From: a virus
IMG/VR virus record: IMGVR_UViG_3300045988_125651
Length of the DNA: 64,000 nucleotides
Direction: 5' to 3' (one strand)
The notes beneath the pieces were generated by a model that was given only the letters and a program-made list of their open reading frames with translations, was not told the origin of the DNA and searched no databases. The position numbers and the translations under genes were made by a program. Positions 1-64,000 of the stretch are shown here, piece after piece. Each line of letters starts with the position of its first letter. Within the stretch, counting starts at the first letter, position 1.

Positions 1-366
1 CACTCGCGTCCTCTTGAAGATGCCTGTATTCTTGTCTCTCAATCTACCCCCGATACTGCTTTTACCTATACCAACATTTCTCTTCACCGCACCCTCATCG
101 TTCTCTGTCCCTCTTCTTCTCCCTCTCAATTTCTCAACACCCTCACCCACGAACTTCTCCACACCACAACTCACATATCCGATTACTACAACATTCCTCT
201 CAACACCGAATCTCCCTGTTATCTCCTTGGTTCTCTTGCCCAGGCTTCTTATTCTATAGCGCAATATTATTTGTAAACTGGTTTACGTCTTTTAGTAATA
301 TTCCTTTGCTGTTTTACAGATATTTAGTACTTTTGCAGCACGCAATAATAACTAATTTTAACAACA

Positions 367-585
367 ATGAAAGTACTCTTTCTTTCCCTAATGTTCCTCG
401 CTTGCGCTACAGGCGATGGTGTCTACATTTGCACCGGGCCACAATCCAAGCGCTACCACAAATCCGCATCATGCAAAGGCTTGCGCAATTGCAGCCGAGA
501 GATAAAACAAGTAACTCTCGAACAAGCTAAGAAGTTACACAAAACTCCATGTCATATTTGCTATAAACATGATCGTCAACAATGA
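367..585 (+). CDS. small Cys-rich lipoprotein (YH-x4-SC-x2-L ... PC-x2-C pattern)
   Basis: 72-aa ORF. N-terminal signal with lipobox-like MFLAC. Its stop overlaps the next start (ATGA at 582-585). Confidence 0.6.
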   Translation: MKVLFLSLMFLACATGDGVYICTGPQSKRYHKSASCKGLRNCSREIKQVTLEQAKKLHKTPCHICYKHDRQQ

Positions 586-875
586 GAATATTTAAAGATT
601 TGATTCCGCTTCTTGTTTTGTTATGTGCAAGTTGCCTTATGTTATCATGTGGAGAATCCAAAGAAGAGCTCCGTCAACAAATAGCAGAGCGAGAGGCTGT
701 TATAACACGACAACAACAGGAAATTTCAGACTTGGAAGATAAGCTTCAACAAATAAACGAATACGCATCTAACGCACAATCTTCAATAGATAATATGCGC
801 GATTATGTTGACAGCTATGATTTAGATGATGCAGAAAGTGAAATAGATAATATATACAATGAATCAGAATATTAA
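582..875 (+). CDS. lipoprotein with acidic coiled-coil tail
   Basis: 97-aa ORF. Signal/TM followed by LSCG lipobox, then a Q/E/D-rich helical segment. Translationally coupled to both neighbours. Confidence 0.6.
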   Translation: MRIFKDLIPLLVLLCASCLMLSCGESKEELRQQIAEREAVITRQQQEISDLEDKLQQINEYASNAQSSIDNMRDYVDSYDLDDAESEIDNIYNESEY

Positions 876-1152
876 AGTTTCAAAATTATCACTATTAGCA
901 ATAGCAATAATTGCAAGTGTTTCATCGTGTTCAAAAACCCGGCTCTCGGATTATATCTATTGTGAGCACAATCCTATAACACATCAGAATATAATTCATA
1001 CTAATTCTTCTTGTTCAAAAATTCGTTATGGATATAAGATTAAAATGACCTCGTACTACAAATATACAGAAGGTTATGATGTTTTTTGTCCTGAATGCTG
1101 CTATGAGCCTGATGTTATTAGAATAACTAAAGGCGAAAACTTACAAAAATAA
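859..1152 (+). CDS. Cys-rich lipoprotein, motif-level paralog of 367..585
   Basis: 97-aa ORF. Signal plus VSSC lipobox. H-x4-SCSKI ... FCPECC pattern resembles that of ORF 367..585. Confidence 0.55.
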   Translation: MNQNIKVSKLSLLAIAIIASVSSCSKTRLSDYIYCEHNPITHQNIIHTNSSCSKIRYGYKIKMTSYYKYTEGYDVFCPECCYEPDVIRITKGENLQK

Positions 1153-1186
1153 GTATAATATATTTTAATTTATACTAATTCTTAAT

Positions 1187-1226
1187 ACGCAAACTTGGTC
1201 ACTAAACTAAGTTTGCGTATTTTTGT
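1187..1226 (+). terminator. rho-independent terminator
   Basis: Arms ACGCAAACTT (1187-1196) and AAGTTTGCGT (1209-1218), followed by ATTTTTGT. Confidence 0.6.
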
Positions 1227-1257
1227 ATCACAAAACCTCTTAAACCGTTTTCCTTGA

Positions 1258-1728
1258 ATGACAAAAAATAATTACGATATTACCCGTTTGCAGCGCGAGG
1301 CTCTTAGAAAAGCCTACTGTGATGTATGCAAGCACTCCCGTCCGTGGAGTCAGCAAGACGCATACGTCAAGACTGCCAAGCATCCGGCTCCTCGTTATTA
1401 TATCACGGCTAAAGAGGCTTACGAGAAACTTCGACGCATGGCCGTTGGCGACAACTCTATTGTCGATGCTTTAGGCGACTCAAAACGTCGGCTCTACTAT
1501 TCGCTGTTCGAACGCATGAAGGAACTCTCACAGCGAAAGGAGTATGTCAACAAGTCCCTGTGGTTTCTGTGCCCTATACTTGTCTCGCTTCCGGCTCCCG
1601 AGTTCTTCTTGTCGCCACGCACGGTTAAAGATATATTTGTTAAGTACAGGCTTTATGGAAAGGATTTCCGACATCGTGAAGTGTATGGCAGTGGACGTAA
1701 AAGCAAAGCTACTGTTAACGATACTTAG
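1258..1728 (+). CDS. hypothetical protein
   Basis: 156-aa ORF following the terminator. No motif recognised. Confidence 0.6.
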   Translation: MTKNNYDITRLQREALRKAYCDVCKHSRPWSQQDAYVKTAKHPAPRYYITAKEAYEKLRRMAVGDNSIVDALGDSKRRLYYSLFERMKELSQRKEYVNKSLWFLCPILVSLPAPEFFLSPRTVKDIFVKYRLYGKDFRHREVYGSGRKSKATVNDT

Positions 1729-2167
1729 TCTCTTCGGTTCGCTTCCTTATAGAGGTATGGGGGTTCTGGCTAACGATAGCCTGATCCCCCACCTCACTTA
1801 CAGCTTCCAACACGCCAACATATGGCACATGCTTGCCAATTTGTTTGTTCTGTGGAACATCAAGCAAAAGATGAATGTCGTGTCGGGCTTTTTGATTGCC
1901 GTAGCTGCGAGCTTCTTACCTATGTCTACAGATAGGTCAACTGTCGGTATGTCGGGCTTGCTCTTCGCCATGTTCGGCATTATGTGGGGCAAGCGAGGCG
2001 ACTTCAAAGGATGTCTTAAGGCTGGTATGCCCGTTATCCTTATAATGATGTTGATACCAGGCATTAATGGCCTGCTTCACCTTTATTGTTATTTGTTTGG
2101 TTACATTTGGTTTAAGTTGTTTTCATATACTAAGAAGGTCATTAGGTTAATAAAGAAAGGGTTTTAA
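1685..2167 (+). CDS. minimal rhomboid-family intramembrane serine protease (160 aa, ~6 TM)
   Basis: HANIWHMLANL matches the GlpG-type H-x4-H-x3-N TM2 motif. GMSGLLFAMFG is the GxSG catalytic serine motif. NGLLHLY is the catalytic His motif. I moved the start to the MAVDVK ATG at 1685, because the track start at 1544 overlaps the previous gene for 185 nt. Confidence 0.8.
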   Translation: MAVDVKAKLLLTILSLFGSLPYRGMGVLANDSLIPHLTYSFQHANIWHMLANLFVLWNIKQKMNVVSGFLIAVAASFLPMSTDRSTVGMSGLLFAMFGIMWGKRGDFKGCLKAGMPVILIMMLIPGINGLLHLYCYLFGYIWFKLFSYTKKVIRLIKKGF

Positions 2168-2193
2168 TACTTTTATTCATATTTTATAATTAA

Positions 2194-2231
2194 GAAGAAG
2201 GCAGTCCGTGATGGATAGCCTTCTTTTTTTA
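2194..2231 (+). terminator. terminator between convergent genes
   Basis: GAAGGC (2197-2202) pairs with GCCTTC (2218-2223), followed by a T7 run that overlaps the stop of the minus-strand 887-aa gene. Confidence 0.5.
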
Positions 2232-4892
2232 TCTCATCTTTTCCGTAAATAGTGGCTGAAAATCCACAACCGTTCCGGCAAACGCATCCGTAGCAAGCAT
2301 ATTGCTTAGCTTATAACTTAAGGTGTAGTATTTCCATGGCTTGCCGTGCAACGAATGTAGCTCACACCAGTTCCTACAATCGTTTGAGCCATATATACGT
2401 AGCGCTATCTTGCCGTTCGCCGTATCAAAGAGGTGCAATATCTGATGTATTGTCTTTAGCTGCAACGACGAACCTAACTTCAGAGGACGTGTCGTAAATG
2501 TTCCGCTATATAGTGTTGTGTCGTCATTGATGTCTGGCTTCGATGTTAGTGATAGTACAGTCGCGTCATTGAGCTGTATGATGTTGTCGGGATAGTTATT
2601 CACCACAGCAATCACCTTTCCTGGCAACGATGCCTTGGCGAAGGTTCCGTCATGTATCGAATATACATATTCATATTGCTCCTTGGGGTTGATGATATGC
2701 AGAAGCGAGTCACGGTAGTCGTACGCTATTAACGAATCTCTAAGGTACCCAAGGAAGTCTCCATTGCCTACTTCAAGAAATTGCGACGGGTTGCGTCCTC
2801 GTAATTTGTCCGACACACAAGTCACCTTTCCTCCCGACACAGCCATAAGACCCTTGGCCGAAGTAAAGAATACAACACTGCCCGTTGGCGTTATCGATGC
2901 AGCATTGTTGCACACCTCGCGCGATATGGGGTAACTCGCTGCATACAATCCTTCCGAACTTACCGACATGCCATAAATGCCTTCCGTCGTGAAAACTAAC
3001 AGAGGGTACTGGCCAAACTGTCCTTGTGATATTGGCTCTGTGTTGGCTACTATGCCGAGTATGTTGCCCGTGCCTACTGTGTTGTCTCCTGAGGCTTGGA
3101 AGACAAAGGGATTGTTCACTATTGAGGTGAATATCTGTGATGATAGAAACTCGTAGGCTGTTGGGTCTGGCGAAGGGCGGCTCACGTTCTCATTCGTAAT
3201 CGTTGAATACAGAGGCAGTGTGCGGAATGCGTAGGCTCCATTAAGGCGCTCATGACGCTGTAGGGGTATACGGAAGCTTGCTGCACTTTTTGAGTCGTAT
3301 ACTATTACCTCGGTAGCATTCGTATCGGGATAGTAGAACCATGAGTTGGCTACCTCTTTTAGTGTTTCTACCATGTCTGATACTACCCATGTGTCCATTG
3401 TGTCGCTTACGATGTGCACAAAATACTGCAACCTGCAATCTCGCTGCACTATGTCCGAGTTGGCGATGAACGACGAAAAGCCTTTGAATGGATAACGCTT
3501 TACCCCAAAGAGGTTTAGTCGTTTGTTGTACGTATACATACTCTCTGGTTTCATCGTTGTCCATCCGTAATAATCGTCTACTGACAGTTGCTCCTGTTGT
3601 AACAGTGCGCTCACTACTCCTTGCTTTATTGGCGCATCCTTCCATACTGTATTGTATATCTTATCTATCTTTACAGAGAATAGTTTAAAGAACTGTGTCT
3701 TTGCCAGCAACTCGTCTATTATCTCGTCCTCTGTCTTGAATTTTTTGGGCAATACAATATCTCTTGCCGGGAATGTCTTGAGGTCGAACACGATTTTCTT
3801 TCTTGCATTACCTCTGAATACAGCCTCGTCATATCTCATTCCTAAGAAATCTACTACCTCTGTATTGTTTGTTTGTTCCGGATTCATGATGCTCCAATTG
3901 TCGTCTACATTAAAAGGTAGCACCTCGTCCGAAGCGAACACTACTATATCCTTCACTATGTCGCTCCACTCGTCTATGTCTTCTCCACCTACCTGATATT
4001 GCAGTTTTACGTACGAAGGACAATAGAGTAGTTTTAACGCCGAGCCTGTATCCTCCACTACCTCATGATTTTTCCATCCTACGGGCACAATGTAGTTGTT
4101 GCGTGTTATCGTAGGAAACACAGCCACGGGTGCCGATATACGTGCATAGGTACCGTCGAAAAGGCGTAGCGCAAATCGCACAAAAAAGGGGAATGCAAAT
4201 GCGTTTTTCTCCTTGACAAGGTTTAGTATCAGGGATACATGGCCAGATATGGCTGTCTGCAAGTCGTCCACACGGTCGTCCTTTGGTCTGAATGTTTCGT
4301 ATCTGGTGCCTGCTTCTAATGCGTTGCTACCAAGATGACTGAATGATCCGTCGTCGTTGTAGTAAGCACCAACAGTCGGATGGTCTACCAGGTAGTCTAT
4401 GTCGCACAATTGGCTCTTCTTGGTTACAAGCTGCTCTATGATTGGTGCTGAGGTTCGGAATTTTACCCTTGGCTTGGGCAACTCATTGCCAAGATATTTG
4501 TACGTTCCTCCTTTATATAATAGGTATGCAAAGCCTTTGTCTGTGGCCACAATAAGCGTATTGCCTACTGACGATATATTGTTAAGGCTTTTACCTATTG
4601 GTATACTCGTCTGTTGTGTTTTGTCTATTGACGATTTTTCGAAGTCTACTTCTGCAAACGTGATATTGCCCAACACCTTATCGTATAGAATGGCATTGCA
4701 GTAGTCGGGTCCTTTGTGTATGTAGACCACTTGGTTGGTAACTTTACCTGAAAGAGGGGAAGGTAATTGTATAGGGTGCATTTCGCCTGACTTATACACC
4801 ATTCCTACCAACTCTACAAGTTCCGTATCATCTGTCAACATTCCCGATGGCGATGTTGTTATTCCTTTTGAGTATGATAGCGATTTCTGCAT
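2229..4892 (-). CDS. large virion-associated protein (887 aa), function unknown
   Basis: Long ORF immediately downstream of the large terminase in the same operon. No catalytic motif recognised. Confidence 0.8.
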   Translation of the reverse strand: MQKSLSYSKGITTSPSGMLTDDTELVELVGMVYKSGEMHPIQLPSPLSGKVTNQVVYIHKGPDYCNAILYDKVLGNITFAEVDFEKSSIDKTQQTSIPIGKSLNNISSVGNTLIVATDKGFAYLLYKGGTYKYLGNELPKPRVKFRTSAPIIEQLVTKKSQLCDIDYLVDHPTVGAYYNDDGSFSHLGSNALEAGTRYETFRPKDDRVDDLQTAISGHVSLILNLVKEKNAFAFPFFVRFALRLFDGTYARISAPVAVFPTITRNNYIVPVGWKNHEVVEDTGSALKLLYCPSYVKLQYQVGGEDIDEWSDIVKDIVVFASDEVLPFNVDDNWSIMNPEQTNNTEVVDFLGMRYDEAVFRGNARKKIVFDLKTFPARDIVLPKKFKTEDEIIDELLAKTQFFKLFSVKIDKIYNTVWKDAPIKQGVVSALLQQEQLSVDDYYGWTTMKPESMYTYNKRLNLFGVKRYPFKGFSSFIANSDIVQRDCRLQYFVHIVSDTMDTWVVSDMVETLKEVANSWFYYPDTNATEVIVYDSKSAASFRIPLQRHERLNGAYAFRTLPLYSTITNENVSRPSPDPTAYEFLSSQIFTSIVNNPFVFQASGDNTVGTGNILGIVANTEPISQGQFGQYPLLVFTTEGIYGMSVSSEGLYAASYPISREVCNNAASITPTGSVVFFTSAKGLMAVSGGKVTCVSDKLRGRNPSQFLEVGNGDFLGYLRDSLIAYDYRDSLLHIINPKEQYEYVYSIHDGTFAKASLPGKVIAVVNNYPDNIIQLNDATVLSLTSKPDINDDTTLYSGTFTTRPLKLGSSLQLKTIHQILHLFDTANGKIALRIYGSNDCRNWCELHSLHGKPWKYYTLSYKLSNMLATDAFAGTVVDFQPLFTEKMR

Positions 4893-4904
4893 ATCTGTTT
4901 TCTT

Positions 4905-7043
4905 TTATATTGATGCCTCTGTCTTCACTCCGTCCGAATGTCCTCTTAGTCCTTCGTCTGTTCTCCACTTAGGCATTTCCATTTCATGTGTCGATACATA
5001 TAGGGCTATGGCTGTTGACATCAGTACGTCGTCATGATTGCCCGAACCTTCGATGTTTCCAAGCGAACCGTCTTCCTTGCGCTCGTAGATACGTAGCTCA
5101 TGATACATTTCTGTGTCTGGCTCATGCCAGAGTCCATCATCCACAAAAGCCTCAAGGTTATCTATCAGCCAGCCTTTCGTTATTTTATTGGTCTGGAATC
5201 CATACTTGGCAAGTACATTGCCCGTCGTGTCCTCAGGCGACGAGCGTCTCTGATACAGATTAGGATAGTAGTCCGCTATCTCATTGATTATAGAGCCGAA
5301 GTGGTCGCCCTCTGTGTTGTTGTTCTTCTCGCGGTCGGCAGTGTTGCTCTCTATCACAAGCAGAGCATCGTCGTAATAGTGTGCCAGGGCAGCTGCCTTC
5401 CATGCCAACACGTCATGTCTGCAATGTCCTCTGTATCTTGCCACCACACGCGGCTTGTCCTTCATCGATGGCATCATGCCCATTCTGTCAAGCACGGTCA
5501 TTACGGTATAGTCCGAAGTAGACGACTTGCCTCCGATATCCACGCTCACCACATATCTGTCTGCTACACGCAATATCTTGTTGTTTGGCAAGCTCCATAT
5601 CTTCAACTCGCCTTCTCCGTCTTCCCTTATCTTTATCTTTGCATTCTTTATAGCCTCCGTCGATTTCTCACCAGTGGTTACAATGTCTGCCATGTACTTA
5701 GGCTTCTTTACCTCGCCCTGCCTTAGGTCGTCTATTGAGTAAGGGTTGAACACAAGATTACCCGAGTTTCTAAATGCCTCTTCTTCGTCGATAGGTGCCT
5801 CGGTTGCACAGAAGGCGTGCGTCTTGAACTTGTTCCTGAAGTTTCTGTACCAGTTGATTGCCTGGAAACATGCGCCTTTCTCCCACATTCGCCAAAAGAA
5901 CTTGCCCGTCTCTCTATATCCCTTGGGACAGGTCGAGCGGTCTTTGTTCTTCAACAGCCACATCGCAAACTCCCTCTCGTCCTCCACTGGCTCCATGTCG
6001 TTCTCAATGATAAAGCAGGGTATGAAGATGAATGCGTATGCGTCATTGTTCGATGGGTCCATTGCCAGTTGGCAACGGTCATAGAAGAAGCCCGAAGCTC
6101 CTCGTCCTGTTGACTCAAACACCTCTACGTTGTCTTCTATGTTATGTATGCCGCCCGAAATTGACGAGATTACACCCTCTGGGTCATGCTCTGGTGTCTT
6201 CTTCCAATATGCCACCTCCGAATAGTGGGCACAGTGGAAGTTGTTACCACGCACAGCATCAAAGTTATCGAATGAGGCTACCGTCAGCGTCGAACGTCTC
6301 AACGCCTTGTTGCCATCTGTCACAATAAAGTCGTCGGGTGAGTTTTCGTATGGCGATAGCATCAACTGTGTTCCTGGGTGTCCTATCGTCCATCCTTTCT
6401 GTCTTTCCACCGCCTTTCGGTACATCGCCTTAATCTTCTTCGATGTTCCTTTTACCTGCGACAGAACGATAGCGTTCCAACCGTCACGCCGAAAGTCTTG
6501 AATCCACTTAATATACAGCTGCGTCAATGTTGAGCCACCCCATTGTCGTGCCTTCAGAATTACAACACGTATTGCCTTCTTCTTGTGTCTCAGCTTCTCA
6601 AACAGATTGATAAGTCTTCTCTGCGGATAGTTTAGTCTGAACGGTATCATGTTTCCCGTTCTTTTGTCCTCAATCTTATCCGTCACAAACAGAGCAAACT
6701 CTGGGTCTTCTCTGAATCTCACCTTGAATATCTCAAAGGTCAGCAGCTGTCTTAGCTTCTGTGTTTCTTCCGATTCCTCGTCATACTCCTTATGTAGTAC
6801 TTGTATCAGCACCTCCTTTATCGTGCCAAAATGCTGTAGGTTCTTATACAGCAGTGTTCGCATACACTCCTTCGGCACATACATCTTCGGAATGATGAAG
6901 TCTGGTATTTCAAGGCATATTCTGTTCTTAAAATCATAACAACCCACGCCTGTCCACGGGTCATACTCACCGAAAATTTCATCATATCGTTTCTTATTTT
7001 CGGCAAGCAATTTATCTATGTCAAGGTCGGTTATTGTCGTCAT
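4905..7043 (-). CDS. terL: terminase large subunit
   Basis: 712 aa. Walker-A-like ILKARQWGGST typical of TerL ATPases. C-terminal RNaseH-like segment VSVDIGGKSSTSDYTV. Sits in the packaging module. Confidence 0.85.
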   Translation of the reverse strand: MTTITDLDIDKLLAENKKRYDEIFGEYDPWTGVGCYDFKNRICLEIPDFIIPKMYVPKECMRTLLYKNLQHFGTIKEVLIQVLHKEYDEESEETQKLRQLLTFEIFKVRFREDPEFALFVTDKIEDKRTGNMIPFRLNYPQRRLINLFEKLRHKKKAIRVVILKARQWGGSTLTQLYIKWIQDFRRDGWNAIVLSQVKGTSKKIKAMYRKAVERQKGWTIGHPGTQLMLSPYENSPDDFIVTDGNKALRRSTLTVASFDNFDAVRGNNFHCAHYSEVAYWKKTPEHDPEGVISSISGGIHNIEDNVEVFESTGRGASGFFYDRCQLAMDPSNNDAYAFIFIPCFIIENDMEPVEDEREFAMWLLKNKDRSTCPKGYRETGKFFWRMWEKGACFQAINWYRNFRNKFKTHAFCATEAPIDEEEAFRNSGNLVFNPYSIDDLRQGEVKKPKYMADIVTTGEKSTEAIKNAKIKIREDGEGELKIWSLPNNKILRVADRYVVSVDIGGKSSTSDYTVMTVLDRMGMMPSMKDKPRVVARYRGHCRHDVLAWKAAALAHYYDDALLVIESNTADREKNNNTEGDHFGSIINEIADYYPNLYQRRSSPEDTTGNVLAKYGFQTNKITKGWLIDNLEAFVDDGLWHEPDTEMYHELRIYERKEDGSLGNIEGSGNHDDVLMSTAIALYVSTHEMEMPKWRTDEGLRGHSDGVKTEASI

Positions 7044-7046
7044 GTC

Positions 7047-7418
7047 TTATAATCCTTCGTATTCTTTCAGTTCCTCATAGTCCGCATCCTCTATCTTCGG
7101 CACAGGCTCTGCCCCTATAGCCAACGGATCGTCTGTCTTTGTCGTCGACAACGCCACCAATTCCTGGAAGTCCTTGTTTATGCCCACCGACACATTCACC
7201 TGCGACTGCTTCGGCACAACATGTTTCTGCATGTCATGATACAGCAGCAACCACGCTTTCGGGTCATGCTCCGCAAGCTCCTCAAACAGCTCCTCAAACT
7301 TTTCCTGATTCTTCGATAGCAAATCACGGATAAATTCCTTCTGTGCCTTTTTCCCTTTCGGCAACAGCTTCTTCCTGTTCTCCGACAAAAGAGGTATGTC
7401 GTCCAATGTCTTCACCAT
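7047..7418 (-). CDS. possible small terminase subunit
   Basis: 123-aa basic/acidic helical protein directly upstream of terL. The call is positional only. Confidence 0.4.
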   Translation of the reverse strand: MVKTLDDIPLLSENRKKLLPKGKKAQKEFIRDLLSKNQEKFEELFEELAEHDPKAWLLLYHDMQKHVVPKQSQVNVSVGINKDFQELVALSTTKTDDPLAIGAEPVPKIEDADYEELKEYEGL

Positions 7419-7454
7419 ATATTTTCCTTTCCTTCGGTGTTACAACACCTCACA

Positions 7455-8060
7455 TCAAAACGGATTCAAGTGTTTCCTAATCGTTCCCGGCAACACCCTA
7501 CTGCTCAGTTCTTTTATCACCTTCTCTCCGTCCTCCAAGTTTTGTTTTCTGTCTATCGTTCTCTGGTCTCTCGATGTTAACGTGTTGGAGAGATATTCAA
7601 ACAACGCCCCATCCACCACATACTTATGAATGGCTTGCACCAACGCATCATACACCGTCGCGTCCCAGTAGTCCGGCATCACCAGTATTATCTCTTTCTC
7701 CTGCCATTCTTTCAGTCCGTTCATTCTCGCTACTCCTTCTGGCTTAGCCACATAAGCCGACAGTATTCTTTCCACCGACGCTATATATTGGTCAAACCAT
7801 CTGTAGAACATTGGTCTGTGCGAGTCCGCTTCCGATGTTGTCACCTCAGTCTCTTCCTGTGTCTTCCTCGTAGCCTTGTCTATCAATGATGTCACAGAGT
7901 CCACATCAAACAACAGCTGGTCTGCCTGTATATAGATGTGCTTTATGCTATGTCCGTATGCTCTCCTTGGTGGTTGTGGCTCAAGGGGGTTAGCTACTGG
8001 TATCCACCCTCTCTGTCTTGAAGCTACAAACGGATGCAATTCCGAAAAATCCTTTTTCAT
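7455..8060 (-). CDS. hypothetical head/connector module protein
   Basis: 201-aa ORF in the portal-terminase operon. Confidence 0.6.
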   Translation of the reverse strand: MKKDFSELHPFVASRQRGWIPVANPLEPQPPRRAYGHSIKHIYIQADQLLFDVDSVTSLIDKATRKTQEETEVTTSEADSHRPMFYRWFDQYIASVERILSAYVAKPEGVARMNGLKEWQEKEIILVMPDYWDATVYDALVQAIHKYVVDGALFEYLSNTLTSRDQRTIDRKQNLEDGEKVIKELSSRVLPGTIRKHLNPF

Positions 8061-8072
8061 GTCCTTTTGTTT

Positions 8073-8861
8073 TTAATAGTACTCCTTCGACACTATCACC
8101 GTAAACTCCACATACACATTGTCTGTATGTCGTGAGAATAGTCTTATCCTCGCTACTCCCGTGTTACGTGGCACAAGCTCAAATGTCATTGGTGCTCTGT
8201 AGCGCATTATCTCCACTATGCTTGGGTCTTCCGAGCGTGCTTCAATGTCGTCTACTGCTCCTGCGTCAATACTGTACGACACCGTGGCATTCTCGTCCAC
8301 ACGCATTGTTATCTCGCCCTCCGCGTCTGTTCCGTCTACCTTTGCCGTTAGTGTTGTGGGATATTTTATTGTTGGTACTGCTGGAGCCGACAATACAAAG
8401 CAGCGTCTTATCGCAATCTCGTCCGCTGCCACTGCCGACTGATACGGTGCTGCCTGGTTTAGGTTGCCCAGTTTTACCCACCATTCGTAGCACATTGTGT
8501 CCTCTACAAACTTGGATACAAGTCTTGCCAACGTGTCTGTCAACGATCCGTTGTATCTTCGCGACACGTTTAGCGTAAACTCCACTATGTCGTTTGTCTT
8601 GTCGTTGTAGTATATGGCATTGTCGCCTATCGTCTGGGCTGTAGGCACATAGTAGTCTACAAAGATTATCTTTGCTTTTTCGAGTGCTGTTGTCAGGTCA
8701 TGGTCCAATGTGCGCTCGTGCACCTCTTCGTCTCCTGCTATCTCGAAGTATGGCGTTTTCTGCCCTGGCTGTGCTGCCTCGTCTATCTTGCCTTTAAGAT
8801 AGGTCGCTGCCTTTACAGCCTCGATTATCACGGATTTTATTATCTGGAATTTTATTATCAT
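8073..8861 (-). CDS. structural protein with C-terminal Ig-like (Big_2-like) domain
   Basis: 262 aa. The C-terminal ~90 aa (TLTAKVDGTDAEGEITMRV...FTVIV) have a beta-sandwich, Ig-like pattern common in capsid/connector decoration. Confidence 0.6.
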   Translation of the reverse strand: MIIKFQIIKSVIIEAVKAATYLKGKIDEAAQPGQKTPYFEIAGDEEVHERTLDHDLTTALEKAKIIFVDYYVPTAQTIGDNAIYYNDKTNDIVEFTLNVSRRYNGSLTDTLARLVSKFVEDTMCYEWWVKLGNLNQAAPYQSAVAADEIAIRRCFVLSAPAVPTIKYPTTLTAKVDGTDAEGEITMRVDENATVSYSIDAGAVDDIEARSEDPSIVEIMRYRAPMTFELVPRNTGVARIRLFSRHTDNVYVEFTVIVSKEYY

Positions 8862-8886
8862 GGTGACTTACTGTTTTTGTTTATAC

Positions 8887-9384
8887 CTATAGTTCAACCG
8901 AGCCTACACAGTCCGCGAGCGTCTTGTCCGCACTGCCTGGCGGTGTCTTCGTAAATATCAGTCGTGTGGCTGCAAGTAGCTGTGCCTGCACGTCCGTAGC
9001 ATATTTCCCCGCAAGGTCTGGCAGCACCATCGCCAATACCGATTGCGTTACATAAGCAATGAGTAGCGACTTTACACTGTCTTGTGCTGCTCCTGATAGT
9101 GCATCGTTGCTTCGTGTAGTGTTCACAACGAACGCTATATATTCTGCTTTCTGTCCTCCTGCCTTCTTCCCAACTTCATACCCCGACAATACTGGCGACA
9201 GGTTCGATGTCACAAGCTGCGCTCCGTCTATTATGCATTGTCGCATTACCGTGTCTTCCACACTTGATAGTGTTGACACCGAGAACAGCGTGTCGCCCTT
9301 CTGTGTGCTATGGTGTTTTCCTATGATGGACAGTTGCCGTTTTACGGCTTCTTTCACATCTTCAATATATATGGCTATATCCAT
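8887..9384 (-). CDS. hypothetical structural protein
   Basis: 165-aa ORF immediately downstream of the portal. Confidence 0.6.
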   Translation of the reverse strand: MDIAIYIEDVKEAVKRQLSIIGKHHSTQKGDTLFSVSTLSSVEDTVMRQCIIDGAQLVTSNLSPVLSGYEVGKKAGGQKAEYIAFVVNTTRSNDALSGAAQDSVKSLLIAYVTQSVLAMVLPDLAGKYATDVQAQLLAATRLIFTKTPPGSADKTLADCVGSVEL

Positions 9385-9400
9385 ATTTTACATTTTTATA

Positions 9401-11392
9401 TTATTGCATCAAGTATCCTTGCGCTTGTTCTACTGCCTGTTGATTTGCCTCTGGCACTACTCCGTTCTGTGGCGCTTGCTGCCCCATTGCCTCTTGCTGC
9501 GCCCTTAGCTCTTCCATATTACTCTGCACGTCCTGCAGCAGCTTGTCTGCAAACGGCTCATTCAGGTTCTGTAGATACTGTATGATGTTGATGGCTCCCT
9601 TGTCAAACAACATGTCAAGCTTGTCGTTTACGTTGTTCTGATAGGTGGCTGTAGCAGCAGCGTTCTTGATAGAAATCTTGAACATTATGTCTCTTGCGCC
9701 CAGTCTGTCATACTCTATCGGGTATGTGCTATCGCTATTGAAGATGGGTCGGCCGTCCTCATAGTATTGCTTTATTGTCATGCACTTCTTCTGTGCAATA
9801 TTTTCAGTAAACGATTCCATGTCTTTCAGTATCGAGTAGAGCGAGGTCGAGGCATTCTGCGACTCTTGCGCATATCTCGAGGCCGATGTTCCCGCCGTTG
9901 GTGTCTTGCCTTGCAATGCGCCCGACACATTCGACACTTCGCGCATCAGGTTCAGCTCCATCTGCAACAGCTCGTTTGTTCCAAGATTCACGGCGTTCGA
10001 CGTGATAATGTCTGGCCTTGAGTTTGGCAGCGTTGCTTTTGGCGTGTAGAATATCATTCCGTCATACTCCGTCGCTTGCTCGGCAAACTCGTCTGGTGTC
10101 ATTCCGTCCAATACCTGTGTAGGGATAAGCCATACACCCTTGGCCGACGAGCGTATTGCCATGTCGTTCATTATTATCAAACGGTTTATGTATCTCTGCT
10201 GGTCTATCACGTTTGCCATGAACGGATGTATTTCTCCGTTGATGTACGGATAGAGCTTTATCGTGAATGGATGCGATTTAAAGTCGTATGGCGTCTCTCC
10301 GCTGCATAGCACGGTTCCGTCTGGTGCCATAAACGTGTAGTACCAATACTTGTCTGCCACTTTCTTTGCCGTGATATAGGCTCTGTCTTCTGGCGGTACT
10401 CCCATCAGGTCATACTGCTCCTTTCTCTTCACGTTCTTCGCGTTTAGCTCCGCTATCAACACTTTGTCGTCACATTCTATGCGGAAGTAGGCATCACTTT
10501 CGTTTTTCGCTATCGGGTCGTAGCATTGGTATCTGTATTTCGTTTCCGTCGTCCACGCTTCTATTACTCTCACGTATCGTCCGCGCTTCGACGGTATATC
10601 AAATGATATGTTCGACAGGTCGTTTGTGTCGTTGTGCATAGTTCCTTCCGTCTGACTGTCGTCTGGGTCTATGTCGAATATTCTGTTCAGGTCGTCTATG
10701 CTCAGTCCGTACTCTTCCTTTGCAAATTTCTTGTACAGGTCGTTTATAGACTCGTCATGCAGCACGCCTATCAGCGACAGGTCAAGATGTCTTGGGTCTG
10801 ATCCTCCCTCCCAAAATACATAGTTTGGCTCTATGTAGTCTGTCCACGAGTCTTCTATCTCCTGTGTTCTGTCTTCGTATGTCTCTCGGCACACCATTAC
10901 TCCTCCTACAAGGTAGTCTTCAAGCGCGTGCTTCAACAATATCTCCATCTGCGTGTTCTGCCAGTTGCATTGCATGGTTGCCGACATCATATCCGAGAGT
11001 GACTGTGAAGAGCGTGTTCTTGCAAAGCACACTGGCTCTGTACCTTGCTTTGCGTACATTCCCACAAGTGTGTTCAATATCGACACCATCACATTGTTCG
11101 ACAACGGCACTGAGCCTTTCCTTTTCAGGTATTCTCTTTCCGTCATGTCATAGTAGTATCCGTTCTTGTACACTCTCACTGTGTCGCCCCATTGGTCGCC
11201 GTAGCAGTATCTCTTGGCCCTGTCTCTAACCATACGCACAGCCTCCAGGTTGTTCCATGCCTGCCAACATCGCTGCAGCAGCTCATAGTCCGTCTTCTTG
11301 CCCGACTGTCTTTCCTTACGTCTCCGTACGGTGTCAAACGTCTTGCCCGAAGTCGGCATTACACGTGATAAGGTGGGTATATTTTTCTGCAT
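9401..11392 (-). CDS. portal protein
   Basis: 663 aa. N-terminal RYCYGDQWGD resembles the portal Y-x-G-x-QW signature. Acidic Q-rich C-terminus. First gene of an operon divergent from scaffold/capsid. Confidence 0.75.
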   Translation of the reverse strand: MQKNIPTLSRVMPTSGKTFDTVRRRKERQSGKKTDYELLQRCWQAWNNLEAVRMVRDRAKRYCYGDQWGDTVRVYKNGYYYDMTEREYLKRKGSVPLSNNVMVSILNTLVGMYAKQGTEPVCFARTRSSQSLSDMMSATMQCNWQNTQMEILLKHALEDYLVGGVMVCRETYEDRTQEIEDSWTDYIEPNYVFWEGGSDPRHLDLSLIGVLHDESINDLYKKFAKEEYGLSIDDLNRIFDIDPDDSQTEGTMHNDTNDLSNISFDIPSKRGRYVRVIEAWTTETKYRYQCYDPIAKNESDAYFRIECDDKVLIAELNAKNVKRKEQYDLMGVPPEDRAYITAKKVADKYWYYTFMAPDGTVLCSGETPYDFKSHPFTIKLYPYINGEIHPFMANVIDQQRYINRLIIMNDMAIRSSAKGVWLIPTQVLDGMTPDEFAEQATEYDGMIFYTPKATLPNSRPDIITSNAVNLGTNELLQMELNLMREVSNVSGALQGKTPTAGTSASRYAQESQNASTSLYSILKDMESFTENIAQKKCMTIKQYYEDGRPIFNSDSTYPIEYDRLGARDIMFKISIKNAAATATYQNNVNDKLDMLFDKGAINIIQYLQNLNEPFADKLLQDVQSNMEELRAQQEAMGQQAPQNGVVPEANQQAVEQAQGYLMQ

Positions 11393-11452
11393 ATTTCTAT
11401 CTTACGTCATTGTCTATCAGCGCAAAAATACTCTAAATGACAGCGCGAAATG

Positions 11453-11493
11453 CCGTGTTTCGTCTGTACAAAAGTTGCAAGTACGAAACACGG
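11453..11493. promoter_or_regulatory. inverted repeat in the portal/scaffold divergent control region
   Basis: CCGTGTTTCGT (11453-11463) and ACGAAACACGG (11483-11493) with a 19-nt spacer. The left arm lies in a 13-mer that recurs at 38167-38179. Confidence 0.4.
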
Positions 11494-11594
11494 AAAAACG
11501 GACGCAAAAAATCGGGATATTCGCAAGCGTAAACTAAAATATGTAGATACCCGGAAAAGGTAAAGGATAATACACCTTATTATATATAAAAAAT

Positions 11595-12356
11595 ATGGCA
11601 GAAGAAAATAATGAAATCAAGACCGAAGCTCAGTCGCAAGCAGCGGCTACAGCTCCACCCGTAGACGACCGACCCAACCGCAAGGCTTTCTCCGAGCGTT
11701 TCTCTAAACGTCATAAGGACATCGACTTTGAGGATAAGGAGGCTCGCTATGGTGCTATGAACGACGATGCCGACGCTCTCTCTCGCTACGAGGAGGATGG
11801 CAAGGCTCTCAGCGAAATGTTCGACAACAACCGTTGGCTCGCAGCTATGGCTATGGACCTTAAGAAGAATCCCGACCTTAACCCTATCGAGTGGATGGCT
11901 TCTCAGGGCATCGACATCGGTGCTGCTATGCAGGACGAGAAGATAGGCAAGGAGGTGGCTCAGCAGATTGCCGACTTTCAGCAGAAGAAGGCCGATGAGG
12001 AAAACCACGAAAAAGAACTTGTTGCCAACCTCCAAAAGTCGGCCGATGCTATGGACGAACTTGGTCTTGACGACGACGCTAAAGCCGACCTTTGGGAGAG
12101 TTTCTTCAAGGTTATCGGCGACGCTGAGGATGGTATAGTCTCCACCGAGACGTGGCAGCTCTTCAAAAACGCGCAAAACTACGACGCTGACGTGGCTTCG
12201 GCTCGCGAGGAGGGTGCTATGCAAGGACGTAACGAAAAGATTCAGAACAGGGTCAAGCGTTCCGAAAAGACCGAGATCCCGCCTTCTCTCAGTACTAACA
12301 GTGGTGTGTCGCCCACCAAAAAGAAGTCCAGTGGCTTCTGGGATGGTCTGGTTTAA
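11595..12356 (+). CDS. probable scaffolding protein
   Basis: 253 aa, highly acidic and helical, directly upstream of the capsid gene. Confidence 0.55.
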   Translation: MAEENNEIKTEAQSQAAATAPPVDDRPNRKAFSERFSKRHKDIDFEDKEARYGAMNDDADALSRYEEDGKALSEMFDNNRWLAAMAMDLKKNPDLNPIEWMASQGIDIGAAMQDEKIGKEVAQQIADFQQKKADEENHEKELVANLQKSADAMDELGLDDDAKADLWESFFKVIGDAEDGIVSTETWQLFKNAQNYDADVASAREEGAMQGRNEKIQNRVKRSEKTEIPPSLSTNSGVSPTKKKSSGFWDGLV

Positions 12357-12403
12357 AAGTAAAACACATTTTATTATTTATTAATTTCTAAAATATCAAT
12401 TAA

Positions 12404-14089
12404 ATGAAACACTATCGGTTTATTAATTTTATTAAAAGCGGACATTTCCTTACTTGGCTCTTACTCATGCTTCTCTCCGTTGTAACTGGCGGCTCGTCGC
12501 TCATGGCTGTTGCCGACAACGTTGCGCCCCAGATTGGCGATGAGGGCAACACTCCCGCAACCGCTGCAGAGGTTGCTGAACACGAACACGTTGAGGCTGG
12601 CAAGAGCGACCTCAATAGTCCCGGTGGCAAAAAGGATGGTCAGGATTTGACGGGAACTCAGGCTTCATCCACCCAGCTCAAAGAGGGTGGCATGATTGAT
12701 GAGGAGTGGGACAGAAACATCGTAAAGTTCTATCCATACAAGACTCCGCTTCTCAGTATCGCCCGACAGGTTGCCTCTAAGGTTCCTATCAAGAACTGGA
12801 CTGCCAAACACATGCGCATCGGTGGCGAGACTCTCGACGGTAAGACTACTGCCGAAATCACTGGTGGCGACACCATCGAGCTTAACTCTACCAACTTCTC
12901 TGGTTCTCTCCGTCCGTTCTACAAGTGTTCTACTGTCTTTGTTCCCGATGTTGAGGGTTACAAGGAGGGTTCTAACACCGAGCACGAGGGTATTCTTCAG
13001 CTCTATGTTATCGAGTCTAACGGCAAGAAGGTCGTTCTCCAGGCTACCAACGGCAAGGCTAAAAACAATGGTACTCCAGCCGACGACCTTGACAGTATGA
13101 CCTGCCCGGACATTCCTTCTGGCTCTGTCTTACTTGTTGGCGCAACTGCCGCAAGCGAGTCTCAGCTTATGGTTCCTCCTGAGAACATGCAGCCTCGCGA
13201 GAAGGAGGTTTGTGTTCAGAAGAAGCTTCTCAACATTCTATTTACTACCGACTTCGAGAAGGTACAGACCAAGGTACCTATCTCCGTCAACGACCTCAAG
13301 GCTGACGCTATCATGAAGTACAACCTCCGCGCCGAGCGTTCTTATTGGTTTGGCTCTAAGCGACGCATTAAGACGCTCACTGAGGATGGTGCTGTTGAGG
13401 ATGTTTACTTTGCCGAGGGTATCTTGCCTCAGATTACCAATAAGTATGCTATTGGCGACGTTCAGGAGTGGGCCGACTGGATTGCTCTCTCAAAGCTCCA
13501 GTTTACAGAATTTGCAGAAAATAACCATGCTTACGTCTTCGCTGGTAAGAACTTCATCGAGCGCATGGAGAAGATGAAGATTGACAAGGATGGCAAGAAC
13601 GACATCATCAATCACGACGAGTTCGACCTTTCCTTCAAGCGTATCAAGGACACCTTCGGTAAATTTGATGTTGTTTGGGATCAGACTCTCGACCTTATGC
13701 ACATGGCGGACTTTGCCGTTATCGTCGACCTTAAGGCGAGTCGTCGCTACGTTCGTGTTGCCAACAAGGAGCGCACCAACGACATGTCTAAGGGTGCAGG
13801 TGCTATCCGCGACGCTAAGCGTTGGATTCACGAGGAGGCCGATTGTATCGCTCTCCGTGGCTACAACTCTATACTTGTTGGTCCTGAGGAAAAGATTTCT
13901 AAGCTTGGCGGGTCCACTCTTACCACTATCATCTCTGCTCCCAAACTCCCCGCAACTCCGTCAGCCGGCATGAAGGTTGCCCTTACCGAGGACTACGTCT
14001 CTGGCGATGTTCAGTACGACAAGGGTACCGTCTACTACTACAACGGCACCAAGTGGGAACTCTACAAGGGTCAGGACGTAGCAGCCTAA
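12404..14089 (+). CDS. probable major capsid protein
   Basis: 561-aa ORF after the scaffold, followed by a strong hairpin. The first 33 codons are AT-rich and hydrophobic, so an alternative start at 12503 (MAVADN) is possible. Confidence 0.6.
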   Translation: MKHYRFINFIKSGHFLTWLLLMLLSVVTGGSSLMAVADNVAPQIGDEGNTPATAAEVAEHEHVEAGKSDLNSPGGKKDGQDLTGTQASSTQLKEGGMIDEEWDRNIVKFYPYKTPLLSIARQVASKVPIKNWTAKHMRIGGETLDGKTTAEITGGDTIELNSTNFSGSLRPFYKCSTVFVPDVEGYKEGSNTEHEGILQLYVIESNGKKVVLQATNGKAKNNGTPADDLDSMTCPDIPSGSVLLVGATAASESQLMVPPENMQPREKEVCVQKKLLNILFTTDFEKVQTKVPISVNDLKADAIMKYNLRAERSYWFGSKRRIKTLTEDGAVEDVYFAEGILPQITNKYAIGDVQEWADWIALSKLQFTEFAENNHAYVFAGKNFIERMEKMKIDKDGKNDIINHDEFDLSFKRIKDTFGKFDVVWDQTLDLMHMADFAVIVDLKASRRYVRVANKERTNDMSKGAGAIRDAKRWIHEEADCIALRGYNSILVGPEEKISKLGGSTLTTIISAPKLPATPSAGMKVALTEDYVSGDVQYDKGTVYYYNGTKWELYKGQDVAA

Positions 14090-14107
14090 AGATTATTTTA
14101 TTTCCGT

Positions 14108-14157
14108 AAAGCCCTCGCTGAGCAACGGCTTTGCTCGCTAATGTCTCAGCGAGGCTT
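14108..14157 (+). terminator. post-capsid hairpin (terminator/attenuator)
   Basis: AAAGCCCTCGCTGAG (14108-14122) pairs with CTCAGCGAGGCTT (14145-14157) with one bulge, followed by TTATCTTT. Confidence 0.45.
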
Positions 14158-14179
14158 ATCTTTAAAATACCAAAACGCA

Positions 14180-14599
14180 ATGATTAAGATATATAGATTA
14201 AAAGAGGCACTAAACAATAGCCATCATACTCTCGTTGGTGCAGGTGGCAACAAGGTTCACTACGAGTTCACAGGTGGTAATATCATTACAGGCACTTGTC
14301 CCGAATTATCTCTTAAGGGCAAGTATTATCAAGACCTTCTTGAGAGCAGTAAGCTTTTCAAGTCTGGTACTGTGGTGTTGATCCGCGAAATCAAAACCTC
14401 CGACGACAAAGACCCCGTTCCTACTACTAAGCCGACCCCCGAGAAGAACCTGGATAGTGTCGATTCTGTCACCACCCCCGACGAGCTTCTTGTCTACGTC
14501 AACACCAACTACTCCAAGAATTTCACCAGTCCTGCCAAGGCTCTCGCTTTTGCAGCTAAGGAACGCATCGTCTTCCCCAAACTGTCCCTTGGCGAGTAG
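14180..14599 (+). CDS. hypothetical head-associated protein
   Basis: I moved the start to the ATG at 14180 (MIKIYRL), because the track start at 14141 lies inside the hairpin. Confidence 0.6.
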   Translation: MIKIYRLKEALNNSHHTLVGAGGNKVHYEFTGGNIITGTCPELSLKGKYYQDLLESSKLFKSGTVVLIREIKTSDDKDPVPTTKPTPEKNLDSVDSVTTPDELLVYVNTNYSKNFTSPAKALAFAAKERIVFPKLSLGE

Positions 14600-14617
14600 T
14601 TTCTTAAAGCATTAGTT

Positions 14618-15286
14618 ATGACTATCTCCGAAATCATCAACAAAGTAAAATGGTGTATCGACCACGAGACTCATGAGGATGCCAAGCTTGCCGACAACGG
14701 TGAGGACTCCTACATGGATAATATCATACGTGCCAAAATCAACGACGCACGCCGATGGCTCGCCGTAGCCACCTCCCAATCCACCACCCTCTCCTCATCT
14801 CCAAGCTCCTCATCCTCCACCAGTGTTACAACACTCACTATCACCCCCTATGATGGCTTTACCGACATCGCCACCATCACCATCCCCTTGTCTCTTTCCA
14901 CCGTCACCTTAACTCGCGTACGTCTCTCGTCATGGCACAAGGCTGCCATACCTATTCTCGACACCTCCGACGACGCCATGCTTATGTTCGACGACACTGC
15001 AAAGGGTACTGTCAACCGACCTCTCGCCACTGTCATGCAAGGCTCTCCCACGAGAATCCTTGTTCAGCCTTACACCTCTGCCGACACTGCCGAGATTGTC
15101 TATATCGGTATAGCTTCCGACATCGACACTTCTTCTGATGATACCACCGTAGATATTCCAACCATCCACGAGTCTGCCTTCATCTACTACATTGCCTACC
15201 TCTTGCTTACCGCCTACCAAGACCCACGTGCGCAAGCAATGTTCGCTATCGCAGTCCAGCTGACAGGCTCCAAACAGTCCGTATAG
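14618..15286 (+). CDS. hypothetical connector/head-completion protein
   Basis: 222 aa with a Ser/Thr-rich tract. Structural operon. Confidence 0.65.
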   Translation: MTISEIINKVKWCIDHETHEDAKLADNGEDSYMDNIIRAKINDARRWLAVATSQSTTLSSSPSSSSSTSVTTLTITPYDGFTDIATITIPLSLSTVTLTRVRLSSWHKAAIPILDTSDDAMLMFDDTAKGTVNRPLATVMQGSPTRILVQPYTSADTAEIVYIGIASDIDTSSDDTTVDIPTIHESAFIYYIAYLLLTAYQDPRAQAMFAIAVQLTGSKQSV

Positions 15287-15288
15287 TT

Positions 15289-15567
15289 ATGTACACTCTC
15301 ACTGCATCATACTCTCCCGAAGAGCTTGCCTGGATCACTCCCGAAGTTCAGTTTAAGCGTGACATCTACCTCATCGTCACCCTCAAACGCCCTGGCAAAC
15401 TCATCATCCGGCAACGTGTTTCCGATGGTTCCAATCCGCGCGTGCCTATCCGACGTCACAAAGATATGACCTCCTTCAAGCTCCGCCTTACCATCCTCCC
15501 CGAAACCGTCGGTCTACAAATTTTCACATCTACCGAACCAAACGAAATTAAATATGCCTACATTTAG
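15289..15567 (+). CDS. hypothetical structural protein
   Basis: 92-aa ORF, 2 nt after the previous stop. Confidence 0.6.
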   Translation: MYTLTASYSPEELAWITPEVQFKRDIYLIVTLKRPGKLIIRQRVSDGSNPRVPIRRHKDMTSFKLRLTILPETVGLQIFTSTEPNEIKYAYI

Positions 15568-15799
15568 AGAAGACCCTAAAATCGGTTCTAAGGTCCCATT
15601 AATCAAAACTGCCGACCTTAACGACAAGTCGGTCACTGAGAAGAAGCTCGCCGACGGAAGTATAACTAAGGATAAGATTGCCACTGGTGCAATAACAAAA
15701 GACAAACTCTCAGATGATATTCTGAATGGTATTGCGATTGAGAGAATAACAGAAAAAGAAATCGAAGAAATAGTAGGAGAGAAAGGAGACATAAAATGA
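15554..15799 (+). CDS. fibre-associated protein with ADGSITKDKIATGAITKDKL repeats
   Basis: 81 aa. The tandem x-G-(A/S)-IT-KDK-(I/L) heptad-like repeat is typical of phage fibre N-termini. ATGA overlap with the next gene. Confidence 0.55.
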   Translation: MPTFREDPKIGSKVPLIKTADLNDKSVTEKKLADGSITKDKIATGAITKDKLSDDILNGIAIERITEKEIEEIVGEKGDIK

Positions 15800-16605
15800 A
15801 TAAGTTTGTAGATGATAAAGGACTTAAAAGATATACTGACAATATGAAACTTCTTCTTAAGAAGAAAGTTTCTAAGAAAAGACCTTATGGTCAGATAGTT
15901 ATTAGTAAGTCAATAGATCCAACATCGTATAATTGGGGAACAATATATGCTTTTCGTGGACATCCGTGTATAACAATATGGAGTGATAATGAAGTTGAGA
16001 CATTTAATATAATTATTCGTGATACTACGGATAAAGATGTAAGTAATACATATCAATCATCAGGAACAGTACTTACTAACACAAAAGCTAAATATGTTCA
16101 TTTTATACACTTAATAGGATATCCAAATATTTCATGTGGTTTTAAAATGTTTACTCCATATACAAAGGGAGATACTACTATACATTTACAAGAAATTAAG
16201 ATTCCAGCGGATAACCTTACTGGTACTTCAAAAAACTACAGTTGGGTTAATGGAAAACGTGTGACAAGTAAAAAAGGAACTTTTAAAATAGCTTGTGAAA
16301 TTTTGAGATATAGATTTGGCGAGCTTCACCGGAATATTACTGATCTTAAAGTAAAGTCTTATATAACAAATGGAGTTATTGGAGTACCATATTGGAAGCA
16401 TGGTGTATTTCGAGGTAAACCTTATAGAGATAAATTTCCTAATAAAAAGAAAAAATATACAAGATTTACGAGAAAAACTTCTGGATTAGGTGGTGGTCTA
16501 TGGCTTGTACGTTTCTATGATAGAAAAAGTAAGACATATATGAATGATGTAAAAGTATATGTAAGGAAAACTAAAGAAGGAAAGCTTATTTTCAAAAGGA
16601 CATAA
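15796..16605 (+). CDS. fibre/receptor-binding candidate 1 (very basic, in an AT-rich island)
   Basis: 269 aa. N-terminus MNKFVDDKGLKRY is shared with the next two genes. Local GC is visibly lower than in the flanks. Confidence 0.6.
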   Translation: MNKFVDDKGLKRYTDNMKLLLKKKVSKKRPYGQIVISKSIDPTSYNWGTIYAFRGHPCITIWSDNEVETFNIIIRDTTDKDVSNTYQSSGTVLTNTKAKYVHFIHLIGYPNISCGFKMFTPYTKGDTTIHLQEIKIPADNLTGTSKNYSWVNGKRVTSKKGTFKIACEILRYRFGELHRNITDLKVKSYITNGVIGVPYWKHGVFRGKPYRDKFPNKKKKYTRFTRKTSGLGGGLWLVRFYDRKSKTYMNDVKVYVRKTKEGKLIFKRT

Positions 16606-16789
16606 AAAATGGGTAGCGTTAGGCAAAGAGGATACTACACCACAAGGCATGTACTTCATCAACCGTCTAACTTACCACCCATTGCAAAGATACTATATAA
16701 TATTCAGTTTTGCAAGAGTTTGAGTAACAAAATAAAGATAAAATATAAAGTTTAATAAACATTAGTAATAAATTAACAAACAAACAATT

Positions 16790-17287
16790 ATGACAAAATT
16801 TGTAGACAGTTTAGGACTAAAAAGATTAGTCACAAAGATTAAGGAAGCAGTTAGTAAGGGAACCTGGTTGCCTGTGAAAAAAGGAGCTAACTTCTATTCT
16901 ATTGAGGAGGGTTATGGTACTACAGCAAATGGATATGCATCTCTTGCAGAGGGTTACTGGACTAAGGCACGTGGTAAAGCTTCACATGCCCAAGGTTCTT
17001 ATAATTATGAGGATTTATCATTTATTGATACGGTTGGTGTAGGTAACAATGATTCTCATAAAAAAAATGCTTCTGTTATATATGTAGGAAGAGATAACAA
17101 TGAGGATATTAACCTAAGTGATCCTAAAAATGGCTACCAATATCTTCTTGGTGTAGGCGGATATCAAGGTAAAAATATTGCAGAAGGTATGAAGAGTGTG
17201 CAAGAAGTGATAGCAGACCTTGAAAAAGGAGTAGCAGCATCAGAGACTATGACTGTTGAGGAGATTAGGGAAATAATGAGTGCATAG
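16790..17287 (+). CDS. fibre/receptor-binding candidate 2
   Basis: 165 aa. N-terminus MTKFVDSLGLKRL. Confidence 0.6.
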   Translation: MTKFVDSLGLKRLVTKIKEAVSKGTWLPVKKGANFYSIEEGYGTTANGYASLAEGYWTKARGKASHAQGSYNYEDLSFIDTVGVGNNDSHKKNASVIYVGRDNNEDINLSDPKNGYQYLLGVGGYQGKNIAEGMKSVQEVIADLEKGVAASETMTVEEIREIMSA

Positions 17288-17336
17288 AAATAAATGAAAA
17301 GATAAATAGTAACATAAAATTTTTAAACAAATCGTT

Positions 17337-18209
17337 ATGACAAAGTATTTAGACAAGGTAGGCCTTACAGAGTATACTAAGCTTATGAAGGCTCATGTAG
17401 CAAAGAGTACATTGAAACTTGGTGAATCATCTGGTACGGCTTATGACGGAGCAAAGGGTAAGGCAAATGCCGACTTCATCAATGGAGTGAAAAACGGTAA
17501 CCTCGCTCTTGTGTCACCAGAAATCAGAGGCAGATGGAGTGTGTTCAACGCAGCTGGTACAGTAGTGGAATCAATGGGTTCATCATCAACCTCTCTGTCA
17601 CTTGAAAACGGTTATCAAGCATCATGGACAGGCTCATTCTTATATCCAGCAGCAAAGGAAGGCCAGAAAGTTCCAACAAGTGTATCTGGTAATTGGACTG
17701 CACTTCCAGCAGCAAATACATCATCTGCAACATACACAACCCCTAAGAAGGTAAAAACTGACACCACCATCTCTGCAACCATCGCAGCTGCCAAAACTGG
17801 TCTTATGGTTGTTGGTTCAGATGTAAAGCCTGCAAGTGGCAATGACACAAAGACAGCATCTGCAAGTGTACATTTCTATCATCGCCGTTATTTTGGTTTG
17901 GCTTCAGTATCAAATATAACAGCAGATGTTATAAAGGGTTTGAGTAAGACAGACCTTAATAATTCACGCACAGCAAAGCTTGAAGGTATTTCGGCAACAG
18001 ATGCTCAGTACTATGTAATAGCTTATCCAAAGATAATGGGTGAGTTGACCAAGATAGTACAGAATGGAGCCACACCATTGCTGAATGGAGGTTTTGAAAA
18101 GAGTGAGGTAACAGTGACAAATGCAGCTGGTGCTTCAATAGTTTACTTGGTATACCGTACAGTAAACCCAGGAGCATTGAAGGATAACTCATTCCTGGAT
18201 ATAGCATAA
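17337..18209 (+). CDS. fibre/receptor-binding candidate 3
   Basis: 290 aa. N-terminus MTKYLDKVGLTEY. Confidence 0.65.
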   Translation: MTKYLDKVGLTEYTKLMKAHVAKSTLKLGESSGTAYDGAKGKANADFINGVKNGNLALVSPEIRGRWSVFNAAGTVVESMGSSSTSLSLENGYQASWTGSFLYPAAKEGQKVPTSVSGNWTALPAANTSSATYTTPKKVKTDTTISATIAAAKTGLMVVGSDVKPASGNDTKTASASVHFYHRRYFGLASVSNITADVIKGLSKTDLNNSRTAKLEGISATDAQYYVIAYPKIMGELTKIVQNGATPLLNGGFEKSEVTVTNAAGASIVYLVYRTVNPGALKDNSFLDIA

Positions 18210-18242
18210 ATAATTGTTTAACATTAAAAACATAAAAAAGAT

Positions 18243-19268
18243 ATGGCATTAAAACAAGCAAATACGCTGGCTCCAAGTAATGTGTCAGCAACAGGTTTTG
18301 CCTTGGCAGACGCAAGACATATTGGAGGTCATAAAGTTGTAGCAAGTCTAACGGCTTTGTATGCATTGCAGGATTGGCAGCTGCTTAATCCTGGAGAAAC
18401 AGACACAGCATTGGCATTAGGTCAGCAGTGGTATGTTAAGGGAATTGGTTTTTATAGACTGACCAACTGGGCTAATCGTAAAACATCAAGTGGTTGGATA
18501 AAGGAAGTAGATCCAAATAACATTGACACTACTCTGTTTCAGATTGTTTCTGCTCTTCCTACAAGTGGTATTAATAAGAATCGTATATATCTTGTAGCTT
18601 CGGCAAACAGAGACCCTAATGGTAAAAATATATATGCCGAGTATATCTATACTGGTGATACCTCAGCCACCTATGACGCAACCAAGTGGGAGAAAATTGG
18701 TGAATATACACCAACAGTGGACCTATCTCCTTACATGAAGTTGGAGCAGAAGGGTGTGGCTAATGGTGTAGCTACATTGGATGCAAATGGCAAGGTTACT
18801 GATGGACAGTTGTGGGATGCAACAAGCGAGAATCATGGCTTGATGTCAGAAGAAGATAAGAAAATTCTTGATACAATCAATGATGAACTATATGCGGGTA
18901 AATACTCTGATGTATGTAAGTTTGATGATATATTTACACCTATTATAGATGTGGAGATACTTCAGAATTCACTTGCTGAGTCTGTTGTAAACTATGATAT
19001 TGTCTATCTTACAACTAAAAATATGTTTGTAGCAAGACATGAGGGTAAATATTATAATAACTGGGCGCATAGAGCAGAAACCTTTGGTGACTCAAATACT
19101 CCAGTAGAAGGTAAATTGTATTTAAAGAAAGCAGGACAGATATCAGTGGCTGATTCGATTGCATCACCTACTTTATATACGGGTGATAGTAAAGGTCTCT
19201 ATCCTCTTGCTAATCAGAACGATATTCAAGTAATGTCTAATGAGGAGATTGATGCTTTGTTTGCATAA
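18243..19268 (+). CDS. tail fibre protein
   Basis: 341 aa. GVATLDANGKV motif common in phage tail fibres. Last gene before the bidirectional terminator. Confidence 0.65.
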   Translation: MALKQANTLAPSNVSATGFALADARHIGGHKVVASLTALYALQDWQLLNPGETDTALALGQQWYVKGIGFYRLTNWANRKTSSGWIKEVDPNNIDTTLFQIVSALPTSGINKNRIYLVASANRDPNGKNIYAEYIYTGDTSATYDATKWEKIGEYTPTVDLSPYMKLEQKGVANGVATLDANGKVTDGQLWDATSENHGLMSEEDKKILDTINDELYAGKYSDVCKFDDIFTPIIDVEILQNSLAESVVNYDIVYLTTKNMFVARHEGKYYNNWAHRAETFGDSNTPVEGKLYLKKAGQISVADSIASPTLYTGDSKGLYPLANQNDIQVMSNEEIDALFA

Positions 19269-19291
19269 ACATAAGCTATAACAAGTAAACA

Positions 19292-19330
19292 AAAGTGGTG
19301 GACCCTTTAGAAGGTTCACCACTTTTTCTT
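19292..19330. terminator. bidirectional terminator between convergent operons
   Basis: AAAGTGGTGGACC ... GGTTCACCACTTTTTC, with an A-run on one side and a T-run on the other. Confidence 0.6.
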
Positions 19331-19334
19331 TTCT

Positions 19335-22300
19335 TTATTCTATCCTATCCAAATCTTCTACAGCCTCCTGCATCTTTCTATTTATCGCCTCATTCACCGC
19401 CTCAACAACGGCCTTATCTTTAGCTCTTTTCAGAATCCTGCGCTTGGCAGCAATGTATCTATCAGCAGCCTCATATATCTTCAGCTTTCTTCCGTCCTTG
19501 CTCTGCGAGAGCTTGAACTTAGTTGCCGCATTATGAATATTCTTAGCAGTATCTGGTGTATTCGTCTTCATCTGCTGCATATTGTATTTCAGCCGTTCAA
19601 GTTCGTCAGCGTAGTTATACCACTTGGATTTAGTCCTCTGCATGTCATTACCCTCCTTCGGAGTATAGTTGAACACTCTATAGAATGGAATAGTATTCGG
19701 GTCTACTTTATCCCATTCCTTATTAAAGCCTTCTGCAAAGCCTTTATCATCCTTGATGCCCGACACGACACCCTTCGCAAACGACTTGCCTGTTTGATAC
19801 ATTCTACCAATCGTGGCACCAGTTCCACCAGTATAACCCTCGACGATATGCTGCAATCCATAAGGAGCAGTAAAGAAGTCTACAGCATCAGCCATCATAC
19901 CACTACCTTTCAAGTCCTCGTTCGTGCTGTCGATACCGTTGAAAGTCTTGTTAGCCCACTTATTGATGGTCATGTACACATCGTTCGTGCTGTCATAGGC
20001 GCGCTTCCATCTTGGAGCCTTGTCAAGATAATCTTTGTCACGGTATATTGGTCTGCCCGTCCAATCTCTGTTGAAAGCAAGTTCAAATTCTGGCTTCGCT
20101 ATTGTCGGAATCACAGAGAGAGCAACATCTTCGCCCAACTCTTTTATTCCGCTCGATGGAGAATGATGTCCCAGGAAGTCTGAGGCAGGAACAAGCTGTG
20201 CCATCTGTCCGATAATGTCCCATCCTATTTGAACGTCACTCTTTAGGCTTTCGTCAACGACATACCCGGCTGCAATATCACCCAAGCCATAGAATGCTCT
20301 AAGCTCTATACCCATAGGTATAGTCTTGAACTTACCGCCTCCCCAATATATACATATATTATTGCGACGTTTCCATTCTGGCAATTCCGCGTATGGATTC
20401 TTTACGCCATTGCGTTTTTTCTCGTCCTCTCTACCAATACGCCATAGATTGAATAATGCAACAGCAAGACTCAGTCCAAAAGGCATTGCGCCAAAAGCAA
20501 TCGCGGTTGTTTTTGTATTATTGTAAAGATTCTTGGCAAAAAGGTTTGCACCCTGCACACCTGCATTATAGAACATAGTGTGATTCTTCATCCAACTGTT
20601 GAACCATCCTACAGGCTTTCTGAATGCAGTATCCGTCTTTCCATCATACCCTGTCTTCAAGCTCTTTATTGCATCGCCCGAACCATGACGGTTGAAGTTT
20701 GAAGAAACCTCCTTAGCGTCATAGATACTCTTGCCTATGCTTCTACCGCGCTTTCTTGATACACAGTAAGTGGAGTAGCGAGCTACGTTTTCTACAACCT
20801 CATTCGCCAATTCGATGAACGCACCGCCTTCTTTCAGCTTTTTCATAAGCCATCGGTCGCCTTCTTTATTTCCTGTCTTTACAAGGTTCTCATATTCTTT
20901 TATTATGTCCTCGTATTTCTTTAACGAAACAAAACCTGTCTCACCGCCATTGTCCATGAACTCCTTAAACCAACGTTCTTTCTGATTGTTTGCATCCAAG
21001 CGTCCATCCTTGTAGCGTCTGAACATTCCAAGATAACCGCCATCAAAGCCGCCATCCTTTCGTCTTACCATAGACCCCCAGTTTTTCGCATACTCCATGC
21101 AGAAGTCCCAAGTATAACCCATTCCTTCCTTTACCACCAAGTTTGCCGACCCAGCGGTCAGGTCTCGTACAAGGTTTGAAGACACAAAGTCCGGATTAAG
21201 CGAAGTGTTCAACTGGGCGCAATATCTGTTCAGTTTTGCCGACTGTTCCGTTGCCCAATGTTGTGTGCCCGAGTCTCTGAGCAATCCATTAATAGCTTGT
21301 GCTGCTCTTGGGTTTCCCTGGCAAACAAATCTGCGCACTCTGCCGTTCACGTATACATTAACTATATGTTGGTTCATGTCGCTGCTGCGCTCAAACTTAT
21401 AGCCAATGTCGCTTTTCCTTCTCGCTATCTTTGCCTCGCCATGAGCTTGCTTTGCCTTCATGGTGTCCTCAAAGGTGTTCAATATATCGTTGATCTGCTC
21501 TTGGGTTGAGTTTTCGGGAATGTTCGGCATTACTTCCTCCCATACCTCATTACCGTCAACGGTATGCTTCTCCACCCAAGGCTGAATCTCCACGAATATT
21601 CTATCCTTAGCGTCCCCCTTCTCATAGGCTTCCACAAAGCGCATGAAGTGTTGTTTCTCCACATTCTTGCCACCGTTCAATATGGACGATTTTGCCAAGG
21701 CTGATATTTGTGCCAATACGTTCACGTCACTAAGGCTCTCACGTCCTCTTGCCTTTTCAATCACAGAACCTATGTAGTTCTTTGTGTCGCTACCCGATAT
21801 GTAGCCGTACACATCTTCGGCAACTGTATCGTCGAATTTTCTTAATGGAACATACCAGTCGAACATTTCTTTCAAATGGTCTCTTCCGTTTTTATCCATG
21901 AATCCGTTGGCATACACTTGGTCTATAGTGAAGTCGGTAGCTTTCTTCTTGGCATCCCAAAAGCTCTTCACCAAGTCTGCCCCAAGCTGGCTTTCCGTGC
22001 TCATCACCTCGTCTATAACGTTGGCATCGTCATACTCCTCGCCTTTCTTCACGTCATAGATTCCGTGCATACCCGAATAGTCATGCTCCTCAGCCTTGAA
22101 GTCCTTGTCCAAGTTCTGCACAATCCACTCGTCCATCTGACGATAATACTCTCTCAAGTCTATCTGTCCAGAGTCAAGCTTCTGTCTAAGGTCGCTTCTC
22201 TCGCCCTTCCAAGCAGTCTCCAAAGCATCAATACTATCGGATTCTTCACTCTTCACTTTTCGTTCTTCCCTTATCTTGTCTCTTACGAATAGTACTCTGT

Positions 22301-25300
22301 TTCTCTCCAAACCATGCTTCTTTATAAAGTATAGATTGGCGTTTCGTGTCTGCTCTGCTCCGTCCTTGCCGGGCATTGCCGACACCACTTTCTTGAAGGC
22401 GTCACCTAATGGCTCGGTGTATTCTCTGTCGTATCTCTCGCACATCTGCATAACCATACTGCCCATTCTGTTATGGCATTGCAATGGATTGAAGGCCGAA
22501 GGAATATCTGCATAAGCATCCTTCACACCCGAGATTATCTGCATGGCTTCCTGCAAAGACTGCATATCGTCCACGGTACTCTCCTTGAATGCGTACCATT
22601 TTGTGCTCAATCGTCTGTTGTATTCCTCAATTTTCGATGCTGTCATTGGCGAGGTTCTATAGTGTACATGTCCGTCTGTAGCCTCGTCAAAATCTTTCTT
22701 GTTAAGGTCCAACAGCCCATGCTTCTTGCCGTTGTTGTCGTACATCATACCGTTCTCTTCTACAACGGATAATGTCTTCTCATGCTCTATCTTCCACCTC
22801 ACAGCCTCAGCTCTCATCTTCCACAGCGGACTGTCTCCATGCTTCTGCACGTTCTTCGCAAGCCACAGCATATACTTCACGTCCTTCACGTTAGGCGAAA
22901 CTCTGTAGCCTATCTCATGCAGGGCATCTGTCACCTTATTCTTAATGTAGTTCCAGAATCCAGGCTCACCCTTTCCGTCCTCTGCGCTCTTGGCGATAAA
23001 CTCCTCAATAGCGTCATAGAATCCAAGGTGATTCATGTTCATCTTTTCCTTCACATAAGCTCTCAGCTCAGCATTGATAGGGTTATCCAAGTCCATCCAA
23101 AGACTTCTCATGTAGTCATTGAATTTATCTCCAAGCAGCCCTCTCATGCCCTTGTGTCCTACGGTCTCGTGCCATACGGTTTTCTCCGCGGTATACGAGT
23201 CATGGATATTAGGCATATACAGATGCACTTCGCCCGTCTTCTCGTCATACCAGCCAGTCACCTGCTTGCCGTTCTCTATGTCCTTGCGCACCTTCGGGTT
23301 CTCAATCTCCTCAACCGAGTTCACCATCTTCACCTTGCCTCCAGTTCTCTTGGCAACCTTCTCCACGGTCTTGATGATACGCTCGCTCACAGCATTCGAA
23401 GTCCCCGAAGTCTTCTCAGGTGTTACAACACCATCGCCTTCTTTTCTAAAGAAAGTCTCCCCATCTGTTAAATTTTTACTCTCATCAAGCAATTTTTTGC
23501 CCGAATCGTAGGATTTCTCAACTCCTTGCAGTAACTTTGCGGTTGAAATATAACCGTTGGTTGTACTGTTCAAAGGGAGACTGTCGGATTCGTTCGCTTT
23601 CTCGGAACCTTCCGACGTTATATTTTTAGAGTTGCTTGGTGTCGTGTCCAAAGGGGAACTGTCGGGTAACACCGCTGTGCCAGGAGCGTCAGGCAGCTCT
23701 ATCTTATTATCAATAGAGTTGTTTGATGCATCCGAAGGTGGTCTGTCGGGATTTTCTCGCTTTCCAGGGGAGTCAAGCAGCTCTATTTTTGTTACCTCAT
23801 AGCTGTGAGGTTTGTTTTCTTCTCCTCCTCTGAACTCTTGCATAGTAGTCTTCACACGGTATATCTTACCGTCCATCTCTACTGCGCCATAAAGTCTATG
23901 TACAAGGATATTGTTTCCATATCCAAGCTCGGCTTTTCTTTTTCCGGTTTCGTCCTTTACGTTATAATCCGCGTGAATCTCAGCCTCGATGCTCTCATGG
24001 ATAACATCTGTAAGTTTGGGAAGTACCGAAAGATGAATGTCAAGATTCTCACTTTTACGAACAGCACTTTCTGAAAGATATTTTTCAACAGCCCTTTTGC
24101 TGATTGTATAAGATGTACCATCGCGCATAATAGGCATTTCTGTCTTTCCCGTTGTTACAAGGTTTTCTTTTGCCCATTCTCTGGCATTTTTTAAAGAAGT
24201 TTCAATATTGTCACCAAAGGGAGATTTCTCAACCTCTACCACCTTCACCTTCTCCTTATTCAGATTAGGCATAACGATTCCTTTCTCCTCCACAGCTCTG
24301 TCTCTCACAGCGTCAAAGTGTTCCTTGCTGTCTGAGAAGGTATCGCCAAGCTCCATGCGGTAATGGGCATTTGCCTTTCCATACACCTCTGCAGCATGCT
24401 CCATTCTGTACATCACACCCTTGCCATCGTTCTGTTTCTTCAAGTATCGTTGCATTTCCTCCTCGGTCATGCCAGCCAACTTGCAAGTCAGTTTCTTTAG
24501 CTCCGCAATCACAGCCTGGCTTGTCTCGTCTCTCGTATAACGCTCATACTCCTCAAATCTCTCGTATGTACCCGAAAGAATACTCTTTCTCTGCTCAGCG
24601 TTATATTCACCCAAGTCAAACATAATAGAGTAATCGTTGCGGTCTCCTCTCACATGCACATTAATACCATGCTCGTTCAAGTTCACCGTCACGTCTTTCA
24701 GTTCCTTCAAGTCCTTGGCTGTCTGCTTGCTCTTCTTCTGCATTATCGTATTGGTGTCGATAATGCGGTCAGGCATTTCTATATCGCGCAAATCCTCAAA
24801 GAAATCCTCTATCTTATCGTAGTGACCACCCAAGTTCACTTTCTCTACGCTGCCAGCCTTGGCTCGCATAGCCTCGTTGCTTATCTTGTCCACTACTACC
24901 ACACGGCATACTACATTGGTACCTGCCTGTTTGAACACGATGTCTGGCAACTCCACCTCGGCACGCATTACGGCTGTCTTCTCACCATTAATCCACTTCT
25001 CAAACTTCTTGTCCGTTGAACCTCTCGGTATAATAGCTACCACACGACCGCCTTCCTCCAAGTGTTTGAATGCCTTACCCAAGTGGGCAATGGCTGTCGC
25101 TCCTGCCGTACCAAACGGTGGGTTCATTACTACAACATCATGCTTGTTGCTGATGTCGTAGTTCTCGAATATGGTGTTCACGAACTTTCTACCCAGTCCA
25201 CCTGCCTTCAACTGCAACTTGGCAAACAGACTCTGACTTGGTTCTATTGCCACCATCTGATTGCCCTTTGGAGCATATCGTGCTATCGCTCCATGTCCGG

Positions 25301-28300
25301 CACTCGGCTCCATTACGGTGTCACCCTCGCCCATGTTCGCCCATTCCATCATCTTATAGCCTAATGGTTCAGGTGTTGGGAAGTAGTCTACACCCTCTCT
25401 GTTGCGGGAGTTCAACTTCTGGTTCGAGTAGTAGTCAAGCACTGCATTGTCAAATCCGTCCGTGCTTTGGTCTTTAGGCGCGTCAAATTCCTTGCCTCCT
25501 ACTCCTTGTTGATCGATAGGCACCACTCCGCTATGCTCCAATATACCGTTGGCGAAACTGTCTCTCAAACTTCTTGCCTGACTTCCAAGCGCAAGGTTCT
25601 CAGTTGTCGATACCTGGTTGTTGAACTTCTGTCCGAACAGCATCATTTCTGAGTTCAGTCCCAATATCGGGTACTCAAATATGGCGTTGCTCTTGTTACC
25701 GATACGGTAGGTTCGTCCCTCTATCTGCAAGGCTGTGATAGGACTCTGAGGCAGAGCCAATGTTATGCACACTCGCTGATGCTCGCCCGTCTTGTCATGC
25801 AGGGAGATTCCCTCCTTGCCGCTCGCCTCCTGTATCACGATGATGTTCTTGCCGCTGTTGTCGTCGTTGAAGATGTCCACAGCCTTGTCCTTCACCTTAG
25901 AGCTTTCCTTTCCGCTGAAGAACAGCACATTGTCCTTGCCGAACACCTTGGCTATCTGCTCACGAGGCATACTGTAGTCAAGGGTCTGCTCCCACTTCAG
26001 CAAGTCGGCATACTTCTTTCTGAAATCTCTTACAGCCTGCGCAGCCTCCTTCTTATCCTTGCCTTCGCTCATTATCGAAACCAAGTGGTTGGCTTGCTCC
26101 AACATCAAGGCGAACGGCGGCTTCAATGGTTCCTTAGTCTCCACGCGACGATGGAATATCACAACCTTGCGTCCTGCATCCAAATGGGCCTTTATGCGCT
26201 CGATAATGTTAGCCACCTTCATAGTCTCAAACAGCGCGCTACCATAATTGTAGTCGCCAATCGTCCTGCGGTAAGCGTCTGCCAACACTCCGTGTCCTCT
26301 TACGGCATCCTGCACAGCTTGGTTGAACTGCTCCGCATGGTCGGGCGATACCGTCGGGAAGTCTCTTGAATAGTCATACGGACTGTCTATAATGCGTCCG
26401 CTCATGGTTCCCAACGTGTCTTGCAGATAGTCAGAGAAGGCTATCTCCTGCTTGGCTACTGCCTCTGGGTTGCTTGTGCTCTGCTCCAGTCTGTTGTAAC
26501 GGAATTTGTATGCCGAACCAAAGTTGTCCAGATAGAACTGTGTGCGTCCGCTTATTCTTCCGCCCTTCTCTACTTCGGGATACTTGAAAATGTAACCCTC
26601 CACATAGTCAAGATTCTCGCGAGTGTTGAATGGTGTGGCCGAAAGGAAGATGGTCTTTGTGTCCTTCCATTCAGCTTTTGCCTGTGCCTTAAGCTTTGGC
26701 TCCACAATGCTATTGTAGTGTCTTACGGCGTTTACATATTCAGCATGTATCTTGCCAAGCTTCGGGTAGTCGGCATATTCTCTAAAGCTTTGTATATCCT
26801 TCGGCAACATTCTTCTTATGGCATAGGCCACGTCACTTGCTGTTGCGCTCGGATGGCTCACCTTATACTCTTTGCGTATACGCTCCACCTCCTTCTCGCG
26901 CTCAGCGTCAAACTGTTCGCCAAGACTCTTCATCTTCTGATAGTCCTTGTTCGTCTCCTGCAATCTCAGGAAGCAATGACGCTCGTCACGGTTCGTCACC
27001 ATGTAGTGCTGTATACTGCGTGCCGTGTCCGCGCCCTTCTTGTTCTCCATGATACGGTGGCTCTCGTCGTATATCACAGCGTCCCAGTTCTCTTCCAACA
27101 GCTTCTTGTTCACTCCGAAGTTGGCGAATGTGGTGATCACCACGCCCTCGCCGCTTTCCGTCGTAGCCGTTGTGCCACGCTCCTTGGCTATGCTGTCAAG
27201 GTCGCGAATCTCCATGTTCAGGTTGCGTCCGTCCTTTATCCAGTCGCTCACCTTCTTCTGGCTCGGGGTCACAATGAGTATTCGTCCCTTGCCCTGCTTC
27301 ACAAGTCGCTTGGCAATGCCAAGTCCCGTAAACGTCTTGCCCGTCCCCGTGCCATTGGTGAACATGTAGCCCTTGCCGTAGGCGTGCTCTCTGTCCGCGT
27401 GCTCATTGCCGAAGAACTGTGTCTCTGCTTTCAGCACGTCCTCCTGCTGTTGGGGCAGAAGATATGGTAGGGTTTCCTCGATATTCTTCTTGTCGCCTAT
27501 CTTCACCTTGATAGGCTCGGCATCCATCTGTCTCTGATACTTATCGTTCAGAGGCTCTGAAAGCTTGTTTCTCAGCTCCTCGTTTCCGTGGATGCCTGCC
27601 CATTCGCCGATGGTATGGGTCTCACCGTCCATCTGGTAAGGAGTGTTCCAATAGTCTTCGATGAATCTGTCAACATCATCATCGCTGAGGCCTATCATCT
27701 TCAACTCCTCGCCTTCCTCGGCGCGCATAGCTGCCTTCCATTCGTTGAATTTGTAGATGCCTTCCTTTATTTTCAGCACAGCTCCATTAAGGTGCATCTT
27801 GAACAACTCGGGGAGCATTTCTATCTGCTCGGGCGAAAGATTCAGCTTCTTGAAGGGAGTCAAGGCTATCTTAACATATCCTTGCCCTGCCTTCTTCCAT
27901 CTTTCCCAAAAGTCCTTTTTCTTCTGCTCGTATTCGGCGCGCTCCTGCTTTAGTCGCTCAGATGTACTATTTGGGAAATGAGTTCCTTGCTTGGCTGCAG
28001 GCTTCCGTCCTGCATTCGGGTCAAGAGGTCCATTGCCGCCGCCTTGTCCTCCTCGCTTAGGTACATTTCCCTCATTGCCAGCTCCACCGCCTCCTCGGGT
28101 GTCAGTACTTCCGGCAGATACGGCATCCATTCCGGGTGTATTTCCTTCACCTTTGTCAACGCGCGGTTTTCCAGTAGATACAGGAGTGTCGTTCTCACCG
28201 CCCGTTCCGCTCTCTCGCTCTCCGGGTGTAGTTCGTTCGCTGTCTGTTCTATCCACTGGTCCATCAGGTCCTCCGCCTTTTCGTCCTCGTCCCAATCCCA

Positions 28301-31300
28301 ATTCTTGGCTGCCTCCAGTATTGGGAACATCCAGCTGTGTTCCGTCTTTTGTTCCGCTATTATCGGGAACATTCTCATGTCTACTTCTAACATCGTTCCA
28401 AATTTTAAAGTAAGAAATTGCGTTAATTATATTGCCCTTGTCGCCACGCAAGTATGCGAGTGCGGCAGGTATCAACTCTCTGTTCTCCTTAGAAGTCAGC
28501 TCGTTTATCTCTGTTTCCGTAAGAGGATTCTTCGACGACACGGCTTCTCGTTCCTCCAAGTCCATCTGTTCCCAAGGCTTGTTTACCTTCTCGGCTTCTG
28601 CCTTGCCTACTTCCTTGCCAAGAATCTTTCCTAACTCTCGACCGATAATTCTGCGTCGCTCCACTAAGCCGATACCGTTTCCTCTCAGCTTAGTTTCCAT
28701 CGCCTGTTTCATCTTCTCTGTAGCACGCTTAATATCAGAAGCGTCGCCGCTCTCCTTGGCAGCAGTCAGTTCCTTACGCGCCTTCTGTATCTGCTCGTCC
28801 TTGAACATTTCTGCAGTATGCGCCAACCAAGCCAACGGATTTGTCTTTGGGGGTTCCTCACCCTCAACCTTAGTATCGGATTTTTCACTTTTCTCTTTTC
28901 CCTTTTCACTCTTCAAGGGGTTCGCTCCCTTAGCCCAGTCTGCCAGCACCTTGTCTGCCACATCGCTACCCCTAATCTCACCCTCAGTCAAAGGATGGTC
29001 TTTCTTGTAGTTCTCCGCAGCTTTCACTATCGGATTAAGCGTATTCTCTTCTTTCTTAGGAAGGATTGAAAGCGGTTCTTTATTCAGTTCTTCTTTTTCT
29101 GTATATTCGTTGTATCTCTCGCCTTCCTCTATTACGGATTTAATAATACGTGCCGCATCTGCCACATTATCCAATGTAATTTGTGGCAGCTTTGCAATAG
29201 GGTCGTTTTCTTTAATCTGGCTTATATTACGGTAGTCATTATCCAATGCCTTCAACTGGGCATACCAAGGGCTGTTCTTGTCGGCATATATCCAGCCGTC
29301 TCCGTTTTCACCGTAAGAAAGATGGACTCCTTCAAGTCCTGCATCTTTCAATGCAGAATCTAAGGCACTCTCGATAGTCTTAATAACTTCCGTTAAAGGT
29401 TTTATGAGTGCCTTATTAACATTATAGCTTTTATCGTTTTTCTTTGTATTCTTACAAATTGACAAATAAGACGAAAGATAGCCATGGCCAAGTGGGCTCG
29501 CAAGGATAGCTTCCACCAAATCTTTCTGTGCGTTCTTTATACGCTTCTTATCGCCACTCTCAACGGCTTCTTTCAAAGCCTTAGCAACAGGCGAAACCTG
29601 TTTCAAACCTTGGTCGCGAGACTCTATGTAAGCCTTGAATTTATTTTGAGGCGCAAGGTCTCCTTCTATTTCTTTCGTTCTTGGAAGTTCACCTTCTCTT
29701 TCCTCTCCCTTCGGCTTAGTCGGCTCCACAGGCTCCACAGGCTCAGTAAGGGCCAGTGAGGCCTCGTGAGGCTTATCACTTTTCTCTTCCTCAGCCTTGT
29801 CTACTTCTCGCTGTCCTTCTGTTGGTTCGTCTCCTCCTGGTGCTTGCGGTTCAGTTCCCTCAGAGCTGCCAGCATCGCCATTTCCTTCTTTGCTTGAATG
29901 TCTTGTTTCATAGTCTTTCCAGTTTCTAAGTTTCAAAAATTCCTTTATAAACTCTTCATTCGTAGGTCTCTCGCCGAACATTTCCATCTGGTTGGCATCT
30001 GCATAAGGAGCAGCATTTCTGTTATACGCCATCATCAGCTCACGGAAGTCCTCAGCCTTACCCTCCAGAGCAAGAGCAATAGCCTGCGAGATAGGGTCAA
30101 ATCTGTCAGCTGCGTTCTCGCCAAACATAGCAGGAGTGCGCAAGTATGCGTCCACACCGCTTCCGCCTTGACGAGCTTCGTACAGCAACTGCACTGCCTG
30201 GTCTATCTCCTTCATCAGAGCATAGTCGCCAAGTTTCATATTGTCCGTCACAGCACGGATGCCGTTCAGAGCCTTGGTTTTCAGCATAGCGTCAGCGCCC
30301 ATCATGCGGATGGTGTTCTCCGAGAACACACTGCCCAATAGCAGGTTCTTCACGAAGTCCTTGCCTGCTGCCGAAAGCTTGTCCTCGCCCTCACGCAATC
30401 CCGCTATCTCGTTCAGACCAATCACGCCCTTATCAATTAAACGCTTTAGCAACGAGTTTATTGCAGTAGGATTGTTAAAGAATGCGTCAAGACTACCGCT
30501 TCCCTCTATCTCTGATATAATAGTGCCTATCTCGTCTGCAGAAAGCTTCTTCGAGTTCGCCACTGCCTGCTGAGTATTGCCCTGCGATTTCTTCTCGTTC
30601 TTGTTGAACTTGGCAAAGGTTGCCGTGTCATACTTCATCGGCTCGTCACTCACAAGCACAAGGCGCGGATGCTTTATACCACTCTGCTCAATCTGCTCTG
30701 CGGTGAAGCCGTAATTCTCTGCATTCTCCTTCAATGCTTCAAGATAAGCACTGTCGGTACCGTTCTTTGCTGCCTTCTGTCCCGCCATCGTTCTGCCGTT
30801 ACCGTCAACAACAATGCCGTCAGATGTCACAACCGGAACCTGGTCTACTGCCTGTCCGTCATACTTCATGGCTATCATATCCGTTACCATCTGAGCCTGC
30901 TTGTCATTCTCATAGTCACGGTCATTGATAGTCCTGCCTTCTTCGTTCACGGGGAAACCCTCACTCTTCTTATATCCGTCGTTGGCATTATGCGAAGGTG
31001 TCAGACTGTCTGCTTCAACAATCTCATAGTGTCCTCTTAGCTTGCTTCCGTCAGCCAATGTACGTGTACGCTTGTTGCCCACAATACGCTTACCGCTTTC
31101 AAACTTCTCACGAACAGCGCCTAAATTACCTGCTTCACTTACCGAACCTTCTTCACCTACACTACCTACCTTCTCCATTCCAGCCTTAACCTTATTCGCG
31201 GTCATTACCTTCTTGATATTGGTATATAGCTCCAGCTCTGCTTTGGCGGCATCAACTGCCTTCGCCTTCTGAGCCTCAGCTTCCTTGGCGTCGTTCAAGT

Positions 31301-34300
31301 CGCCCGTGTAATCCACCTTTATCATTTCGGCTTCCTTCAGCATTTTCTCGGCTCTCTTTATCTGTCCGTCTACAGCAGCTTCTGCGTTCTCGCCAAACTG
31401 CGAAGACATCCACTCCGCTCCATGTTCGGGTGTCATCTGCGAGTAGTCAGCAGTCTCACGGCCTTTCGTGTCCTTCATCATCGGCACAGGTGAGCCATCG
31501 GCAAATGTTAAAGTCTCGTTACTTCCATTGCCATTATCGGATGGATTCTTTTTTTCTCCTTCCCCTATAGGCTTTACATCTTCAACTCCAGGCGCCGACG
31601 CGCCCTCCTTCGGTGTTACAACACTCTCAGTCTTAGTATCGGATTCTTCACTTTTCTCTTTTCCCTTTTCACTTTCAGCGTAAGCCCCTGAGTTCAACTC
31701 CTCCAACTTCGTTTGATAGGCCTTGGCATAGTCCTCCGTCTTTTCCACATGGTCAAGCTGCACGTCCTTCTTGCTCACGAAGTCCATCTCCTTTGTATTC
31801 GGGTCAAGCACGCTAAGCATGTCGCCAACGCTTTCTCTCGCTCTACCCTCATTATCAAAGGCAACATCGCCCGCTCCAACAATAAGCAGTCTGCCATTGT
31901 TGTCCTTCACGAACAACATCTGGCCGCCCTCTTGCTTCTCACCGTTCAGCCCGCCCTTGTAGCTCCATTGCTCCACATGCTTCTGCACGGTCTCAGCAAT
32001 CTTCTGTTCAGTTCCGCGATACATGCCCACAGCCTTAGCCTTGGTGTTGATATAGTCGGCAAAAGGTACAAGCTGTTCCTGCGTCAGTCCCGAGTTTATC
32101 AGCTCCATGTATATCTGAGGTTCCGAGAGACCTTCCTTTGTTAGTCTCTCATACTCCTGCTTCAACACATCGTTACTTTCCAAGGCTGCATTAAACGCCT
32201 TTTCGGCATTATTCATGTTGTTCAGCACCTCAGCCACAGCCTCGTTGTTAGGATTCTCCGTGCCAAGGTTATTTTCCTCAACCACGTCCTTGCCCTCTGT
32301 CTGCGACTGGTCGGGATGCAACGTTCCTTCCGGGAACTGCTCTCCCTCATAAGCCTTTCTCAGAGCCACGCAAGCGTTCTGTTCTTCCTCGCTGCGCTTC
32401 AACGGGTCTTTGTCCATAGCTGCCTTCAACTGTTCAGCAGTAAAGCCAAACGTCTCAGCTACAGTCTCCAATGTTTCTTGTGCCGCCTTCTCGTCCTTTA
32501 TCTGAGCTGCGCCATAGGCATTACTCAAACGTTGGTTTTCCTTTTTCGCCCCAAGATTGTATTTGATTGAAACGTATTCGTCGGCTGTCTTATAGCGGTT
32601 CTTTGAGAGCAACTCTCCATAAAGGCTATACTCACCCACATACGCTCCTCTTTCGTCACGCTCTATCGCTATATGGTCCATCATCGGACGTGCCGAAGGA
32701 ACAGTTCCCATAACCAAAGCAGAGAACTTAGCCTTTGTGTCCCAAGGGATAGTTTCATCTGCCATTATCTCGTCATAGGCAGTCTTCACAAACTCAGTGT
32801 CTGTGTCCTTATACGACTCCTCGCCTTTCCCTTTGGCTGCGGTCTTCTTAGTTCGCATCGCCCAAGATGTCAGACTCTCTTTTCTCGTCAGCGGATTGTC
32901 GTGTACGTCATATCCGTAGAGCGTCTCTTCGCGCTTTGGCGCCTTGTCGCTTCCGAACAGCTGCTCTTTCTCCTCATTGGTAAAAACATATCCACCAAAG
33001 GTCGCTCTCTGTCCGTCAGATGTCATAAGGTTTTTAATATTTCTCGCCACCATATCAAGGTAGCCTTCCTTTTTGCCATCATTCACCTGACGCTTAGGCA
33101 GTCTTGCGTGTGTCAGCTTCAAGGCTACAACATTGGCACAAGCCTCAAGTGTGCCTTCAACGCTCCAGAAGTCGGTATCATGTCCCTCTATCATCTTGGC
33201 GACATTGCCACCGACGTGCATACCCCAACCTTCCATCGCTATTTGGAACACCTTGGCAGGGATGCGCTTCACGCCACTTACATTATAGATTCCTGCACCT
33301 ACAGCACCGCCAATGCCACCCATAGTAGCCCAGCTTGCGCCCTCAGAAAGACCGCCCATAGTCATAAGCTTCACGGTATTGCCAATAGAGGTATCATCAC
33401 CCGTTGAGTAATTCTGAACAGCAGCATTCGTCGAACCATAAAGCACACCCGTTACACCTTGACTTACGGCTCCAGTACCAACCATTCGACCTATGCGCCC
33501 TGCAAGACTCGTGTTAGCAATCCTTGCTGCCTGTGCCACACCATTGCCGAAAGCCTTGCCTGCGACCCATGCACCGCCCTTGCCAAGCACACCAAATACT
33601 GGGCCATCAGCACCAAAGCCTAATGTGCCTCGTGCCACTCTCGCTCCCATACCCGGCTTAACATAAGGATTTTCCCCGTTATCGGTCATAGCCATTCCTT
33701 GCTGAGCATACTGTCTCTGCTTCTTCGACATCATACCCATCGACAAGATAGTGCCTATCATCGAGTCGTTGACACCACGGATGATATATTCTGCCGTACT
33801 CTTAGGCATATTACGGCTCAATTCGCTCTTCTCAAACTCCTCAGCTATCTTTGCTTGCAAGCCAGGAGCTATATAATTCTTTACATAATCCTCTGGGTCG
33901 ATACCTAACGAAGCTGCCTTTTCTGCTATTTCCTTCTGCATCTTCGGGTCGGAGAACAACCCAGCCATGTCTTTCTCGGCATTCTTGCTGAGCTGATTCA
34001 TTAGCTTGTCAGGATCAAGGGCTTCATTGTAAGCCTTACCTGCTGCCATATATGCAAATGGAGAGGCCTTGCTCAAAGCATCTTCTGCTGCAACACCTTT
34101 AACTGTCGCATCCTTAAACATCTTTTGGATACTATTGTTTATATATCCGCCAAGCTGTTTGTCAACAAGCTGTCTGCTGCTTTCTTCCAACTCATCCTCC
34201 AACTGCCCCCTTGTCTTCACAATATTGTTGTTCACGTCCTCGTTCCCAAGGTCAAAGGCTGGAGCATTCCTTCGTCTTATCTCACCCTCAGCATTTCTAC

Positions 34301-34874
34301 CAGCCTCTTGTCCAGCCTGTTCCATTCTACGCTCCAGTGACTTCTGTGCTCTTCTCACACCGCCTACCATCTGTTTTACAGCACCCGGCTTTGTATAGTC
34401 TATAGGCATCTGCTCCTCGTCGCGCTTTCTAATCATATCAGCAGCGCGCAAGCCCTTCACTAGCTCGCTTTCCTTACCCGTAGTGCCACCGTTCCAATCA
34501 TCCAATGTCACAGCATTCCTCTTCGGTGCTGAAACATTCTCAGATGTCGTAGTGTTCTCATGTGTTACAACACCACCGCCCCACTTCTCTTGCGCCACAC
34601 TCTGTTGCGCGCGTCCAAGTGCCGAGCTATTGGGTTTCCCCTTTCCTCTTGTTATCGTTCTTCCCGTAAACAGATGAGCACCAAAGTCACCAACACGACT
34701 CGCATCCTTTACGCTCACATCGCCTCTTCGCCCTGTCTTTCGGTCTATTACCTCCATTCGAGCACCAGGGAATGCTTTTGCAAATCCCATCGGGTCCTTG
34801 TCATACGCTGTCTTGTCTACCGTATGCCTGTTACCTTTCGCATCCTTGAAATAATAATATCTATTGTCTGCCAT
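19335..34874 (-). CDS. giant multidomain (polyvalent, DarB-like) virion/ejection protein, 5179 aa
   Basis: Uninterrupted 15,540-nt ORF. The motifs are listed as sub-features below. Sits in an operon with three other internal-virion-like proteins. Confidence 0.9.
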   Translation of the reverse strand: MADNRYYYFKDAKGNRHTVDKTAYDKDPMGFAKAFPGARMEVIDRKTGRRGDVSVKDASRVGDFGAHLFTGRTITRGKGKPNSSALGRAQQSVAQEKWGGGVVTHENTTTSENVSAPKRNAVTLDDWNGGTTGKESELVKGLRAADMIRKRDEEQMPIDYTKPGAVKQMVGGVRRAQKSLERRMEQAGQEAGRNAEGEIRRRNAPAFDLGNEDVNNNIVKTRGQLEDELEESSRQLVDKQLGGYINNSIQKMFKDATVKGVAAEDALSKASPFAYMAAGKAYNEALDPDKLMNQLSKNAEKDMAGLFSDPKMQKEIAEKAASLGIDPEDYVKNYIAPGLQAKIAEEFEKSELSRNMPKSTAEYIIRGVNDSMIGTILSMGMMSKKQRQYAQQGMAMTDNGENPYVKPGMGARVARGTLGFGADGPVFGVLGKGGAWVAGKAFGNGVAQAARIANTSLAGRIGRMVGTGAVSQGVTGVLYGSTNAAVQNYSTGDDTSIGNTVKLMTMGGLSEGASWATMGGIGGAVGAGIYNVSGVKRIPAKVFQIAMEGWGMHVGGNVAKMIEGHDTDFWSVEGTLEACANVVALKLTHARLPKRQVNDGKKEGYLDMVARNIKNLMTSDGQRATFGGYVFTNEEKEQLFGSDKAPKREETLYGYDVHDNPLTRKESLTSWAMRTKKTAAKGKGEESYKDTDTEFVKTAYDEIMADETIPWDTKAKFSALVMGTVPSARPMMDHIAIERDERGAYVGEYSLYGELLSKNRYKTADEYVSIKYNLGAKKENQRLSNAYGAAQIKDEKAAQETLETVAETFGFTAEQLKAAMDKDPLKRSEEEQNACVALRKAYEGEQFPEGTLHPDQSQTEGKDVVEENNLGTENPNNEAVAEVLNNMNNAEKAFNAALESNDVLKQEYERLTKEGLSEPQIYMELINSGLTQEQLVPFADYINTKAKAVGMYRGTEQKIAETVQKHVEQWSYKGGLNGEKQEGGQMLFVKDNNGRLLIVGAGDVAFDNEGRARESVGDMLSVLDPNTKEMDFVSKKDVQLDHVEKTEDYAKAYQTKLEELNSGAYAESEKGKEKSEESDTKTESVVTPKEGASAPGVEDVKPIGEGEKKNPSDNGNGSNETLTFADGSPVPMMKDTKGRETADYSQMTPEHGAEWMSSQFGENAEAAVDGQIKRAEKMLKEAEMIKVDYTGDLNDAKEAEAQKAKAVDAAKAELELYTNIKKVMTANKVKAGMEKVGSVGEEGSVSEAGNLGAVREKFESGKRIVGNKRTRTLADGSKLRGHYEIVEADSLTPSHNANDGYKKSEGFPVNEEGRTINDRDYENDKQAQMVTDMIAMKYDGQAVDQVPVVTSDGIVVDGNGRTMAGQKAAKNGTDSAYLEALKENAENYGFTAEQIEQSGIKHPRLVLVSDEPMKYDTATFAKFNKNEKKSQGNTQQAVANSKKLSADEIGTIISEIEGSGSLDAFFNNPTAINSLLKRLIDKGVIGLNEIAGLREGEDKLSAAGKDFVKNLLLGSVFSENTIRMMGADAMLKTKALNGIRAVTDNMKLGDYALMKEIDQAVQLLYEARQGGSGVDAYLRTPAMFGENAADRFDPISQAIALALEGKAEDFRELMMAYNRNAAPYADANQMEMFGERPTNEEFIKEFLKLRNWKDYETRHSSKEGNGDAGSSEGTEPQAPGGDEPTEGQREVDKAEEEKSDKPHEASLALTEPVEPVEPTKPKGEEREGELPRTKEIEGDLAPQNKFKAYIESRDQGLKQVSPVAKALKEAVESGDKKRIKNAQKDLVEAILASPLGHGYLSSYLSICKNTKKNDKSYNVNKALIKPLTEVIKTIESALDSALKDAGLEGVHLSYGENGDGWIYADKNSPWYAQLKALDNDYRNISQIKENDPIAKLPQITLDNVADAARIIKSVIEEGERYNEYTEKEELNKEPLSILPKKEENTLNPIVKAAENYKKDHPLTEGEIRGSDVADKVLADWAKGANPLKSEKGKEKSEKSDTKVEGEEPPKTNPLAWLAHTAEMFKDEQIQKARKELTAAKESGDASDIKRATEKMKQAMETKLRGNGIGLVERRRIIGRELGKILGKEVGKAEAEKVNKPWEQMDLEEREAVSSKNPLTETEINELTSKENRELIPAALAYLRGDKGNIINAISYFKIWNDVRSRHENVPDNSGTKDGTQLDVPNTGGSQELGLGRGRKGGGPDGPVDRTDSERTTPGERESGTGGENDTPVSTGKPRVDKGEGNTPGMDAVSAGSTDTRGGGGAGNEGNVPKRGGQGGGNGPLDPNAGRKPAAKQGTHFPNSTSERLKQERAEYEQKKKDFWERWKKAGQGYVKIALTPFKKLNLSPEQIEMLPELFKMHLNGAVLKIKEGIYKFNEWKAAMRAEEGEELKMIGLSDDDVDRFIEDYWNTPYQMDGETHTIGEWAGIHGNEELRNKLSEPLNDKYQRQMDAEPIKVKIGDKKNIEETLPYLLPQQQEDVLKAETQFFGNEHADREHAYGKGYMFTNGTGTGKTFTGLGIAKRLVKQGKGRILIVTPSQKKVSDWIKDGRNLNMEIRDLDSIAKERGTTATTESGEGVVITTFANFGVNKKLLEENWDAVIYDESHRIMENKKGADTARSIQHYMVTNRDERHCFLRLQETNKDYQKMKSLGEQFDAEREKEVERIRKEYKVSHPSATASDVAYAIRRMLPKDIQSFREYADYPKLGKIHAEYVNAVRHYNSIVEPKLKAQAKAEWKDTKTIFLSATPFNTRENLDYVEGYIFKYPEVEKGGRISGRTQFYLDNFGSAYKFRYNRLEQSTSNPEAVAKQEIAFSDYLQDTLGTMSGRIIDSPYDYSRDFPTVSPDHAEQFNQAVQDAVRGHGVLADAYRRTIGDYNYGSALFETMKVANIIERIKAHLDAGRKVVIFHRRVETKEPLKPPFALMLEQANHLVSIMSEGKDKKEAAQAVRDFRKKYADLLKWEQTLDYSMPREQIAKVFGKDNVLFFSGKESSKVKDKAVDIFNDDNSGKNIIVIQEASGKEGISLHDKTGEHQRVCITLALPQSPITALQIEGRTYRIGNKSNAIFEYPILGLNSEMMLFGQKFNNQVSTTENLALGSQARSLRDSFANGILEHSGVVPIDQQGVGGKEFDAPKDQSTDGFDNAVLDYYSNQKLNSRNREGVDYFPTPEPLGYKMMEWANMGEGDTVMEPSAGHGAIARYAPKGNQMVAIEPSQSLFAKLQLKAGGLGRKFVNTIFENYDISNKHDVVVMNPPFGTAGATAIAHLGKAFKHLEEGGRVVAIIPRGSTDKKFEKWINGEKTAVMRAEVELPDIVFKQAGTNVVCRVVVVDKISNEAMRAKAGSVEKVNLGGHYDKIEDFFEDLRDIEMPDRIIDTNTIMQKKSKQTAKDLKELKDVTVNLNEHGINVHVRGDRNDYSIMFDLGEYNAEQRKSILSGTYERFEEYERYTRDETSQAVIAELKKLTCKLAGMTEEEMQRYLKKQNDGKGVMYRMEHAAEVYGKANAHYRMELGDTFSDSKEHFDAVRDRAVEEKGIVMPNLNKEKVKVVEVEKSPFGDNIETSLKNAREWAKENLVTTGKTEMPIMRDGTSYTISKRAVEKYLSESAVRKSENLDIHLSVLPKLTDVIHESIEAEIHADYNVKDETGKRKAELGYGNNILVHRLYGAVEMDGKIYRVKTTMQEFRGGEENKPHSYEVTKIELLDSPGKRENPDRPPSDASNNSIDNKIELPDAPGTAVLPDSSPLDTTPSNSKNITSEGSEKANESDSLPLNSTTNGYISTAKLLQGVEKSYDSGKKLLDESKNLTDGETFFRKEGDGVVTPEKTSGTSNAVSERIIKTVEKVAKRTGGKVKMVNSVEEIENPKVRKDIENGKQVTGWYDEKTGEVHLYMPNIHDSYTAEKTVWHETVGHKGMRGLLGDKFNDYMRSLWMDLDNPINAELRAYVKEKMNMNHLGFYDAIEEFIAKSAEDGKGEPGFWNYIKNKVTDALHEIGYRVSPNVKDVKYMLWLAKNVQKHGDSPLWKMRAEAVRWKIEHEKTLSVVEENGMMYDNNGKKHGLLDLNKKDFDEATDGHVHYRTSPMTASKIEEYNRRLSTKWYAFKESTVDDMQSLQEAMQIISGVKDAYADIPSAFNPLQCHNRMGSMVMQMCERYDREYTEPLGDAFKKVVSAMPGKDGAEQTRNANLYFIKKHGLERNRVLFVRDKIREERKVKSEESDSIDALETAWKGERSDLRQKLDSGQIDLREYYRQMDEWIVQNLDKDFKAEEHDYSGMHGIYDVKKGEEYDDANVIDEVMSTESQLGADLVKSFWDAKKKATDFTIDQVYANGFMDKNGRDHLKEMFDWYVPLRKFDDTVAEDVYGYISGSDTKNYIGSVIEKARGRESLSDVNVLAQISALAKSSILNGGKNVEKQHFMRFVEAYEKGDAKDRIFVEIQPWVEKHTVDGNEVWEEVMPNIPENSTQEQINDILNTFEDTMKAKQAHGEAKIARRKSDIGYKFERSSDMNQHIVNVYVNGRVRRFVCQGNPRAAQAINGLLRDSGTQHWATEQSAKLNRYCAQLNTSLNPDFVSSNLVRDLTAGSANLVVKEGMGYTWDFCMEYAKNWGSMVRRKDGGFDGGYLGMFRRYKDGRLDANNQKERWFKEFMDNGGETGFVSLKKYEDIIKEYENLVKTGNKEGDRWLMKKLKEGGAFIELANEVVENVARYSTYCVSRKRGRSIGKSIYDAKEVSSNFNRHGSGDAIKSLKTGYDGKTDTAFRKPVGWFNSWMKNHTMFYNAGVQGANLFAKNLYNNTKTTAIAFGAMPFGLSLAVALFNLWRIGREDEKKRNGVKNPYAELPEWKRRNNICIYWGGGKFKTIPMGIELRAFYGLGDIAAGYVVDESLKSDVQIGWDIIGQMAQLVPASDFLGHHSPSSGIKELGEDVALSVIPTIAKPEFELAFNRDWTGRPIYRDKDYLDKAPRWKRAYDSTNDVYMTINKWANKTFNGIDSTNEDLKGSGMMADAVDFFTAPYGLQHIVEGYTGGTGATIGRMYQTGKSFAKGVVSGIKDDKGFAEGFNKEWDKVDPNTIPFYRVFNYTPKEGNDMQRTKSKWYNYADELERLKYNMQQMKTNTPDTAKNIHNAATKFKLSQSKDGRKLKIYEAADRYIAAKRRILKRAKDKAVVEAVNEAINRKMQEAVEDLDRIE
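20440..20515 (-). other. giant ORF: predicted transmembrane helix in the C-terminal region (~aa 4788)
   Basis: TTAIAFGAMPFGLSLAVALFNLW hydrophobic stretch. Confidence 0.5.
23154..23171 (-). other. giant ORF: HETVGH motif (possible metallopeptidase-like site)
   Basis: WHETVGHKGMRG at aa 3902-3907. The spacing is HExxxH, not the canonical HExxH, so the assignment is tentative. Confidence 0.3.
24885..25427 (-). other. giant ORF sub-region: N6-adenine DNA methyltransferase, ~aa 3150-3330
   Basis: Motif I VMEPSAGHG (aa 3189) and motif IV VVMNPPFG (NPPF at aa 3251). Confidence 0.8.
25635..27467 (-). other. giant ORF sub-region: SF2 (DEAH / SNF2-DarB-like) helicase, ~aa 2470-3080
   Basis: Walker A GTGTGKT (aa 2508). 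DESH (aa 2603). SAT in TIFLSATPF. Motif VI QIEGRTYRIG (aa 3050). Confidence 0.8.
27950..28393 (-). other. nested +1-frame ORF (147 aa) inside the Gly-rich linker of the giant ORF
   Basis: ATG at 28393, with a stop 33 nt upstream in that frame. The sequence is non-repetitive and helix-like, while the giant frame here is low-complexity G/P/T/R-rich. Coding status is unresolved. Confidence 0.3.
28869..28910 (-). repeat. 42-bp direct repeat, copy B (encodes SEKGKEKSEKSDTK, aa 1989-2002)
   Basis: Offset from copy A is 2763 nt, exactly 921 codons, in the same frame. Confidence 0.85.
30615..31040 (-). other. giant ORF sub-region: ParB/Srx-like nuclease-fold domain, ~aa 1280-1420
   Basis: VVDGNGRTMAG (D at aa 1357, nt 30804-30806) matches the ParB-like DGxxR core. 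It is preceded by HYEIVEADSLTPSHN. Confidence 0.55.
31632..31673 (-). repeat. 42-bp direct repeat, copy A (encodes SEKGKEKSEESDTK, aa 1068-1081)
   Basis: Matches 28869-28910 at 41 of 42 positions. Confidence 0.85.
33195..33677 (-). other. giant ORF sub-region: Gly/Ala-rich hydrophobic (glycine-zipper-like) segment, ~aa 400-560
   Basis: GTLGFGADGPVFGVLGKGGAWVAGKAFGNG ... GGIGGAVGAGIY. The boundaries are approximate. Confidence 0.5.
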
Positions 34875-34905
34875 ATTTATTTATCGTGTTTTTATCTTTT
34901 TATGT

Positions 34906-36348
34906 CTACTTCACATACTGACTCCAGTTCGTTCCTTTACCAGTAGATGTACCACCTTTGGCTTGTGCCTTCGGCTTACTGCCAGAGCCTTGCCATCTTA
35001 TAGGATTGGCGCCCTTGCGCTGTTCCCTAATCTGTTTAGCCTGACTCTTCGATACGGTCTTCGTCACATTGCGCACCTTCTTCTTACCCGAAGTATTCAC
35101 GCCACGCTGGGCTGTATTGCTCGTTCTCACGTCTGTATAGCCAAATCCGTCCCTGAACGTCTTCCTAAGCGACTCGCCACGGCTTGAAGCGTCAAGCAAG
35201 CCATAACTTATAGCATCCTGAATAATCTGACGTGCTCGATTTGAACTTGGACTCACCATCTTGCCGTCACTTCCCTCATATCCATTCATGGCACGGTCAA
35301 GCTCCCTCTGCTTCTGAGGAGTAATCATTCCAAGGTTACGCATCTCGTTCCAAGCCTGTGCCTCTTGCTGTGGAGTAAGCTCGTTCTTGCTTGCCAATCT
35401 TCCGTAAGGTGTAGCATAGCCGTAACCTCCATTTGCACCTCCAGAACCCTTAGCTCCGCTTCCGCTACCACCTCTTGCAGCCCTCGATTGTGCCAAGGCA
35501 AGTATGCTCGCACTTGGTCTTTCAGTAGCTTGGTTGTGGCGTTTGGTTTCGTCTAACTTCTCACCTGCCAACTTCAAGTTGCCTTCTTGTACCCCAAGCA
35601 AACCATCGCGATATGCCTTCAAGTCCTTAGCGTTCTGGTCTGCTCTCTTGTCAGCACTTTTCTTAAGCTCAACCATCTGCCCTTTATAAGCTCTGTCTGC
35701 ATCTGCTGCATCCATCTTTATCTGCAAGTTGGCATTCTTATACGCAGCGTCAGCCTCAGCAGCAGCTTTTCTCGCACGTTCTGCCTTTCTCTTGTCAAGG
35801 TCTGCTTGCATCTCAGCAGTCGGACTATTAAACTTCTGTAGCGCAGCTCCCTTGGAAGTATTATAGATGTTCCCCATGTGTCGTATTGCGTCAGCTAAAG
35901 TGGCTATGCGCATATTGTTTCTCGTCATGCGCTCGTCATAATCATCATCACTCTCGCCCTCACGCCTTCCTGGTCGCTTCTTCGACAATCCGCCAAGCCA
36001 CTTAAAGAAACCACCATCCCTTTGACTATCGTCCTTCTCAAACACAGGAGCCGAAGGAGCTTCACCACCCAAAGGCTTAGAGTTAAGAGCGTAAGCGGCT
36101 GGCATACTTCCCTCCATATTACTTGGGTTTGATGTCTGCCACGATTGCTGAGCATTGCTGCCCTCATTCACTGGCTTACCGTAAGGTGACCATCCTACAG
36201 TAACTGGCATATTCTCAAACGTAGTAGGTCGTTTACCGCTAAACACATTAGCTGGTTGCTGAGGCTGTGCCAAAACACCAGGAGCCACAACACCAGGCTG
36301 TGTTACAACACCCTCCCTCTTCTCCTTATCGTCCAATACTGTGTTCAT
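34906..36348 (-). CDS. internal virion/ejection-like protein (480 aa)
   Basis: Low-complexity A/K/Q coiled segments and Gly-rich tracts. Directly upstream of the giant ORF. Confidence 0.75.
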   Translation of the reverse strand: MNTVLDDKEKREGVVTQPGVVAPGVLAQPQQPANVFSGKRPTTFENMPVTVGWSPYGKPVNEGSNAQQSWQTSNPSNMEGSMPAAYALNSKPLGGEAPSAPVFEKDDSQRDGGFFKWLGGLSKKRPGRREGESDDDYDERMTRNNMRIATLADAIRHMGNIYNTSKGAALQKFNSPTAEMQADLDKRKAERARKAAAEADAAYKNANLQIKMDAADADRAYKGQMVELKKSADKRADQNAKDLKAYRDGLLGVQEGNLKLAGEKLDETKRHNQATERPSASILALAQSRAARGGSGSGAKGSGGANGGYGYATPYGRLASKNELTPQQEAQAWNEMRNLGMITPQKQRELDRAMNGYEGSDGKMVSPSSNRARQIIQDAISYGLLDASSRGESLRKTFRDGFGYTDVRTSNTAQRGVNTSGKKKVRNVTKTVSKSQAKQIREQRKGANPIRWQGSGSKPKAQAKGGTSTGKGTNWSQYVK

Positions 36349-36817
36349 AATCCTCCACGTTTTTCTTCAACAAGTCAAACGCCTGACCAAGGGTATTGAC
36401 AAACTTCTCTGCCTTTTCCCTACGCTTGTACTGAAATTCTATCTCCTTGTTCAGTACAGCAATCACCTCGCACTTCTCTGACATGCGCTTAGCGTTCTTC
36501 TTCTTTATCCTCTCTATCACCTTGTCCTTATACGCCAAAGCATTCTCGGCCGACTTCAAGCAAGCGGCAAGATTGTCACGCTCGGCACACAAGCCGTCAA
36601 AATGCGCAGCAAGGCTCTTATAATCCTCTTGAAGTTTCTCCAACGCCAAGTGATAACGCTCTGCAAGCTCCTCATTCATCTTCAACGACTTCTCCAATAT
36701 CTTTATCTTCTTTGCTTGCTCGTCAACAACAGAATCCTTCAACAAACCCGCAGCCTCCATCACACGATCAACGTCTACACCTTTCTTCGCGTTTATATCA
36801 ATCTTTTTCTTTCCCAT
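36326..36817 (-). CDS. coiled-coil protein (163 aa)
   Basis: Heptad-rich K/E/L sequence. 23-nt overlap with the downstream gene. Confidence 0.7.
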   Translation of the reverse strand: MGKKKIDINAKKGVDVDRVMEAAGLLKDSVVDEQAKKIKILEKSLKMNEELAERYHLALEKLQEDYKSLAAHFDGLCAERDNLAACLKSAENALAYKDKVIERIKKKNAKRMSEKCEVIAVLNKEIEFQYKRREKAEKFVNTLGQAFDLLKKNVEDYEHSIGR

Positions 36818-36862
36818 AGTATAATCTTTTTTATTATTTTCCTACATGCGTTACAACGCTTC

Positions 36863-37537
36863 CTACACTCCAGTCACATTCTTCAACAACTTATCGCCAA
36901 AGTAGTCACTCGCTGTCTTTTCTCCAGCAACACCAGATGCACCTACATCTGTTTTACCTTTCCCCGGACCATCCAACGCCGATGCTGCACTCATCATCGC
37001 ATTACTCATATTCTGAGCGGCTGCAGCCGTAGTCTCTGCCTGCTGATTATAAATATCCTCTCTCTGCTTAGAAAGACTCTGCTCGTTCCTCATGTGCTGA
37101 TCCGAAACACTCGCCTTTCTCGCTGTGTCATTGGCGCCAATATTCGCAATAGTATTACCCATCGTCCTATTTGCTGCCTCCTTTGCCATAGCTGTACTCG
37201 CGGCTGTTCCACCGCCAACTGCTGCAGCTCCATCCGCCTTACGAATGTAATTGTCCTGAACCTCCTGAGCCCTACGCATCAAGTTCTGACCAGCCTTTGT
37301 ATCCAGGTAGTCCGTATTATACTCCTTGTCATACCAAGCCTTCTCCGCATTCGTGCGATATTTCTGCTCGGCCAATGCTCTCTTGGCTGCCTTACGCGAC
37401 TTAAGACCTCCAAACAACGAACTACCTACACTCAAACCTAAACTGGCTGCACCAAGCAAACCTATCATCGGATTATTCGCACCCGACAACTCATTAAAGC
37501 CTAATGGCAACCTAAAGAATCTGCAAATGTCTGTCAT
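36863..37537 (-). CDS. membrane-anchored A/G/N-rich internal protein (224 aa)
   Basis: N-terminal hydrophobic GLLGAASLGLSVGSSLFGGL. First gene of the ejection operon. Confidence 0.7.
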   Translation of the reverse strand: MTDICRFFRLPLGFNELSGANNPMIGLLGAASLGLSVGSSLFGGLKSRKAAKRALAEQKYRTNAEKAWYDKEYNTDYLDTKAGQNLMRRAQEVQDNYIRKADGAAAVGGGTAASTAMAKEAANRTMGNTIANIGANDTARKASVSDQHMRNEQSLSKQREDIYNQQAETTAAAAQNMSNAMMSAASALDGPGKGKTDVGASGVAGEKTASDYFGDKLLKNVTGV

Positions 37538-37567
37538 ATCTACTGTATTTTTTAATAACCATAACTA

Positions 37568-37725
37568 ACATCCTTTCTCTCCAGTACCTTTTCCAGGAAA
37601 TATACTAACGACCTCCTTTCTGTGGAGTACCTTTTCTGGGGAAAATGATGATGACCTCCTTTGAGAACAGTACCTTTTTATACCTATGCTTTTATCTACT
37701 ATAATTCGCAGCCAGTACCTAAGCC
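37568..37725. repeat. ~43-bp degenerate tandem repeat (3.5 units) upstream of the ejection operon
   Basis: GTACCT(TTT) core at 37584, 37627, 37670 and 37715 (spacing 43/43/45). Each is preceded by (A)CCTCCTTT. On the minus sense it reads AAAAGGTAC ... AAAGGAGGT. Confidence 0.6.
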
Positions 37726-37740
37726 CCCACCCCCTTTGGG

Positions 37741-37980
37741 TCGTTCATCATCCACCTATGCCTCATCGCTTCCTTATCCTCGCCATCATGCTCTAACCTC
37801 TCCAACACGCCAACGCTCCAATCTATCCTCCCATATCACCCACCATGCCACATACCACTCATGCCATTATCGCCACCCCTCCACATCATCAAGAGCAATC
37901 ATCTTTCCCTCGTATTACCTACCATGCGTCTACCAAAGCCACTTTACAACCTCATAACTCCCTATCTATCAGCCATTTAC
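37741..37980. other. extreme G-depleted / C-rich tract (plus strand)
   Basis: My hand count finds 17 G in 240 nt. The long plus-strand ORFs here follow from the scarcity of stop codons. Confidence 0.7.
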
Positions 37981-38658
37981 CCCTTTGGACTATGACCCCG
38001 CAAGGGTCATGTCAAGTAACACAACATTTGGAAGTCGAAAAAGGCAAGGACAGAAAGCCAAAGAGCGCATCCAAGAACCATAAAGCCATTACAACAAGCC
38101 AAAAGCCACAAAAAAGCCATAGAAGTCCTTAGTAACGTCAAATTTAAGGAGAAAAGCAACACGTTTTGCCGTGTTTCGTTCCGTGACAATATTTGCATTT
38201 TTCACGCCAACCTCTTTGTCGGGGCTTTTACCTAAAAAATCCGACATTTAGAACAACCAAAACGGTCTAAACCCCGTGATTTTTGAGACCAAGGGTAGCA
38301 GTAAAGTGAAATATAGAACAATCAAAAAACATAGAGATGTACGCACGAGAAAGCCAATATTTGCTCAAAATTTCACTCTAAATAGAAGGATAGAACAAAA
38401 GGAAACTTGCCAAATATCGTAAAAACGCCAAATCAAGCGGAAAAACACGCAAAAACAACCTCAAAACACCAAACAAGCCAATCCGACTTGCACGAAAAAA
38501 GGCTGCAAACGCACAAATCACGCTTACAGCCTATCAAAAGGACTCTTGTCCAGGTATTCTACTCTCTTAGCTCTTCTATAGCTAATAGGAGAGTAATGAG
38601 GGTGTTTTCTCTTTATGTAGAGTGTTGTATGGGTGTATTGGAGAATGAGGGAACAAGG

Positions 38659-38686
38659 GGAAGATAAGGGGGCGTGCCGCCCCCAA
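38659..38686. repeat. GC-hairpin element, copy 1 (GGAAGATAA-GGGGGCG-TGC-CGCCCCC-AA)
   Basis: Perfect 7-bp stem at 38668-38684. On the minus sense it follows the repressor operon and is trailed by TTATCTTCC. Confidence 0.6.
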
Positions 38687-38725
38687 GGGCTGACGCCCTC
38701 CCCTCCGCTGCGCCTTGAATGGACG

Positions 38726-38848
38726 TTACAAATATTTCCACAACGTGTCGACTGCCCATTTGCCAAACATATACATAACGACAAAGGATACGGCTGAAAC
38801 GATGAATACCACGGCACGTATCAATAGTTCTGTTACTTTCTTTTTCAT
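38726..38848 (-). CDS. 40-aa single-TM peptide translationally coupled to the repressor
   Basis: MKKKVTELLIRAVVFIVSAVSFVVMYMFGKWAVDTLWKYL. Its ATG overlaps the repressor TGA (ATGA at 38845-38848). Below the track size cut-off. Confidence 0.45.
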   Translation of the reverse strand: MKKKVTELLIRAVVFIVSAVSFVVMYMFGKWAVDTLWKYL

Positions 38849-39171
38849 TTTGATATACTTTTTATTTCTTCCACAATCTTGTTGAACTCTTCGAGGGTGT
38901 CGGCAGTGTAGTGGACACCATTGAAGCGGATGAAGGCTGCAAAGTCCGTATTGGTTTTCGCTTCTTCCGTTTCTTCTCCTAAGAGTTGTACGACAGACAC
39001 GCCAAGTACTTTCGCTATCTTATAAAGCGTGCCTATACTTGGAGTTGTCTTGTTGTTTATGAGATTACTTGCCGTTACTTCTGTTACTCCTATTTGCGCT
39101 GCAAATTCCTTAGAAGACATAGACAAATGTTCTTTTATATGCAATTTAATATCGGTCTGCTTGAACGCCAT
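38845..39171 (-). CDS. XRE-family HTH repressor (CI-like)
   Basis: EFAAQIGVTEVTASNLINNKTTPSIGTLYKIAKVLGVSVVQLL is a canonical HTH_3 pattern. Divergent from the early operon. Confidence 0.85.
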   Translation of the reverse strand: MAFKQTDIKLHIKEHLSMSSKEFAAQIGVTEVTASNLINNKTTPSIGTLYKIAKVLGVSVVQLLGEETEEAKTNTDFAAFIRFNGVHYTADTLEEFNKIVEEIKSISK

Positions 39172-39177
39172 ATAATA

Positions 39178-39325
39178 TTACCTTAATGTTTTAGTCTGCA
39201 AAGATACAATAATTAAAGTAATATTTGTATTAATAACTGTGAATTTAAGGTAGAATTATATTTATTAACGTTAAAATAAAGGTAATATTTTACCAAAAGC
39301 TTGTTTTTGTTATAATTTTACCTTA
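39178..39325. promoter_or_regulatory. four operator-like 8-9-mers TTACCTTAA / TTAAGGTA
   Basis: Direct copies at 39178-39186 and 39317-39325. Inverted copies at 39245-39252 and 39279-39285. The last direct copy overlaps the early promoter -7 box. Confidence 0.4.
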
Positions 39326-39330
39326 ACTTT
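39305..39330 (+). promoter_or_regulatory. Bacteroides-type early promoter
   Basis: TTTG (39305-39308) and TAACTTTG (39323-39330), matching the -33 TTTG / -7 TAnnTTTG consensus. Confidence 0.55.
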
Positions 39331-39388
39331 GCAATCGTAATCAAGAGATTACTTCAACATTAGTATTAACATTCTAAACTCATACACT

Positions 39389-39565
39389 ATGGAAGAGAAA
39401 ACAGTAACACTAACAAGCGATGATGTCACCAATATTACATTCTTGATATTTGATGAGATAGATCTTCTTGATTCTCGCATAAAAGTTTTAGGCGAAAAGA
39501 GCGCACCGCTATTAGTTGAAAAAAGAGAGGTTCTTCGTGCCCTCTTTAAGAAATTGACTAAGTAA
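39389..39565 (+). CDS. hypothetical small early protein (58 aa)
   Basis: MEEKTVTLTSDD...KKLTK. First ORF after the promoter. Below the track cut-off. Confidence 0.4.
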   Translation: MEEKTVTLTSDDVTNITFLIFDEIDLLDSRIKVLGEKSAPLLVEKREVLRALFKKLTK

Positions 39566-39592
39566 CATATAACAATTAAAACACATACAATT

Positions 39593-39922
39593 ATGGAGAT
39601 TTACAAAATTAAGAGAAACGAATGCGAGGTAAATGTAATATTTACAGGTAAGCAATACATCTTCCACAACTCATACTTCGGTATACTCGCTGTGGCAACA
39701 CGAAAAGGCTATAAGGATGAAGAAATGCACACCTTTATTCTTGAGTACGGAAACGAAAACACGTTAGGAGGTTCATTTGGTGATAGCTATTGCGAAACAA
39801 TGGCAAAGCAGTTCATCAACAAGACAGAATCACAATACGTGAAGTGTAAAACTTATTACGAAGTTGTGAAAGTTGACGTGAACATAAAATATTATATAGA
39901 TATATTGGCAAAGGAACGCTAA
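39593..39922 (+). CDS. hypothetical early protein
   Basis: 109-aa ORF followed by GC-hairpin copy 2. Confidence 0.65.
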   Translation: MEIYKIKRNECEVNVIFTGKQYIFHNSYFGILAVATRKGYKDEEMHTFILEYGNENTLGGSFGDSYCETMAKQFINKTESQYVKCKTYYEVVKVDVNIKYYIDILAKER

Positions 39923-39924
39923 TT

Positions 39925-39953
39925 GAAGATAAGGAGGGGCGTTGCCCCTCCAA
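39925..39953. repeat. GC-hairpin element, copy 2 (GAAGATAA-GGAGGGGC-GTT-GCCCCTCC-AA)
   Basis: 8-bp perfect stem at 39933-39951. Confidence 0.6.
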
Positions 39954-40127
39954 TAACCACACCACAGCCGTGACCGAGAGAAAGGCAAGCGGAGCGAGAC
40001 CGCACACGGCACAAACTTTTAAAAACATACAGATATGATAGAACTTATAATTGTAGTTATGCTTGTATCTTATATATCAGGCATTTACGTCGGCAGACAT
40101 TGGCACGAATTCACACAGGAATAAATC

Positions 40128-40154
40128 GGAAGACAAGGGGGCTGCCGCCCCCAA
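40128..40154. repeat. GC-hairpin element, copy 3 (GGAAGACAA-GGGGGC-TGCC-GCCCCC-AA)
   Basis: 6-bp perfect stem at 40137-40152. Nearly identical to copy 1 over ~27 nt. Confidence 0.6.
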
Positions 40155-40176
40155 CGCTTCGCCAAACTTAAAAATT

Positions 40177-40365
40177 ATGGCAAAGACACGTATCGCCACA
40201 TTGACACCGATAGACGCTTTATTATTGCGTGAGGTATTCAACGAGTATATAGAGAGCAAACAAAAACTCCTTAAACACAAGAACCTCGCCCCCATAACAC
40301 GTCATTTCATCCAAGAGAGAATAGACAACATTACAGAACTCAAAATTAAAATATTCAAGCAATGA
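40177..40365 (+). CDS. hypothetical early protein (62 aa)
   Basis: I moved the start to MAKTRIATL (40177), because the track start at 40063 runs through hairpin copy 3. Confidence 0.55.
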   Translation: MAKTRIATLTPIDALLLREVFNEYIESKQKLLKHKNLAPITRHFIQERIDNITELKIKIFKQ

Positions 40366-40592
40366 ACAAAGTATTTTTAATCCTACTTATAGCAAGCGCA
40401 GCACTTGCAGTAGTACAGGCACACCAACTCGCAGAAGCGCAGTACGACAGAGAGCAGATAAAAGAAGATGTACGTTTACTTATGAACGACATCGACGAGT
40501 ACGGAGATATCGACACCTACACAGGCTCAGACCATTTCGAGCGTCTGTACGAGTGGTCGCACAACATCAAGCGCAATGATAAAGATAAATAA
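40362..40592 (+). CDS. small secreted/membrane protein
   Basis: 76 aa with N-terminal signal/TM MNKVFLILLIASAALAVVQA. ATGA overlap. Confidence 0.6.
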   Translation: MNKVFLILLIASAALAVVQAHQLAEAQYDREQIKEDVRLLMNDIDEYGDIDTYTGSDHFERLYEWSHNIKRNDKDK

Positions 40593-40794
40593 CGTCACGT
40601 ACGATGTGGGCTTGACAGACGACGATGTGGCAGGCATAATGTGGTACTTCCGCTGCAATGCGAGAATCCGACTATTTTGGACGAAGCAAGACCTTGTTGC
40701 CCACGTCCGCAAGATACAGAACAAGATAGTCAAGCGTGAGGTGCTTGCGATGATATCCAAGCTACACGGCAGAGCTGTCTGTTACGCACGTTAG
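40576..40794 (+). CDS. hypothetical protein
   Basis: 72-aa ORF overlapping the previous gene by 17 nt. Confidence 0.55.
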   Translation: MIKINNVTYDVGLTDDDVAGIMWYFRCNARIRLFWTKQDLVAHVRKIQNKIVKREVLAMISKLHGRAVCYAR

Positions 40795-40872
40795 CAACCA
40801 TCCGTTGGGGAAAAGAAACCATTTCGGAGCGACACCGACAACGGAGCAATATAAACTTTAAACATTACAATT

Positions 40873-41220
40873 ATGAAGACAAGCATTATTCCATGTCCTA
40901 TCAACGAGAAAGACTTATGCAGCGACACCCTATTTGACGGTCTATTTGATAATAGTCAGTACGTAGAGAAAGGAAACAGATATGTCGGTTTTATCTGCGA
41001 CCAAGTCGCAAAGATTGAGTATGACAACAACTTCGTTCACATGTCATTCGAAAGCACAATACACGATAGAGAGACAAAGCAAATCGAAGAGTGGGCACGT
41101 GAGATAGAAGACAGCTACAACGAAAATCTGATAGACGAAGATGTGCGGTTAAATGTACGCTTTAAAGTCTTTGCGAAGTCTTGCGATGTATACTTCGAAT
41201 ATTTCATCAACGAGAAGTAA
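40873..41220 (+). CDS. hypothetical acidic protein
   Basis: 115-aa ORF. Confidence 0.65.
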   Translation: MKTSIIPCPINEKDLCSDTLFDGLFDNSQYVEKGNRYVGFICDQVAKIEYDNNFVHMSFESTIHDRETKQIEEWAREIEDSYNENLIDEDVRLNVRFKVFAKSCDVYFEYFINEK

Positions 41221-41310
41221 CCCCACAGGCTGAATGTGGTTCAAGCCACTCCACTTCGATGCAAGGTCGGAGCAGCCACCAATATTAATAACAATTTAAA
41301 TCATACTATT

Positions 41311-41499
41311 ATGGCAAAGTACAAAGTATTGGTTGTTGAAACCTTAAGAAAAGAGGTTGTTATCGAGGCTAATAGCGCAAAAGAGGCAAAGGCTATCGCT
41401 AACGATATACGCAGCAAAGGAGAGCTAATCCTTACGGCTGATGATTTTGATAGCTTCTCAATCCATTGTTGTGAAACTTGTAAAATTAACGAAAAATAG
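41311..41499 (+). CDS. hypothetical small protein (62 aa)
   Basis: Start moved to MAKYKVLVVE (41311). Confidence 0.55.
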   Translation: MAKYKVLVVETLRKEVVIEANSAKEAKAIANDIRSKGELILTADDFDSFSIHCCETCKINEK

Positions 41500-41506
41500 A
41501 AGCACT

Positions 41507-41875
41507 ATGACATTACAGGAATATCTTGAAACCAAGTTGGGCAAAATGGCAAGCCAAGACCCCAATTTCCGTGAACGCTACAACGACAAGCAGAAGTCCA
41601 TAACCGATTGCATCCGCTACATTACACAACAGGCACGCAAGCAAGCGGTTAATAACTGCGCTGCCATATCCGATGAAGATATACTTCAGATGGCAGTCCA
41701 CTATTACCAAGAGAAGGACGTCAATCCAACTAAGGACACACCTAAGGCTAAGGTAGTGGCAGCAGCACCCAAGCAAGACAAGCCACAGCCTGTCCTTATC
41801 CCCAAGCCACAACCCAAGAAAAAGGCTAAGAAAGTAGACAACTCATTACAACTTGATTTATTTGGAGAATTTTAA
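41507..41875 (+). CDS. PcfK-like protein
   Basis: Start moved to MTLQEYL (41507). The pattern F-x3-Y-x-(D/N)-x2-K-x-I-x-DC-x2-YI ... HYYQE plus a K/P-rich tail matches my memory of the PcfK-like family. Adjacent to a PcfJ-like gene. Confidence 0.6.
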   Translation: MTLQEYLETKLGKMASQDPNFRERYNDKQKSITDCIRYITQQARKQAVNNCAAISDEDILQMAVHYYQEKDVNPTKDTPKAKVVAAAPKQDKPQPVLIPKPQPKKKAKKVDNSLQLDLFGEF

Positions 41876-41876
41876 T

Positions 41877-43073
41877 ATGAAACCACGCAACAAGATAGAA
41901 CAAGAGGTCGTTAACCTCTCACACAAGTTAGGCGAGATAGGCAAACGTGACAACGCTCGTCTAATCCGCAATACATACGGCTCTTGCAAGTTCGAGGATA
42001 TGTACAACCGATGCTATGCCGTTATCAACCAATCTTACAAAGGTTGGCAAGTGCTCAGATATTTCCGTATCGACCGTCACGGCAAGCGTGATATTTCCTA
42101 TAGTACATGGGAGGTTTTCCAACTATGGAACAAGGTAGGCGAAAAGCAGATACTTATAGCACGTCAGAGAGCGTTCCATTATTACGTAGACGCTTTCCTC
42201 CTTTCCTCCCCAATGGAGATACGGCAAAACCCCAAATACTGCGCATCGTGGCTGCACTTCACCGATGTAGGCTTTTCCTACATGTACGACAAGTCCATCG
42301 ACGGCACATACAAGTATTGCGACAGCCTCATACCCACCAACGAGCGCAAGCAGTGGTATCGTTTCCTGTCCGTAGACAAGTTTGCCGAGACAATCCTCAA
42401 GCAGCGTCACGAACTTGCCGAGTACATGCTTACCAACAACATCACCGACAAGGCATACATACAGGCAGTCCGCATTATGTTCCGACACAACTATGTGCCA
42501 ATGAACGAAGGGCACACGGCATACAATATCTACTTCGACATGCTACAAAACATGAAGTATATAGGTTGCGACCTCTCTAACCCTCATTTCGTGTGTCCCG
42601 ACAATCTCATGCACACGCACGACTGGGCATTGCACACTCGCCAAGCTCTTGAAGCCAAGCGCAAGTCTAAAGCCGAGCACGAAAAGGAGATACAGCGCAT
42701 CAAGTGCGCTATGGATAAGAACGAGAAGTACATCAAGGCTCGTAGCTGCTTCTTCGACATGAACATCAGCGACAATCTAATCTCGTGCCACGTCCTACAA
42801 TCGGTAGACGAGTTCTACGAGGAAGGCACAGCCATGCACCATTGCGTATATGCCAACAAGTATTACGACAAGCCTAACTCGCTTATTCTTTCCGCTCGTA
42901 TCAACGACAAGCGTATTGAGACAGTAGAGGTAGACCTTAAGCAGATGAAGGTAGTTCAGTGCTACGGTGCTTGCGACAAGTTCACGCTCTATCACGACCG
43001 CATTGTCAATCTCGTCAACAACAATATGGATACAATAAAACAATGTCTAACATCTAAACAAATAGCAATATGA
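41877..43073 (+). CDS. PcfJ-like protein
   Basis: Start at 41877 (MKPRNK). C-terminal EEGTAMHHCVYANKYY ... VVQCYG is the PcfJ-like signature. Confidence 0.7.
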   Translation: MKPRNKIEQEVVNLSHKLGEIGKRDNARLIRNTYGSCKFEDMYNRCYAVINQSYKGWQVLRYFRIDRHGKRDISYSTWEVFQLWNKVGEKQILIARQRAFHYYVDAFLLSSPMEIRQNPKYCASWLHFTDVGFSYMYDKSIDGTYKYCDSLIPTNERKQWYRFLSVDKFAETILKQRHELAEYMLTNNITDKAYIQAVRIMFRHNYVPMNEGHTAYNIYFDMLQNMKYIGCDLSNPHFVCPDNLMHTHDWALHTRQALEAKRKSKAEHEKEIQRIKCAMDKNEKYIKARSCFFDMNISDNLISCHVLQSVDEFYEEGTAMHHCVYANKYYDKPNSLILSARINDKRIETVEVDLKQMKVVQCYGACDKFTLYHDRIVNLVNNNMDTIKQCLTSKQIAI

Positions 43074-43468
43074 CAAGACAAGAAATCTACAAATCACGCT
43101 TTCGTTCACTTAACACGGCTGAGAAGAAACGTATTCTCAGCCGACTTTTCCCCGACGGCTACATTGAGTGCAAGGACGATTTGCCCGACGAGCAGACTTT
43201 TGCCGGTTACACCGAGGATTACGGACTTATCGAAGTCAGATTTTCCCTGTTCGACAGCCGTATAGACATATCACGTAATTTCGAGACGGACAGAGAAAAG
43301 TGGCTGTTCATCAACGACATCACCAACAGAGCCCTTGCCAAGGACAATGTCTACACCAAGGATGTCCATAAGTTTCCGTTCGACAACAACTCCAACTACT
43401 TCGTAGCGGATATGAACAAACGAGCGTTCTTCATTGGACTAAACCCAAACAAATTACAAGCAAATTAA
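43070..43468 (+). CDS. hypothetical protein
   Basis: 132-aa ORF with ATGA overlap. Confidence 0.65.
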   Translation: MTRQEIYKSRFRSLNTAEKKRILSRLFPDGYIECKDDLPDEQTFAGYTEDYGLIEVRFSLFDSRIDISRNFETDREKWLFINDITNRALAKDNVYTKDVHKFPFDNNSNYFVADMNKRAFFIGLNPNKLQAN

Positions 43469-43481
43469 AACCATATAAATT

Positions 43482-43754
43482 ATGAAAAAGCAAACATTCA
43501 CTTTTCAGTTCCCTTTATCAGGAGAAACAATCACACGTGAACTCAACCTACTCGCAGTAAAGGACGCTACTATCAAATATCTCCGCAAGCAGTCGGAAGT
43601 TCGTGGGGACATTTGTCTTGTGTCTGACGAGAAAGGCGAGATTGTGGCAATGGCGCACATCGACGAACACATGAAGGTGAAGTTCTTCACCGAGGACGAC
43701 AGCGTTTCAGACATCAAAGCCATAGGGGATATTTCCCTTGAAGCCAACACCTAA
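43482..43754 (+). CDS. hypothetical protein
   Basis: 90-aa ORF. Confidence 0.6.
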   Translation: MKKQTFTFQFPLSGETITRELNLLAVKDATIKYLRKQSEVRGDICLVSDEKGEIVAMAHIDEHMKVKFFTEDDSVSDIKAIGDISLEANT

Positions 43755-43800
43755 CCGTAAATTTTTATTAACTTTGCAAAACAGAAAGGAGGTATCCATT

Positions 43801-43863
43801 ATGAACGCTAAAGAATGGTGCATAGTAATAGTATTTATCTTAGCTTTGATACTTGCCTGTTAG
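43801..43863 (+). CDS. 20-aa hydrophobic peptide (MNAKEWCIVIVFILALILAC)
   Basis: Preceded by TAACTTTG (43769-43776) and a strong AAAGGAGGT 8 nt before the ATG. Confidence 0.3.
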   Translation: MNAKEWCIVIVFILALILAC

Positions 43864-43935
43864 GGCATAACCAATGGCGAGTCATGACAATCTTGTGGCT
43901 CGCTATTTCTTTCAACACCAAACACTCTTAATCAT

Positions 43936-44631
43936 ATGAAATCAATAATAGTAATATACGACGACCTCTTCGAACTCGACCGCACCGAGGTTGCCTATCA
44001 AGGCGAGACGCAACTGAAGTCAATCGTCAAGTCTCTCATGTCCGACTATCCTGAGAGTGAGAAAGCGGAAGTCTACAACAAAATTACACAGAACCTCATA
44101 CTTGCCTATCGACGTGACAGCAAAGGCAACCTTGTTGAGATAGAGCGATACGTCCGCAAGCGAGCCGTTAGCCACGCCCCTCGCAACACCGTCAAGCTAT
44201 ACACGCAGCGCATGACGTTTTGGATGGAGCCAGCTGTCTACGAGCGACTTGATGCGCTAAGAGGAAAGCGAGCTAAGTATGTTCGTGATGCAGTAGTCGA
44301 GAAGTTGGAGCGTGAAGGCAATCCACTTCCTCCCGACCCATGTCCCAAGGCAGAAGGACACCCCGACCGTCGCTATCATCGAATGTTCAAGAACTTGCCT
44401 CAAAGCATACGCACATACGATGCACGTGTCACCTACCGCTCACCGCTCACCATCACCAAGACCCCCGAAAATCTTTGGCGAGTGTCCTATGGAGAATACT
44501 CCACCCTACAAGGCGCACCATCCACCGAAAACAAAGACCTTCTCTCGGCTCTCGAATGGCTCGACATGTGGATTAAGAAATACGGCAACAAATGGATTGT
44601 CGGAAAAGTGATAGAGGATGAGGAGAAATAA
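43936..44631 (+). CDS. protein with central ribbon-helix-helix-like segment
   Basis: 231 aa. MTFWMEPAVYERLDALRGKRAKYVRDAVVEKLERE resembles a CopG/Arc RHH. Confidence 0.6.
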   Translation: MKSIIVIYDDLFELDRTEVAYQGETQLKSIVKSLMSDYPESEKAEVYNKITQNLILAYRRDSKGNLVEIERYVRKRAVSHAPRNTVKLYTQRMTFWMEPAVYERLDALRGKRAKYVRDAVVEKLEREGNPLPPDPCPKAEGHPDRRYHRMFKNLPQSIRTYDARVTYRSPLTITKTPENLWRVSYGEYSTLQGAPSTENKDLLSALEWLDMWIKKYGNKWIVGKVIEDEEK

Positions 44632-44663
44632 CCTCCCCATCTTTTTTACTTTTTAATAGATAC

Positions 44664-45233
44664 ATGTCAATAAAACGTACATTTGTTTACAAACTCTTTA
44701 TAAACTCTTTCATCTTGTTATTATTTTCGCTATATTTACGTTTTTCTGAAACAATAAGGCTTATGAAAGAGTTTCCCAAACAAACAACAACAGAGGTGAG
44801 CGTAGTTCTCAACCGCTCAATCTTCTTCTTTTACGAGAAGTCTCTAAGATACGTGCCTGTCTTCCTCATGCTATGCCATTGGTATGGAGTATACAGCTTT
44901 CACGACAATCCACGCGAGATACTCATAGACATTCGTGAGAACGAGGAATGCATTGCCTACCTATATTTCATGGTTTACGTATTCCCCGTTGTCTTCATGC
45001 TCCCTGCAAGCCACTTCTTCAAGCTATGTTGGATATGGCGCATACCTTTTATTTACATCATCGGCACCAATGCCATACGGCTCTATTACGGCTCATGGCT
45101 CATAACTAACGAAATGTACGATGCCGACTTCATCCTTATCCTCATGACCTTGGCTCTGTATGTCTGTGCCTTCGTACAGGTGACATGCCGCATCTTCCGA
45201 CACAACAGAACGTCTAACACTAAAACCAAATAA
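44664..45233 (+). CDS. multi-pass membrane protein
   Basis: 189 aa with several hydrophobic helices. The start is uncertain (alternative MKEFPKQ at 44763). Confidence 0.55.
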   Translation: MSIKRTFVYKLFINSFILLLFSLYLRFSETIRLMKEFPKQTTTEVSVVLNRSIFFFYEKSLRYVPVFLMLCHWYGVYSFHDNPREILIDIRENEECIAYLYFMVYVFPVVFMLPASHFFKLCWIWRIPFIYIIGTNAIRLYYGSWLITNEMYDADFILILMTLALYVCAFVQVTCRIFRHNRTSNTKTK

Positions 45234-45235
45234 CT

Positions 45236-45700
45236 ATGAATGTACGCAACTTACTTGCTGACGCTTTCGATAGCGCAGCTTCACGCATCCGCAACAACTC
45301 ATGCGGAATGACAGACCAAGAAATGGAGGCAGCTCTACACAAAATGCTCTATCTGCTCGACTCCGACCATCATTTCAACGAAGACAACGCACGTGCTGCC
45401 ATCGCCCAAATGTACTACTTCTATGACGACACGCACAAGCGTTATGCACCGTTCTTCCCCTACGAGGATATACGTGCAGCTTACGACAAGATGTATCTTT
45501 CCTTGCCCGACGATTACAATTTCTGGGATTTCTGCGTCACCGTCAACCTCATGTACTCAAACCACATCGAAACACTCCGCTCATGGTTTCGTGACCGCAG
45601 CCGACTGCTACAGAAGTCTTGCGAACTCGCACGCAGCTTTCTCCTTGACGAGGATACCGACCACCCATCTGATAAAATTTGGTGGTATGTGAACTCTTGA
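45236..45700 (+). CDS. hypothetical protein
   Basis: 154-aa ORF, last gene of the plus-strand early block. Confidence 0.65.
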   Translation: MNVRNLLADAFDSAASRIRNNSCGMTDQEMEAALHKMLYLLDSDHHFNEDNARAAIAQMYYFYDDTHKRYAPFFPYEDIRAAYDKMYLSLPDDYNFWDFCVTVNLMYSNHIETLRSWFRDRSRLLQKSCELARSFLLDEDTDHPSDKIWWYVNS

Positions 45701-45709
45701 TGATAAACG

Positions 45710-45758
45710 AAAAAGCGGATGGTGTAGGGGTTTTGCTTCCCTCTCCATCCGCTTTTTT
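45710..45758. terminator. bidirectional terminator
   Basis: AAAAAGCGGATGG (45710-45722) pairs with CCATCCGCTTTTTT (45745-45758), between convergent genes. Confidence 0.65.
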
Positions 45759-45763
45759 ATGCA

Positions 45764-46495
45764 TCAAGCCTCCATATACTTCTCCACAATGTCCATGTTC
45801 AAGTCAGCTGCATATTTGCAAGCCTCCTCATACATTTCTATGTCTGCCAACTTCCTACATATTATGTCGCCAGCCAACACACAGTTGCTGTCCTTGTTGC
45901 AGTCTATGTTTCCGCCACCGCACCTCATTATCGGTGCTACAGCCTTATCCCAGTTCGCCTTTACAGCAGCAAACGAACTCTCTGCCTTGAACATTTCCGT
46001 CAAGTCAACGCCAATGTTTTTCGAACCGTCACGCAAGAACTTCCCGAACGTGTTCTCCGCAATGTCGTTCAGCGTAGATGCAGTCAGAAGATAAGATTTC
46101 AGTGTGTGCTCCTCTATTTTCTCTCTCATAAGCAGTGCGTCATAGCTCCACCTCAATTTTTGCACGTCCACCTTCATTTTGTCCGCAACAGCGTCCGACA
46201 CATCAAGCCACATCTGGTACTTGTCCCACAGCTTCATCTTCATCTTGCTGTTCCAACTTTCGTATGCGCCCAGAGCAGCGTTCGCATCCTTCTTCACCTC
46301 GAACTTCCAAAATCTGCTTTCCTTCAGCAACGGCATTGCGTCTACCATCGCACTCTGTGCCAAGTTATATACCGAGCCTATTATTATGTAGTACATTGAA
46401 CAACGCTCGTCAATGTCTTTAAGTACTCTTCGAGCAACATCAGGATGCACTGCCAACATATTTCTACCTATTCTTGCCATACTTCTTATAATCAT
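45764..46495 (-). CDS. hypothetical protein (243 aa)
   Basis: Long ORF at the end of the minus-strand block. Confidence 0.7.
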   Translation of the reverse strand: MIIRSMARIGRNMLAVHPDVARRVLKDIDERCSMYYIIIGSVYNLAQSAMVDAMPLLKESRFWKFEVKKDANAALGAYESWNSKMKMKLWDKYQMWLDVSDAVADKMKVDVQKLRWSYDALLMREKIEEHTLKSYLLTASTLNDIAENTFGKFLRDGSKNIGVDLTEMFKAESSFAAVKANWDKAVAPIMRCGGGNIDCNKDSNCVLAGDIICRKLADIEMYEEACKYAADLNMDIVEKYMEA

Positions 46496-46817
46496 TACAT
46501 TTCTTTCTCAAAAACGACTCTATATTTTGTTTCTCCTCCATGAGTCGCTTCTTGCTTTCGAAACTTAAAACATTTGGCTCTGCTGTGCTTACCTTACTAG
46601 TATATTTGTTGCGCACATGAATGTGAGGGTAGACTTTGTATGTGTATTTGTCAGGCAATGGGATTATACCGAACAGCTTTCTTTGTGAGCTACGCAATAT
46701 ATGCCCAATCAGGAAAACCTTCTTCACCTCCTCTCCGCAAATCTTCATTTCTTTTTCTACTTCCAACATCATGTTGCTAACAGAAACCTCTGTGCTGTAG
46801 ATAATTCTTTTCTCCAT
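46464..46817 (-). CDS. hypothetical protein
   Basis: 117-aa ORF. Confidence 0.6.
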   Translation of the reverse strand: MEKRIIYSTEVSVSNMMLEVEKEMKICGEEVKKVFLIGHILRSSQRKLFGIIPLPDKYTYKVYPHIHVRNKYTSKVSTAEPNVLSFESKKRLMEEKQNIESFLRKKCNDYKKYGKNR

Positions 46818-46868
46818 AGTGTGTTTTGCTTAATGATACAACTTAATTCCCGGTCTAACAGATTGCCG

Positions 46869-47279
46869 TTATAGACTCTCCATCTTACTGGATATTGAAA
46901 AATCTGCCTTTCCATTACTGTTTCCTTCCTTACCGCTTTGCTTGACGAACACTTGTTGTATAAATTGTTCCAACACCCTGTTGTGTCGTGCAATTCTTCT
47001 TTCCATTCGTTTTGTTTCAATAGCATCCAAAAGGGACTGTGTATACTTCGGCAAACGAAGAATAGCCTCATCAAGCCGCATGTCATAGCTTTTTAACCAG
47101 TATAAGACACGACGGTGTTTCACTTTTGTACCCTTTGAGGCATACATCCAACCTGCACGAAAGACCCATCGTCTAAACCAATAAGGATAACGTTTGTGTC
47201 TTTTACCTCTACATTCCAGGCTATAAAGCTCATAGAAGTCACTCGCCTTAATTATCTTCTTTGCCAATCTTGCTTTCAT
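46869..47279 (-). CDS. hypothetical basic protein, N-terminal paralog of 50048..50293
   Basis: MKARLAKKIIKAS N-terminus is shared with the other copy. Confidence 0.6.
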   Translation of the reverse strand: MKARLAKKIIKASDFYELYSLECRGKRHKRYPYWFRRWVFRAGWMYASKGTKVKHRRVLYWLKSYDMRLDEAILRLPKYTQSLLDAIETKRMERRIARHNRVLEQFIQQVFVKQSGKEGNSNGKADFSISSKMESL

Positions 47280-47282
47280 AGG

Positions 47283-47738
47283 CTATTCTTTTTTGATGTT
47301 CAACTTCTGCCATTCGGGGTCGTGGACGTTGCCTATCACCTCGAAGTTACTACACCATAACTGATTGATGTCTAAATGGACTCCTTCGAAATACTTGTCA
47401 ACACTTAGTTTTTTGTTTGTGTGGCAGAGCATGAAATACTTCCCTCCGACTTCATCCCACACAATAGTACCGAAACGCAAATCACGACACGTTTTTTCTT
47501 CGTTTATAAAACTAAAAGGAAAAATATCCGACCGTAATACGTCGCCCTCATAAATCTCCTTGCCGTTCTTGTCGAAGAGACCTGTGTTACTGCCTACAGT
47601 CTCTGGATCAACCTCATACCCACCAACCATTGTACGAGGTTCTAAGCCTGTTGTTGTCACTTTTTTGTTGTGAACCAAGTCACCATATCGCCAAGCGTCT
47701 GTGAAGACGTCTTTGCCACGAAATTTGATTGTTCTCAT
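47283..47738 (-). CDS. YopX-family protein
   Basis: MRTIKFRGK ... GKEIYEGDV ... VIGNVHD pattern typical of YopX. Confidence 0.7.
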   Translation of the reverse strand: MRTIKFRGKDVFTDAWRYGDLVHNKKVTTTGLEPRTMVGGYEVDPETVGSNTGLFDKNGKEIYEGDVLRSDIFPFSFINEEKTCRDLRFGTIVWDEVGGKYFMLCHTNKKLSVDKYFEGVHLDINQLWCSNFEVIGNVHDPEWQKLNIKKE

Positions 47739-47741
47739 AAA

Positions 47742-48116
47742 TTATTCCTCCTTTATACCAAAGGCTGTACCATCGATAAATTTATACATATTAAACATAT
47801 ATTCATAATCAAGCCAATTGTTATTTGTACCAAAATTTATCTTGTCATTCATAATACCTATAATATTGAAATATCCATGAGATGCTTTAATCCATCCAAA
47901 CGGCTGGTGCTTCTGCATTTCCTGCCAACACTCTACTGCGTCCTTGAATGGGCGGTACTTGGGTTCTGTCTTGATACGGTATCTTAGCGGATTTAAATTA
48001 AAACCAGCATCATCGCCCAGATAACGCCAATCAATATCTTCTTGTACCAGTATAGTTTTACCTTCTGCAAATGCCTGTATAATAGGCAGCAGTTCTTTTG
48101 CTTGTTGTCTGTTCAT
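47742..48116 (-). CDS. hypothetical protein (124 aa)
   Basis: MNRQQAKELLPIIQAFAEGK. Has a frameshifted paralog just upstream on the minus sense. Confidence 0.65.
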   Translation of the reverse strand: MNRQQAKELLPIIQAFAEGKTILVQEDIDWRYLGDDAGFNLNPLRYRIKTEPKYRPFKDAVECWQEMQKHQPFGWIKASHGYFNIIGIMNDKINFGTNNNWLDYEYMFNMYKFIDGTAFGIKEE

Positions 48117-48291
48117 TGTTAATCCTCCTATCTTTTTAGTGATTCTTTAATACGTTTTTTTATTTAGTCTTGTATTTCCATGTTATCTTTATATTATTAG
48201 CTTTTCTTAATTCAGTTACAATTTTATTTATTGAATCAATAATTTTATGTTTATCTACAATGTTTTTATTTGTTTTCATTATTATTTGTAT

Positions 48292-48469
48292 TTATGGTTT
48301 AATACGGTATTTATACAAATGTGTATTAAAGGATGGATCACGAGTTATTTCCCAATCATCATCAAAACCATCCCACTCTTCAATATCTTTTGAGCTATAT
48401 TGAATTTCTTTGCCTTCAATAAAAGCTTGTATAATAGGTACATAACTCTTTTGCTTCTTTTCTATTCAT
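48292..48469 (-). pseudogene. frameshifted short paralog of 47742..48116
   Basis: MNRKEAKEL in one frame, then (Y)VPIIQAFIEGKEIQY...YRIKP in the +1 frame. The length of 178 nt is not a multiple of 3, and one extra T follows GAGTTA. Confidence 0.5.
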
Positions 48470-48471
48470 AC

Positions 48472-48639
48472 TCAATCCTCCAATTTTATATTATGTTCAT
48501 TTGCGATACTATCTTCTGCCTCTTCGCAAAACTGACCTTCGCAAAGTGATTCTGGGAGTGCTCTGCTAGTATAATACTCTCGGTGGCATAGTCCACAGAT
48601 TTCTTTTTCGAACTGATATCTTAACTCTTCTCTAGTCAT
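48472..48639 (-). CDS. small Cys-rich protein (55 aa)
   Basis: MTREELRYQFEKEICGLCH...CEGQFCEE. TAATG overlap with the upstream gene. Below the track cut-off. Confidence 0.4.
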   Translation of the reverse strand: MTREELRYQFEKEICGLCHREYYTSRALPESLCEGQFCEEAEDSIANEHNIKLED

Positions 48640-48839
48640 TACTCATTCTCCTCTCTGACTAAATAATCATACATAGGTTCACAATTTCTGAGATATTCTT
48701 TACGTATCTTTTCTGCCTCTTCCTTTGTATCACAAGTTGCTACAACTCCATCGGGATATGTGTCCCAATATCTAACTACTTTAAATTTTATCATATCAAT
48801 CCTCCAACTCTTTAAGAGCTCCTTCCAAGTAACCAACAA
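48639..48839 (-). CDS. hypothetical small protein
   Basis: 66-aa ORF. Confidence 0.55.
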   Translation of the reverse strand: MLVTWKELLKSWRIDMIKFKVVRYWDTYPDGVVATCDTKEEAEKIRKEYLRNCEPMYDYLVREENE

Positions 48840-48944
48840 TCATTTTTTCTTCAAATTTTGAATAATAGTTACCATTCATATAACGAATGGTCTTTTCAAT
48901 AGCTGATTTTATTTTTTCTTTGTTCATTGATTATCCTCCTTTCT

Positions 48945-49229
48945 TTATTCAATTTTGGTGATTTTACCAAAATAATACTGTTCACGCTTTGAACGTGAGC
49001 CATCTTTGTTCTGATAATTAACCATGCAAGGTACATTTATTGAATTGGGTGTGGCAAGAATTAATCTGCTAATCCAATACACTTTACCTTCGCTATCTAT
49101 ACATTTATCGTTTGGCTGTATAGGATAACTGGAAAGGTATTCGTTTTGCAGATTCTTTATTTCTCGTTCAATTGCCATTCTTTTGCCTTTCAACACGCTC
49201 ATGCGCTTTTCAAATTCTTCTTGTGTCAT
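48945..49229 (-). CDS. hypothetical protein
   Basis: 94-aa ORF. Confidence 0.6.
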   Translation of the reverse strand: MTQEEFEKRMSVLKGKRMAIEREIKNLQNEYLSSYPIQPNDKCIDSEGKVYWISRLILATPNSINVPCMVNYQNKDGSRSKREQYYFGKITKIE

Positions 49230-49241
49230 ATTGTTGTTCTC

Positions 49242-49580
49242 CTACATAAAGTTTTTAATAAATTCTCGAACTTCTTTCAAGTACTGTCCTCCACAATCCT
49301 TTTCAAGCTCAATCATTTTTTGCTTGCTAAAGTTTGCGACTTTTATCATTTCGACGGTTGGCACATCTTCAAGTTTCTGTATTATTCGGGACTGTATTAA
49401 CAACCACGAACCTCTCTCAAAGTCTGTAATACGGCTTTTCCCAATTTCTTTTTCAGCTTTCCTACACAAACCACATAATTCGCGCATTTCTTTTTCCAAC
49501 TGCTCAAAGGTGTATTGCCTCCAATGATAGCTAAGATACGAGCCTTTATTTACAGCGTCTTTTAATATTTCTTCGTTCAT
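49242..49580 (-). CDS. hypothetical protein
   Basis: 112-aa ORF. Confidence 0.6.
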   Translation of the reverse strand: MNEEILKDAVNKGSYLSYHWRQYTFEQLEKEMRELCGLCRKAEKEIGKSRITDFERGSWLLIQSRIIQKLEDVPTVEMIKVANFSKQKMIELEKDCGGQYLKEVREFIKNFM

Positions 49581-49849
49581 TTTTCTTCCTCCAATTCTTT
49601 ATTGATTTCTTCAAGCAAATCGCCAGTTGCCTTAATCTCAATAGCGGTTTTATTGTCGAAATTGATATACATAGTGTCTGTCTTGTTTTCTACGCAGAAT
49701 TGACGTAACTTCCACTTTATAATACCAAAGATTTCTGTATCTGTGATGATACGTCTGTCATCAAGCATAAGGTTTGGGTTTCGTTTAGAAACCTTTGCGA
49801 GAAACACGTTGAAGCAAGCTGGGCATATTTTATAATCATGTGCTGACAT
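49577..49849 (-). CDS. hypothetical protein
   Basis: 90-aa ORF with ATGA overlap. Confidence 0.6.
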   Translation of the reverse strand: MSAHDYKICPACFNVFLAKVSKRNPNLMLDDRRIITDTEIFGIIKWKLRQFCVENKTDTMYINFDNKTAIEIKATGDLLEEINKELEEEK

Positions 49850-49851
49850 AG

Positions 49852-49995
49852 TTATTTTCTTTTACGTTTTTTGTTTTGCAGATACTGTCCGTATTCTTTT
49901 GGTGAGCTTGTAAATATTGGACCGCAAGCTTCTATAAGCACAGGCTTGTTGTAATAAAGTCTGTATATGTTTTCTATCTGTTCTATATTATTCAT
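49852..49995 (-). CDS. hypothetical small protein (47 aa)
   Basis: MNNIEQIENIYRLYYNK...KKRKRK. Its stop lies 2 nt before the next start. Below the track cut-off. Confidence 0.35.
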   Translation of the reverse strand: MNNIEQIENIYRLYYNKPVLIEACGPIFTSSPKEYGQYLQNKKRKRK

Positions 49996-50047
49996 GTTTT
50001 GCTATTATAATCTCTCCCTGCTACAAGGGAGATGATGGTTCATTTGT

Positions 50048-50293
50048 TTATATTAGTGTTTTACGAGATTGTATTTTATAGGAAATAAACCGGCAGTATA
50101 CATCCGCTTTGCGTGAAGCTACAAGTAGACGATAATCAGCTTTCTCTTCCTGATGATAGATAACTATACGTTGCCATATTTCCCATTTTTGCAACCAATA
50201 CCTATTTTTACATAGCTTTTTATCGTATATATGGCAATACCAGTTATATAAAGGGCTTGCCTTCACGATTTTCTTTGCTAATCTTGCTTTCAT
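50048..50293 (-). CDS. hypothetical basic protein, N-terminal paralog of 46869..47279
   Basis: MKARLAKKIVKAS N-terminus. Confidence 0.55.
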   Translation of the reverse strand: MKARLAKKIVKASPLYNWYCHIYDKKLCKNRYWLQKWEIWQRIVIYHQEEKADYRLLVASRKADVYCRFISYKIQSRKTLI

Positions 50294-50304
50294 AAGCTTG
50301 ATTT

Positions 50305-50916
50305 TTAATGCTCTGTTATTCCGTAGATTTCGGGCAACTTGCAGATTACATCACCTCCGTAACTACACTTTGTTAATTCGATAAACTCACGGACTGTTGT
50401 GGTGCCATCAAGGTCTATACCCTTAGATAGACAGAAACTCTCGCGCCCCATTCGACATGAGCCAGTAAGTACGTGATGATAGGCGAAGAGGTCTCGGTTA
50501 GGATAAGGTGTGTCGTACTCGGGGAACTTCTTGCGGAATGCCTCGATACGTTCTTCCTCTGTACTGCCGTCATATAAATTCTCTTGCAGAGCGGTGAAAG
50601 CGTCATGTAGAGTGTCGCCATGTGCGAACTTGTTTTGCTCCTTGACAATGTAGCAAGGTTCTAACGTCAAATCATTTTGCAGGATAAAGCCTTGCGCAAT
50701 GTTGTCACGAACAGACTTGATAATTGTCTGTATTCCATCTACAATATAGACATGGTTACCATTTATATCTTTTACGCCACAGTTATCGCCAAATCCACAG
50801 TCAGAGCCAGAGCCATAGCCATAGCCAGAACTATAATCATGGCCAGAACTATAGTCATGGCCATGGTCATTGCTAAGACTTAGGAAGTTTTTAATTTTTG
50901 TCTCTAACGCTTCCAT
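50305..50916 (-). CDS. hypothetical protein with GHDYSSGHDYSSGYGYGSGS repeat
   Basis: I preferred the start at MEALETK (50916), which overlaps the upstream gene by 13 nt. The track start is 50958. Confidence 0.6.
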   Translation of the reverse strand: MEALETKIKNFLSLSNDHGHDYSSGHDYSSGYGYGSGSDCGFGDNCGVKDINGNHVYIVDGIQTIIKSVRDNIAQGFILQNDLTLEPCYIVKEQNKFAHGDTLHDAFTALQENLYDGSTEEERIEAFRKKFPEYDTPYPNRDLFAYHHVLTGSCRMGRESFCLSKGIDLDGTTTVREFIELTKCSYGGDVICKLPEIYGITEH

Positions 50917-51200
50917 TCTCTTACCTCCTCTATAGACTTGATAGCCTTGTCTGTACAAGGTATAATCTCTATTGCATCAAGTATCGTGATACTATCAATT
51001 GTGACTGTAAACTTGCAATTGGCAGGACATGACGTTCCATCCTTGGAAAGCTGTGATAATGTAGCTGCTCCATCCCAAAACCACAGACGACGAGCGTTGT
51101 GTAATGTCACTTCTCTGCCATTCTGTGCTACAAGTGTTCCGAACTCTACTCCGCTACGATCGCCACGAATGATTACTTTTTTGTTGATGTTTGTTTCCAT
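50904..51200 (-). CDS. hypothetical protein
   Basis: 98-aa ORF. Confidence 0.65.
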   Translation of the reverse strand: METNINKKVIIRGDRSGVEFGTLVAQNGREVTLHNARRLWFWDGAATLSQLSKDGTSCPANCKFTVTIDSITILDAIEIIPCTDKAIKSIEEVREWKR

Positions 51201-51266
51201 TGTTTCTATTTTTATATTGTTAGTGTATTAATGTTTGTTTTTCTTTGCGAGTATTTAGCTTTTTAT

Positions 51267-51848
51267 TTAAATAAGTCCAAACTCGTAGACGAAGACGTAG
51301 GGGTTGCTCTCCCATGTGCCTTTTCCTGCGATCTTGTCAATGAGCAGGGAGTATGGTTTTTTGGCTGTCCCATAGGTGGCAGATTCATCTGTGATGCTGT
51401 AAAAATGCGCCTTGTTTATTCTGCTATCAAAATCCACGATACCCTCAGCCAAACAGTCCTCTTCGCTGATGTCTTGCAAGCGTTCAGCACGTATGTCAGT
51501 GATGCGGATACGATGCAGCATTTTGTCTGCCCGAACAAACATCTTATTAGTGTAACCTTTAGAGTTCCTTAATTTATTGATTTCTTCTTCGTTGTAGCCA
51601 GCTTCACTTACTAATTCGCAGTATGCTTGTGCTACGGCAACTTCCTCACCTATGCAGTAACGTGAATGGGCTATTTCATCAATTCCTCGAAAGAGGGTTG
51701 CCCTTCCGATATTTTTTGGTTCGACGCAAATACCACAATCAATAATGGTGGCATTGCCAGTGTAGGCAATACGTCTTGTCTGTGTCTTGCGACCTTCAAG
51801 TACGGCTTGGGTGAGTCCGTACTTGTTATTGAACATTATTTTCTTCAT
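51267..51848 (-). CDS. hypothetical protein (possibly ASCH/PUA-like)
   Basis: 193 aa. The N-terminal AVLEGRKTQTRR is reminiscent of ASCH-type domains, a weak similarity. Confidence 0.6.
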   Translation of the reverse strand: MKKIMFNNKYGLTQAVLEGRKTQTRRIAYTGNATIIDCGICVEPKNIGRATLFRGIDEIAHSRYCIGEEVAVAQAYCELVSEAGYNEEEINKLRNSKGYTNKMFVRADKMLHRIRITDIRAERLQDISEEDCLAEGIVDFDSRINKAHFYSITDESATYGTAKKPYSLLIDKIAGKGTWESNPYVFVYEFGLI

Positions 51849-51880
51849 AATTACATTCCATTAATATGAATAACTTTTAC

Positions 51881-52066
51881 TCACTTGTGATACTCGTCCT
51901 TAATTGGTTCAACCTTGAATCTTTTATAGGATTTACTTCCCATAAGCTCATCACCACTGCCGAGGCCGAGATAATCCTCGACAATTTCTTTGACTTCATC
52001 TTGTGTGTAATCATCACCTTCTTCAAGAGTGATTGTTACCTTGAATGAATATTGTTTCTCTCTCAT
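51881..52066 (-). CDS. hypothetical small acidic protein
   Basis: 61-aa ORF. Confidence 0.5.
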   Translation of the reverse strand: MREKQYSFKVTITLEEGDDYTQDEVKEIVEDYLGLGSGDELMGSKSYKRFKVEPIKDEYHK

Positions 52067-52095
52067 TCTCTAATACTTTTAGTGCTTTGTTTAAA

Positions 52096-52548
52096 TTATA
52101 CTTTAAGTTCCGCGTCCAAGCCCAATGCCCAAAGTATATGCTGTAGCTCGTGGACGTAATTAATATTTTTCAATTCTTGTATTTCCTTGCCAACAGAAAA
52201 CGGAACTTTATCATCATAACTATCATAGGCAATTCGAACACTACAACCTTTTTTACGAAATAACGCCCACGGAAGTCCCTTATGGGAAATGCGTTTCCAC
52301 CCGTTCTTTTTGAGAATATCGGGAGTTAAGGGAATTGGGGATATATATTTGCACCAAACACCCCAAGAAATGTTACAATGGTTTACTTCAAACTCAATAA
52401 GATTAGCACACCCTTTCAAATTCATTTCTTCAAAAGATTTTTCGGGATCTATTGCTACAACCTTGCACATGGTACCTTTGGGTACCATACAACCTACCTC
52501 GTTTACCTTTACGAGGTCTCCTATCCTCAAGTCTTCCGCTTTAATCAT
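52096..52548 (-). CDS. hypothetical protein
   Basis: 150-aa ORF with ATGA overlap with the MTase gene. Confidence 0.65.
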   Translation of the reverse strand: MIKAEDLRIGDLVKVNEVGCMVPKGTMCKVVAIDPEKSFEEMNLKGCANLIEFEVNHCNISWGVWCKYISPIPLTPDILKKNGWKRISHKGLPWALFRKKGCSVRIAYDSYDDKVPFSVGKEIQELKNINYVHELQHILWALGLDAELKV

Positions 52549-53162
52549 TTGTCACCTCCTTTCGGCATCTTCATGAACGCCATCCAAATAGTATTGTTTT
52601 TTATTGTTGTGCGATGACCGAATACTGGTCTATAGTCGGTGATAGCATTTAAAACATCATTGACTTTTATCTGTTGCTCGTTCCACTTGAATATCAAGAC
52701 ACCGTAATCAGCCAACACTCTCATACACTCGTGTATGGAGTCGTTTATGAACTGCTGCCAATTCTCAGGGAGTTTCCCATATTTCTTGCAAAGCCAGGAT
52801 TTTTCGCCTACTCTTGCGAGGTGAGGAGGGTCAAATATAACCATACGGAATTTTCCATCTTGAAATGGCATATCAGTACAATCCGCTATCATATCCGGCT
52901 GGATATCAAGCTTACGACCATCACAAAGTGTCTCGTGCAATTCCCTAATATCCGTAAAGAGAACATTTGGATCATACTTATCAAAGTAGAACATACGAGA
53001 ACCACAGCAACAGTCAAGGATTGGTTTTGTTGAAATTATTTTTTGCATTTCTCTTATATCTTTAAGTTTGTGCTTAATGGTTAAAACTTCTCTCTTAGCT
53101 GTACCTCCTTTCACATTCCCAAAAATTCTATTTTCCCGTTGGTCTTTCTTCGTCAGTTCCAT
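52545..53162 (-). CDS. stand-alone DNA methyltransferase (N6A or N4C class)
   Basis: Motif I-like ILDCCCGSRMFYF, followed by the catalytic motif IV VIFDPPH. Confidence 0.7.
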   Translation of the reverse strand: MELTKKDQRENRIFGNVKGGTAKREVLTIKHKLKDIREMQKIISTKPILDCCCGSRMFYFDKYDPNVLFTDIRELHETLCDGRKLDIQPDMIADCTDMPFQDGKFRMVIFDPPHLARVGEKSWLCKKYGKLPENWQQFINDSIHECMRVLADYGVLIFKWNEQQIKVNDVLNAITDYRPVFGHRTTIKNNTIWMAFMKMPKGGDK

Positions 53163-53376
53163 GCGTAATAGAATCGTATTGTCTGCAAATCTGCTTGTAC
53201 ACCAGCTCGCACCATTCGTCGGCAGACTTGCCGTTTAGGCTGTCAGCATACTCTTTGATGATAGTAAGAGCCTGATATGCGCCAAAGCAAGCGCTATTTA
53301 AATTGCTCTGATGTATCTCGTTTTCTGTCACTCCACCCAGAAGGTGTATGAGCCATATCTTGATTATTCTTTTCAT
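53128..53376 (-). CDS. hypothetical protein
   Basis: 82-aa ORF. Confidence 0.55.
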   Translation of the reverse strand: MKRIIKIWLIHLLGGVTENEIHQSNLNSACFGAYQALTIIKEYADSLNGKSADEWCELVYKQICRQYDSITHGTDEERPTGK

Positions 53377-53390
53377 AGTTGTATTGTTTT

Positions 53391-53600
53391 TTAGTTTCTT
53401 AATAAGTGAACTTTGACTAACTTGTGTACAGCACGTGGCTGCGCCTTGTTAAAATCATTAACTATACGACGTTCAAGTTCTGTGTGCCATACAGGTTTGT
53501 CGGTGCCAGGAAGAGTGATTTCGGCACGGACTCGCTGACCGTTGTCAAAAGAAAGGATAGCTGTGCGCTGCTCACGAGGTACAAATGGATTGTGTTTCAT
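53391..53600 (-). CDS. hypothetical protein
   Basis: 69-aa ORF. Confidence 0.55.
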   Translation of the reverse strand: MKHNPFVPREQRTAILSFDNGQRVRAEITLPGTDKPVWHTELERRIVNDFNKAQPRAVHKLVKVHLLRN

Positions 53601-53718
53601 TTCGCACTCCTTTCTGAAGATTGTATCGTTTTGTTATTTTTTTACTTTGATGTTTATAGGAGTATCTTCTTTGAAGTATTCCCATGATGTATACTCTTCC
53701 TTCATAGTTCTGTTGTTT

Positions 53719-54351
53719 TTATCGTTTCTTTACAGCCTCGTACAACTCCACGATTTCCTCGTCTGTCAAATCGCCTTCCTTGTCCAATCCATACAAAAAG
53801 AATTTTTCCTTAGAGATGCATGTTACTCCTGCCTGTGCAGCAAACACCGATATACCTCTTAGCGTTCCTGTCTTGCGGAATATGTCCACTATCTTGCGTA
53901 CGTAGGCTATGAAGTTCTGTGTCTGCTTGTCGTAGACTACTTTGCCCGGCATTTCTTCGGATACTTCTACCTTACTGTCAAACAGGGCTTCTATGTCGCT
54001 GATATTAATTCCTGCCTTGTGCAGCTGTTTGCTGTACGCTCTAAATAGACCGCATAGGTTCTTCACTACCTCCACCGTATAGCGTGCGCCCTTCAGTTTC
54101 TCATTCTCCTCATTGAGATTGTCGTACTGTTTTTTCAGGTGCTTGTATTCGCCCTCAATGGCGCTTTGCTTGTTCTTCGCCTCCATACGCTCAAGCATAT
54201 TGCGATAGAGCACGTCCTTCTGCTCTACGAGCATGTTCAGACGTTCGTTCTCCTTTTTTAGCTCATCGCGCTCTGCCACCACCTTGTCGTAGTTGCGCAG
54301 TATTATACGTGCCTGGTCTATAGGCGAGAGGTCTTTGTTGAATGTTGCCAT
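53719..54351 (-). CDS. coiled-coil protein (210 aa)
   Basis: Long heptad-rich K/E/N/L segments. Confidence 0.65.
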   Translation of the reverse strand: MATFNKDLSPIDQARIILRNYDKVVAERDELKKENERLNMLVEQKDVLYRNMLERMEAKNKQSAIEGEYKHLKKQYDNLNEENEKLKGARYTVEVVKNLCGLFRAYSKQLHKAGINISDIEALFDSKVEVSEEMPGKVVYDKQTQNFIAYVRKIVDIFRKTGTLRGISVFAAQAGVTCISKEKFFLYGLDKEGDLTDEEIVELYEAVKKR

Positions 54352-54364
54352 AATTGTAATAGTT

Positions 54365-54661
54365 TTATTGCTTATTGTTATTCGATTCTACTATGCAACT
54401 CAGCTGTTCCACCTGCTGCTGCAACTTAAACATCTCCTTGCTCGCATGGTCTCTCTCCATTCTTGCCTCTGCTACAAGTACCGAACCTACAACCACGCTC
54501 GCTATCAGCACCACTGCTACGCATACCCACGGCAGCCTGTGTGCAAATGTGTTCACGTCCTTACAGGCTCCCTTGGCAAAAGCCCAACCATACTTCAATG
54601 TGTACATGCCAGCCTCCTTCGTACTGACATTATCCACAAAGTCTATTCTTGTTGTCTTCAT
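54365..54661 (-). CDS. single-pass membrane protein
   Basis: 98 aa. TM segment LPWVCVAVVLIASVVVGSVLV followed by a coiled coil. Confidence 0.55.
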   Translation of the reverse strand: MKTTRIDFVDNVSTKEAGMYTLKYGWAFAKGACKDVNTFAHRLPWVCVAVVLIASVVVGSVLVAEARMERDHASKEMFKLQQQVEQLSCIVESNNNKQ

Positions 54662-54678
54662 ATTTCTTTATGTTTTAG

Positions 54679-55281
54679 TTATTTTCTTAATGATTTCCCC
54701 CTGAACACGATTTTCTTAGTTATCGCCCTCAGTCTGTCTACGGTTCGCTCCCCATATTTCTCCACCATCTTCTCTTGCGACAGATTGGTCGTAAACATCA
54801 GCAGCTTGCCTTTCTTTTCCGCCTCGTCTACAATGTCTGGGAACCTGAGGTTTCTGTTGCCATAATTTACATCCACCGATTCCTTGCCCACATCATCTAT
54901 ATATATAATGTGTTTCTTTACGATGTCGTCGAATTTACTGTTCAAGTCTTTCGCGTCATATAGAGAGATTATTTTGCGAGGGAAGTGATAAAAGTTAAAC
55001 AGCACCGGGAGAATCTTTGCGCCTATCAGCGTCTTGCCTCTTCCACACTCGCCACAAAGCCACAGGCCACGCCCCTTGTTGTCCGTCAGCCATTCCGCCA
55101 CTTCCTCGTATTCCGGCTGCCATACAGCGCCCTCACCGCAATAGTATTTCAGCCCGTTACACAGCAACAACTTTGCGTTGTCAATGTGTATGCTTACCTT
55201 CTTCGGCGACCCAAAGAAGCCTGTGCCTTGCAGCGCCAGCTCGTATTCCTCCCACACGGTTTTTATGTCTTTTCCTACCAT
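54679..55281 (-). CDS. DnaC/IstB-like AAA+ helicase loader
   Basis: Walker A GECGRGKT and Walker B IIYIDDVG. Immediately downstream of the initiator gene. Confidence 0.7.
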   Translation of the reverse strand: MVGKDIKTVWEEYELALQGTGFFGSPKKVSIHIDNAKLLLCNGLKYYCGEGAVWQPEYEEVAEWLTDNKGRGLWLCGECGRGKTLIGAKILPVLFNFYHFPRKIISLYDAKDLNSKFDDIVKKHIIYIDDVGKESVDVNYGNRNLRFPDIVDEAEKKGKLLMFTTNLSQEKMVEKYGERTVDRLRAITKKIVFRGKSLRK

Positions 55282-55853
55282 GTTTCTTCGTTTTTAAATT
55301 CGTCCTCCTCCTTATGATACACCATTCCGATGTCCTGCGAAGCCTTACGCGACAACTTCCTCTCGTCATCGTTCCGCTTCCACCTTGCCAGTCTCTTTGC
55401 TATCTCAAACGTCTTTTCCTTCTCAAAGCGCATCTTCCTTCCTCCTTCTTTTACCTCTGTCCAATAGTCGTAAAACTCTGCAAGCATCGGTCTTGGGTAA
55501 GTTCCGCTGAAAGGTTTGAGCTGCATTCCAAACGCCAACTTTCTGTCTTTAAGTTCCTGCTCGGGTGTCCGTTTGGTGTCCGTTTGGTGTCCGCCGACGC
55601 TATCTAACCCCTTGGGGTTCAGCGTAATAAGTGTCCGTTTGGTGTCCGTTTGGTGTCCGTTGGTATACAAAACCTTAAGATCATACAGTTCCGTGAGATA
55701 CCTGCTTGTCGTTGGTCTTGTAAGTCCAAAGCGCTCGCCCAATTCCTTCATTGACACGTCACATTCACCAGCCTTACCGCATTTTCTCTTGATGTAGATG
55801 TACATGCCTATCTTCACCAAGTCAAGGTCAAGTATCTCATCGGGAATAGTCAT
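55275..55853 (-). CDS. replication initiator-like wHTH protein carrying internal iterons
   Basis: N-terminal wHTH-like MKELGERFGLTRPTTSRYLTEL. The GHQTDTKRT peptide is duplicated because of the DNA iterons. Confidence 0.55.
   Translation of the reverse strand: MTIPDEILDLDLVKIGMYIYIKRKCGKAGECDVSMKELGERFGLTRPTTSRYLTELYDLKVLYTNGHQTDTKRTLITLNPKGLDSVGGHQTDTKRTPEQELKDRKLAFGMQLKPFSGTYPRPMLAEFYDYWTEVKEGGRKMRFEKEKTFEIAKRLARWKRNDDERKLSRKASQDIGMVYHKEEDEFKNEETW
55564..55661. repeat. two clusters of three 11-bp iterons GGTGTCCGTTT (candidate origin)
   Basis: Cluster 1 at 55564-55595 and cluster 2 at 55631-55661, ~35 bp apart, with 11-bp periodicity, inside the initiator gene. Confidence 0.7.
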
Positions 55854-55854
55854 A

Positions 55855-56133
55855 TTACAGCTTCATAAGATTATACCCGGTCACCGCATTAAACCACCGA
55901 CCTTGCCACTCTCTTGTGTCAATGCTTATGTCGCATCTCACAGCGTCACCATTGCCAAGTTGGTTCACCACGTCCACTTGCGCTCCTCTAAACGTCACTA
56001 CCACATTCTTCGGATATTGCAAGCTCGTCACATGCTCTATCACCACCTCACGTTCTCTCCACTCTCTGCCCGACTGGCTTATGCCGCTCTTCTCGGGCAG
56101 AATCTTTATTATCGGTCCTTCTATATGTATCAT
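55855..56133 (-). CDS. DUF3127-type OB-fold (SSB-like) protein
   Basis: ILPEKSGISQSGREW...VIE...QYPK...FRG...REWQGRWFN matches the DUF3127 pattern common in Bacteroidota. Confidence 0.75.
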   Translation of the reverse strand: MIHIEGPIIKILPEKSGISQSGREWREREVVIEHVTSLQYPKNVVVTFRGAQVDVVNQLGNGDAVRCDISIDTREWQGRWFNAVTGYNLMKL

Positions 56134-56194
56134 CTTAATTCAAAATTTATTAATTCAAAATCGGCAAAGCCGACAATTCCTAACTCGTAATTCC

Positions 56195-56614
56195 CTACAC
56201 CCACCCTGCGCCACCGCTCGCCAGCTCTGCCTTTGCGCTTCTCAGTCCCCTCTCGTCGTCCTTGTCTGGTATTATCACCTCGCTCATCGACGCATAATCC
56301 AGGAAGTTCCTTATCACGCTCGACATTTCCGCTGTAGTCAGATAGCACAACTTTTTCGGCTTCTTGCTATCCTCCGCGAGAAATATATGCGGACACACGT
56401 CCTGCTGTATCGTCCGTAGCACACTATAGAATGTCTCGCCCTGCTTGTATCCGTAGTAACTGATTATGAAGTTCAGATAAGCCATCTGCTTGTTCGTAGC
56501 CACCTCTCTGTGCTTCACTATGTCTATCGCATACCCGCAGTCGCGAGCCTTGTCTATCTCTCTCATAGCAGCCATATACTGCCTCGGGTCATTCAGCCTC
56601 TCAAAAGTCGCCAT
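56195..56614 (-). CDS. hypothetical protein
   Basis: 139-aa ORF. Confidence 0.65.
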   Translation of the reverse strand: MATFERLNDPRQYMAAMREIDKARDCGYAIDIVKHREVATNKQMAYLNFIISYYGYKQGETFYSVLRTIQQDVCPHIFLAEDSKKPKKLCYLTTAEMSSVIRNFLDYASMSEVIIPDKDDERGLRSAKAELASGGAGWV

Positions 56615-56647
56615 ACCCCCTTACCCCCTTTCAAATTTATTTCATTC

Positions 56648-56866
56648 TTAATGCATCAAAATAGCACCATCATAACGTTGCCATTCTTCAAGCAACATCT
56701 TTAGATATTCTCTTTTGGCTTCGTTTACTAATTTCTGCTTCCACTTTGTGCAGCGTCCTTTTACAACAAATTTGTCACAAGGGATTACCAACAATCCGCT
56801 TGACGTGTGTCGCATATCACGCTCAACGTGCTTCGCTGCCTTCTTTTTCTTCCTCGGTACTCTCAT
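56648..56866 (-). CDS. hypothetical basic protein
   Basis: 72-aa ORF. Confidence 0.5.
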   Translation of the reverse strand: MRVPRKKKKAAKHVERDMRHTSSGLLVIPCDKFVVKGRCTKWKQKLVNEAKREYLKMLLEEWQRYDGAILMH

Positions 56867-56880
56867 GAAGCGAATCGTTT

Positions 56881-57096
56881 TTAAAGTTCATCAAATTCTT
56901 TTTGCAAACGTTTCCGTGTCTCCCTTAATAAACCAATAAGTTCCTGACGAAACACGATGTCGTTTTCTACAAGAATTTCAATACCCTTATATGCCGCTTC
57001 GTGTGATGCATCCATAATAAATATGGAATTAGTGCTTTCACAAGCATCTATACACTTACTCTTAAAGGTAGCTCTTTGATATACTCCTACTTCCAT
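56881..57096 (-). CDS. hypothetical protein
   Basis: 71-aa ORF. Confidence 0.5.
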   Translation of the reverse strand: MEVGVYQRATFKSKCIDACESTNSIFIMDASHEAAYKGIEILVENDIVFRQELIGLLRETRKRLQKEFDEL

Positions 57097-57109
57097 AATT
57101 TCTCCTTTC

Positions 57110-57829
57110 TTACATTAACACAATTTTCAATCCTTGCTTCGCCACCCATGTCGGCACACCAGTCTGTCCTGCCACCGTCAGCTCAGCGTGTTTCTTGTCC
57201 AGATGTCTCTCGCTTGCGTGTATCAGCGTTATCGTCTTCGCTGTCTTCCCTGCATCGCACATCTTCAAGTACTCCACACAATGCTTCAGACTCATATGGC
57301 TCAACCTTACTCTGTCTGCCATCGAAGGTGTTGTCCTACCCGTTCTCACCGCTTCATCAAGTATATCGTCCTGATAATTCGCCTCGATAAGATAATGCGA
57401 CACTCCCTTCACCACTTGATGCAGGTTCCAACAGTCCGTCGCAAATTCAATGACTCCGCACTCACCATGATGAATAAGATAAGCGAAGCATTCCACGTCA
57501 TGCTCAACTGCCAATGGCGTTACTGAGAATTTACCTAAATGATAAGTTTTCCCATGCTCCACCGCCGTAACACCAAACTTATTGTTCTCCTTTACAGCAG
57601 CTGTCGAGTATACGTCTATCCCGGCACTTGTAAACTCGCGCACATACTTACAATGGTCTCCATGTTCATGACTTACTATCATGCCACGTGCACGACTTCT
57701 TTTAAGCCTTCCAACCTCTTGATATTCTCTCAAATGACAGCCAGCCTCAATCAGAAGCTGGTCGCCATTCTCTGCTTCGAGCAAATAGCCATTGCCCTTA
57801 CTCGAACTGCCTACGATGCGTAGTTCCAT
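57110..57829 (-). CDS. metallo-beta-lactamase-fold nuclease/hydrolase
   Basis: HEHGDH (the HxHxDH motif). ATGA-type 1-nt junction with the RecT gene. Confidence 0.8.
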   Translation of the reverse strand: MELRIVGSSSKGNGYLLEAENGDQLLIEAGCHLREYQEVGRLKRSRARGMIVSHEHGDHCKYVREFTSAGIDVYSTAAVKENNKFGVTAVEHGKTYHLGKFSVTPLAVEHDVECFAYLIHHGECGVIEFATDCWNLHQVVKGVSHYLIEANYQDDILDEAVRTGRTTPSMADRVRLSHMSLKHCVEYLKMCDAGKTAKTITLIHASERHLDKKHAELTVAGQTGVPTWVAKQGLKIVLM

Positions 57830-58755
57830 TACTTAAACGGATTATCGTCCTCTGCAGCCGTGGCAGCTTCCGCGCTTGCAGCGCCATCATTCACCACTTC
57901 TCCCGTCTGTGCGTCCACGTTGATCACCTCCTTTGCTTCCGCAAATCCATTGTCTCTCGTAAACTCCGAGGGTATCGCCTCATCCATAGACTCAATTTTC
58001 TGACTACTCTTGTCGTCAACGGACAATTCTCCCCATTTCGAAAGCAGTCTACGCAGTACGGTCTTTAACGCCATGCTTTCAAAATTCTGAAACCATCCAA
58101 CTCCATCATTGAAAATCAATGCGGACTGTTTCAGGGCAATCTCTTTTAAACCATTTGCATCTATATTACTGTATTTTACTGTTGGGGCGAATGCCTTTGC
58201 ATAGGCGCATATTTCGTCTATTGTCATGTAAAGAATTTTGGCAAATCCATCCTTCTTTCTCATATAAGCGAAATAGCCGATAGGCGTGTTACTTTTTTTG
58301 TTTTCAGTATACAACTGCAGTTCTCCAGTTATTTTATTAAAGCCGCCGTATTCACCTTCATATACGACGTCCATGTTAAGGGTTTCATATTTGCCTGTAC
58401 GTAAAGCAAGGTTGACATAGCCCTTCACGCCAATTACAAGTGAAGGCTTTAACTTACCCTTACTTTTGAAGGGTAGAATATAACACTGCCCTAATTGTTT
58501 GTTTAGCGGGAGTCGCAACGATGCAGCCTTGATTGCTTCTGCCATAAGTTCATTCGGATCACATTGCAATAGGGTTTCATCACTTGTTACAAGCTCCATG
58601 ATTGAGGTCGCAAACGCACCTGCATTCTCTTTCAATGCGTTTTGCATTAGCTGCTGATAGTAATTGTTTTCTGCAACCTTCTTGAATGCAGCTACCGCCA
58701 CATTCTTGTTTGATTTCTGTGGCTGTTTAGCCACCGCTGTTGTTGTCTGTGTCAT
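57829..58755 (-). CDS. recT: RecT-family single-strand annealing protein
   Basis: 308 aa. Has the central VIGVKGYVNLALRTGKYE-type core. Flanked by a nuclease and an SMC-like ATPase. Confidence 0.7.
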   Translation of the reverse strand: MTQTTTAVAKQPQKSNKNVAVAAFKKVAENNYYQQLMQNALKENAGAFATSIMELVTSDETLLQCDPNELMAEAIKAASLRLPLNKQLGQCYILPFKSKGKLKPSLVIGVKGYVNLALRTGKYETLNMDVVYEGEYGGFNKITGELQLYTENKKSNTPIGYFAYMRKKDGFAKILYMTIDEICAYAKAFAPTVKYSNIDANGLKEIALKQSALIFNDGVGWFQNFESMALKTVLRRLLSKWGELSVDDKSSQKIESMDEAIPSEFTRDNGFAEAKEVINVDAQTGEVVNDGAASAEAATAAEDDNPFK

Positions 58756-58961
58756 TTTTCTATATATTTTATCAGTTCTTCTTTACTTTTAAACACGTGC
58801 TCCTCCTTTACGGGAGGAAACACGCAAAACCTATATTGCACGAATGGCTTTGATGTACCAAGCACTTGCACGTCCACTCCTGTTATCTTGCAGGAGTGTG
58901 CTCGGTAATCATCCAGAAACCACACCGCTTCACCGATATTGTACTTAGTCTTTATGTCCAT
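58752..58961 (-). CDS. hypothetical small protein
   Basis: 69-aa ORF overlapping both neighbours. Confidence 0.55.
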   Translation of the reverse strand: MDIKTKYNIGEAVWFLDDYRAHSCKITGVDVQVLGTSKPFVQYRFCVFPPVKEEHVFKSKEELIKYIEK

Positions 58962-60993
58962 AGCGCTCTATCGTTAGCTCCTTGTCTTTTGTCACCATCA
59001 GTCTTATCTGCTGTCCTCCGTCATACAACGGATCCAGCACCGCCTCGGCATTGTCTATCATGCAAGGCACGTTCACTTGATAGTATTCCTTCAAAGCTCT
59101 CGCGATATCCAGTCCAGCATTCATCTTTGCAGCTGTGTTCGAGTCAGAATAGGGCACACCGTCCACCGTGCACTCACACCAAGGCTTGTCTGTTCCGTCC
59201 AACTGTCGTCTGAACATCGACCACTTCACCAGTCTAAAGTGTTTGTTTACGATGTTCTCCATAGCCTCGCAGGCCATCTTCTGATAGTCGCTCACAGCTG
59301 CTATCTTGTCGTCAAGCTCGTCAAGCTGCTCTTGCCATACCTTTCGGTCGTTCTTCACAGCCTTTATCTGCTCGTTCACCTTATCCCATTGTGTCCTTAC
59401 CGAGAGCCGCGCGTGTAGCGCATCCAACTCCGCCTCCTGGTCTTTTATCTTCTTTTCCAAGTCGGCCTTAAGCTTCTTGTCCTCTTCGCTCATGCCCTCG
59501 TCAGTCGGCTTCTCCTGCTCGGCCTCTATCTTCTCTATACGGTCGCACACCTGCTTGTATTCGGGATTCTCCGCAAGCAGTGTCTCTACACTCACCTTCT
59601 CATTCCCCTTCTTTACCTGTTCCTCCAGTGCCTTTTGGGCCTCTTTTAACACTACTTCTGCCTTGTCAAGTTGCGTCTGTGTAGTTTTCTGCTCCAGCTT
59701 GAAGCTTTCAATCTCCTTTTCACACGCCTTTACATCTTCTTTTATTTTTGTAGCGTCATTTCTCAGTTTCTTAAGGTCCTCAGCTTGGTTGTTGAGGAAA
59801 GCCTTTTCCGATTCCTCTTTTATCTTCTGCACATGGTCCTCAGGCAAAGGCTGCTTGCAGGTAGGGCAGAAGGCATCATCCTCGTTCCATTCCCATGTTC
59901 TTGCCTTTACAATCTTCCACTTTGCTGCTCCGTCTGCCATCTCTGCGTTAAGTTCGCTGATACGGGTGTTGCATCTATTTATAGACTCGTCATACGACTT
60001 TACCTTTTTCTTCAAGTCCTCTACAGTTTGTTCAGCTTCCGTCACAGCCTTATCACATGCTGTCTTTGCCTCAGCGTTAGCCTTTATTATCTCGCCCAAC
60101 ATGCGCTGTGCCGACTCTTCCATAATGCGCTTGCGCTTGTGGTCAAGGTTCAAAATGTTTATATTCTGCTGTTTGCGTACCAAGTCTGCACCACCGCCGT
60201 TTATGGTGTTCAGGCTATTGCGCATCTTGTCTATTTCCTGCCCTTTATCGTCAATCTGCTTCTCTATCGCGTTCCAGTCTTCCGCTTTTGGCACCACCTT
60301 GTTCAACGATCCAAGCCTTACGGGCACATCGTCAAGCTTGTCCTGTATTTCCTTGCGATTGTATTTCAGATGTTTCAGCTCCTTGTCGATGTCTTCCTTC
60401 TCAAGCAGCTCTTTCACAGCGTCAAAGCGTGCGTCGCCACCCGTCACATCCTCCACACTCGGAACGCCGTACATTTCGTTCAGCCTCTTGCGCTGCTCGC
60501 TCCATTCCATTCCTACAAAAGCATAAGGCGATGAACAGAGTCTGAACACCTTTTCCGGACAAATCTCGTCAACAACCTTCTTAAAGTCTCCAGCTGTCAC
60601 TACCTCTCCGTCCACCTTGTACGTGTAGTTGTTAGTCACGCTACCATCTTTCTTGCGTGTCTCGGTAAGTATTCGGGTTAGCAAATGGTTCCCTGTCCAC
60701 AAGGGTATGCCTTCAAGAAAGTCCGAGTCGTCACGCGTGCACAACCTAATCTCAACCGAGTGTTCCACATCTTCAATCTCGTTGCCGTGCTCGTCCTTGG
60801 TCTTTATACCAAACTTGGTGTCACCAGCTTGGTTCGTTCCAAACAGTACCCAACTAATAGCGTCTGCTATCGTCGATTTACCTATGCCGTTACAGCCTTT
60901 CACCACATTGATGCGGCTGCTAAACTCGTAATCGGCTTTTTCCGCACCCTTGAAGTACCTCAGGTGCAACTCGTAAATACATATCTCTTTCAT
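58945..60993 (-). CDS. Rad50/SbcC-like SMC ATPase with zinc hook
   Basis: Walker A GCNGIGKST. Long coiled coil with a central CPTC hook. C-terminal CMIDNAEAVLD Walker B/D-loop. Confidence 0.75.
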   Translation of the reverse strand: MKEICIYELHLRYFKGAEKADYEFSSRINVVKGCNGIGKSTIADAISWVLFGTNQAGDTKFGIKTKDEHGNEIEDVEHSVEIRLCTRDDSDFLEGIPLWTGNHLLTRILTETRKKDGSVTNNYTYKVDGEVVTAGDFKKVVDEICPEKVFRLCSSPYAFVGMEWSEQRKRLNEMYGVPSVEDVTGGDARFDAVKELLEKEDIDKELKHLKYNRKEIQDKLDDVPVRLGSLNKVVPKAEDWNAIEKQIDDKGQEIDKMRNSLNTINGGGADLVRKQQNINILNLDHKRKRIMEESAQRMLGEIIKANAEAKTACDKAVTEAEQTVEDLKKKVKSYDESINRCNTRISELNAEMADGAAKWKIVKARTWEWNEDDAFCPTCKQPLPEDHVQKIKEESEKAFLNNQAEDLKKLRNDATKIKEDVKACEKEIESFKLEQKTTQTQLDKAEVVLKEAQKALEEQVKKGNEKVSVETLLAENPEYKQVCDRIEKIEAEQEKPTDEGMSEEDKKLKADLEKKIKDQEAELDALHARLSVRTQWDKVNEQIKAVKNDRKVWQEQLDELDDKIAAVSDYQKMACEAMENIVNKHFRLVKWSMFRRQLDGTDKPWCECTVDGVPYSDSNTAAKMNAGLDIARALKEYYQVNVPCMIDNAEAVLDPLYDGGQQIRLMVTKDKELTIERYGHKD

Positions 60994-60997
60994 ATTA

Positions 60998-61204
60998 TCA
61001 CAATTTAGAATCCTTCAAATATATTGTCACACCGTTCAGGGTCTTAAAGTAGTTTATGTCGCCATCTTTCAACAGCTCCTTCATTACCTCCCTCAAATCC
61101 TCCTGTACGGCTGTCTTCAATTCTGCAAAGCTCACACCCATCGGTCTCTTTGTATCGTCGGGCATCATCTTCTGCAGCTTCTGTAAAACATATTCCTTGT
61201 TCAT
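60998..61204 (-). CDS. hypothetical small protein
   Basis: 68-aa ORF. Confidence 0.55.
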   Translation of the reverse strand: MNKEYVLQKLQKMMPDDTKRPMGVSFAELKTAVQEDLREVMKELLKDGDINYFKTLNGVTIYLKDSKL

Positions 61205-61320
61205 GTTATATTTTGTTTTATAGTTTCGTAGTAAAATATTGTTCTATTCTCACGAACCGAACAATAAGAGCTTTGTTTATTGAAATTTAAATCATCAGAA
61301 ATATGAGAATGAAATTATCG

Positions 61321-61399
61321 TGGGGGCAGAGGGAATCGAACCCTCACTTCGGAAACATCTCTTTATAACTCTACGCTACCCAAGCCGTAGTCACGCCCC
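61321..61399 (-). other. tRNA-like fragment / degenerate tRNA
   Basis: The minus sense ends GAGGG-TTCGATT-CCCTC-TGCCCCC-A, a canonical T-arm plus 3' acceptor strand. A CTAC-GGCTTGG-GTAG D-arm-like hairpin is present. I could form no anticodon stem, and the 5' GGGGCGT pairs only partly with the 3' strand. Confidence 0.4.
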
Positions 61400-61510
61400 T
61401 TAAAACTGTCCTATGCTCACGCACCAGACAGGCAAAAAGTCTTGTAATACACGTTATAGCCACTGCTATCATCTAACATTAATAACATTTTACATACCAA
61501 TATGAGCTTA

Positions 61511-61978
61511 TCAATTCATTCCTTTCAGTCGTTCGGTCTCCTTGCTGTAGTACTCAATAAGTTTCTCCAGTTCCCAATTCGACCATTTCTTCATTTCGTG
61601 CTTCCTCGATTCCAGCAATATCACTCTCTGCTCGCCAATCTTTCTTATCAACCCCTGGCGATAGTCAAGTATATTACCGTCCTTGTAGCGGTTACAGTGC
61701 CGACATTGCGCCGAACAATTGTCTTCCGAGAACCTTAGAGCCATGTTCGTTCGTGATATATAGTGTCCGCAGTCGGCTTGCTCAAACGGCAATACTCTTC
61801 CGCAGCTAATACATCTGAAGTACTTAAAGCCAAATTCCTTCGAGTCTCGCAAACGTATATACATCGAGAACACTCTATCAAGCTTATCCTTAAGCGATTT
61901 TGTGCTTCTCCATTTTCCCGTCCTTGCAGTTTTCCCCCAAGTGTCGGACTTGTTTTTATCTTTCTTCTTCCAAAACAT
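61511..61978 (-). CDS. ninG: NinG-like recombination protein
   Basis: CISCGRVL...ADCGHYISR...RFSEDNCSAQCRHCN matches the lambda NinG family pattern. Confidence 0.7.
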   Translation of the reverse strand: MFWKKKDKNKSDTWGKTARTGKWRSTKSLKDKLDRVFSMYIRLRDSKEFGFKYFRCISCGRVLPFEQADCGHYISRTNMALRFSEDNCSAQCRHCNRYKDGNILDYRQGLIRKIGEQRVILLESRKHEMKKWSNWELEKLIEYYSKETERLKGMN

Positions 61979-61982
61979 ATCC

Positions 61983-62165
61983 TTAGTATATTTCCTCCTT
62001 TCTACCCATGTCGGCAGAACGTTGTTTAATCTTCAAGATCAGGCAGTGTATCCGCCTCATGCGCCACTCGAATAGCCTCAGCGAGCAATCCCTGTCACTC
62101 TCGAGCAGCTTGTATATCTCGTCAACCCTATCTTGATAGGTGCGTGTCGTAAAAAGTTGCAGCAT
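61983..62165 (-). CDS. hypothetical small protein
   Basis: 60-aa ORF. Confidence 0.45.
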   Translation of the reverse strand: MLQLFTTRTYQDRVDEIYKLLESDRDCSLRLFEWRMRRIHCLILKIKQRSADMGRKEEIY

Positions 62166-62293
62166 AGCATTGGTTTTAAAGATTAAAAAAACTGCCTATC
62201 CTCCCGAACCAACAGTCTGAATAGTCTAACGGCACAGACTCCTCCGTGTCACATCTTAAACAAACTGCTTTAATATCTGATTGTCAGCTTTCT

Positions 62294-62497
62294 CTATTCT
62301 TCAAACATCGGCAATCTCACCTTCCTCCCCCCTAAGGAGTCCAAGGCCATCTTGCGTATGTTCTGTGCCACGCTCGAGTGCGAACGGTAAGCAAGCGCAT
62401 TGTACACAGCTGTTCTTTTATATCCAAACCGATTCATCAGTACGGAAATTTGTTCCTTTGGAACAATTATTTTCGTTTTATTTATCAACTTTGCCAT
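62294..62497 (-). CDS. small Cro-like DNA-binding protein
   Basis: I preferred the start at MAKLINK (62497). GYKRTAVYNALAYRS is an HTH-like segment. First gene after a canonical promoter. Confidence 0.5.
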   Translation of the reverse strand: MAKLINKTKIIVPKEQISVLMNRFGYKRTAVYNALAYRSHSSVAQNIRKMALDSLGGRKVRLPMFEE

Positions 62498-62533
62498 ATT
62501 ATCTGTATATTTGCACAATAAATAAGTTTATGT

Positions 62534-62550
62534 AACGGTTGTAAACCGTT
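62534..62550. promoter_or_regulatory. operator-like inverted repeat AACGGTT-GTA-AACCGTT
   Basis: 7-bp arms at 62534-62540 and 62544-62550, between the minus-strand promoter and the Cro-like gene. Confidence 0.4.
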
Positions 62551-62559
62551 TTACCGATG

Positions 62560-62591
62560 CAAATGTACAATTATATGGGCAACCGCCCAAA
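62560..62591 (-). promoter_or_regulatory. Bacteroides-type promoter for the minus-strand operon
   Basis: On the minus sense, TTTG (62588-62591), a 20-nt spacer, then TACATTTG (62560-62567). Confidence 0.55.
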
Positions 62592-62598
62592 TATTTGG
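62587..62598. promoter_or_regulatory. perfect 12-bp palindrome CCAAATATTTGG
   Basis: Contains a TTTG box on each strand, at the centre of the divergent regulator region. Confidence 0.5.
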
Positions 62599-62662
62599 AC
62601 ATAAAACTACTTTTTATTTATATATTTTTACATACGATTACATTAATAAACATTTTACAGTT

Positions 62663-63025
62663 ATGACAACCATTACCGAACGCCTCGAAGCCCTACGCCG
62701 ACATTACAACCTCTCGGCTCGTGGTCTTGCCGATCGTCTTGACCAGCGTCCGTCTACCGTCGTAAACTATTGCAACGGCTCACAGCCACCTAAGTTGGAG
62801 TTTATCGAACACGTGTTACAACTCTTCCCCGACATTTCTGCCGAATGGCTTATACGAGGCAAAGAGCCAATGCTCGTCACCGAGCATCCCGACCTTGCCG
62901 TGCTTAAGAAGAAGTACGAGACAGAAATACTCGTCAAGGAAGGCATCATTAAAGAGCTGCGCTCCATTATTCTGGAGAAAAACCAGAACAAGCAGTCTCC
63001 CGACCGTCAACAACTTGTAGGGTAG
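62663..63025 (+). CDS. HTH transcriptional regulator (XRE-like)
   Basis: LSARGLADRLDQRPSTVVNYCNGSQPPKLEFIEHVLQLFPDISAEWLIRG is a typical HTH plus W-L-x-x-G tail. Confidence 0.8.
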   Translation: MTTITERLEALRRHYNLSARGLADRLDQRPSTVVNYCNGSQPPKLEFIEHVLQLFPDISAEWLIRGKEPMLVTEHPDLAVLKKKYETEILVKEGIIKELRSIILEKNQNKQSPDRQQLVG

Positions 63026-63065
63026 TCCCGTTATACCCTTGGCTTAAAAAAGACGATTAAAGCCA

Positions 63066-63102
63066 ACAAAAAAAGGTAGCTGTCCTCACGGATGGCTACC
63101 TT
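63066..63102 (-). terminator. rho-independent terminator for a minus-strand transcript
   Basis: The minus sense reads AAGGTAGC-N14-GCTACCTT followed by TTTTTTTG. Confidence 0.6.
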
Positions 63103-63299
63103 AGCAATAAGGTTATGCAACTAAAAACGTAACTAATAACAAATCTTATATTAATTTCTTCGCGACTTCTCTATACCATATCGACTTTTAAAAGTTTTGT
63201 TCAAAATAAAGAGAAAGAAACAAAGAGAAAATACAATAATTTATCATCAATATTCTTCATTAAACTTCTAAAAGAGTTTCAGAAGGCTGATGCTTTTTG

Positions 63300-63640
63300 A
63301 GCAGACTCTCCCCTTATAGAGGACTTGAAAATCCGTCTATAAGTGAGAGTCTGTATAACGATGAGTCCCGTCAGGATCAACCCCCGTCACCACCACTTGC
63401 CAGCTAACGACAGTTAGTGTATGAAGCTTTCGGTGTTCGCTACCGTCCTTCCCGCGTCTTCTTCAATCAACTCTTGCGCTTCTGCCCTGGGTCCCACTTG
63501 CAGTGTTTGTTTCAAGTCGAAATGTTGCGTGGTGTATTTAGCCGTCTCTTCCACTCCGACCTTTGAATGGGGACAAAAAAAAAGAGTCCCCATTCGCCGT
63601 TCGTGTAACGCTCCGAACTTTGAACGAGGACTCCACATAT
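63300..63640 (-). ncRNA. candidate structured non-coding RNA core (class unknown)
   Basis: GC-richer island between AT-rich flanks. A 20-bp composite hairpin lies at 63302-63353. A 10-bp stem lies at 63565-63595, flanked by 14-nt direct repeats at 63554-63567 and 63611-63624. Bounded by a promoter at 63699-63730 and a terminator at 63066-63102. Confidence 0.4.
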
Positions 63641-63698
63641 GTTGATTGAAGTATCCTAAATGCGCCTTATGTTAGTGCGTTACTACTAAAAAGCGATA

Positions 63699-63730
63699 CA
63701 AAGATACGTTTTCTTGTTCAACCGACCAAA
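63699..63730 (-). promoter_or_regulatory. Bacteroides-type promoter (minus strand)
   Basis: On the minus sense, TTTG (63727-63730), a 20-nt spacer, then TATCTTTG (63699-63706). Confidence 0.55.
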
Positions 63731-63792
63731 TTCACTTTACATTCGTTAACACCATAAAAAATCATAATTCCGTAAACTATTTTATAAAATAG

Positions 63793-63824
63793 TTTGCTTG
63801 TTACCCAGAATTTACCTAACTTTG
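63793..63824 (+). promoter_or_regulatory. Bacteroides-type promoter (plus strand)
   Basis: TTTG (63793-63796), a 20-nt spacer, then TAACTTTG (63817-63824). Confidence 0.55.
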
Positions 63825-63926
63825 CACCATAAAAACCAAAGAAAGCTGACAATCAGATAGTTACAATATATTATAAGTGAACCCTGCGAGGTCACTTTTA
63901 GACAATATTGCTTTTTATTTGATTGT

Positions 63927-63961
63927 ATCGCTAACAGCTTCTTTACCAAGCTGTTAGCGAT
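63927..63961. repeat. perfect 14-bp inverted repeat
   Basis: ATCGCTAACAGCTT (63927-63940), loop CTTTACC, then AAGCTGTTAGCGAT (63948-63961). Confidence 0.6.
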
Positions 63962-64000
63962 ATTATGCTTTGTGTAAGCTGCTGCTAATAAACGAGTTAC

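Follow-up and report, generated by a model that had tools for sequence, protein, structure and literature searches.

A 5179-residue polyvalent protein from a Prevotella-type gut phage, with constant terminal modules, putative anti-restriction cargo and a proposed role in DNA ejection

The window analyzed here, the whole 64,000-nucleotide stretch of the virus record IMGVR_UViG_3300045988_125651, carries a giant gene which starts with ATG and runs as a single uninterrupted frame in the ORF listing (Table 1). Our own translation contained no internal stops, in agreement with the unbroken minus-strand frame of 5179 residues described in an earlier note made from the sequence alone. Because an open frame of 5179 codons is impossible by chance, the gene is real, and purifying selection acts throughout it, with the dN/dS range given in Table 1 holding for every alignable segment, including those in which no motif had been recognized. 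All the motifs quoted in that note were found in the translation, namely VVDGNGRTMAG at residue 1355 (placed at 1357 before), GTGTGKT at 2508, DESH at 2603, SAT at 2676 and 2745, QIEGRTYRIG at 3050, EPSAGHG at 3189, NPPF at 3251 and HETVGH at 3902, together with KRAVEKYL at 3593, HLSVLP at 3614 and a segment beginning ILVHRLYG at 3656, in what proved to be the LPD3 region. The concern had been raised that the ORF could be an assembly chimera. Interrupted versions do occur in the relatives L005 (an in-frame TAG) and L006 (frameshifts), but the frame is unbroken here, dN/dS lies between 0.05 and 0.33 across the modules, and many independent contigs and cultured Bacteroides phages share the architecture, the independent contigs showing the same module order. 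The probability of a chimera or a decaying pseudogene, instead of one functional gene, is vanishingly small, and this reading is already largely refuted. No GenBank phage matched the gene by megablast, the only NCBIfam match was a meaningless P-loop one, and PDB sequence searches with all three thirds of the protein gave nothing useful.

As had been proposed, the giant gene is the last of its transcription unit, and a hairpin beyond its end, likely a bidirectional terminator, separates it from the convergent gene. The three co-oriented genes upstream had all been taken as internal-virion-like, but only one has such a match: the 224-aa product (gene 36863–37537) matched T7_gp14 with an E-value of 9e-5 and 22.9 bits, below the 27-bit Pfam cutoff, and the 163- and 480-aa products had no relevant match in Pfam or PHROG scans. 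The P22-like portal gene marks the element as a phage, and together with the weakly gp14-like gene it places the giant gene in a virion and late-gene context; relatives likewise adjoin P22_portal or SU10 capsid genes. The source is a P22-portal-type, and probably short-tailed, gut phage of Prevotella type (Prevotellaceae). Scans of the 64-kb window for tRNAs and Rfam families were empty.

Table 1. Position of the giant gene, its modules and junctions, and neighboring features in the window (aa, residues of the giant protein).
Feature	Position (nt)	Strand	Remarks
Whole giant gene	19335..34874	-	5179 codons plus stop; dN/dS 0.05-0.33 vs L005 orthologue
N-module, aa 1-1110	31545..34874	-	N-terminal in ~100 representative giant proteins
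Gly-rich, weakly hydrophobic block, aa 361-600	33075..33794	-	17-24% Gly; dN/dS 0.13
Linker repeat copy 1, peptide SEKGKEKSEESDTKTE, aa 1068-1089	31608..31673	-	N-module/ParB junction; one GTGTTACAACAC 12-mer
ParB module, aa 1117-1711	29742..31526	-	ddrB-ParB core aa 1275-1397 (nt 30684-31052)
Variable K/E-rich linker, aa 1712-1970	28965..29741	-	Replaced in relatives
Left cassette junction, aa 1932-1985	28920..29081	-	89-95% nt identity in L006, L010, L011
Linker repeat copy 2, SEKGKEKSEKSDTKVE, aa 1989-2010	28845..28910	-	85% identical to copy 1
SF2 (SNF2/Sno-related) helicase, aa 2489-3071	25662..27410	-	GTGTGKT, DESH, SAT, QIEGRTYRIG
Gamma-class N6-adenine DNA MTase, aa 3160-3335	24870..25397	-	FPTPEP, EPSAGHG, NPPF
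LPD3 domain, aa 3561-3685	23820..24194	-	PF18798, E 4e-9, 37 bits vs 27-bit cutoff
Constant C-module, aa 3804-5179 (~1350 aa)	19338..23465	-	Common to >330 giant proteins
Right cassette junction, aa 3835-3878	23241..23372	-	Conserved beside differing cassettes
Invariant HExxxH (H3902, E3903, H3907), then G-R-L-G	23154..23171	-	Family alignments
Single TM-like helix, aa 4790-4808	20451..20507	-	KD 1.87
LPD38 domain, aa 4826-5033	19776..20399	-	PF18857, E 1e-28 to 4e-30
Hairpin, 14-bp stem, A and T runs at flanks	19291..19326	.	Between convergent gene ends
Three upstream co-oriented genes, products 480, 163, 224 aa	34906..37537	-	Same trio upstream in L005, L006
P22-like portal gene	9401..11392	-	PF16510 E 3e-25; phrog_156

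The AlphaFold2 (AF2) model of the N-module is poor (pLDDT 52.7, with only residues ~700–1070 reaching 70–87), and Foldseek found no match to it in the PDB at E ≤ 0.001. Hints of a Tim17/23-like four-helix membrane protein came from PDB matches at E > 1 only and were not relied on, and tblastn of residues 1–1270 against phages found nothing. The glycine-rich block of this module, modeled at pLDDT 24–40, has glycine columns that are invariant in the family alignment, recurs in homologues such as gp81 of Serratia phage Parlo, and is a candidate membrane-active segment. Gly-zipper-like is only a loose label for this block, which has eight GxxxG motifs and not a single GxxxGxxxG.

The middle of the protein is occupied by enzymatic and DNA-related domains. 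The ParB module matches ddrB-ParB (PF18763) with an E-value of 1e-14 and 54.9 bits, against a cutoff of 27.6 bits; in a pairwise comparison the domain aligns to the N-terminus of P1 DdrB (E 3e-9), DGNGRTMAG, with the conserved GxxR arginine, facing GNGRTMG. In Pfam the helicase was matched by ResIII (E 5e-12), DEAD, SNF2-rel, AAA_34, Helicase_C and Helicase_C_4, and it is 34–36% identical to Parlo gp81 and Vibrio 1.232.O gp28. The methyltransferase (MTase) was recognized by phrog_15406, annotated as DNA methyltransferase (E 4e-28), by PADLOC mad2 (E 4e-13) and MTase_II, and weakly by Pfam MTS, and has a marginal similarity to residues 88–274 of P1 DarB (E 5e-5). The N-terminal TP motif and NPPF of an EcoKI/TaqI-like gamma MTase can be read directly, in the same chain as an SF2 ATPase of the SWI2/SNF2 clade. 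The helicase and MTase assignments that the earlier note had made from motifs are thus supported by Pfam for the former and by PHROG and PADLOC for the latter, and its suggestion of a polyvalent, DarB-like logic is right, with ddrB-ParB, ResIII/DEAD/SNF2, Helicase_C, LPD3 and LPD38 among the Pfam matches. The parallel drawn with DarB itself held in part: both MTase and helicase are present, but their order is reversed, with the helicase first, and LPD36 had no match. Reversed order and marginal similarity count against the explanation preferred below. The segment around residues 3540–3700, in which a small RNase-like module had been suspected, is the Pfam domain LPD3; none of the analyses made here ties LPD3 to an RNase, and that reading is not supported.

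While the domains upstream of it vary among the more than 330 homologues, with Kinase-PolyVal, PBECR, MuF_C, RadC and SprT among them, the C-module is constant; species-representative genomes yielded 181 loci with it. Its AF2 model (pLDDT 71.9) matched BFVD entries by Foldseek with E-values of 8e-37 to 1e-10 over ~1000–1300 columns, and these are C-terminal pieces of large polyvalent proteins from Ralstonia, Escherichia and uncultured phages; some of the fold homologues carry a lytic transglycosylase. By tblastn, Stx, Vibrio, Ralstonia and Bacteroides phages match up to 95% of residues 3701–5179. The homology therefore spans ~1000–1300 aa, beyond LPD38 alone, which lies near the C-terminus and scored 101–106 bits against a 27-bit cutoff. 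Database matches of ~1300–1450 aa that resembled stand-alone C-module genes were in fact calls truncated at contig ends. In the PDB, Foldseek found no match to the model at E ≤ 0.001, nor to T7 gp15/gp16 or the P22 ejection proteins, if these are included there. Hydropathy analysis revealed exactly one strongly hydrophobic 19-mer in the entire protein, a TM-like helix close to residue 4788, where one had been predicted, and at the same distance from the C-terminus in most homologues.

The HETVGH site of the C-module, to which attention had also been drawn, is present and invariant in the family, but its domain matched no peptidase family in Pfam and no PDB sequence or fold, and neither MPTase-PolyVal nor any other peptidase appeared in Pfam even at E ≤ 5. 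The modeled topology of the region (strands, the motif helix and a helix with an invariant EE) is at most suggestive, and a peptidase reading is not supported. Nor is a zincin metallopeptidase supported, the spacing being HExxxH and not HExxH, with no zincin family or fold recognized; tyrosyl-tRNA synthetase, HPF1 and NS1 were PDB profile matches at chance level. MuF_C, classed as an RNase-type PBECR domain by Iyer et al. (PMC5512222), is a separate domain upstream in relatives and does not explain the region.

Comparison at the DNA level uncovered a linker peptide, SEKGKEKSE[EK]SDTK, repeated at two module junctions, where self-BLAST of the protein had reported no internal repeats. This repeat, the invariant HExxxH and the relatives whose reading frame is broken at module junctions would fit a polyprotein whose conserved linkers are cleaved, whether by the HExxxH domain itself or by a protease of the head, to release N, ParB, helicase-MTase, LPD3 and C proteins that work in different locations. 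Polyvalent proteins are, as Iyer et al. (PMC5512222) argue, typically processed by a metallopeptidase, the P1 proteins DdrB and DarA being processed cases, although the N4 vRNAP and some other virion polyvalent proteins are packaged unprocessed. Given also the departure from the zincin spacing and the lack of any match to a peptidase family, MPTase-PolyVal included, or to a PDB sequence or fold, we consider such processing somewhat unlikely, though it is compatible with the explanation preferred below. The frame breaks in L005 and L006 imply that fusion is not obligatory, unless they are assembly errors; recoding of the L005 stop codon was considered and set aside, the TAG being a single event in place of a Tyr codon.

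Other junctions are conserved at the nucleotide level. In close relatives, junction sequences 85–97% identical surround non-homologous MTase/helicase cassettes, and next to the left junction the cargo differs in L006, L010 and L011 despite the conservation of the junction itself. L006 is 89–95% identical in nucleotides over flanks and junctions, between which lie an MTase and then a Sno helicase, not a helicase and then an MTase. The right junction also forms the C-terminus of chromosomal helicase proteins of 2340 aa, which have no C-module. The K/E-rich linker is only 31% identical, with many gaps, to that of L005, and few homologues cover it. Short conserved junctions of this kind may allow relatives to swap cargo cassettes by homologous recombination.

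Size, which the earlier note had implied to be exceptional, is typical: there are homologues with 5391 and 5553 aa, and the longest has 6245 aa, while many metagenomic ones (4000–6245 aa) have the architecture N-ParB-helicase/MTase-LPD3-C. Of the 46 representative proteins with 3000 aa or more, 29 have both the N- and the C-module; the complete order is identical in P0195 (5741 aa) and is also found in P0187, P0189, P0192 and others, in which the LPD3 region was not detected. One ORF holds at least two effector domains of the polyvalent repertoire (ddrB-ParB, SF2 helicase, MTase, LPD3 and LPD38), and all five belong to the vocabulary of polyvalent proteins, of which MPTase is the most frequent hub domain, typical but not obligatory, and LPD38 and DdrB-ParB are restricted to phage-type members (Iyer et al. 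2017, PMC5512222). The giant protein is an ordinary member of this already described phage-type class. It is very improbable that it stays unpackaged and works as an intracellular factor, e.g., a late self-methylating or superinfection-exclusion R-M-like machine: the helicase and MTase do resemble defence components (PADLOC mad2, PbeA, MTase_II), but the gene sits in a virion module beside the gp14-like gene, LPD38 and DdrB-ParB are phage-type domains of virion context, and homologues have been detected in virions.

We favor, as the probable explanation, a packaged and ejected phage polyvalent protein in which the end modules form a scaffold and the middle is anti-restriction cargo. The protein would be housed inside the capsid and would leave it together with the DNA during infection, and the N- and C-modules would be essential structural bookends, serving incorporation into the head and forming, or contributing to, the ejection path across the envelope. 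The cargo, a DdrB-like ParB together with an N6-adenine MTase coupled to a translocase of SNF2 type, with LPD3 counted as a further element, could act in cis on the entering genome, moving along it and protecting it from type I/III-like restriction by methylation or shielding, as has been proposed for DarB and DdrB of P1. Since the C-module has no PDB match, its role as an ejection conduit is argued by analogy and from two recent papers on distant homologues. In the Stx phage phi24B, gp47 is an abundant virion protein that the cryo-EM map does not show, and it has been proposed to be an ejection protein; gp25 of E. coli phage PTXU04 is essential (PMC11879866). The fusion to ejection machinery suspected in the earlier note matches the proposal for gp47 and fits the essentiality of gp25. 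The literature search found no experimental work on the giant protein or on any Bacteroidales homologue.

Several observations stand as counterpoints to an ejection scaffold: the single predicted TM-like helix, the T7_gp14 match below threshold and the low confidence of the modeled glycine-rich block. The essentiality of PTXU04 gp25 might also reflect a defence system of the test host and not a structural role. The protein could instead be a pure anti-restriction effector of DarB/DdrB type, dispensable on non-restricting hosts, with end modules that are merely capsid-targeting or packaging signals and take no part in envelope penetration. The cargo domains are indeed those of the P1 Dar system, homologues carry the annotation "DarB-like antirestriction", and known ejection proteins give no structural match. 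Yet no known head-targeting signal comes near the size of this invariant 1350-aa module with its conserved TM helix, the module persists where the cargo lacks MTase or helicase, a fold homologue is essential in its laboratory host and some homologues bear a lytic transglycosylase, all of which make this alternative decidedly unlikely. A bolder extension of the scaffold with cargo, which we regard as unlikely, is that the N- and C-modules are an uncharacterised widespread ejectosome of podophages, those of Bacteroidales and many others, functionally analogous to T7 gp14–16 and unrelated in fold, that evolved into a "cargo bus" whose cassettes pass from phage to phage, and even to and from chromosomal elements, through the conserved junctions, perhaps marked by the strand-specific 12-mer GTGTTACAACAC as a recombination hotspot.

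Because the class is already known, the giant gene alone leaves the general picture unchanged. Its value is that of a clean, unbroken case from the phages of Prevotella/Segatella, which have been little studied. The family ground plan is clear in it, with N- and C-terminal modules that stay constant, anti-restriction cargo that can be swapped and junctions that are conserved. Should the constant modules prove to be an ejection apparatus, a substantial fraction of the Bacteroidales podophages of the gut would use an uncharacterised DNA-delivery machine that doubles as a vehicle for anti-defence enzymes, with a bearing on the host range of gut phages and on the engineering of phages with protein payloads.

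Compared with the polyvalent class of Iyer et al., the giant protein shows the same accumulation of effector domains, late/virion gene location and extensive mosaicism, and shares the SWI2/SNF2 ATPase, the EcoKI/TaqI-like N6A MTase with TP...NPPF, DdrB-ParB, LPD3 and LPD38. It differs in having no recognizable MPTase-PolyVal and no LPD36, and in placing the helicase before the MTase; its N-module and the ~1000 aa of the C-module outside LPD38 correspond to no Pfam family in the scans made. Homologues exist in the Bacteroides temperate phages BS-TP4 (gp3, 5391 aa) and BKO1-TP3 (gp55, 5553 aa, annotated "DarB-like antirestriction"), accessions PQ571277 and PQ571269. BS-TP4 and BKO1-TP3 are Bacteroidales gut phages of ~64 kb, also with small genes before the giant gene and a portal gene near, and share the ParB module (~aa 1270–1700) and the C-module at 22% and 26% identity. 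Identity is nevertheless very low, the helicase is different, no N-module similarity was detected, and in those phages portal and giant gene are adjacent, whereas in the window an 8-kb opposite-strand block separates them.

In the Bcep22-like podophages Bcep22 and JC1, with their DarB-like proteins gp75 and gp69 (4515 aa), and in Parlo (gp81, 3764 aa), all phages of proteobacterial hosts, the giant gene also ends the virion module and takes up ~22% of the genome, Bcep22 and JC1 being likened by description. JC1 gp69 is virion-associated by mass spectrometry (PMC9144972). The helicase-MTase of Parlo gp81 is 34% identical and colinear, Parlo gp81 also has a Gly-rich block at its residues 481–590, and BLASTP against Parlo gave no similarity for the N- or C-module. 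The podophage proteins phi24B gp47 (2811 aa; LPD5, LPD1, MuF-C, LPD38) and PTXU04 gp25 (2198 aa) have an LPD38 C-terminal module, PTXU04 being the BFVD match of rank 18 to the C-module model (E 8e-18); they are about half the size, share only ~15% sequence identity and carry other cargo, for which neither a ParB domain nor a helicase-MTase is reported. The P1 Dar system, finally, consists of anti-restriction components packaged in the head of a myovirus as separate proteins, such as DarB (2255 aa) and DdrB (995 aa), and P1 has neither LPD38 nor the C-module. Homology links the ParB domain to the DdrB N-terminus, and both the MTase and motif VI of the helicase to DarB; DarB is ordered LPD36-MTase-helicase, whereas the giant protein fuses ParB, helicase and MTase in that order, and its close relative L006 has the MTase-then-helicase order of DarB.

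The giant gene is a single open reading frame of 5179 aa with an ATG start (19335..34874, minus strand, in the ORF listing of the window), and our own translation crossed it without an internal stop, as the earlier note had claimed; the motifs quoted there were all recovered, either in place or at most two residues away. Comparison with the orthologue at L005, an 83.6-kb metagenomic contig, gave dN/dS values of 0.05-0.33 in all alignable segments, those bearing no nameable motif included, and therefore the ORF is real and coding along its whole length. Hydropathy analysis of the whole protein revealed one strongly hydrophobic 19-mer (aa 4790-4808), a hydrophilic Gly-rich linker at aa ~2200-2300, and a Gly-rich, weakly hydrophobic block at aa 361-600 (17-24% Gly) with eight GxxxG and no GxxxGxxxG motifs. 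A convergent neighbour lies 66 nt from the end of the gene, and three co-oriented genes (224, 163, and 480 aa) are found upstream. Immediately 5' of the first gene in the operon that the giant gene closes is a tandem repeat with a 43-nt unit (2.1 copies at 77% matches), within ~1.3 kb (37538-38845) holding no ORF of at least 100 aa. The structural block of the window (2229-11392), which encodes proteins of 887, 712, 123, 201, 262, and 165 aa and a P22-like portal, runs in the same direction as the giant gene, with an 8-kb opposite-strand block between the two, whereas in the related locus L007 (5644-14380) it is convergent with the giant gene, with just two small genes between, which points to an inversion or rearrangement among close relatives. 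Elsewhere in the window, the ORFs of two low-GC islands (35% and 33%, against ~45-50% in the remainder) had no family matches and may be recently acquired 'moron' genes, and the 11-nt unit GTGTCCGTTTG is repeated perfectly in tandem (2.7-2.8 copies) in each of two clusters 67 nt apart, with degenerate copies alongside; these clusters look like iterons and could mark an origin of replication or the binding site of a regulator.

Features of the window and of the giant protein (nt, window coordinates; aa, protein coordinates)
Feature	Position	Detail
ddrB-ParB	aa 1275-1397	Pfam, E 1e-14
ResIII/DEAD/SNF2-rel/AAA_34	aa ~2489-2625	Pfam
Helicase_C/Helicase_C_4	aa ~2980-3071	Pfam
MTS	aa 3207-3284	Pfam, weak match
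LPD3	aa 3561-3685	Pfam, E 4e-9
LPD38	aa 4826-5033	Pfam, E ~1e-29
Hairpin	nt 19291-19326	14-bp stem, between giant and convergent genes
GTGTTACAACAC copies	nt 7437, 14823, 23420, 31613, 34562, 36300	all + strand
66-nt direct repeat	nt 28845-28910, 31608-31673	weaker copy at 22206-22271
43-nt tandem repeat	nt 37571-37662	
GTGTCCGTTTG clusters	nt 55564-55593, 55631-55661	
Low-GC islands	nt 16001-18000, 48001-50000	35% and 33%, respectively
PcfJ-like protein	nt 41853-43073	
RecT recombinase	nt 57829-58755	
SbcC-like nuclease subunit	nt 58945-60993	

A word-indexed search with the N-terminal 1100 aa (the N-module) returned only ten close homologues; run exhaustively against 1.84 billion representatives, HMMER found 104 homologues, many of them with 4000-6245 aa and always matching near their N-terminus. 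The 46 homologues of at least 3000 aa include 29 with the C-module, 17 with the ParB module, and 16 with the helicase-MTase module. One of them, P0195 (5741 aa), presents the order N-ParB-HelMT-LPD3-C, identical to that of the window's protein, and P0187 (6017 aa), P0189, P0192, P0218, P0185, and P0178 present the order N-ParB-HelMT-C, with the LPD3 region undetected. The window's protein is thus typical in size and architecture, and the unusual size previously attributed to it was not upheld. Constraint within the N-module is strongest in the Gly-rich block (invariant Gly columns, dN/dS 0.13), and a block of similar composition is present in gp81 of Serratia phage Parlo. The AF2 model of this module was poor (pLDDT 52.7, confident only at aa ~700-1070) and had no match in the PDB.

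At the opposite end, the C-module of ~1350 aa has counterparts in giant proteins encoded by Vibrio, Stx-converting, and Ralstonia phages and by Bacteroides temperate phages, the Bacteroides examples being BS-TP4 gp3 (5391 aa), BKO1-TP3 gp55 (5553 aa, 'DarB-like antirestriction'), and a hit in BF1-TP2. More than 330 C-module homologues were among the matches listed from a 5.8-billion-protein collection, and one homologue already carries the names 'LPD38 domain-containing protein [uncultured Prevotella sp.]' and 'putative polyvalent protein'. Homology sets in sharply at aa ~3804-3830 whatever sequence precedes it, and the domains ahead of it differ among relatives, with Kinase-PolyVal, PBECR, MuF_C, RadC, SprT, and Sno helicases among them. 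The AF2 model of aa 3825-5024 (pLDDT 71.9) had no match in the PDB; in BFVD it matched many C-terminal pieces of phage 'large polyvalent proteins' (E 8e-37 to 1e-10, ~1000-1300 aligned columns), including those of Ralstonia phage Alix, Escherichia phage PTXU04, and lytic-transglycosylase-bearing proteins. Within this module, H3902, E3903, and H3907, followed by G-x-R-x-L-x-G, are invariant across homologues down to 25% identity, and in the model the HExxxH motif lies on a helix after three short strands, with a later helix bearing the invariant E3957/E3958, a topology suggestive of a zincin-like domain that we do not count as evidence. The proposal of a peptidase-like site found no support, since the region matched no Pfam family even at E≤5 and no PDB sequence by profile, and its model matched no PDB fold. 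Scanning a single genome for each species yielded 181 C-module loci, the best 80 of which are nearly all from Bacteroidales, with Segatella copri, Ca. Segatella violae, and Leyella stercorea foremost and Bacteroides, Parabacteroides, Muribaculaceae, and Rikenellaceae also included. Some loci lie within megabase contigs, which indicates prophages, and on this distribution the likely host of the window's phage is a Prevotellaceae bacterium.

Comparison with relatives at the DNA level revealed long tracts of 84-95% identity, broken exactly at module boundaries. The related locus L006 retains 89% identity to the window over the N- and ParB modules, 95% at a junction spanning aa 1932-1985, and 94% where the C-module starts, from aa 3835 on; the intervening 5.8 kb encode an MTase and then a Strawberry-notch-type helicase, as in DarB, whereas the window has the helicase first; the only cargo in common is a 114-aa stretch of the MTase region (34%) and a second one, also of 114 aa (28%). 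The same two junction segments (85-89% nt identity) flank 2340-aa Sno-helicase proteins at L010 and L011, which lack the C-module and end directly behind their counterpart of aa 3824-3878. These three or four loci suggest that the conserved junction sequences may be the substrates of cassette exchange. The 2340-aa variant is common (43 member sequences in cluster P0083), and in L010 (56-9163), as in L011, it is preceded by a ParB-module ORF and followed by ordinary bacterial genes; either a remnant prophage or a non-phage element sharing the junction sequences could account for it. The giant gene also contains a 66-nt direct repeat (85% identity); its product, the linker peptide SEKGKEKSE[EK]SDTK[TV]E, falls on module junctions, at aa 1068 and aa 1989. 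Some relatives are interrupted: L005 has an in-frame TAG (12776-12778) in place of the window's Tyr941 codon, giving 925 + 4643 aa, and in L006 (2991-16236) the modules lie in frames 3, 1, 2, and 1, with five ORFs called and the frame changing at module junctions. Either genuine splits or assembly errors could explain these interruptions.

The 12-mer GTGTTACAACAC (arms GTGTT/AACAC, 2-nt spacer) has six exact copies in the window, against ~0.1-0.24 expected by chance. Because one copy is intergenic and another lies in an oppositely oriented gene, it is a motif of the DNA and not of the peptide. Its copies in the giant gene, at aa 101, 1084, and 3815, each adjoin a similarity breakpoint with relatives, and L005 retains it at the orthologous aa ~105 and where its C-module begins; the motif may mark a hotspot for recombination or bind a protein. 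The window also encodes a PcfJ-like protein, a RecT recombinase, and an SbcC-like nuclease subunit, so that the phage has its own recombination module, which bears on the mosaicism of the giant gene.

Regarding function, virion mass spectrometry ranked the homologue JC1 gp69 (4515 aa, Bcep22-like) second by score (PMC9144972), phi24B gp47 (2811 aa, LPD38) is abundant in virions, missing from the cryo-EM map, and a proposed ejection protein (bioRxiv 10.64898/2026.04.10.717836), and knock-down of PTXU04 gp25 (2198 aa) strongly reduced plating (PMC11879866). When this literature is set beside N- and C-modules that stay constant while the cargo varies, a conserved TM helix, and a weakly T7-gp14-like upstream gene, the best-supported reading is that the bookend modules would form an essential packaged ejection scaffold. 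The middle modules would be anti-restriction cargo acting on entering DNA, the role suggested for DarB-like dyads and for ParB domains of the DdrB kind by Iyer et al. (PMC5512222). We regard this overall picture as probable for this protein. The family-level bookends, the conserved junctions, and the possible 12-mer at mosaic boundaries are the sole parts that might repay more work.

The giant protein itself belongs to an already known class, and its classification in the earlier note as a polyvalent, DarB-like protein was essentially right, given the ParB-helicase-MTase-LPD3-LPD38 domains found. Pfam, PHROG, and PADLOC searches bore out the helicase and MTase assignments, the latter with PHROG 'DNA methyltransferase' families (E 4e-28 and 1e-18) and PADLOC mad2 and MTase_II, and the protein has the TP...EPSAGHG...NPPF pattern given for polyvalent-protein MTases (Iyer et al., PMC5512222). 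The segment thought to be RNase-like is LPD3, and nothing was found connecting LPD3 to RNase. Alignment to phage P1 proteins paired the ParB region with the DdrB N-terminus (28% identity, E 3e-9), the MTase with aa 88-274 of DarB (E 5e-5), and helicase motif VI with aa 1463-1523 of DarB (E 1e-3). However, the DarB archetype is LPD36-MTase-helicase (Iyer et al., PMC5512222), and here the helicase precedes the MTase. No LPD36 was detected by Pfam; the pre-helicase segment aa 2317-2429 (nt 27588-27926), 28% identical to the region before the MTase in the L006 cassette, may be an LPD36-like helical domain displaced by the reversed order. Three giant phage proteins are colinear with the helicase-MTase region at 34-36% identity: gp81 of Serratia phage Parlo (3764 aa, 'DarB-like antirestriction'), the 'PLxRFG protein' of Klebsiella phage ZX1, and gp28 of Vibrio phage 1.232.O (3292 aa).
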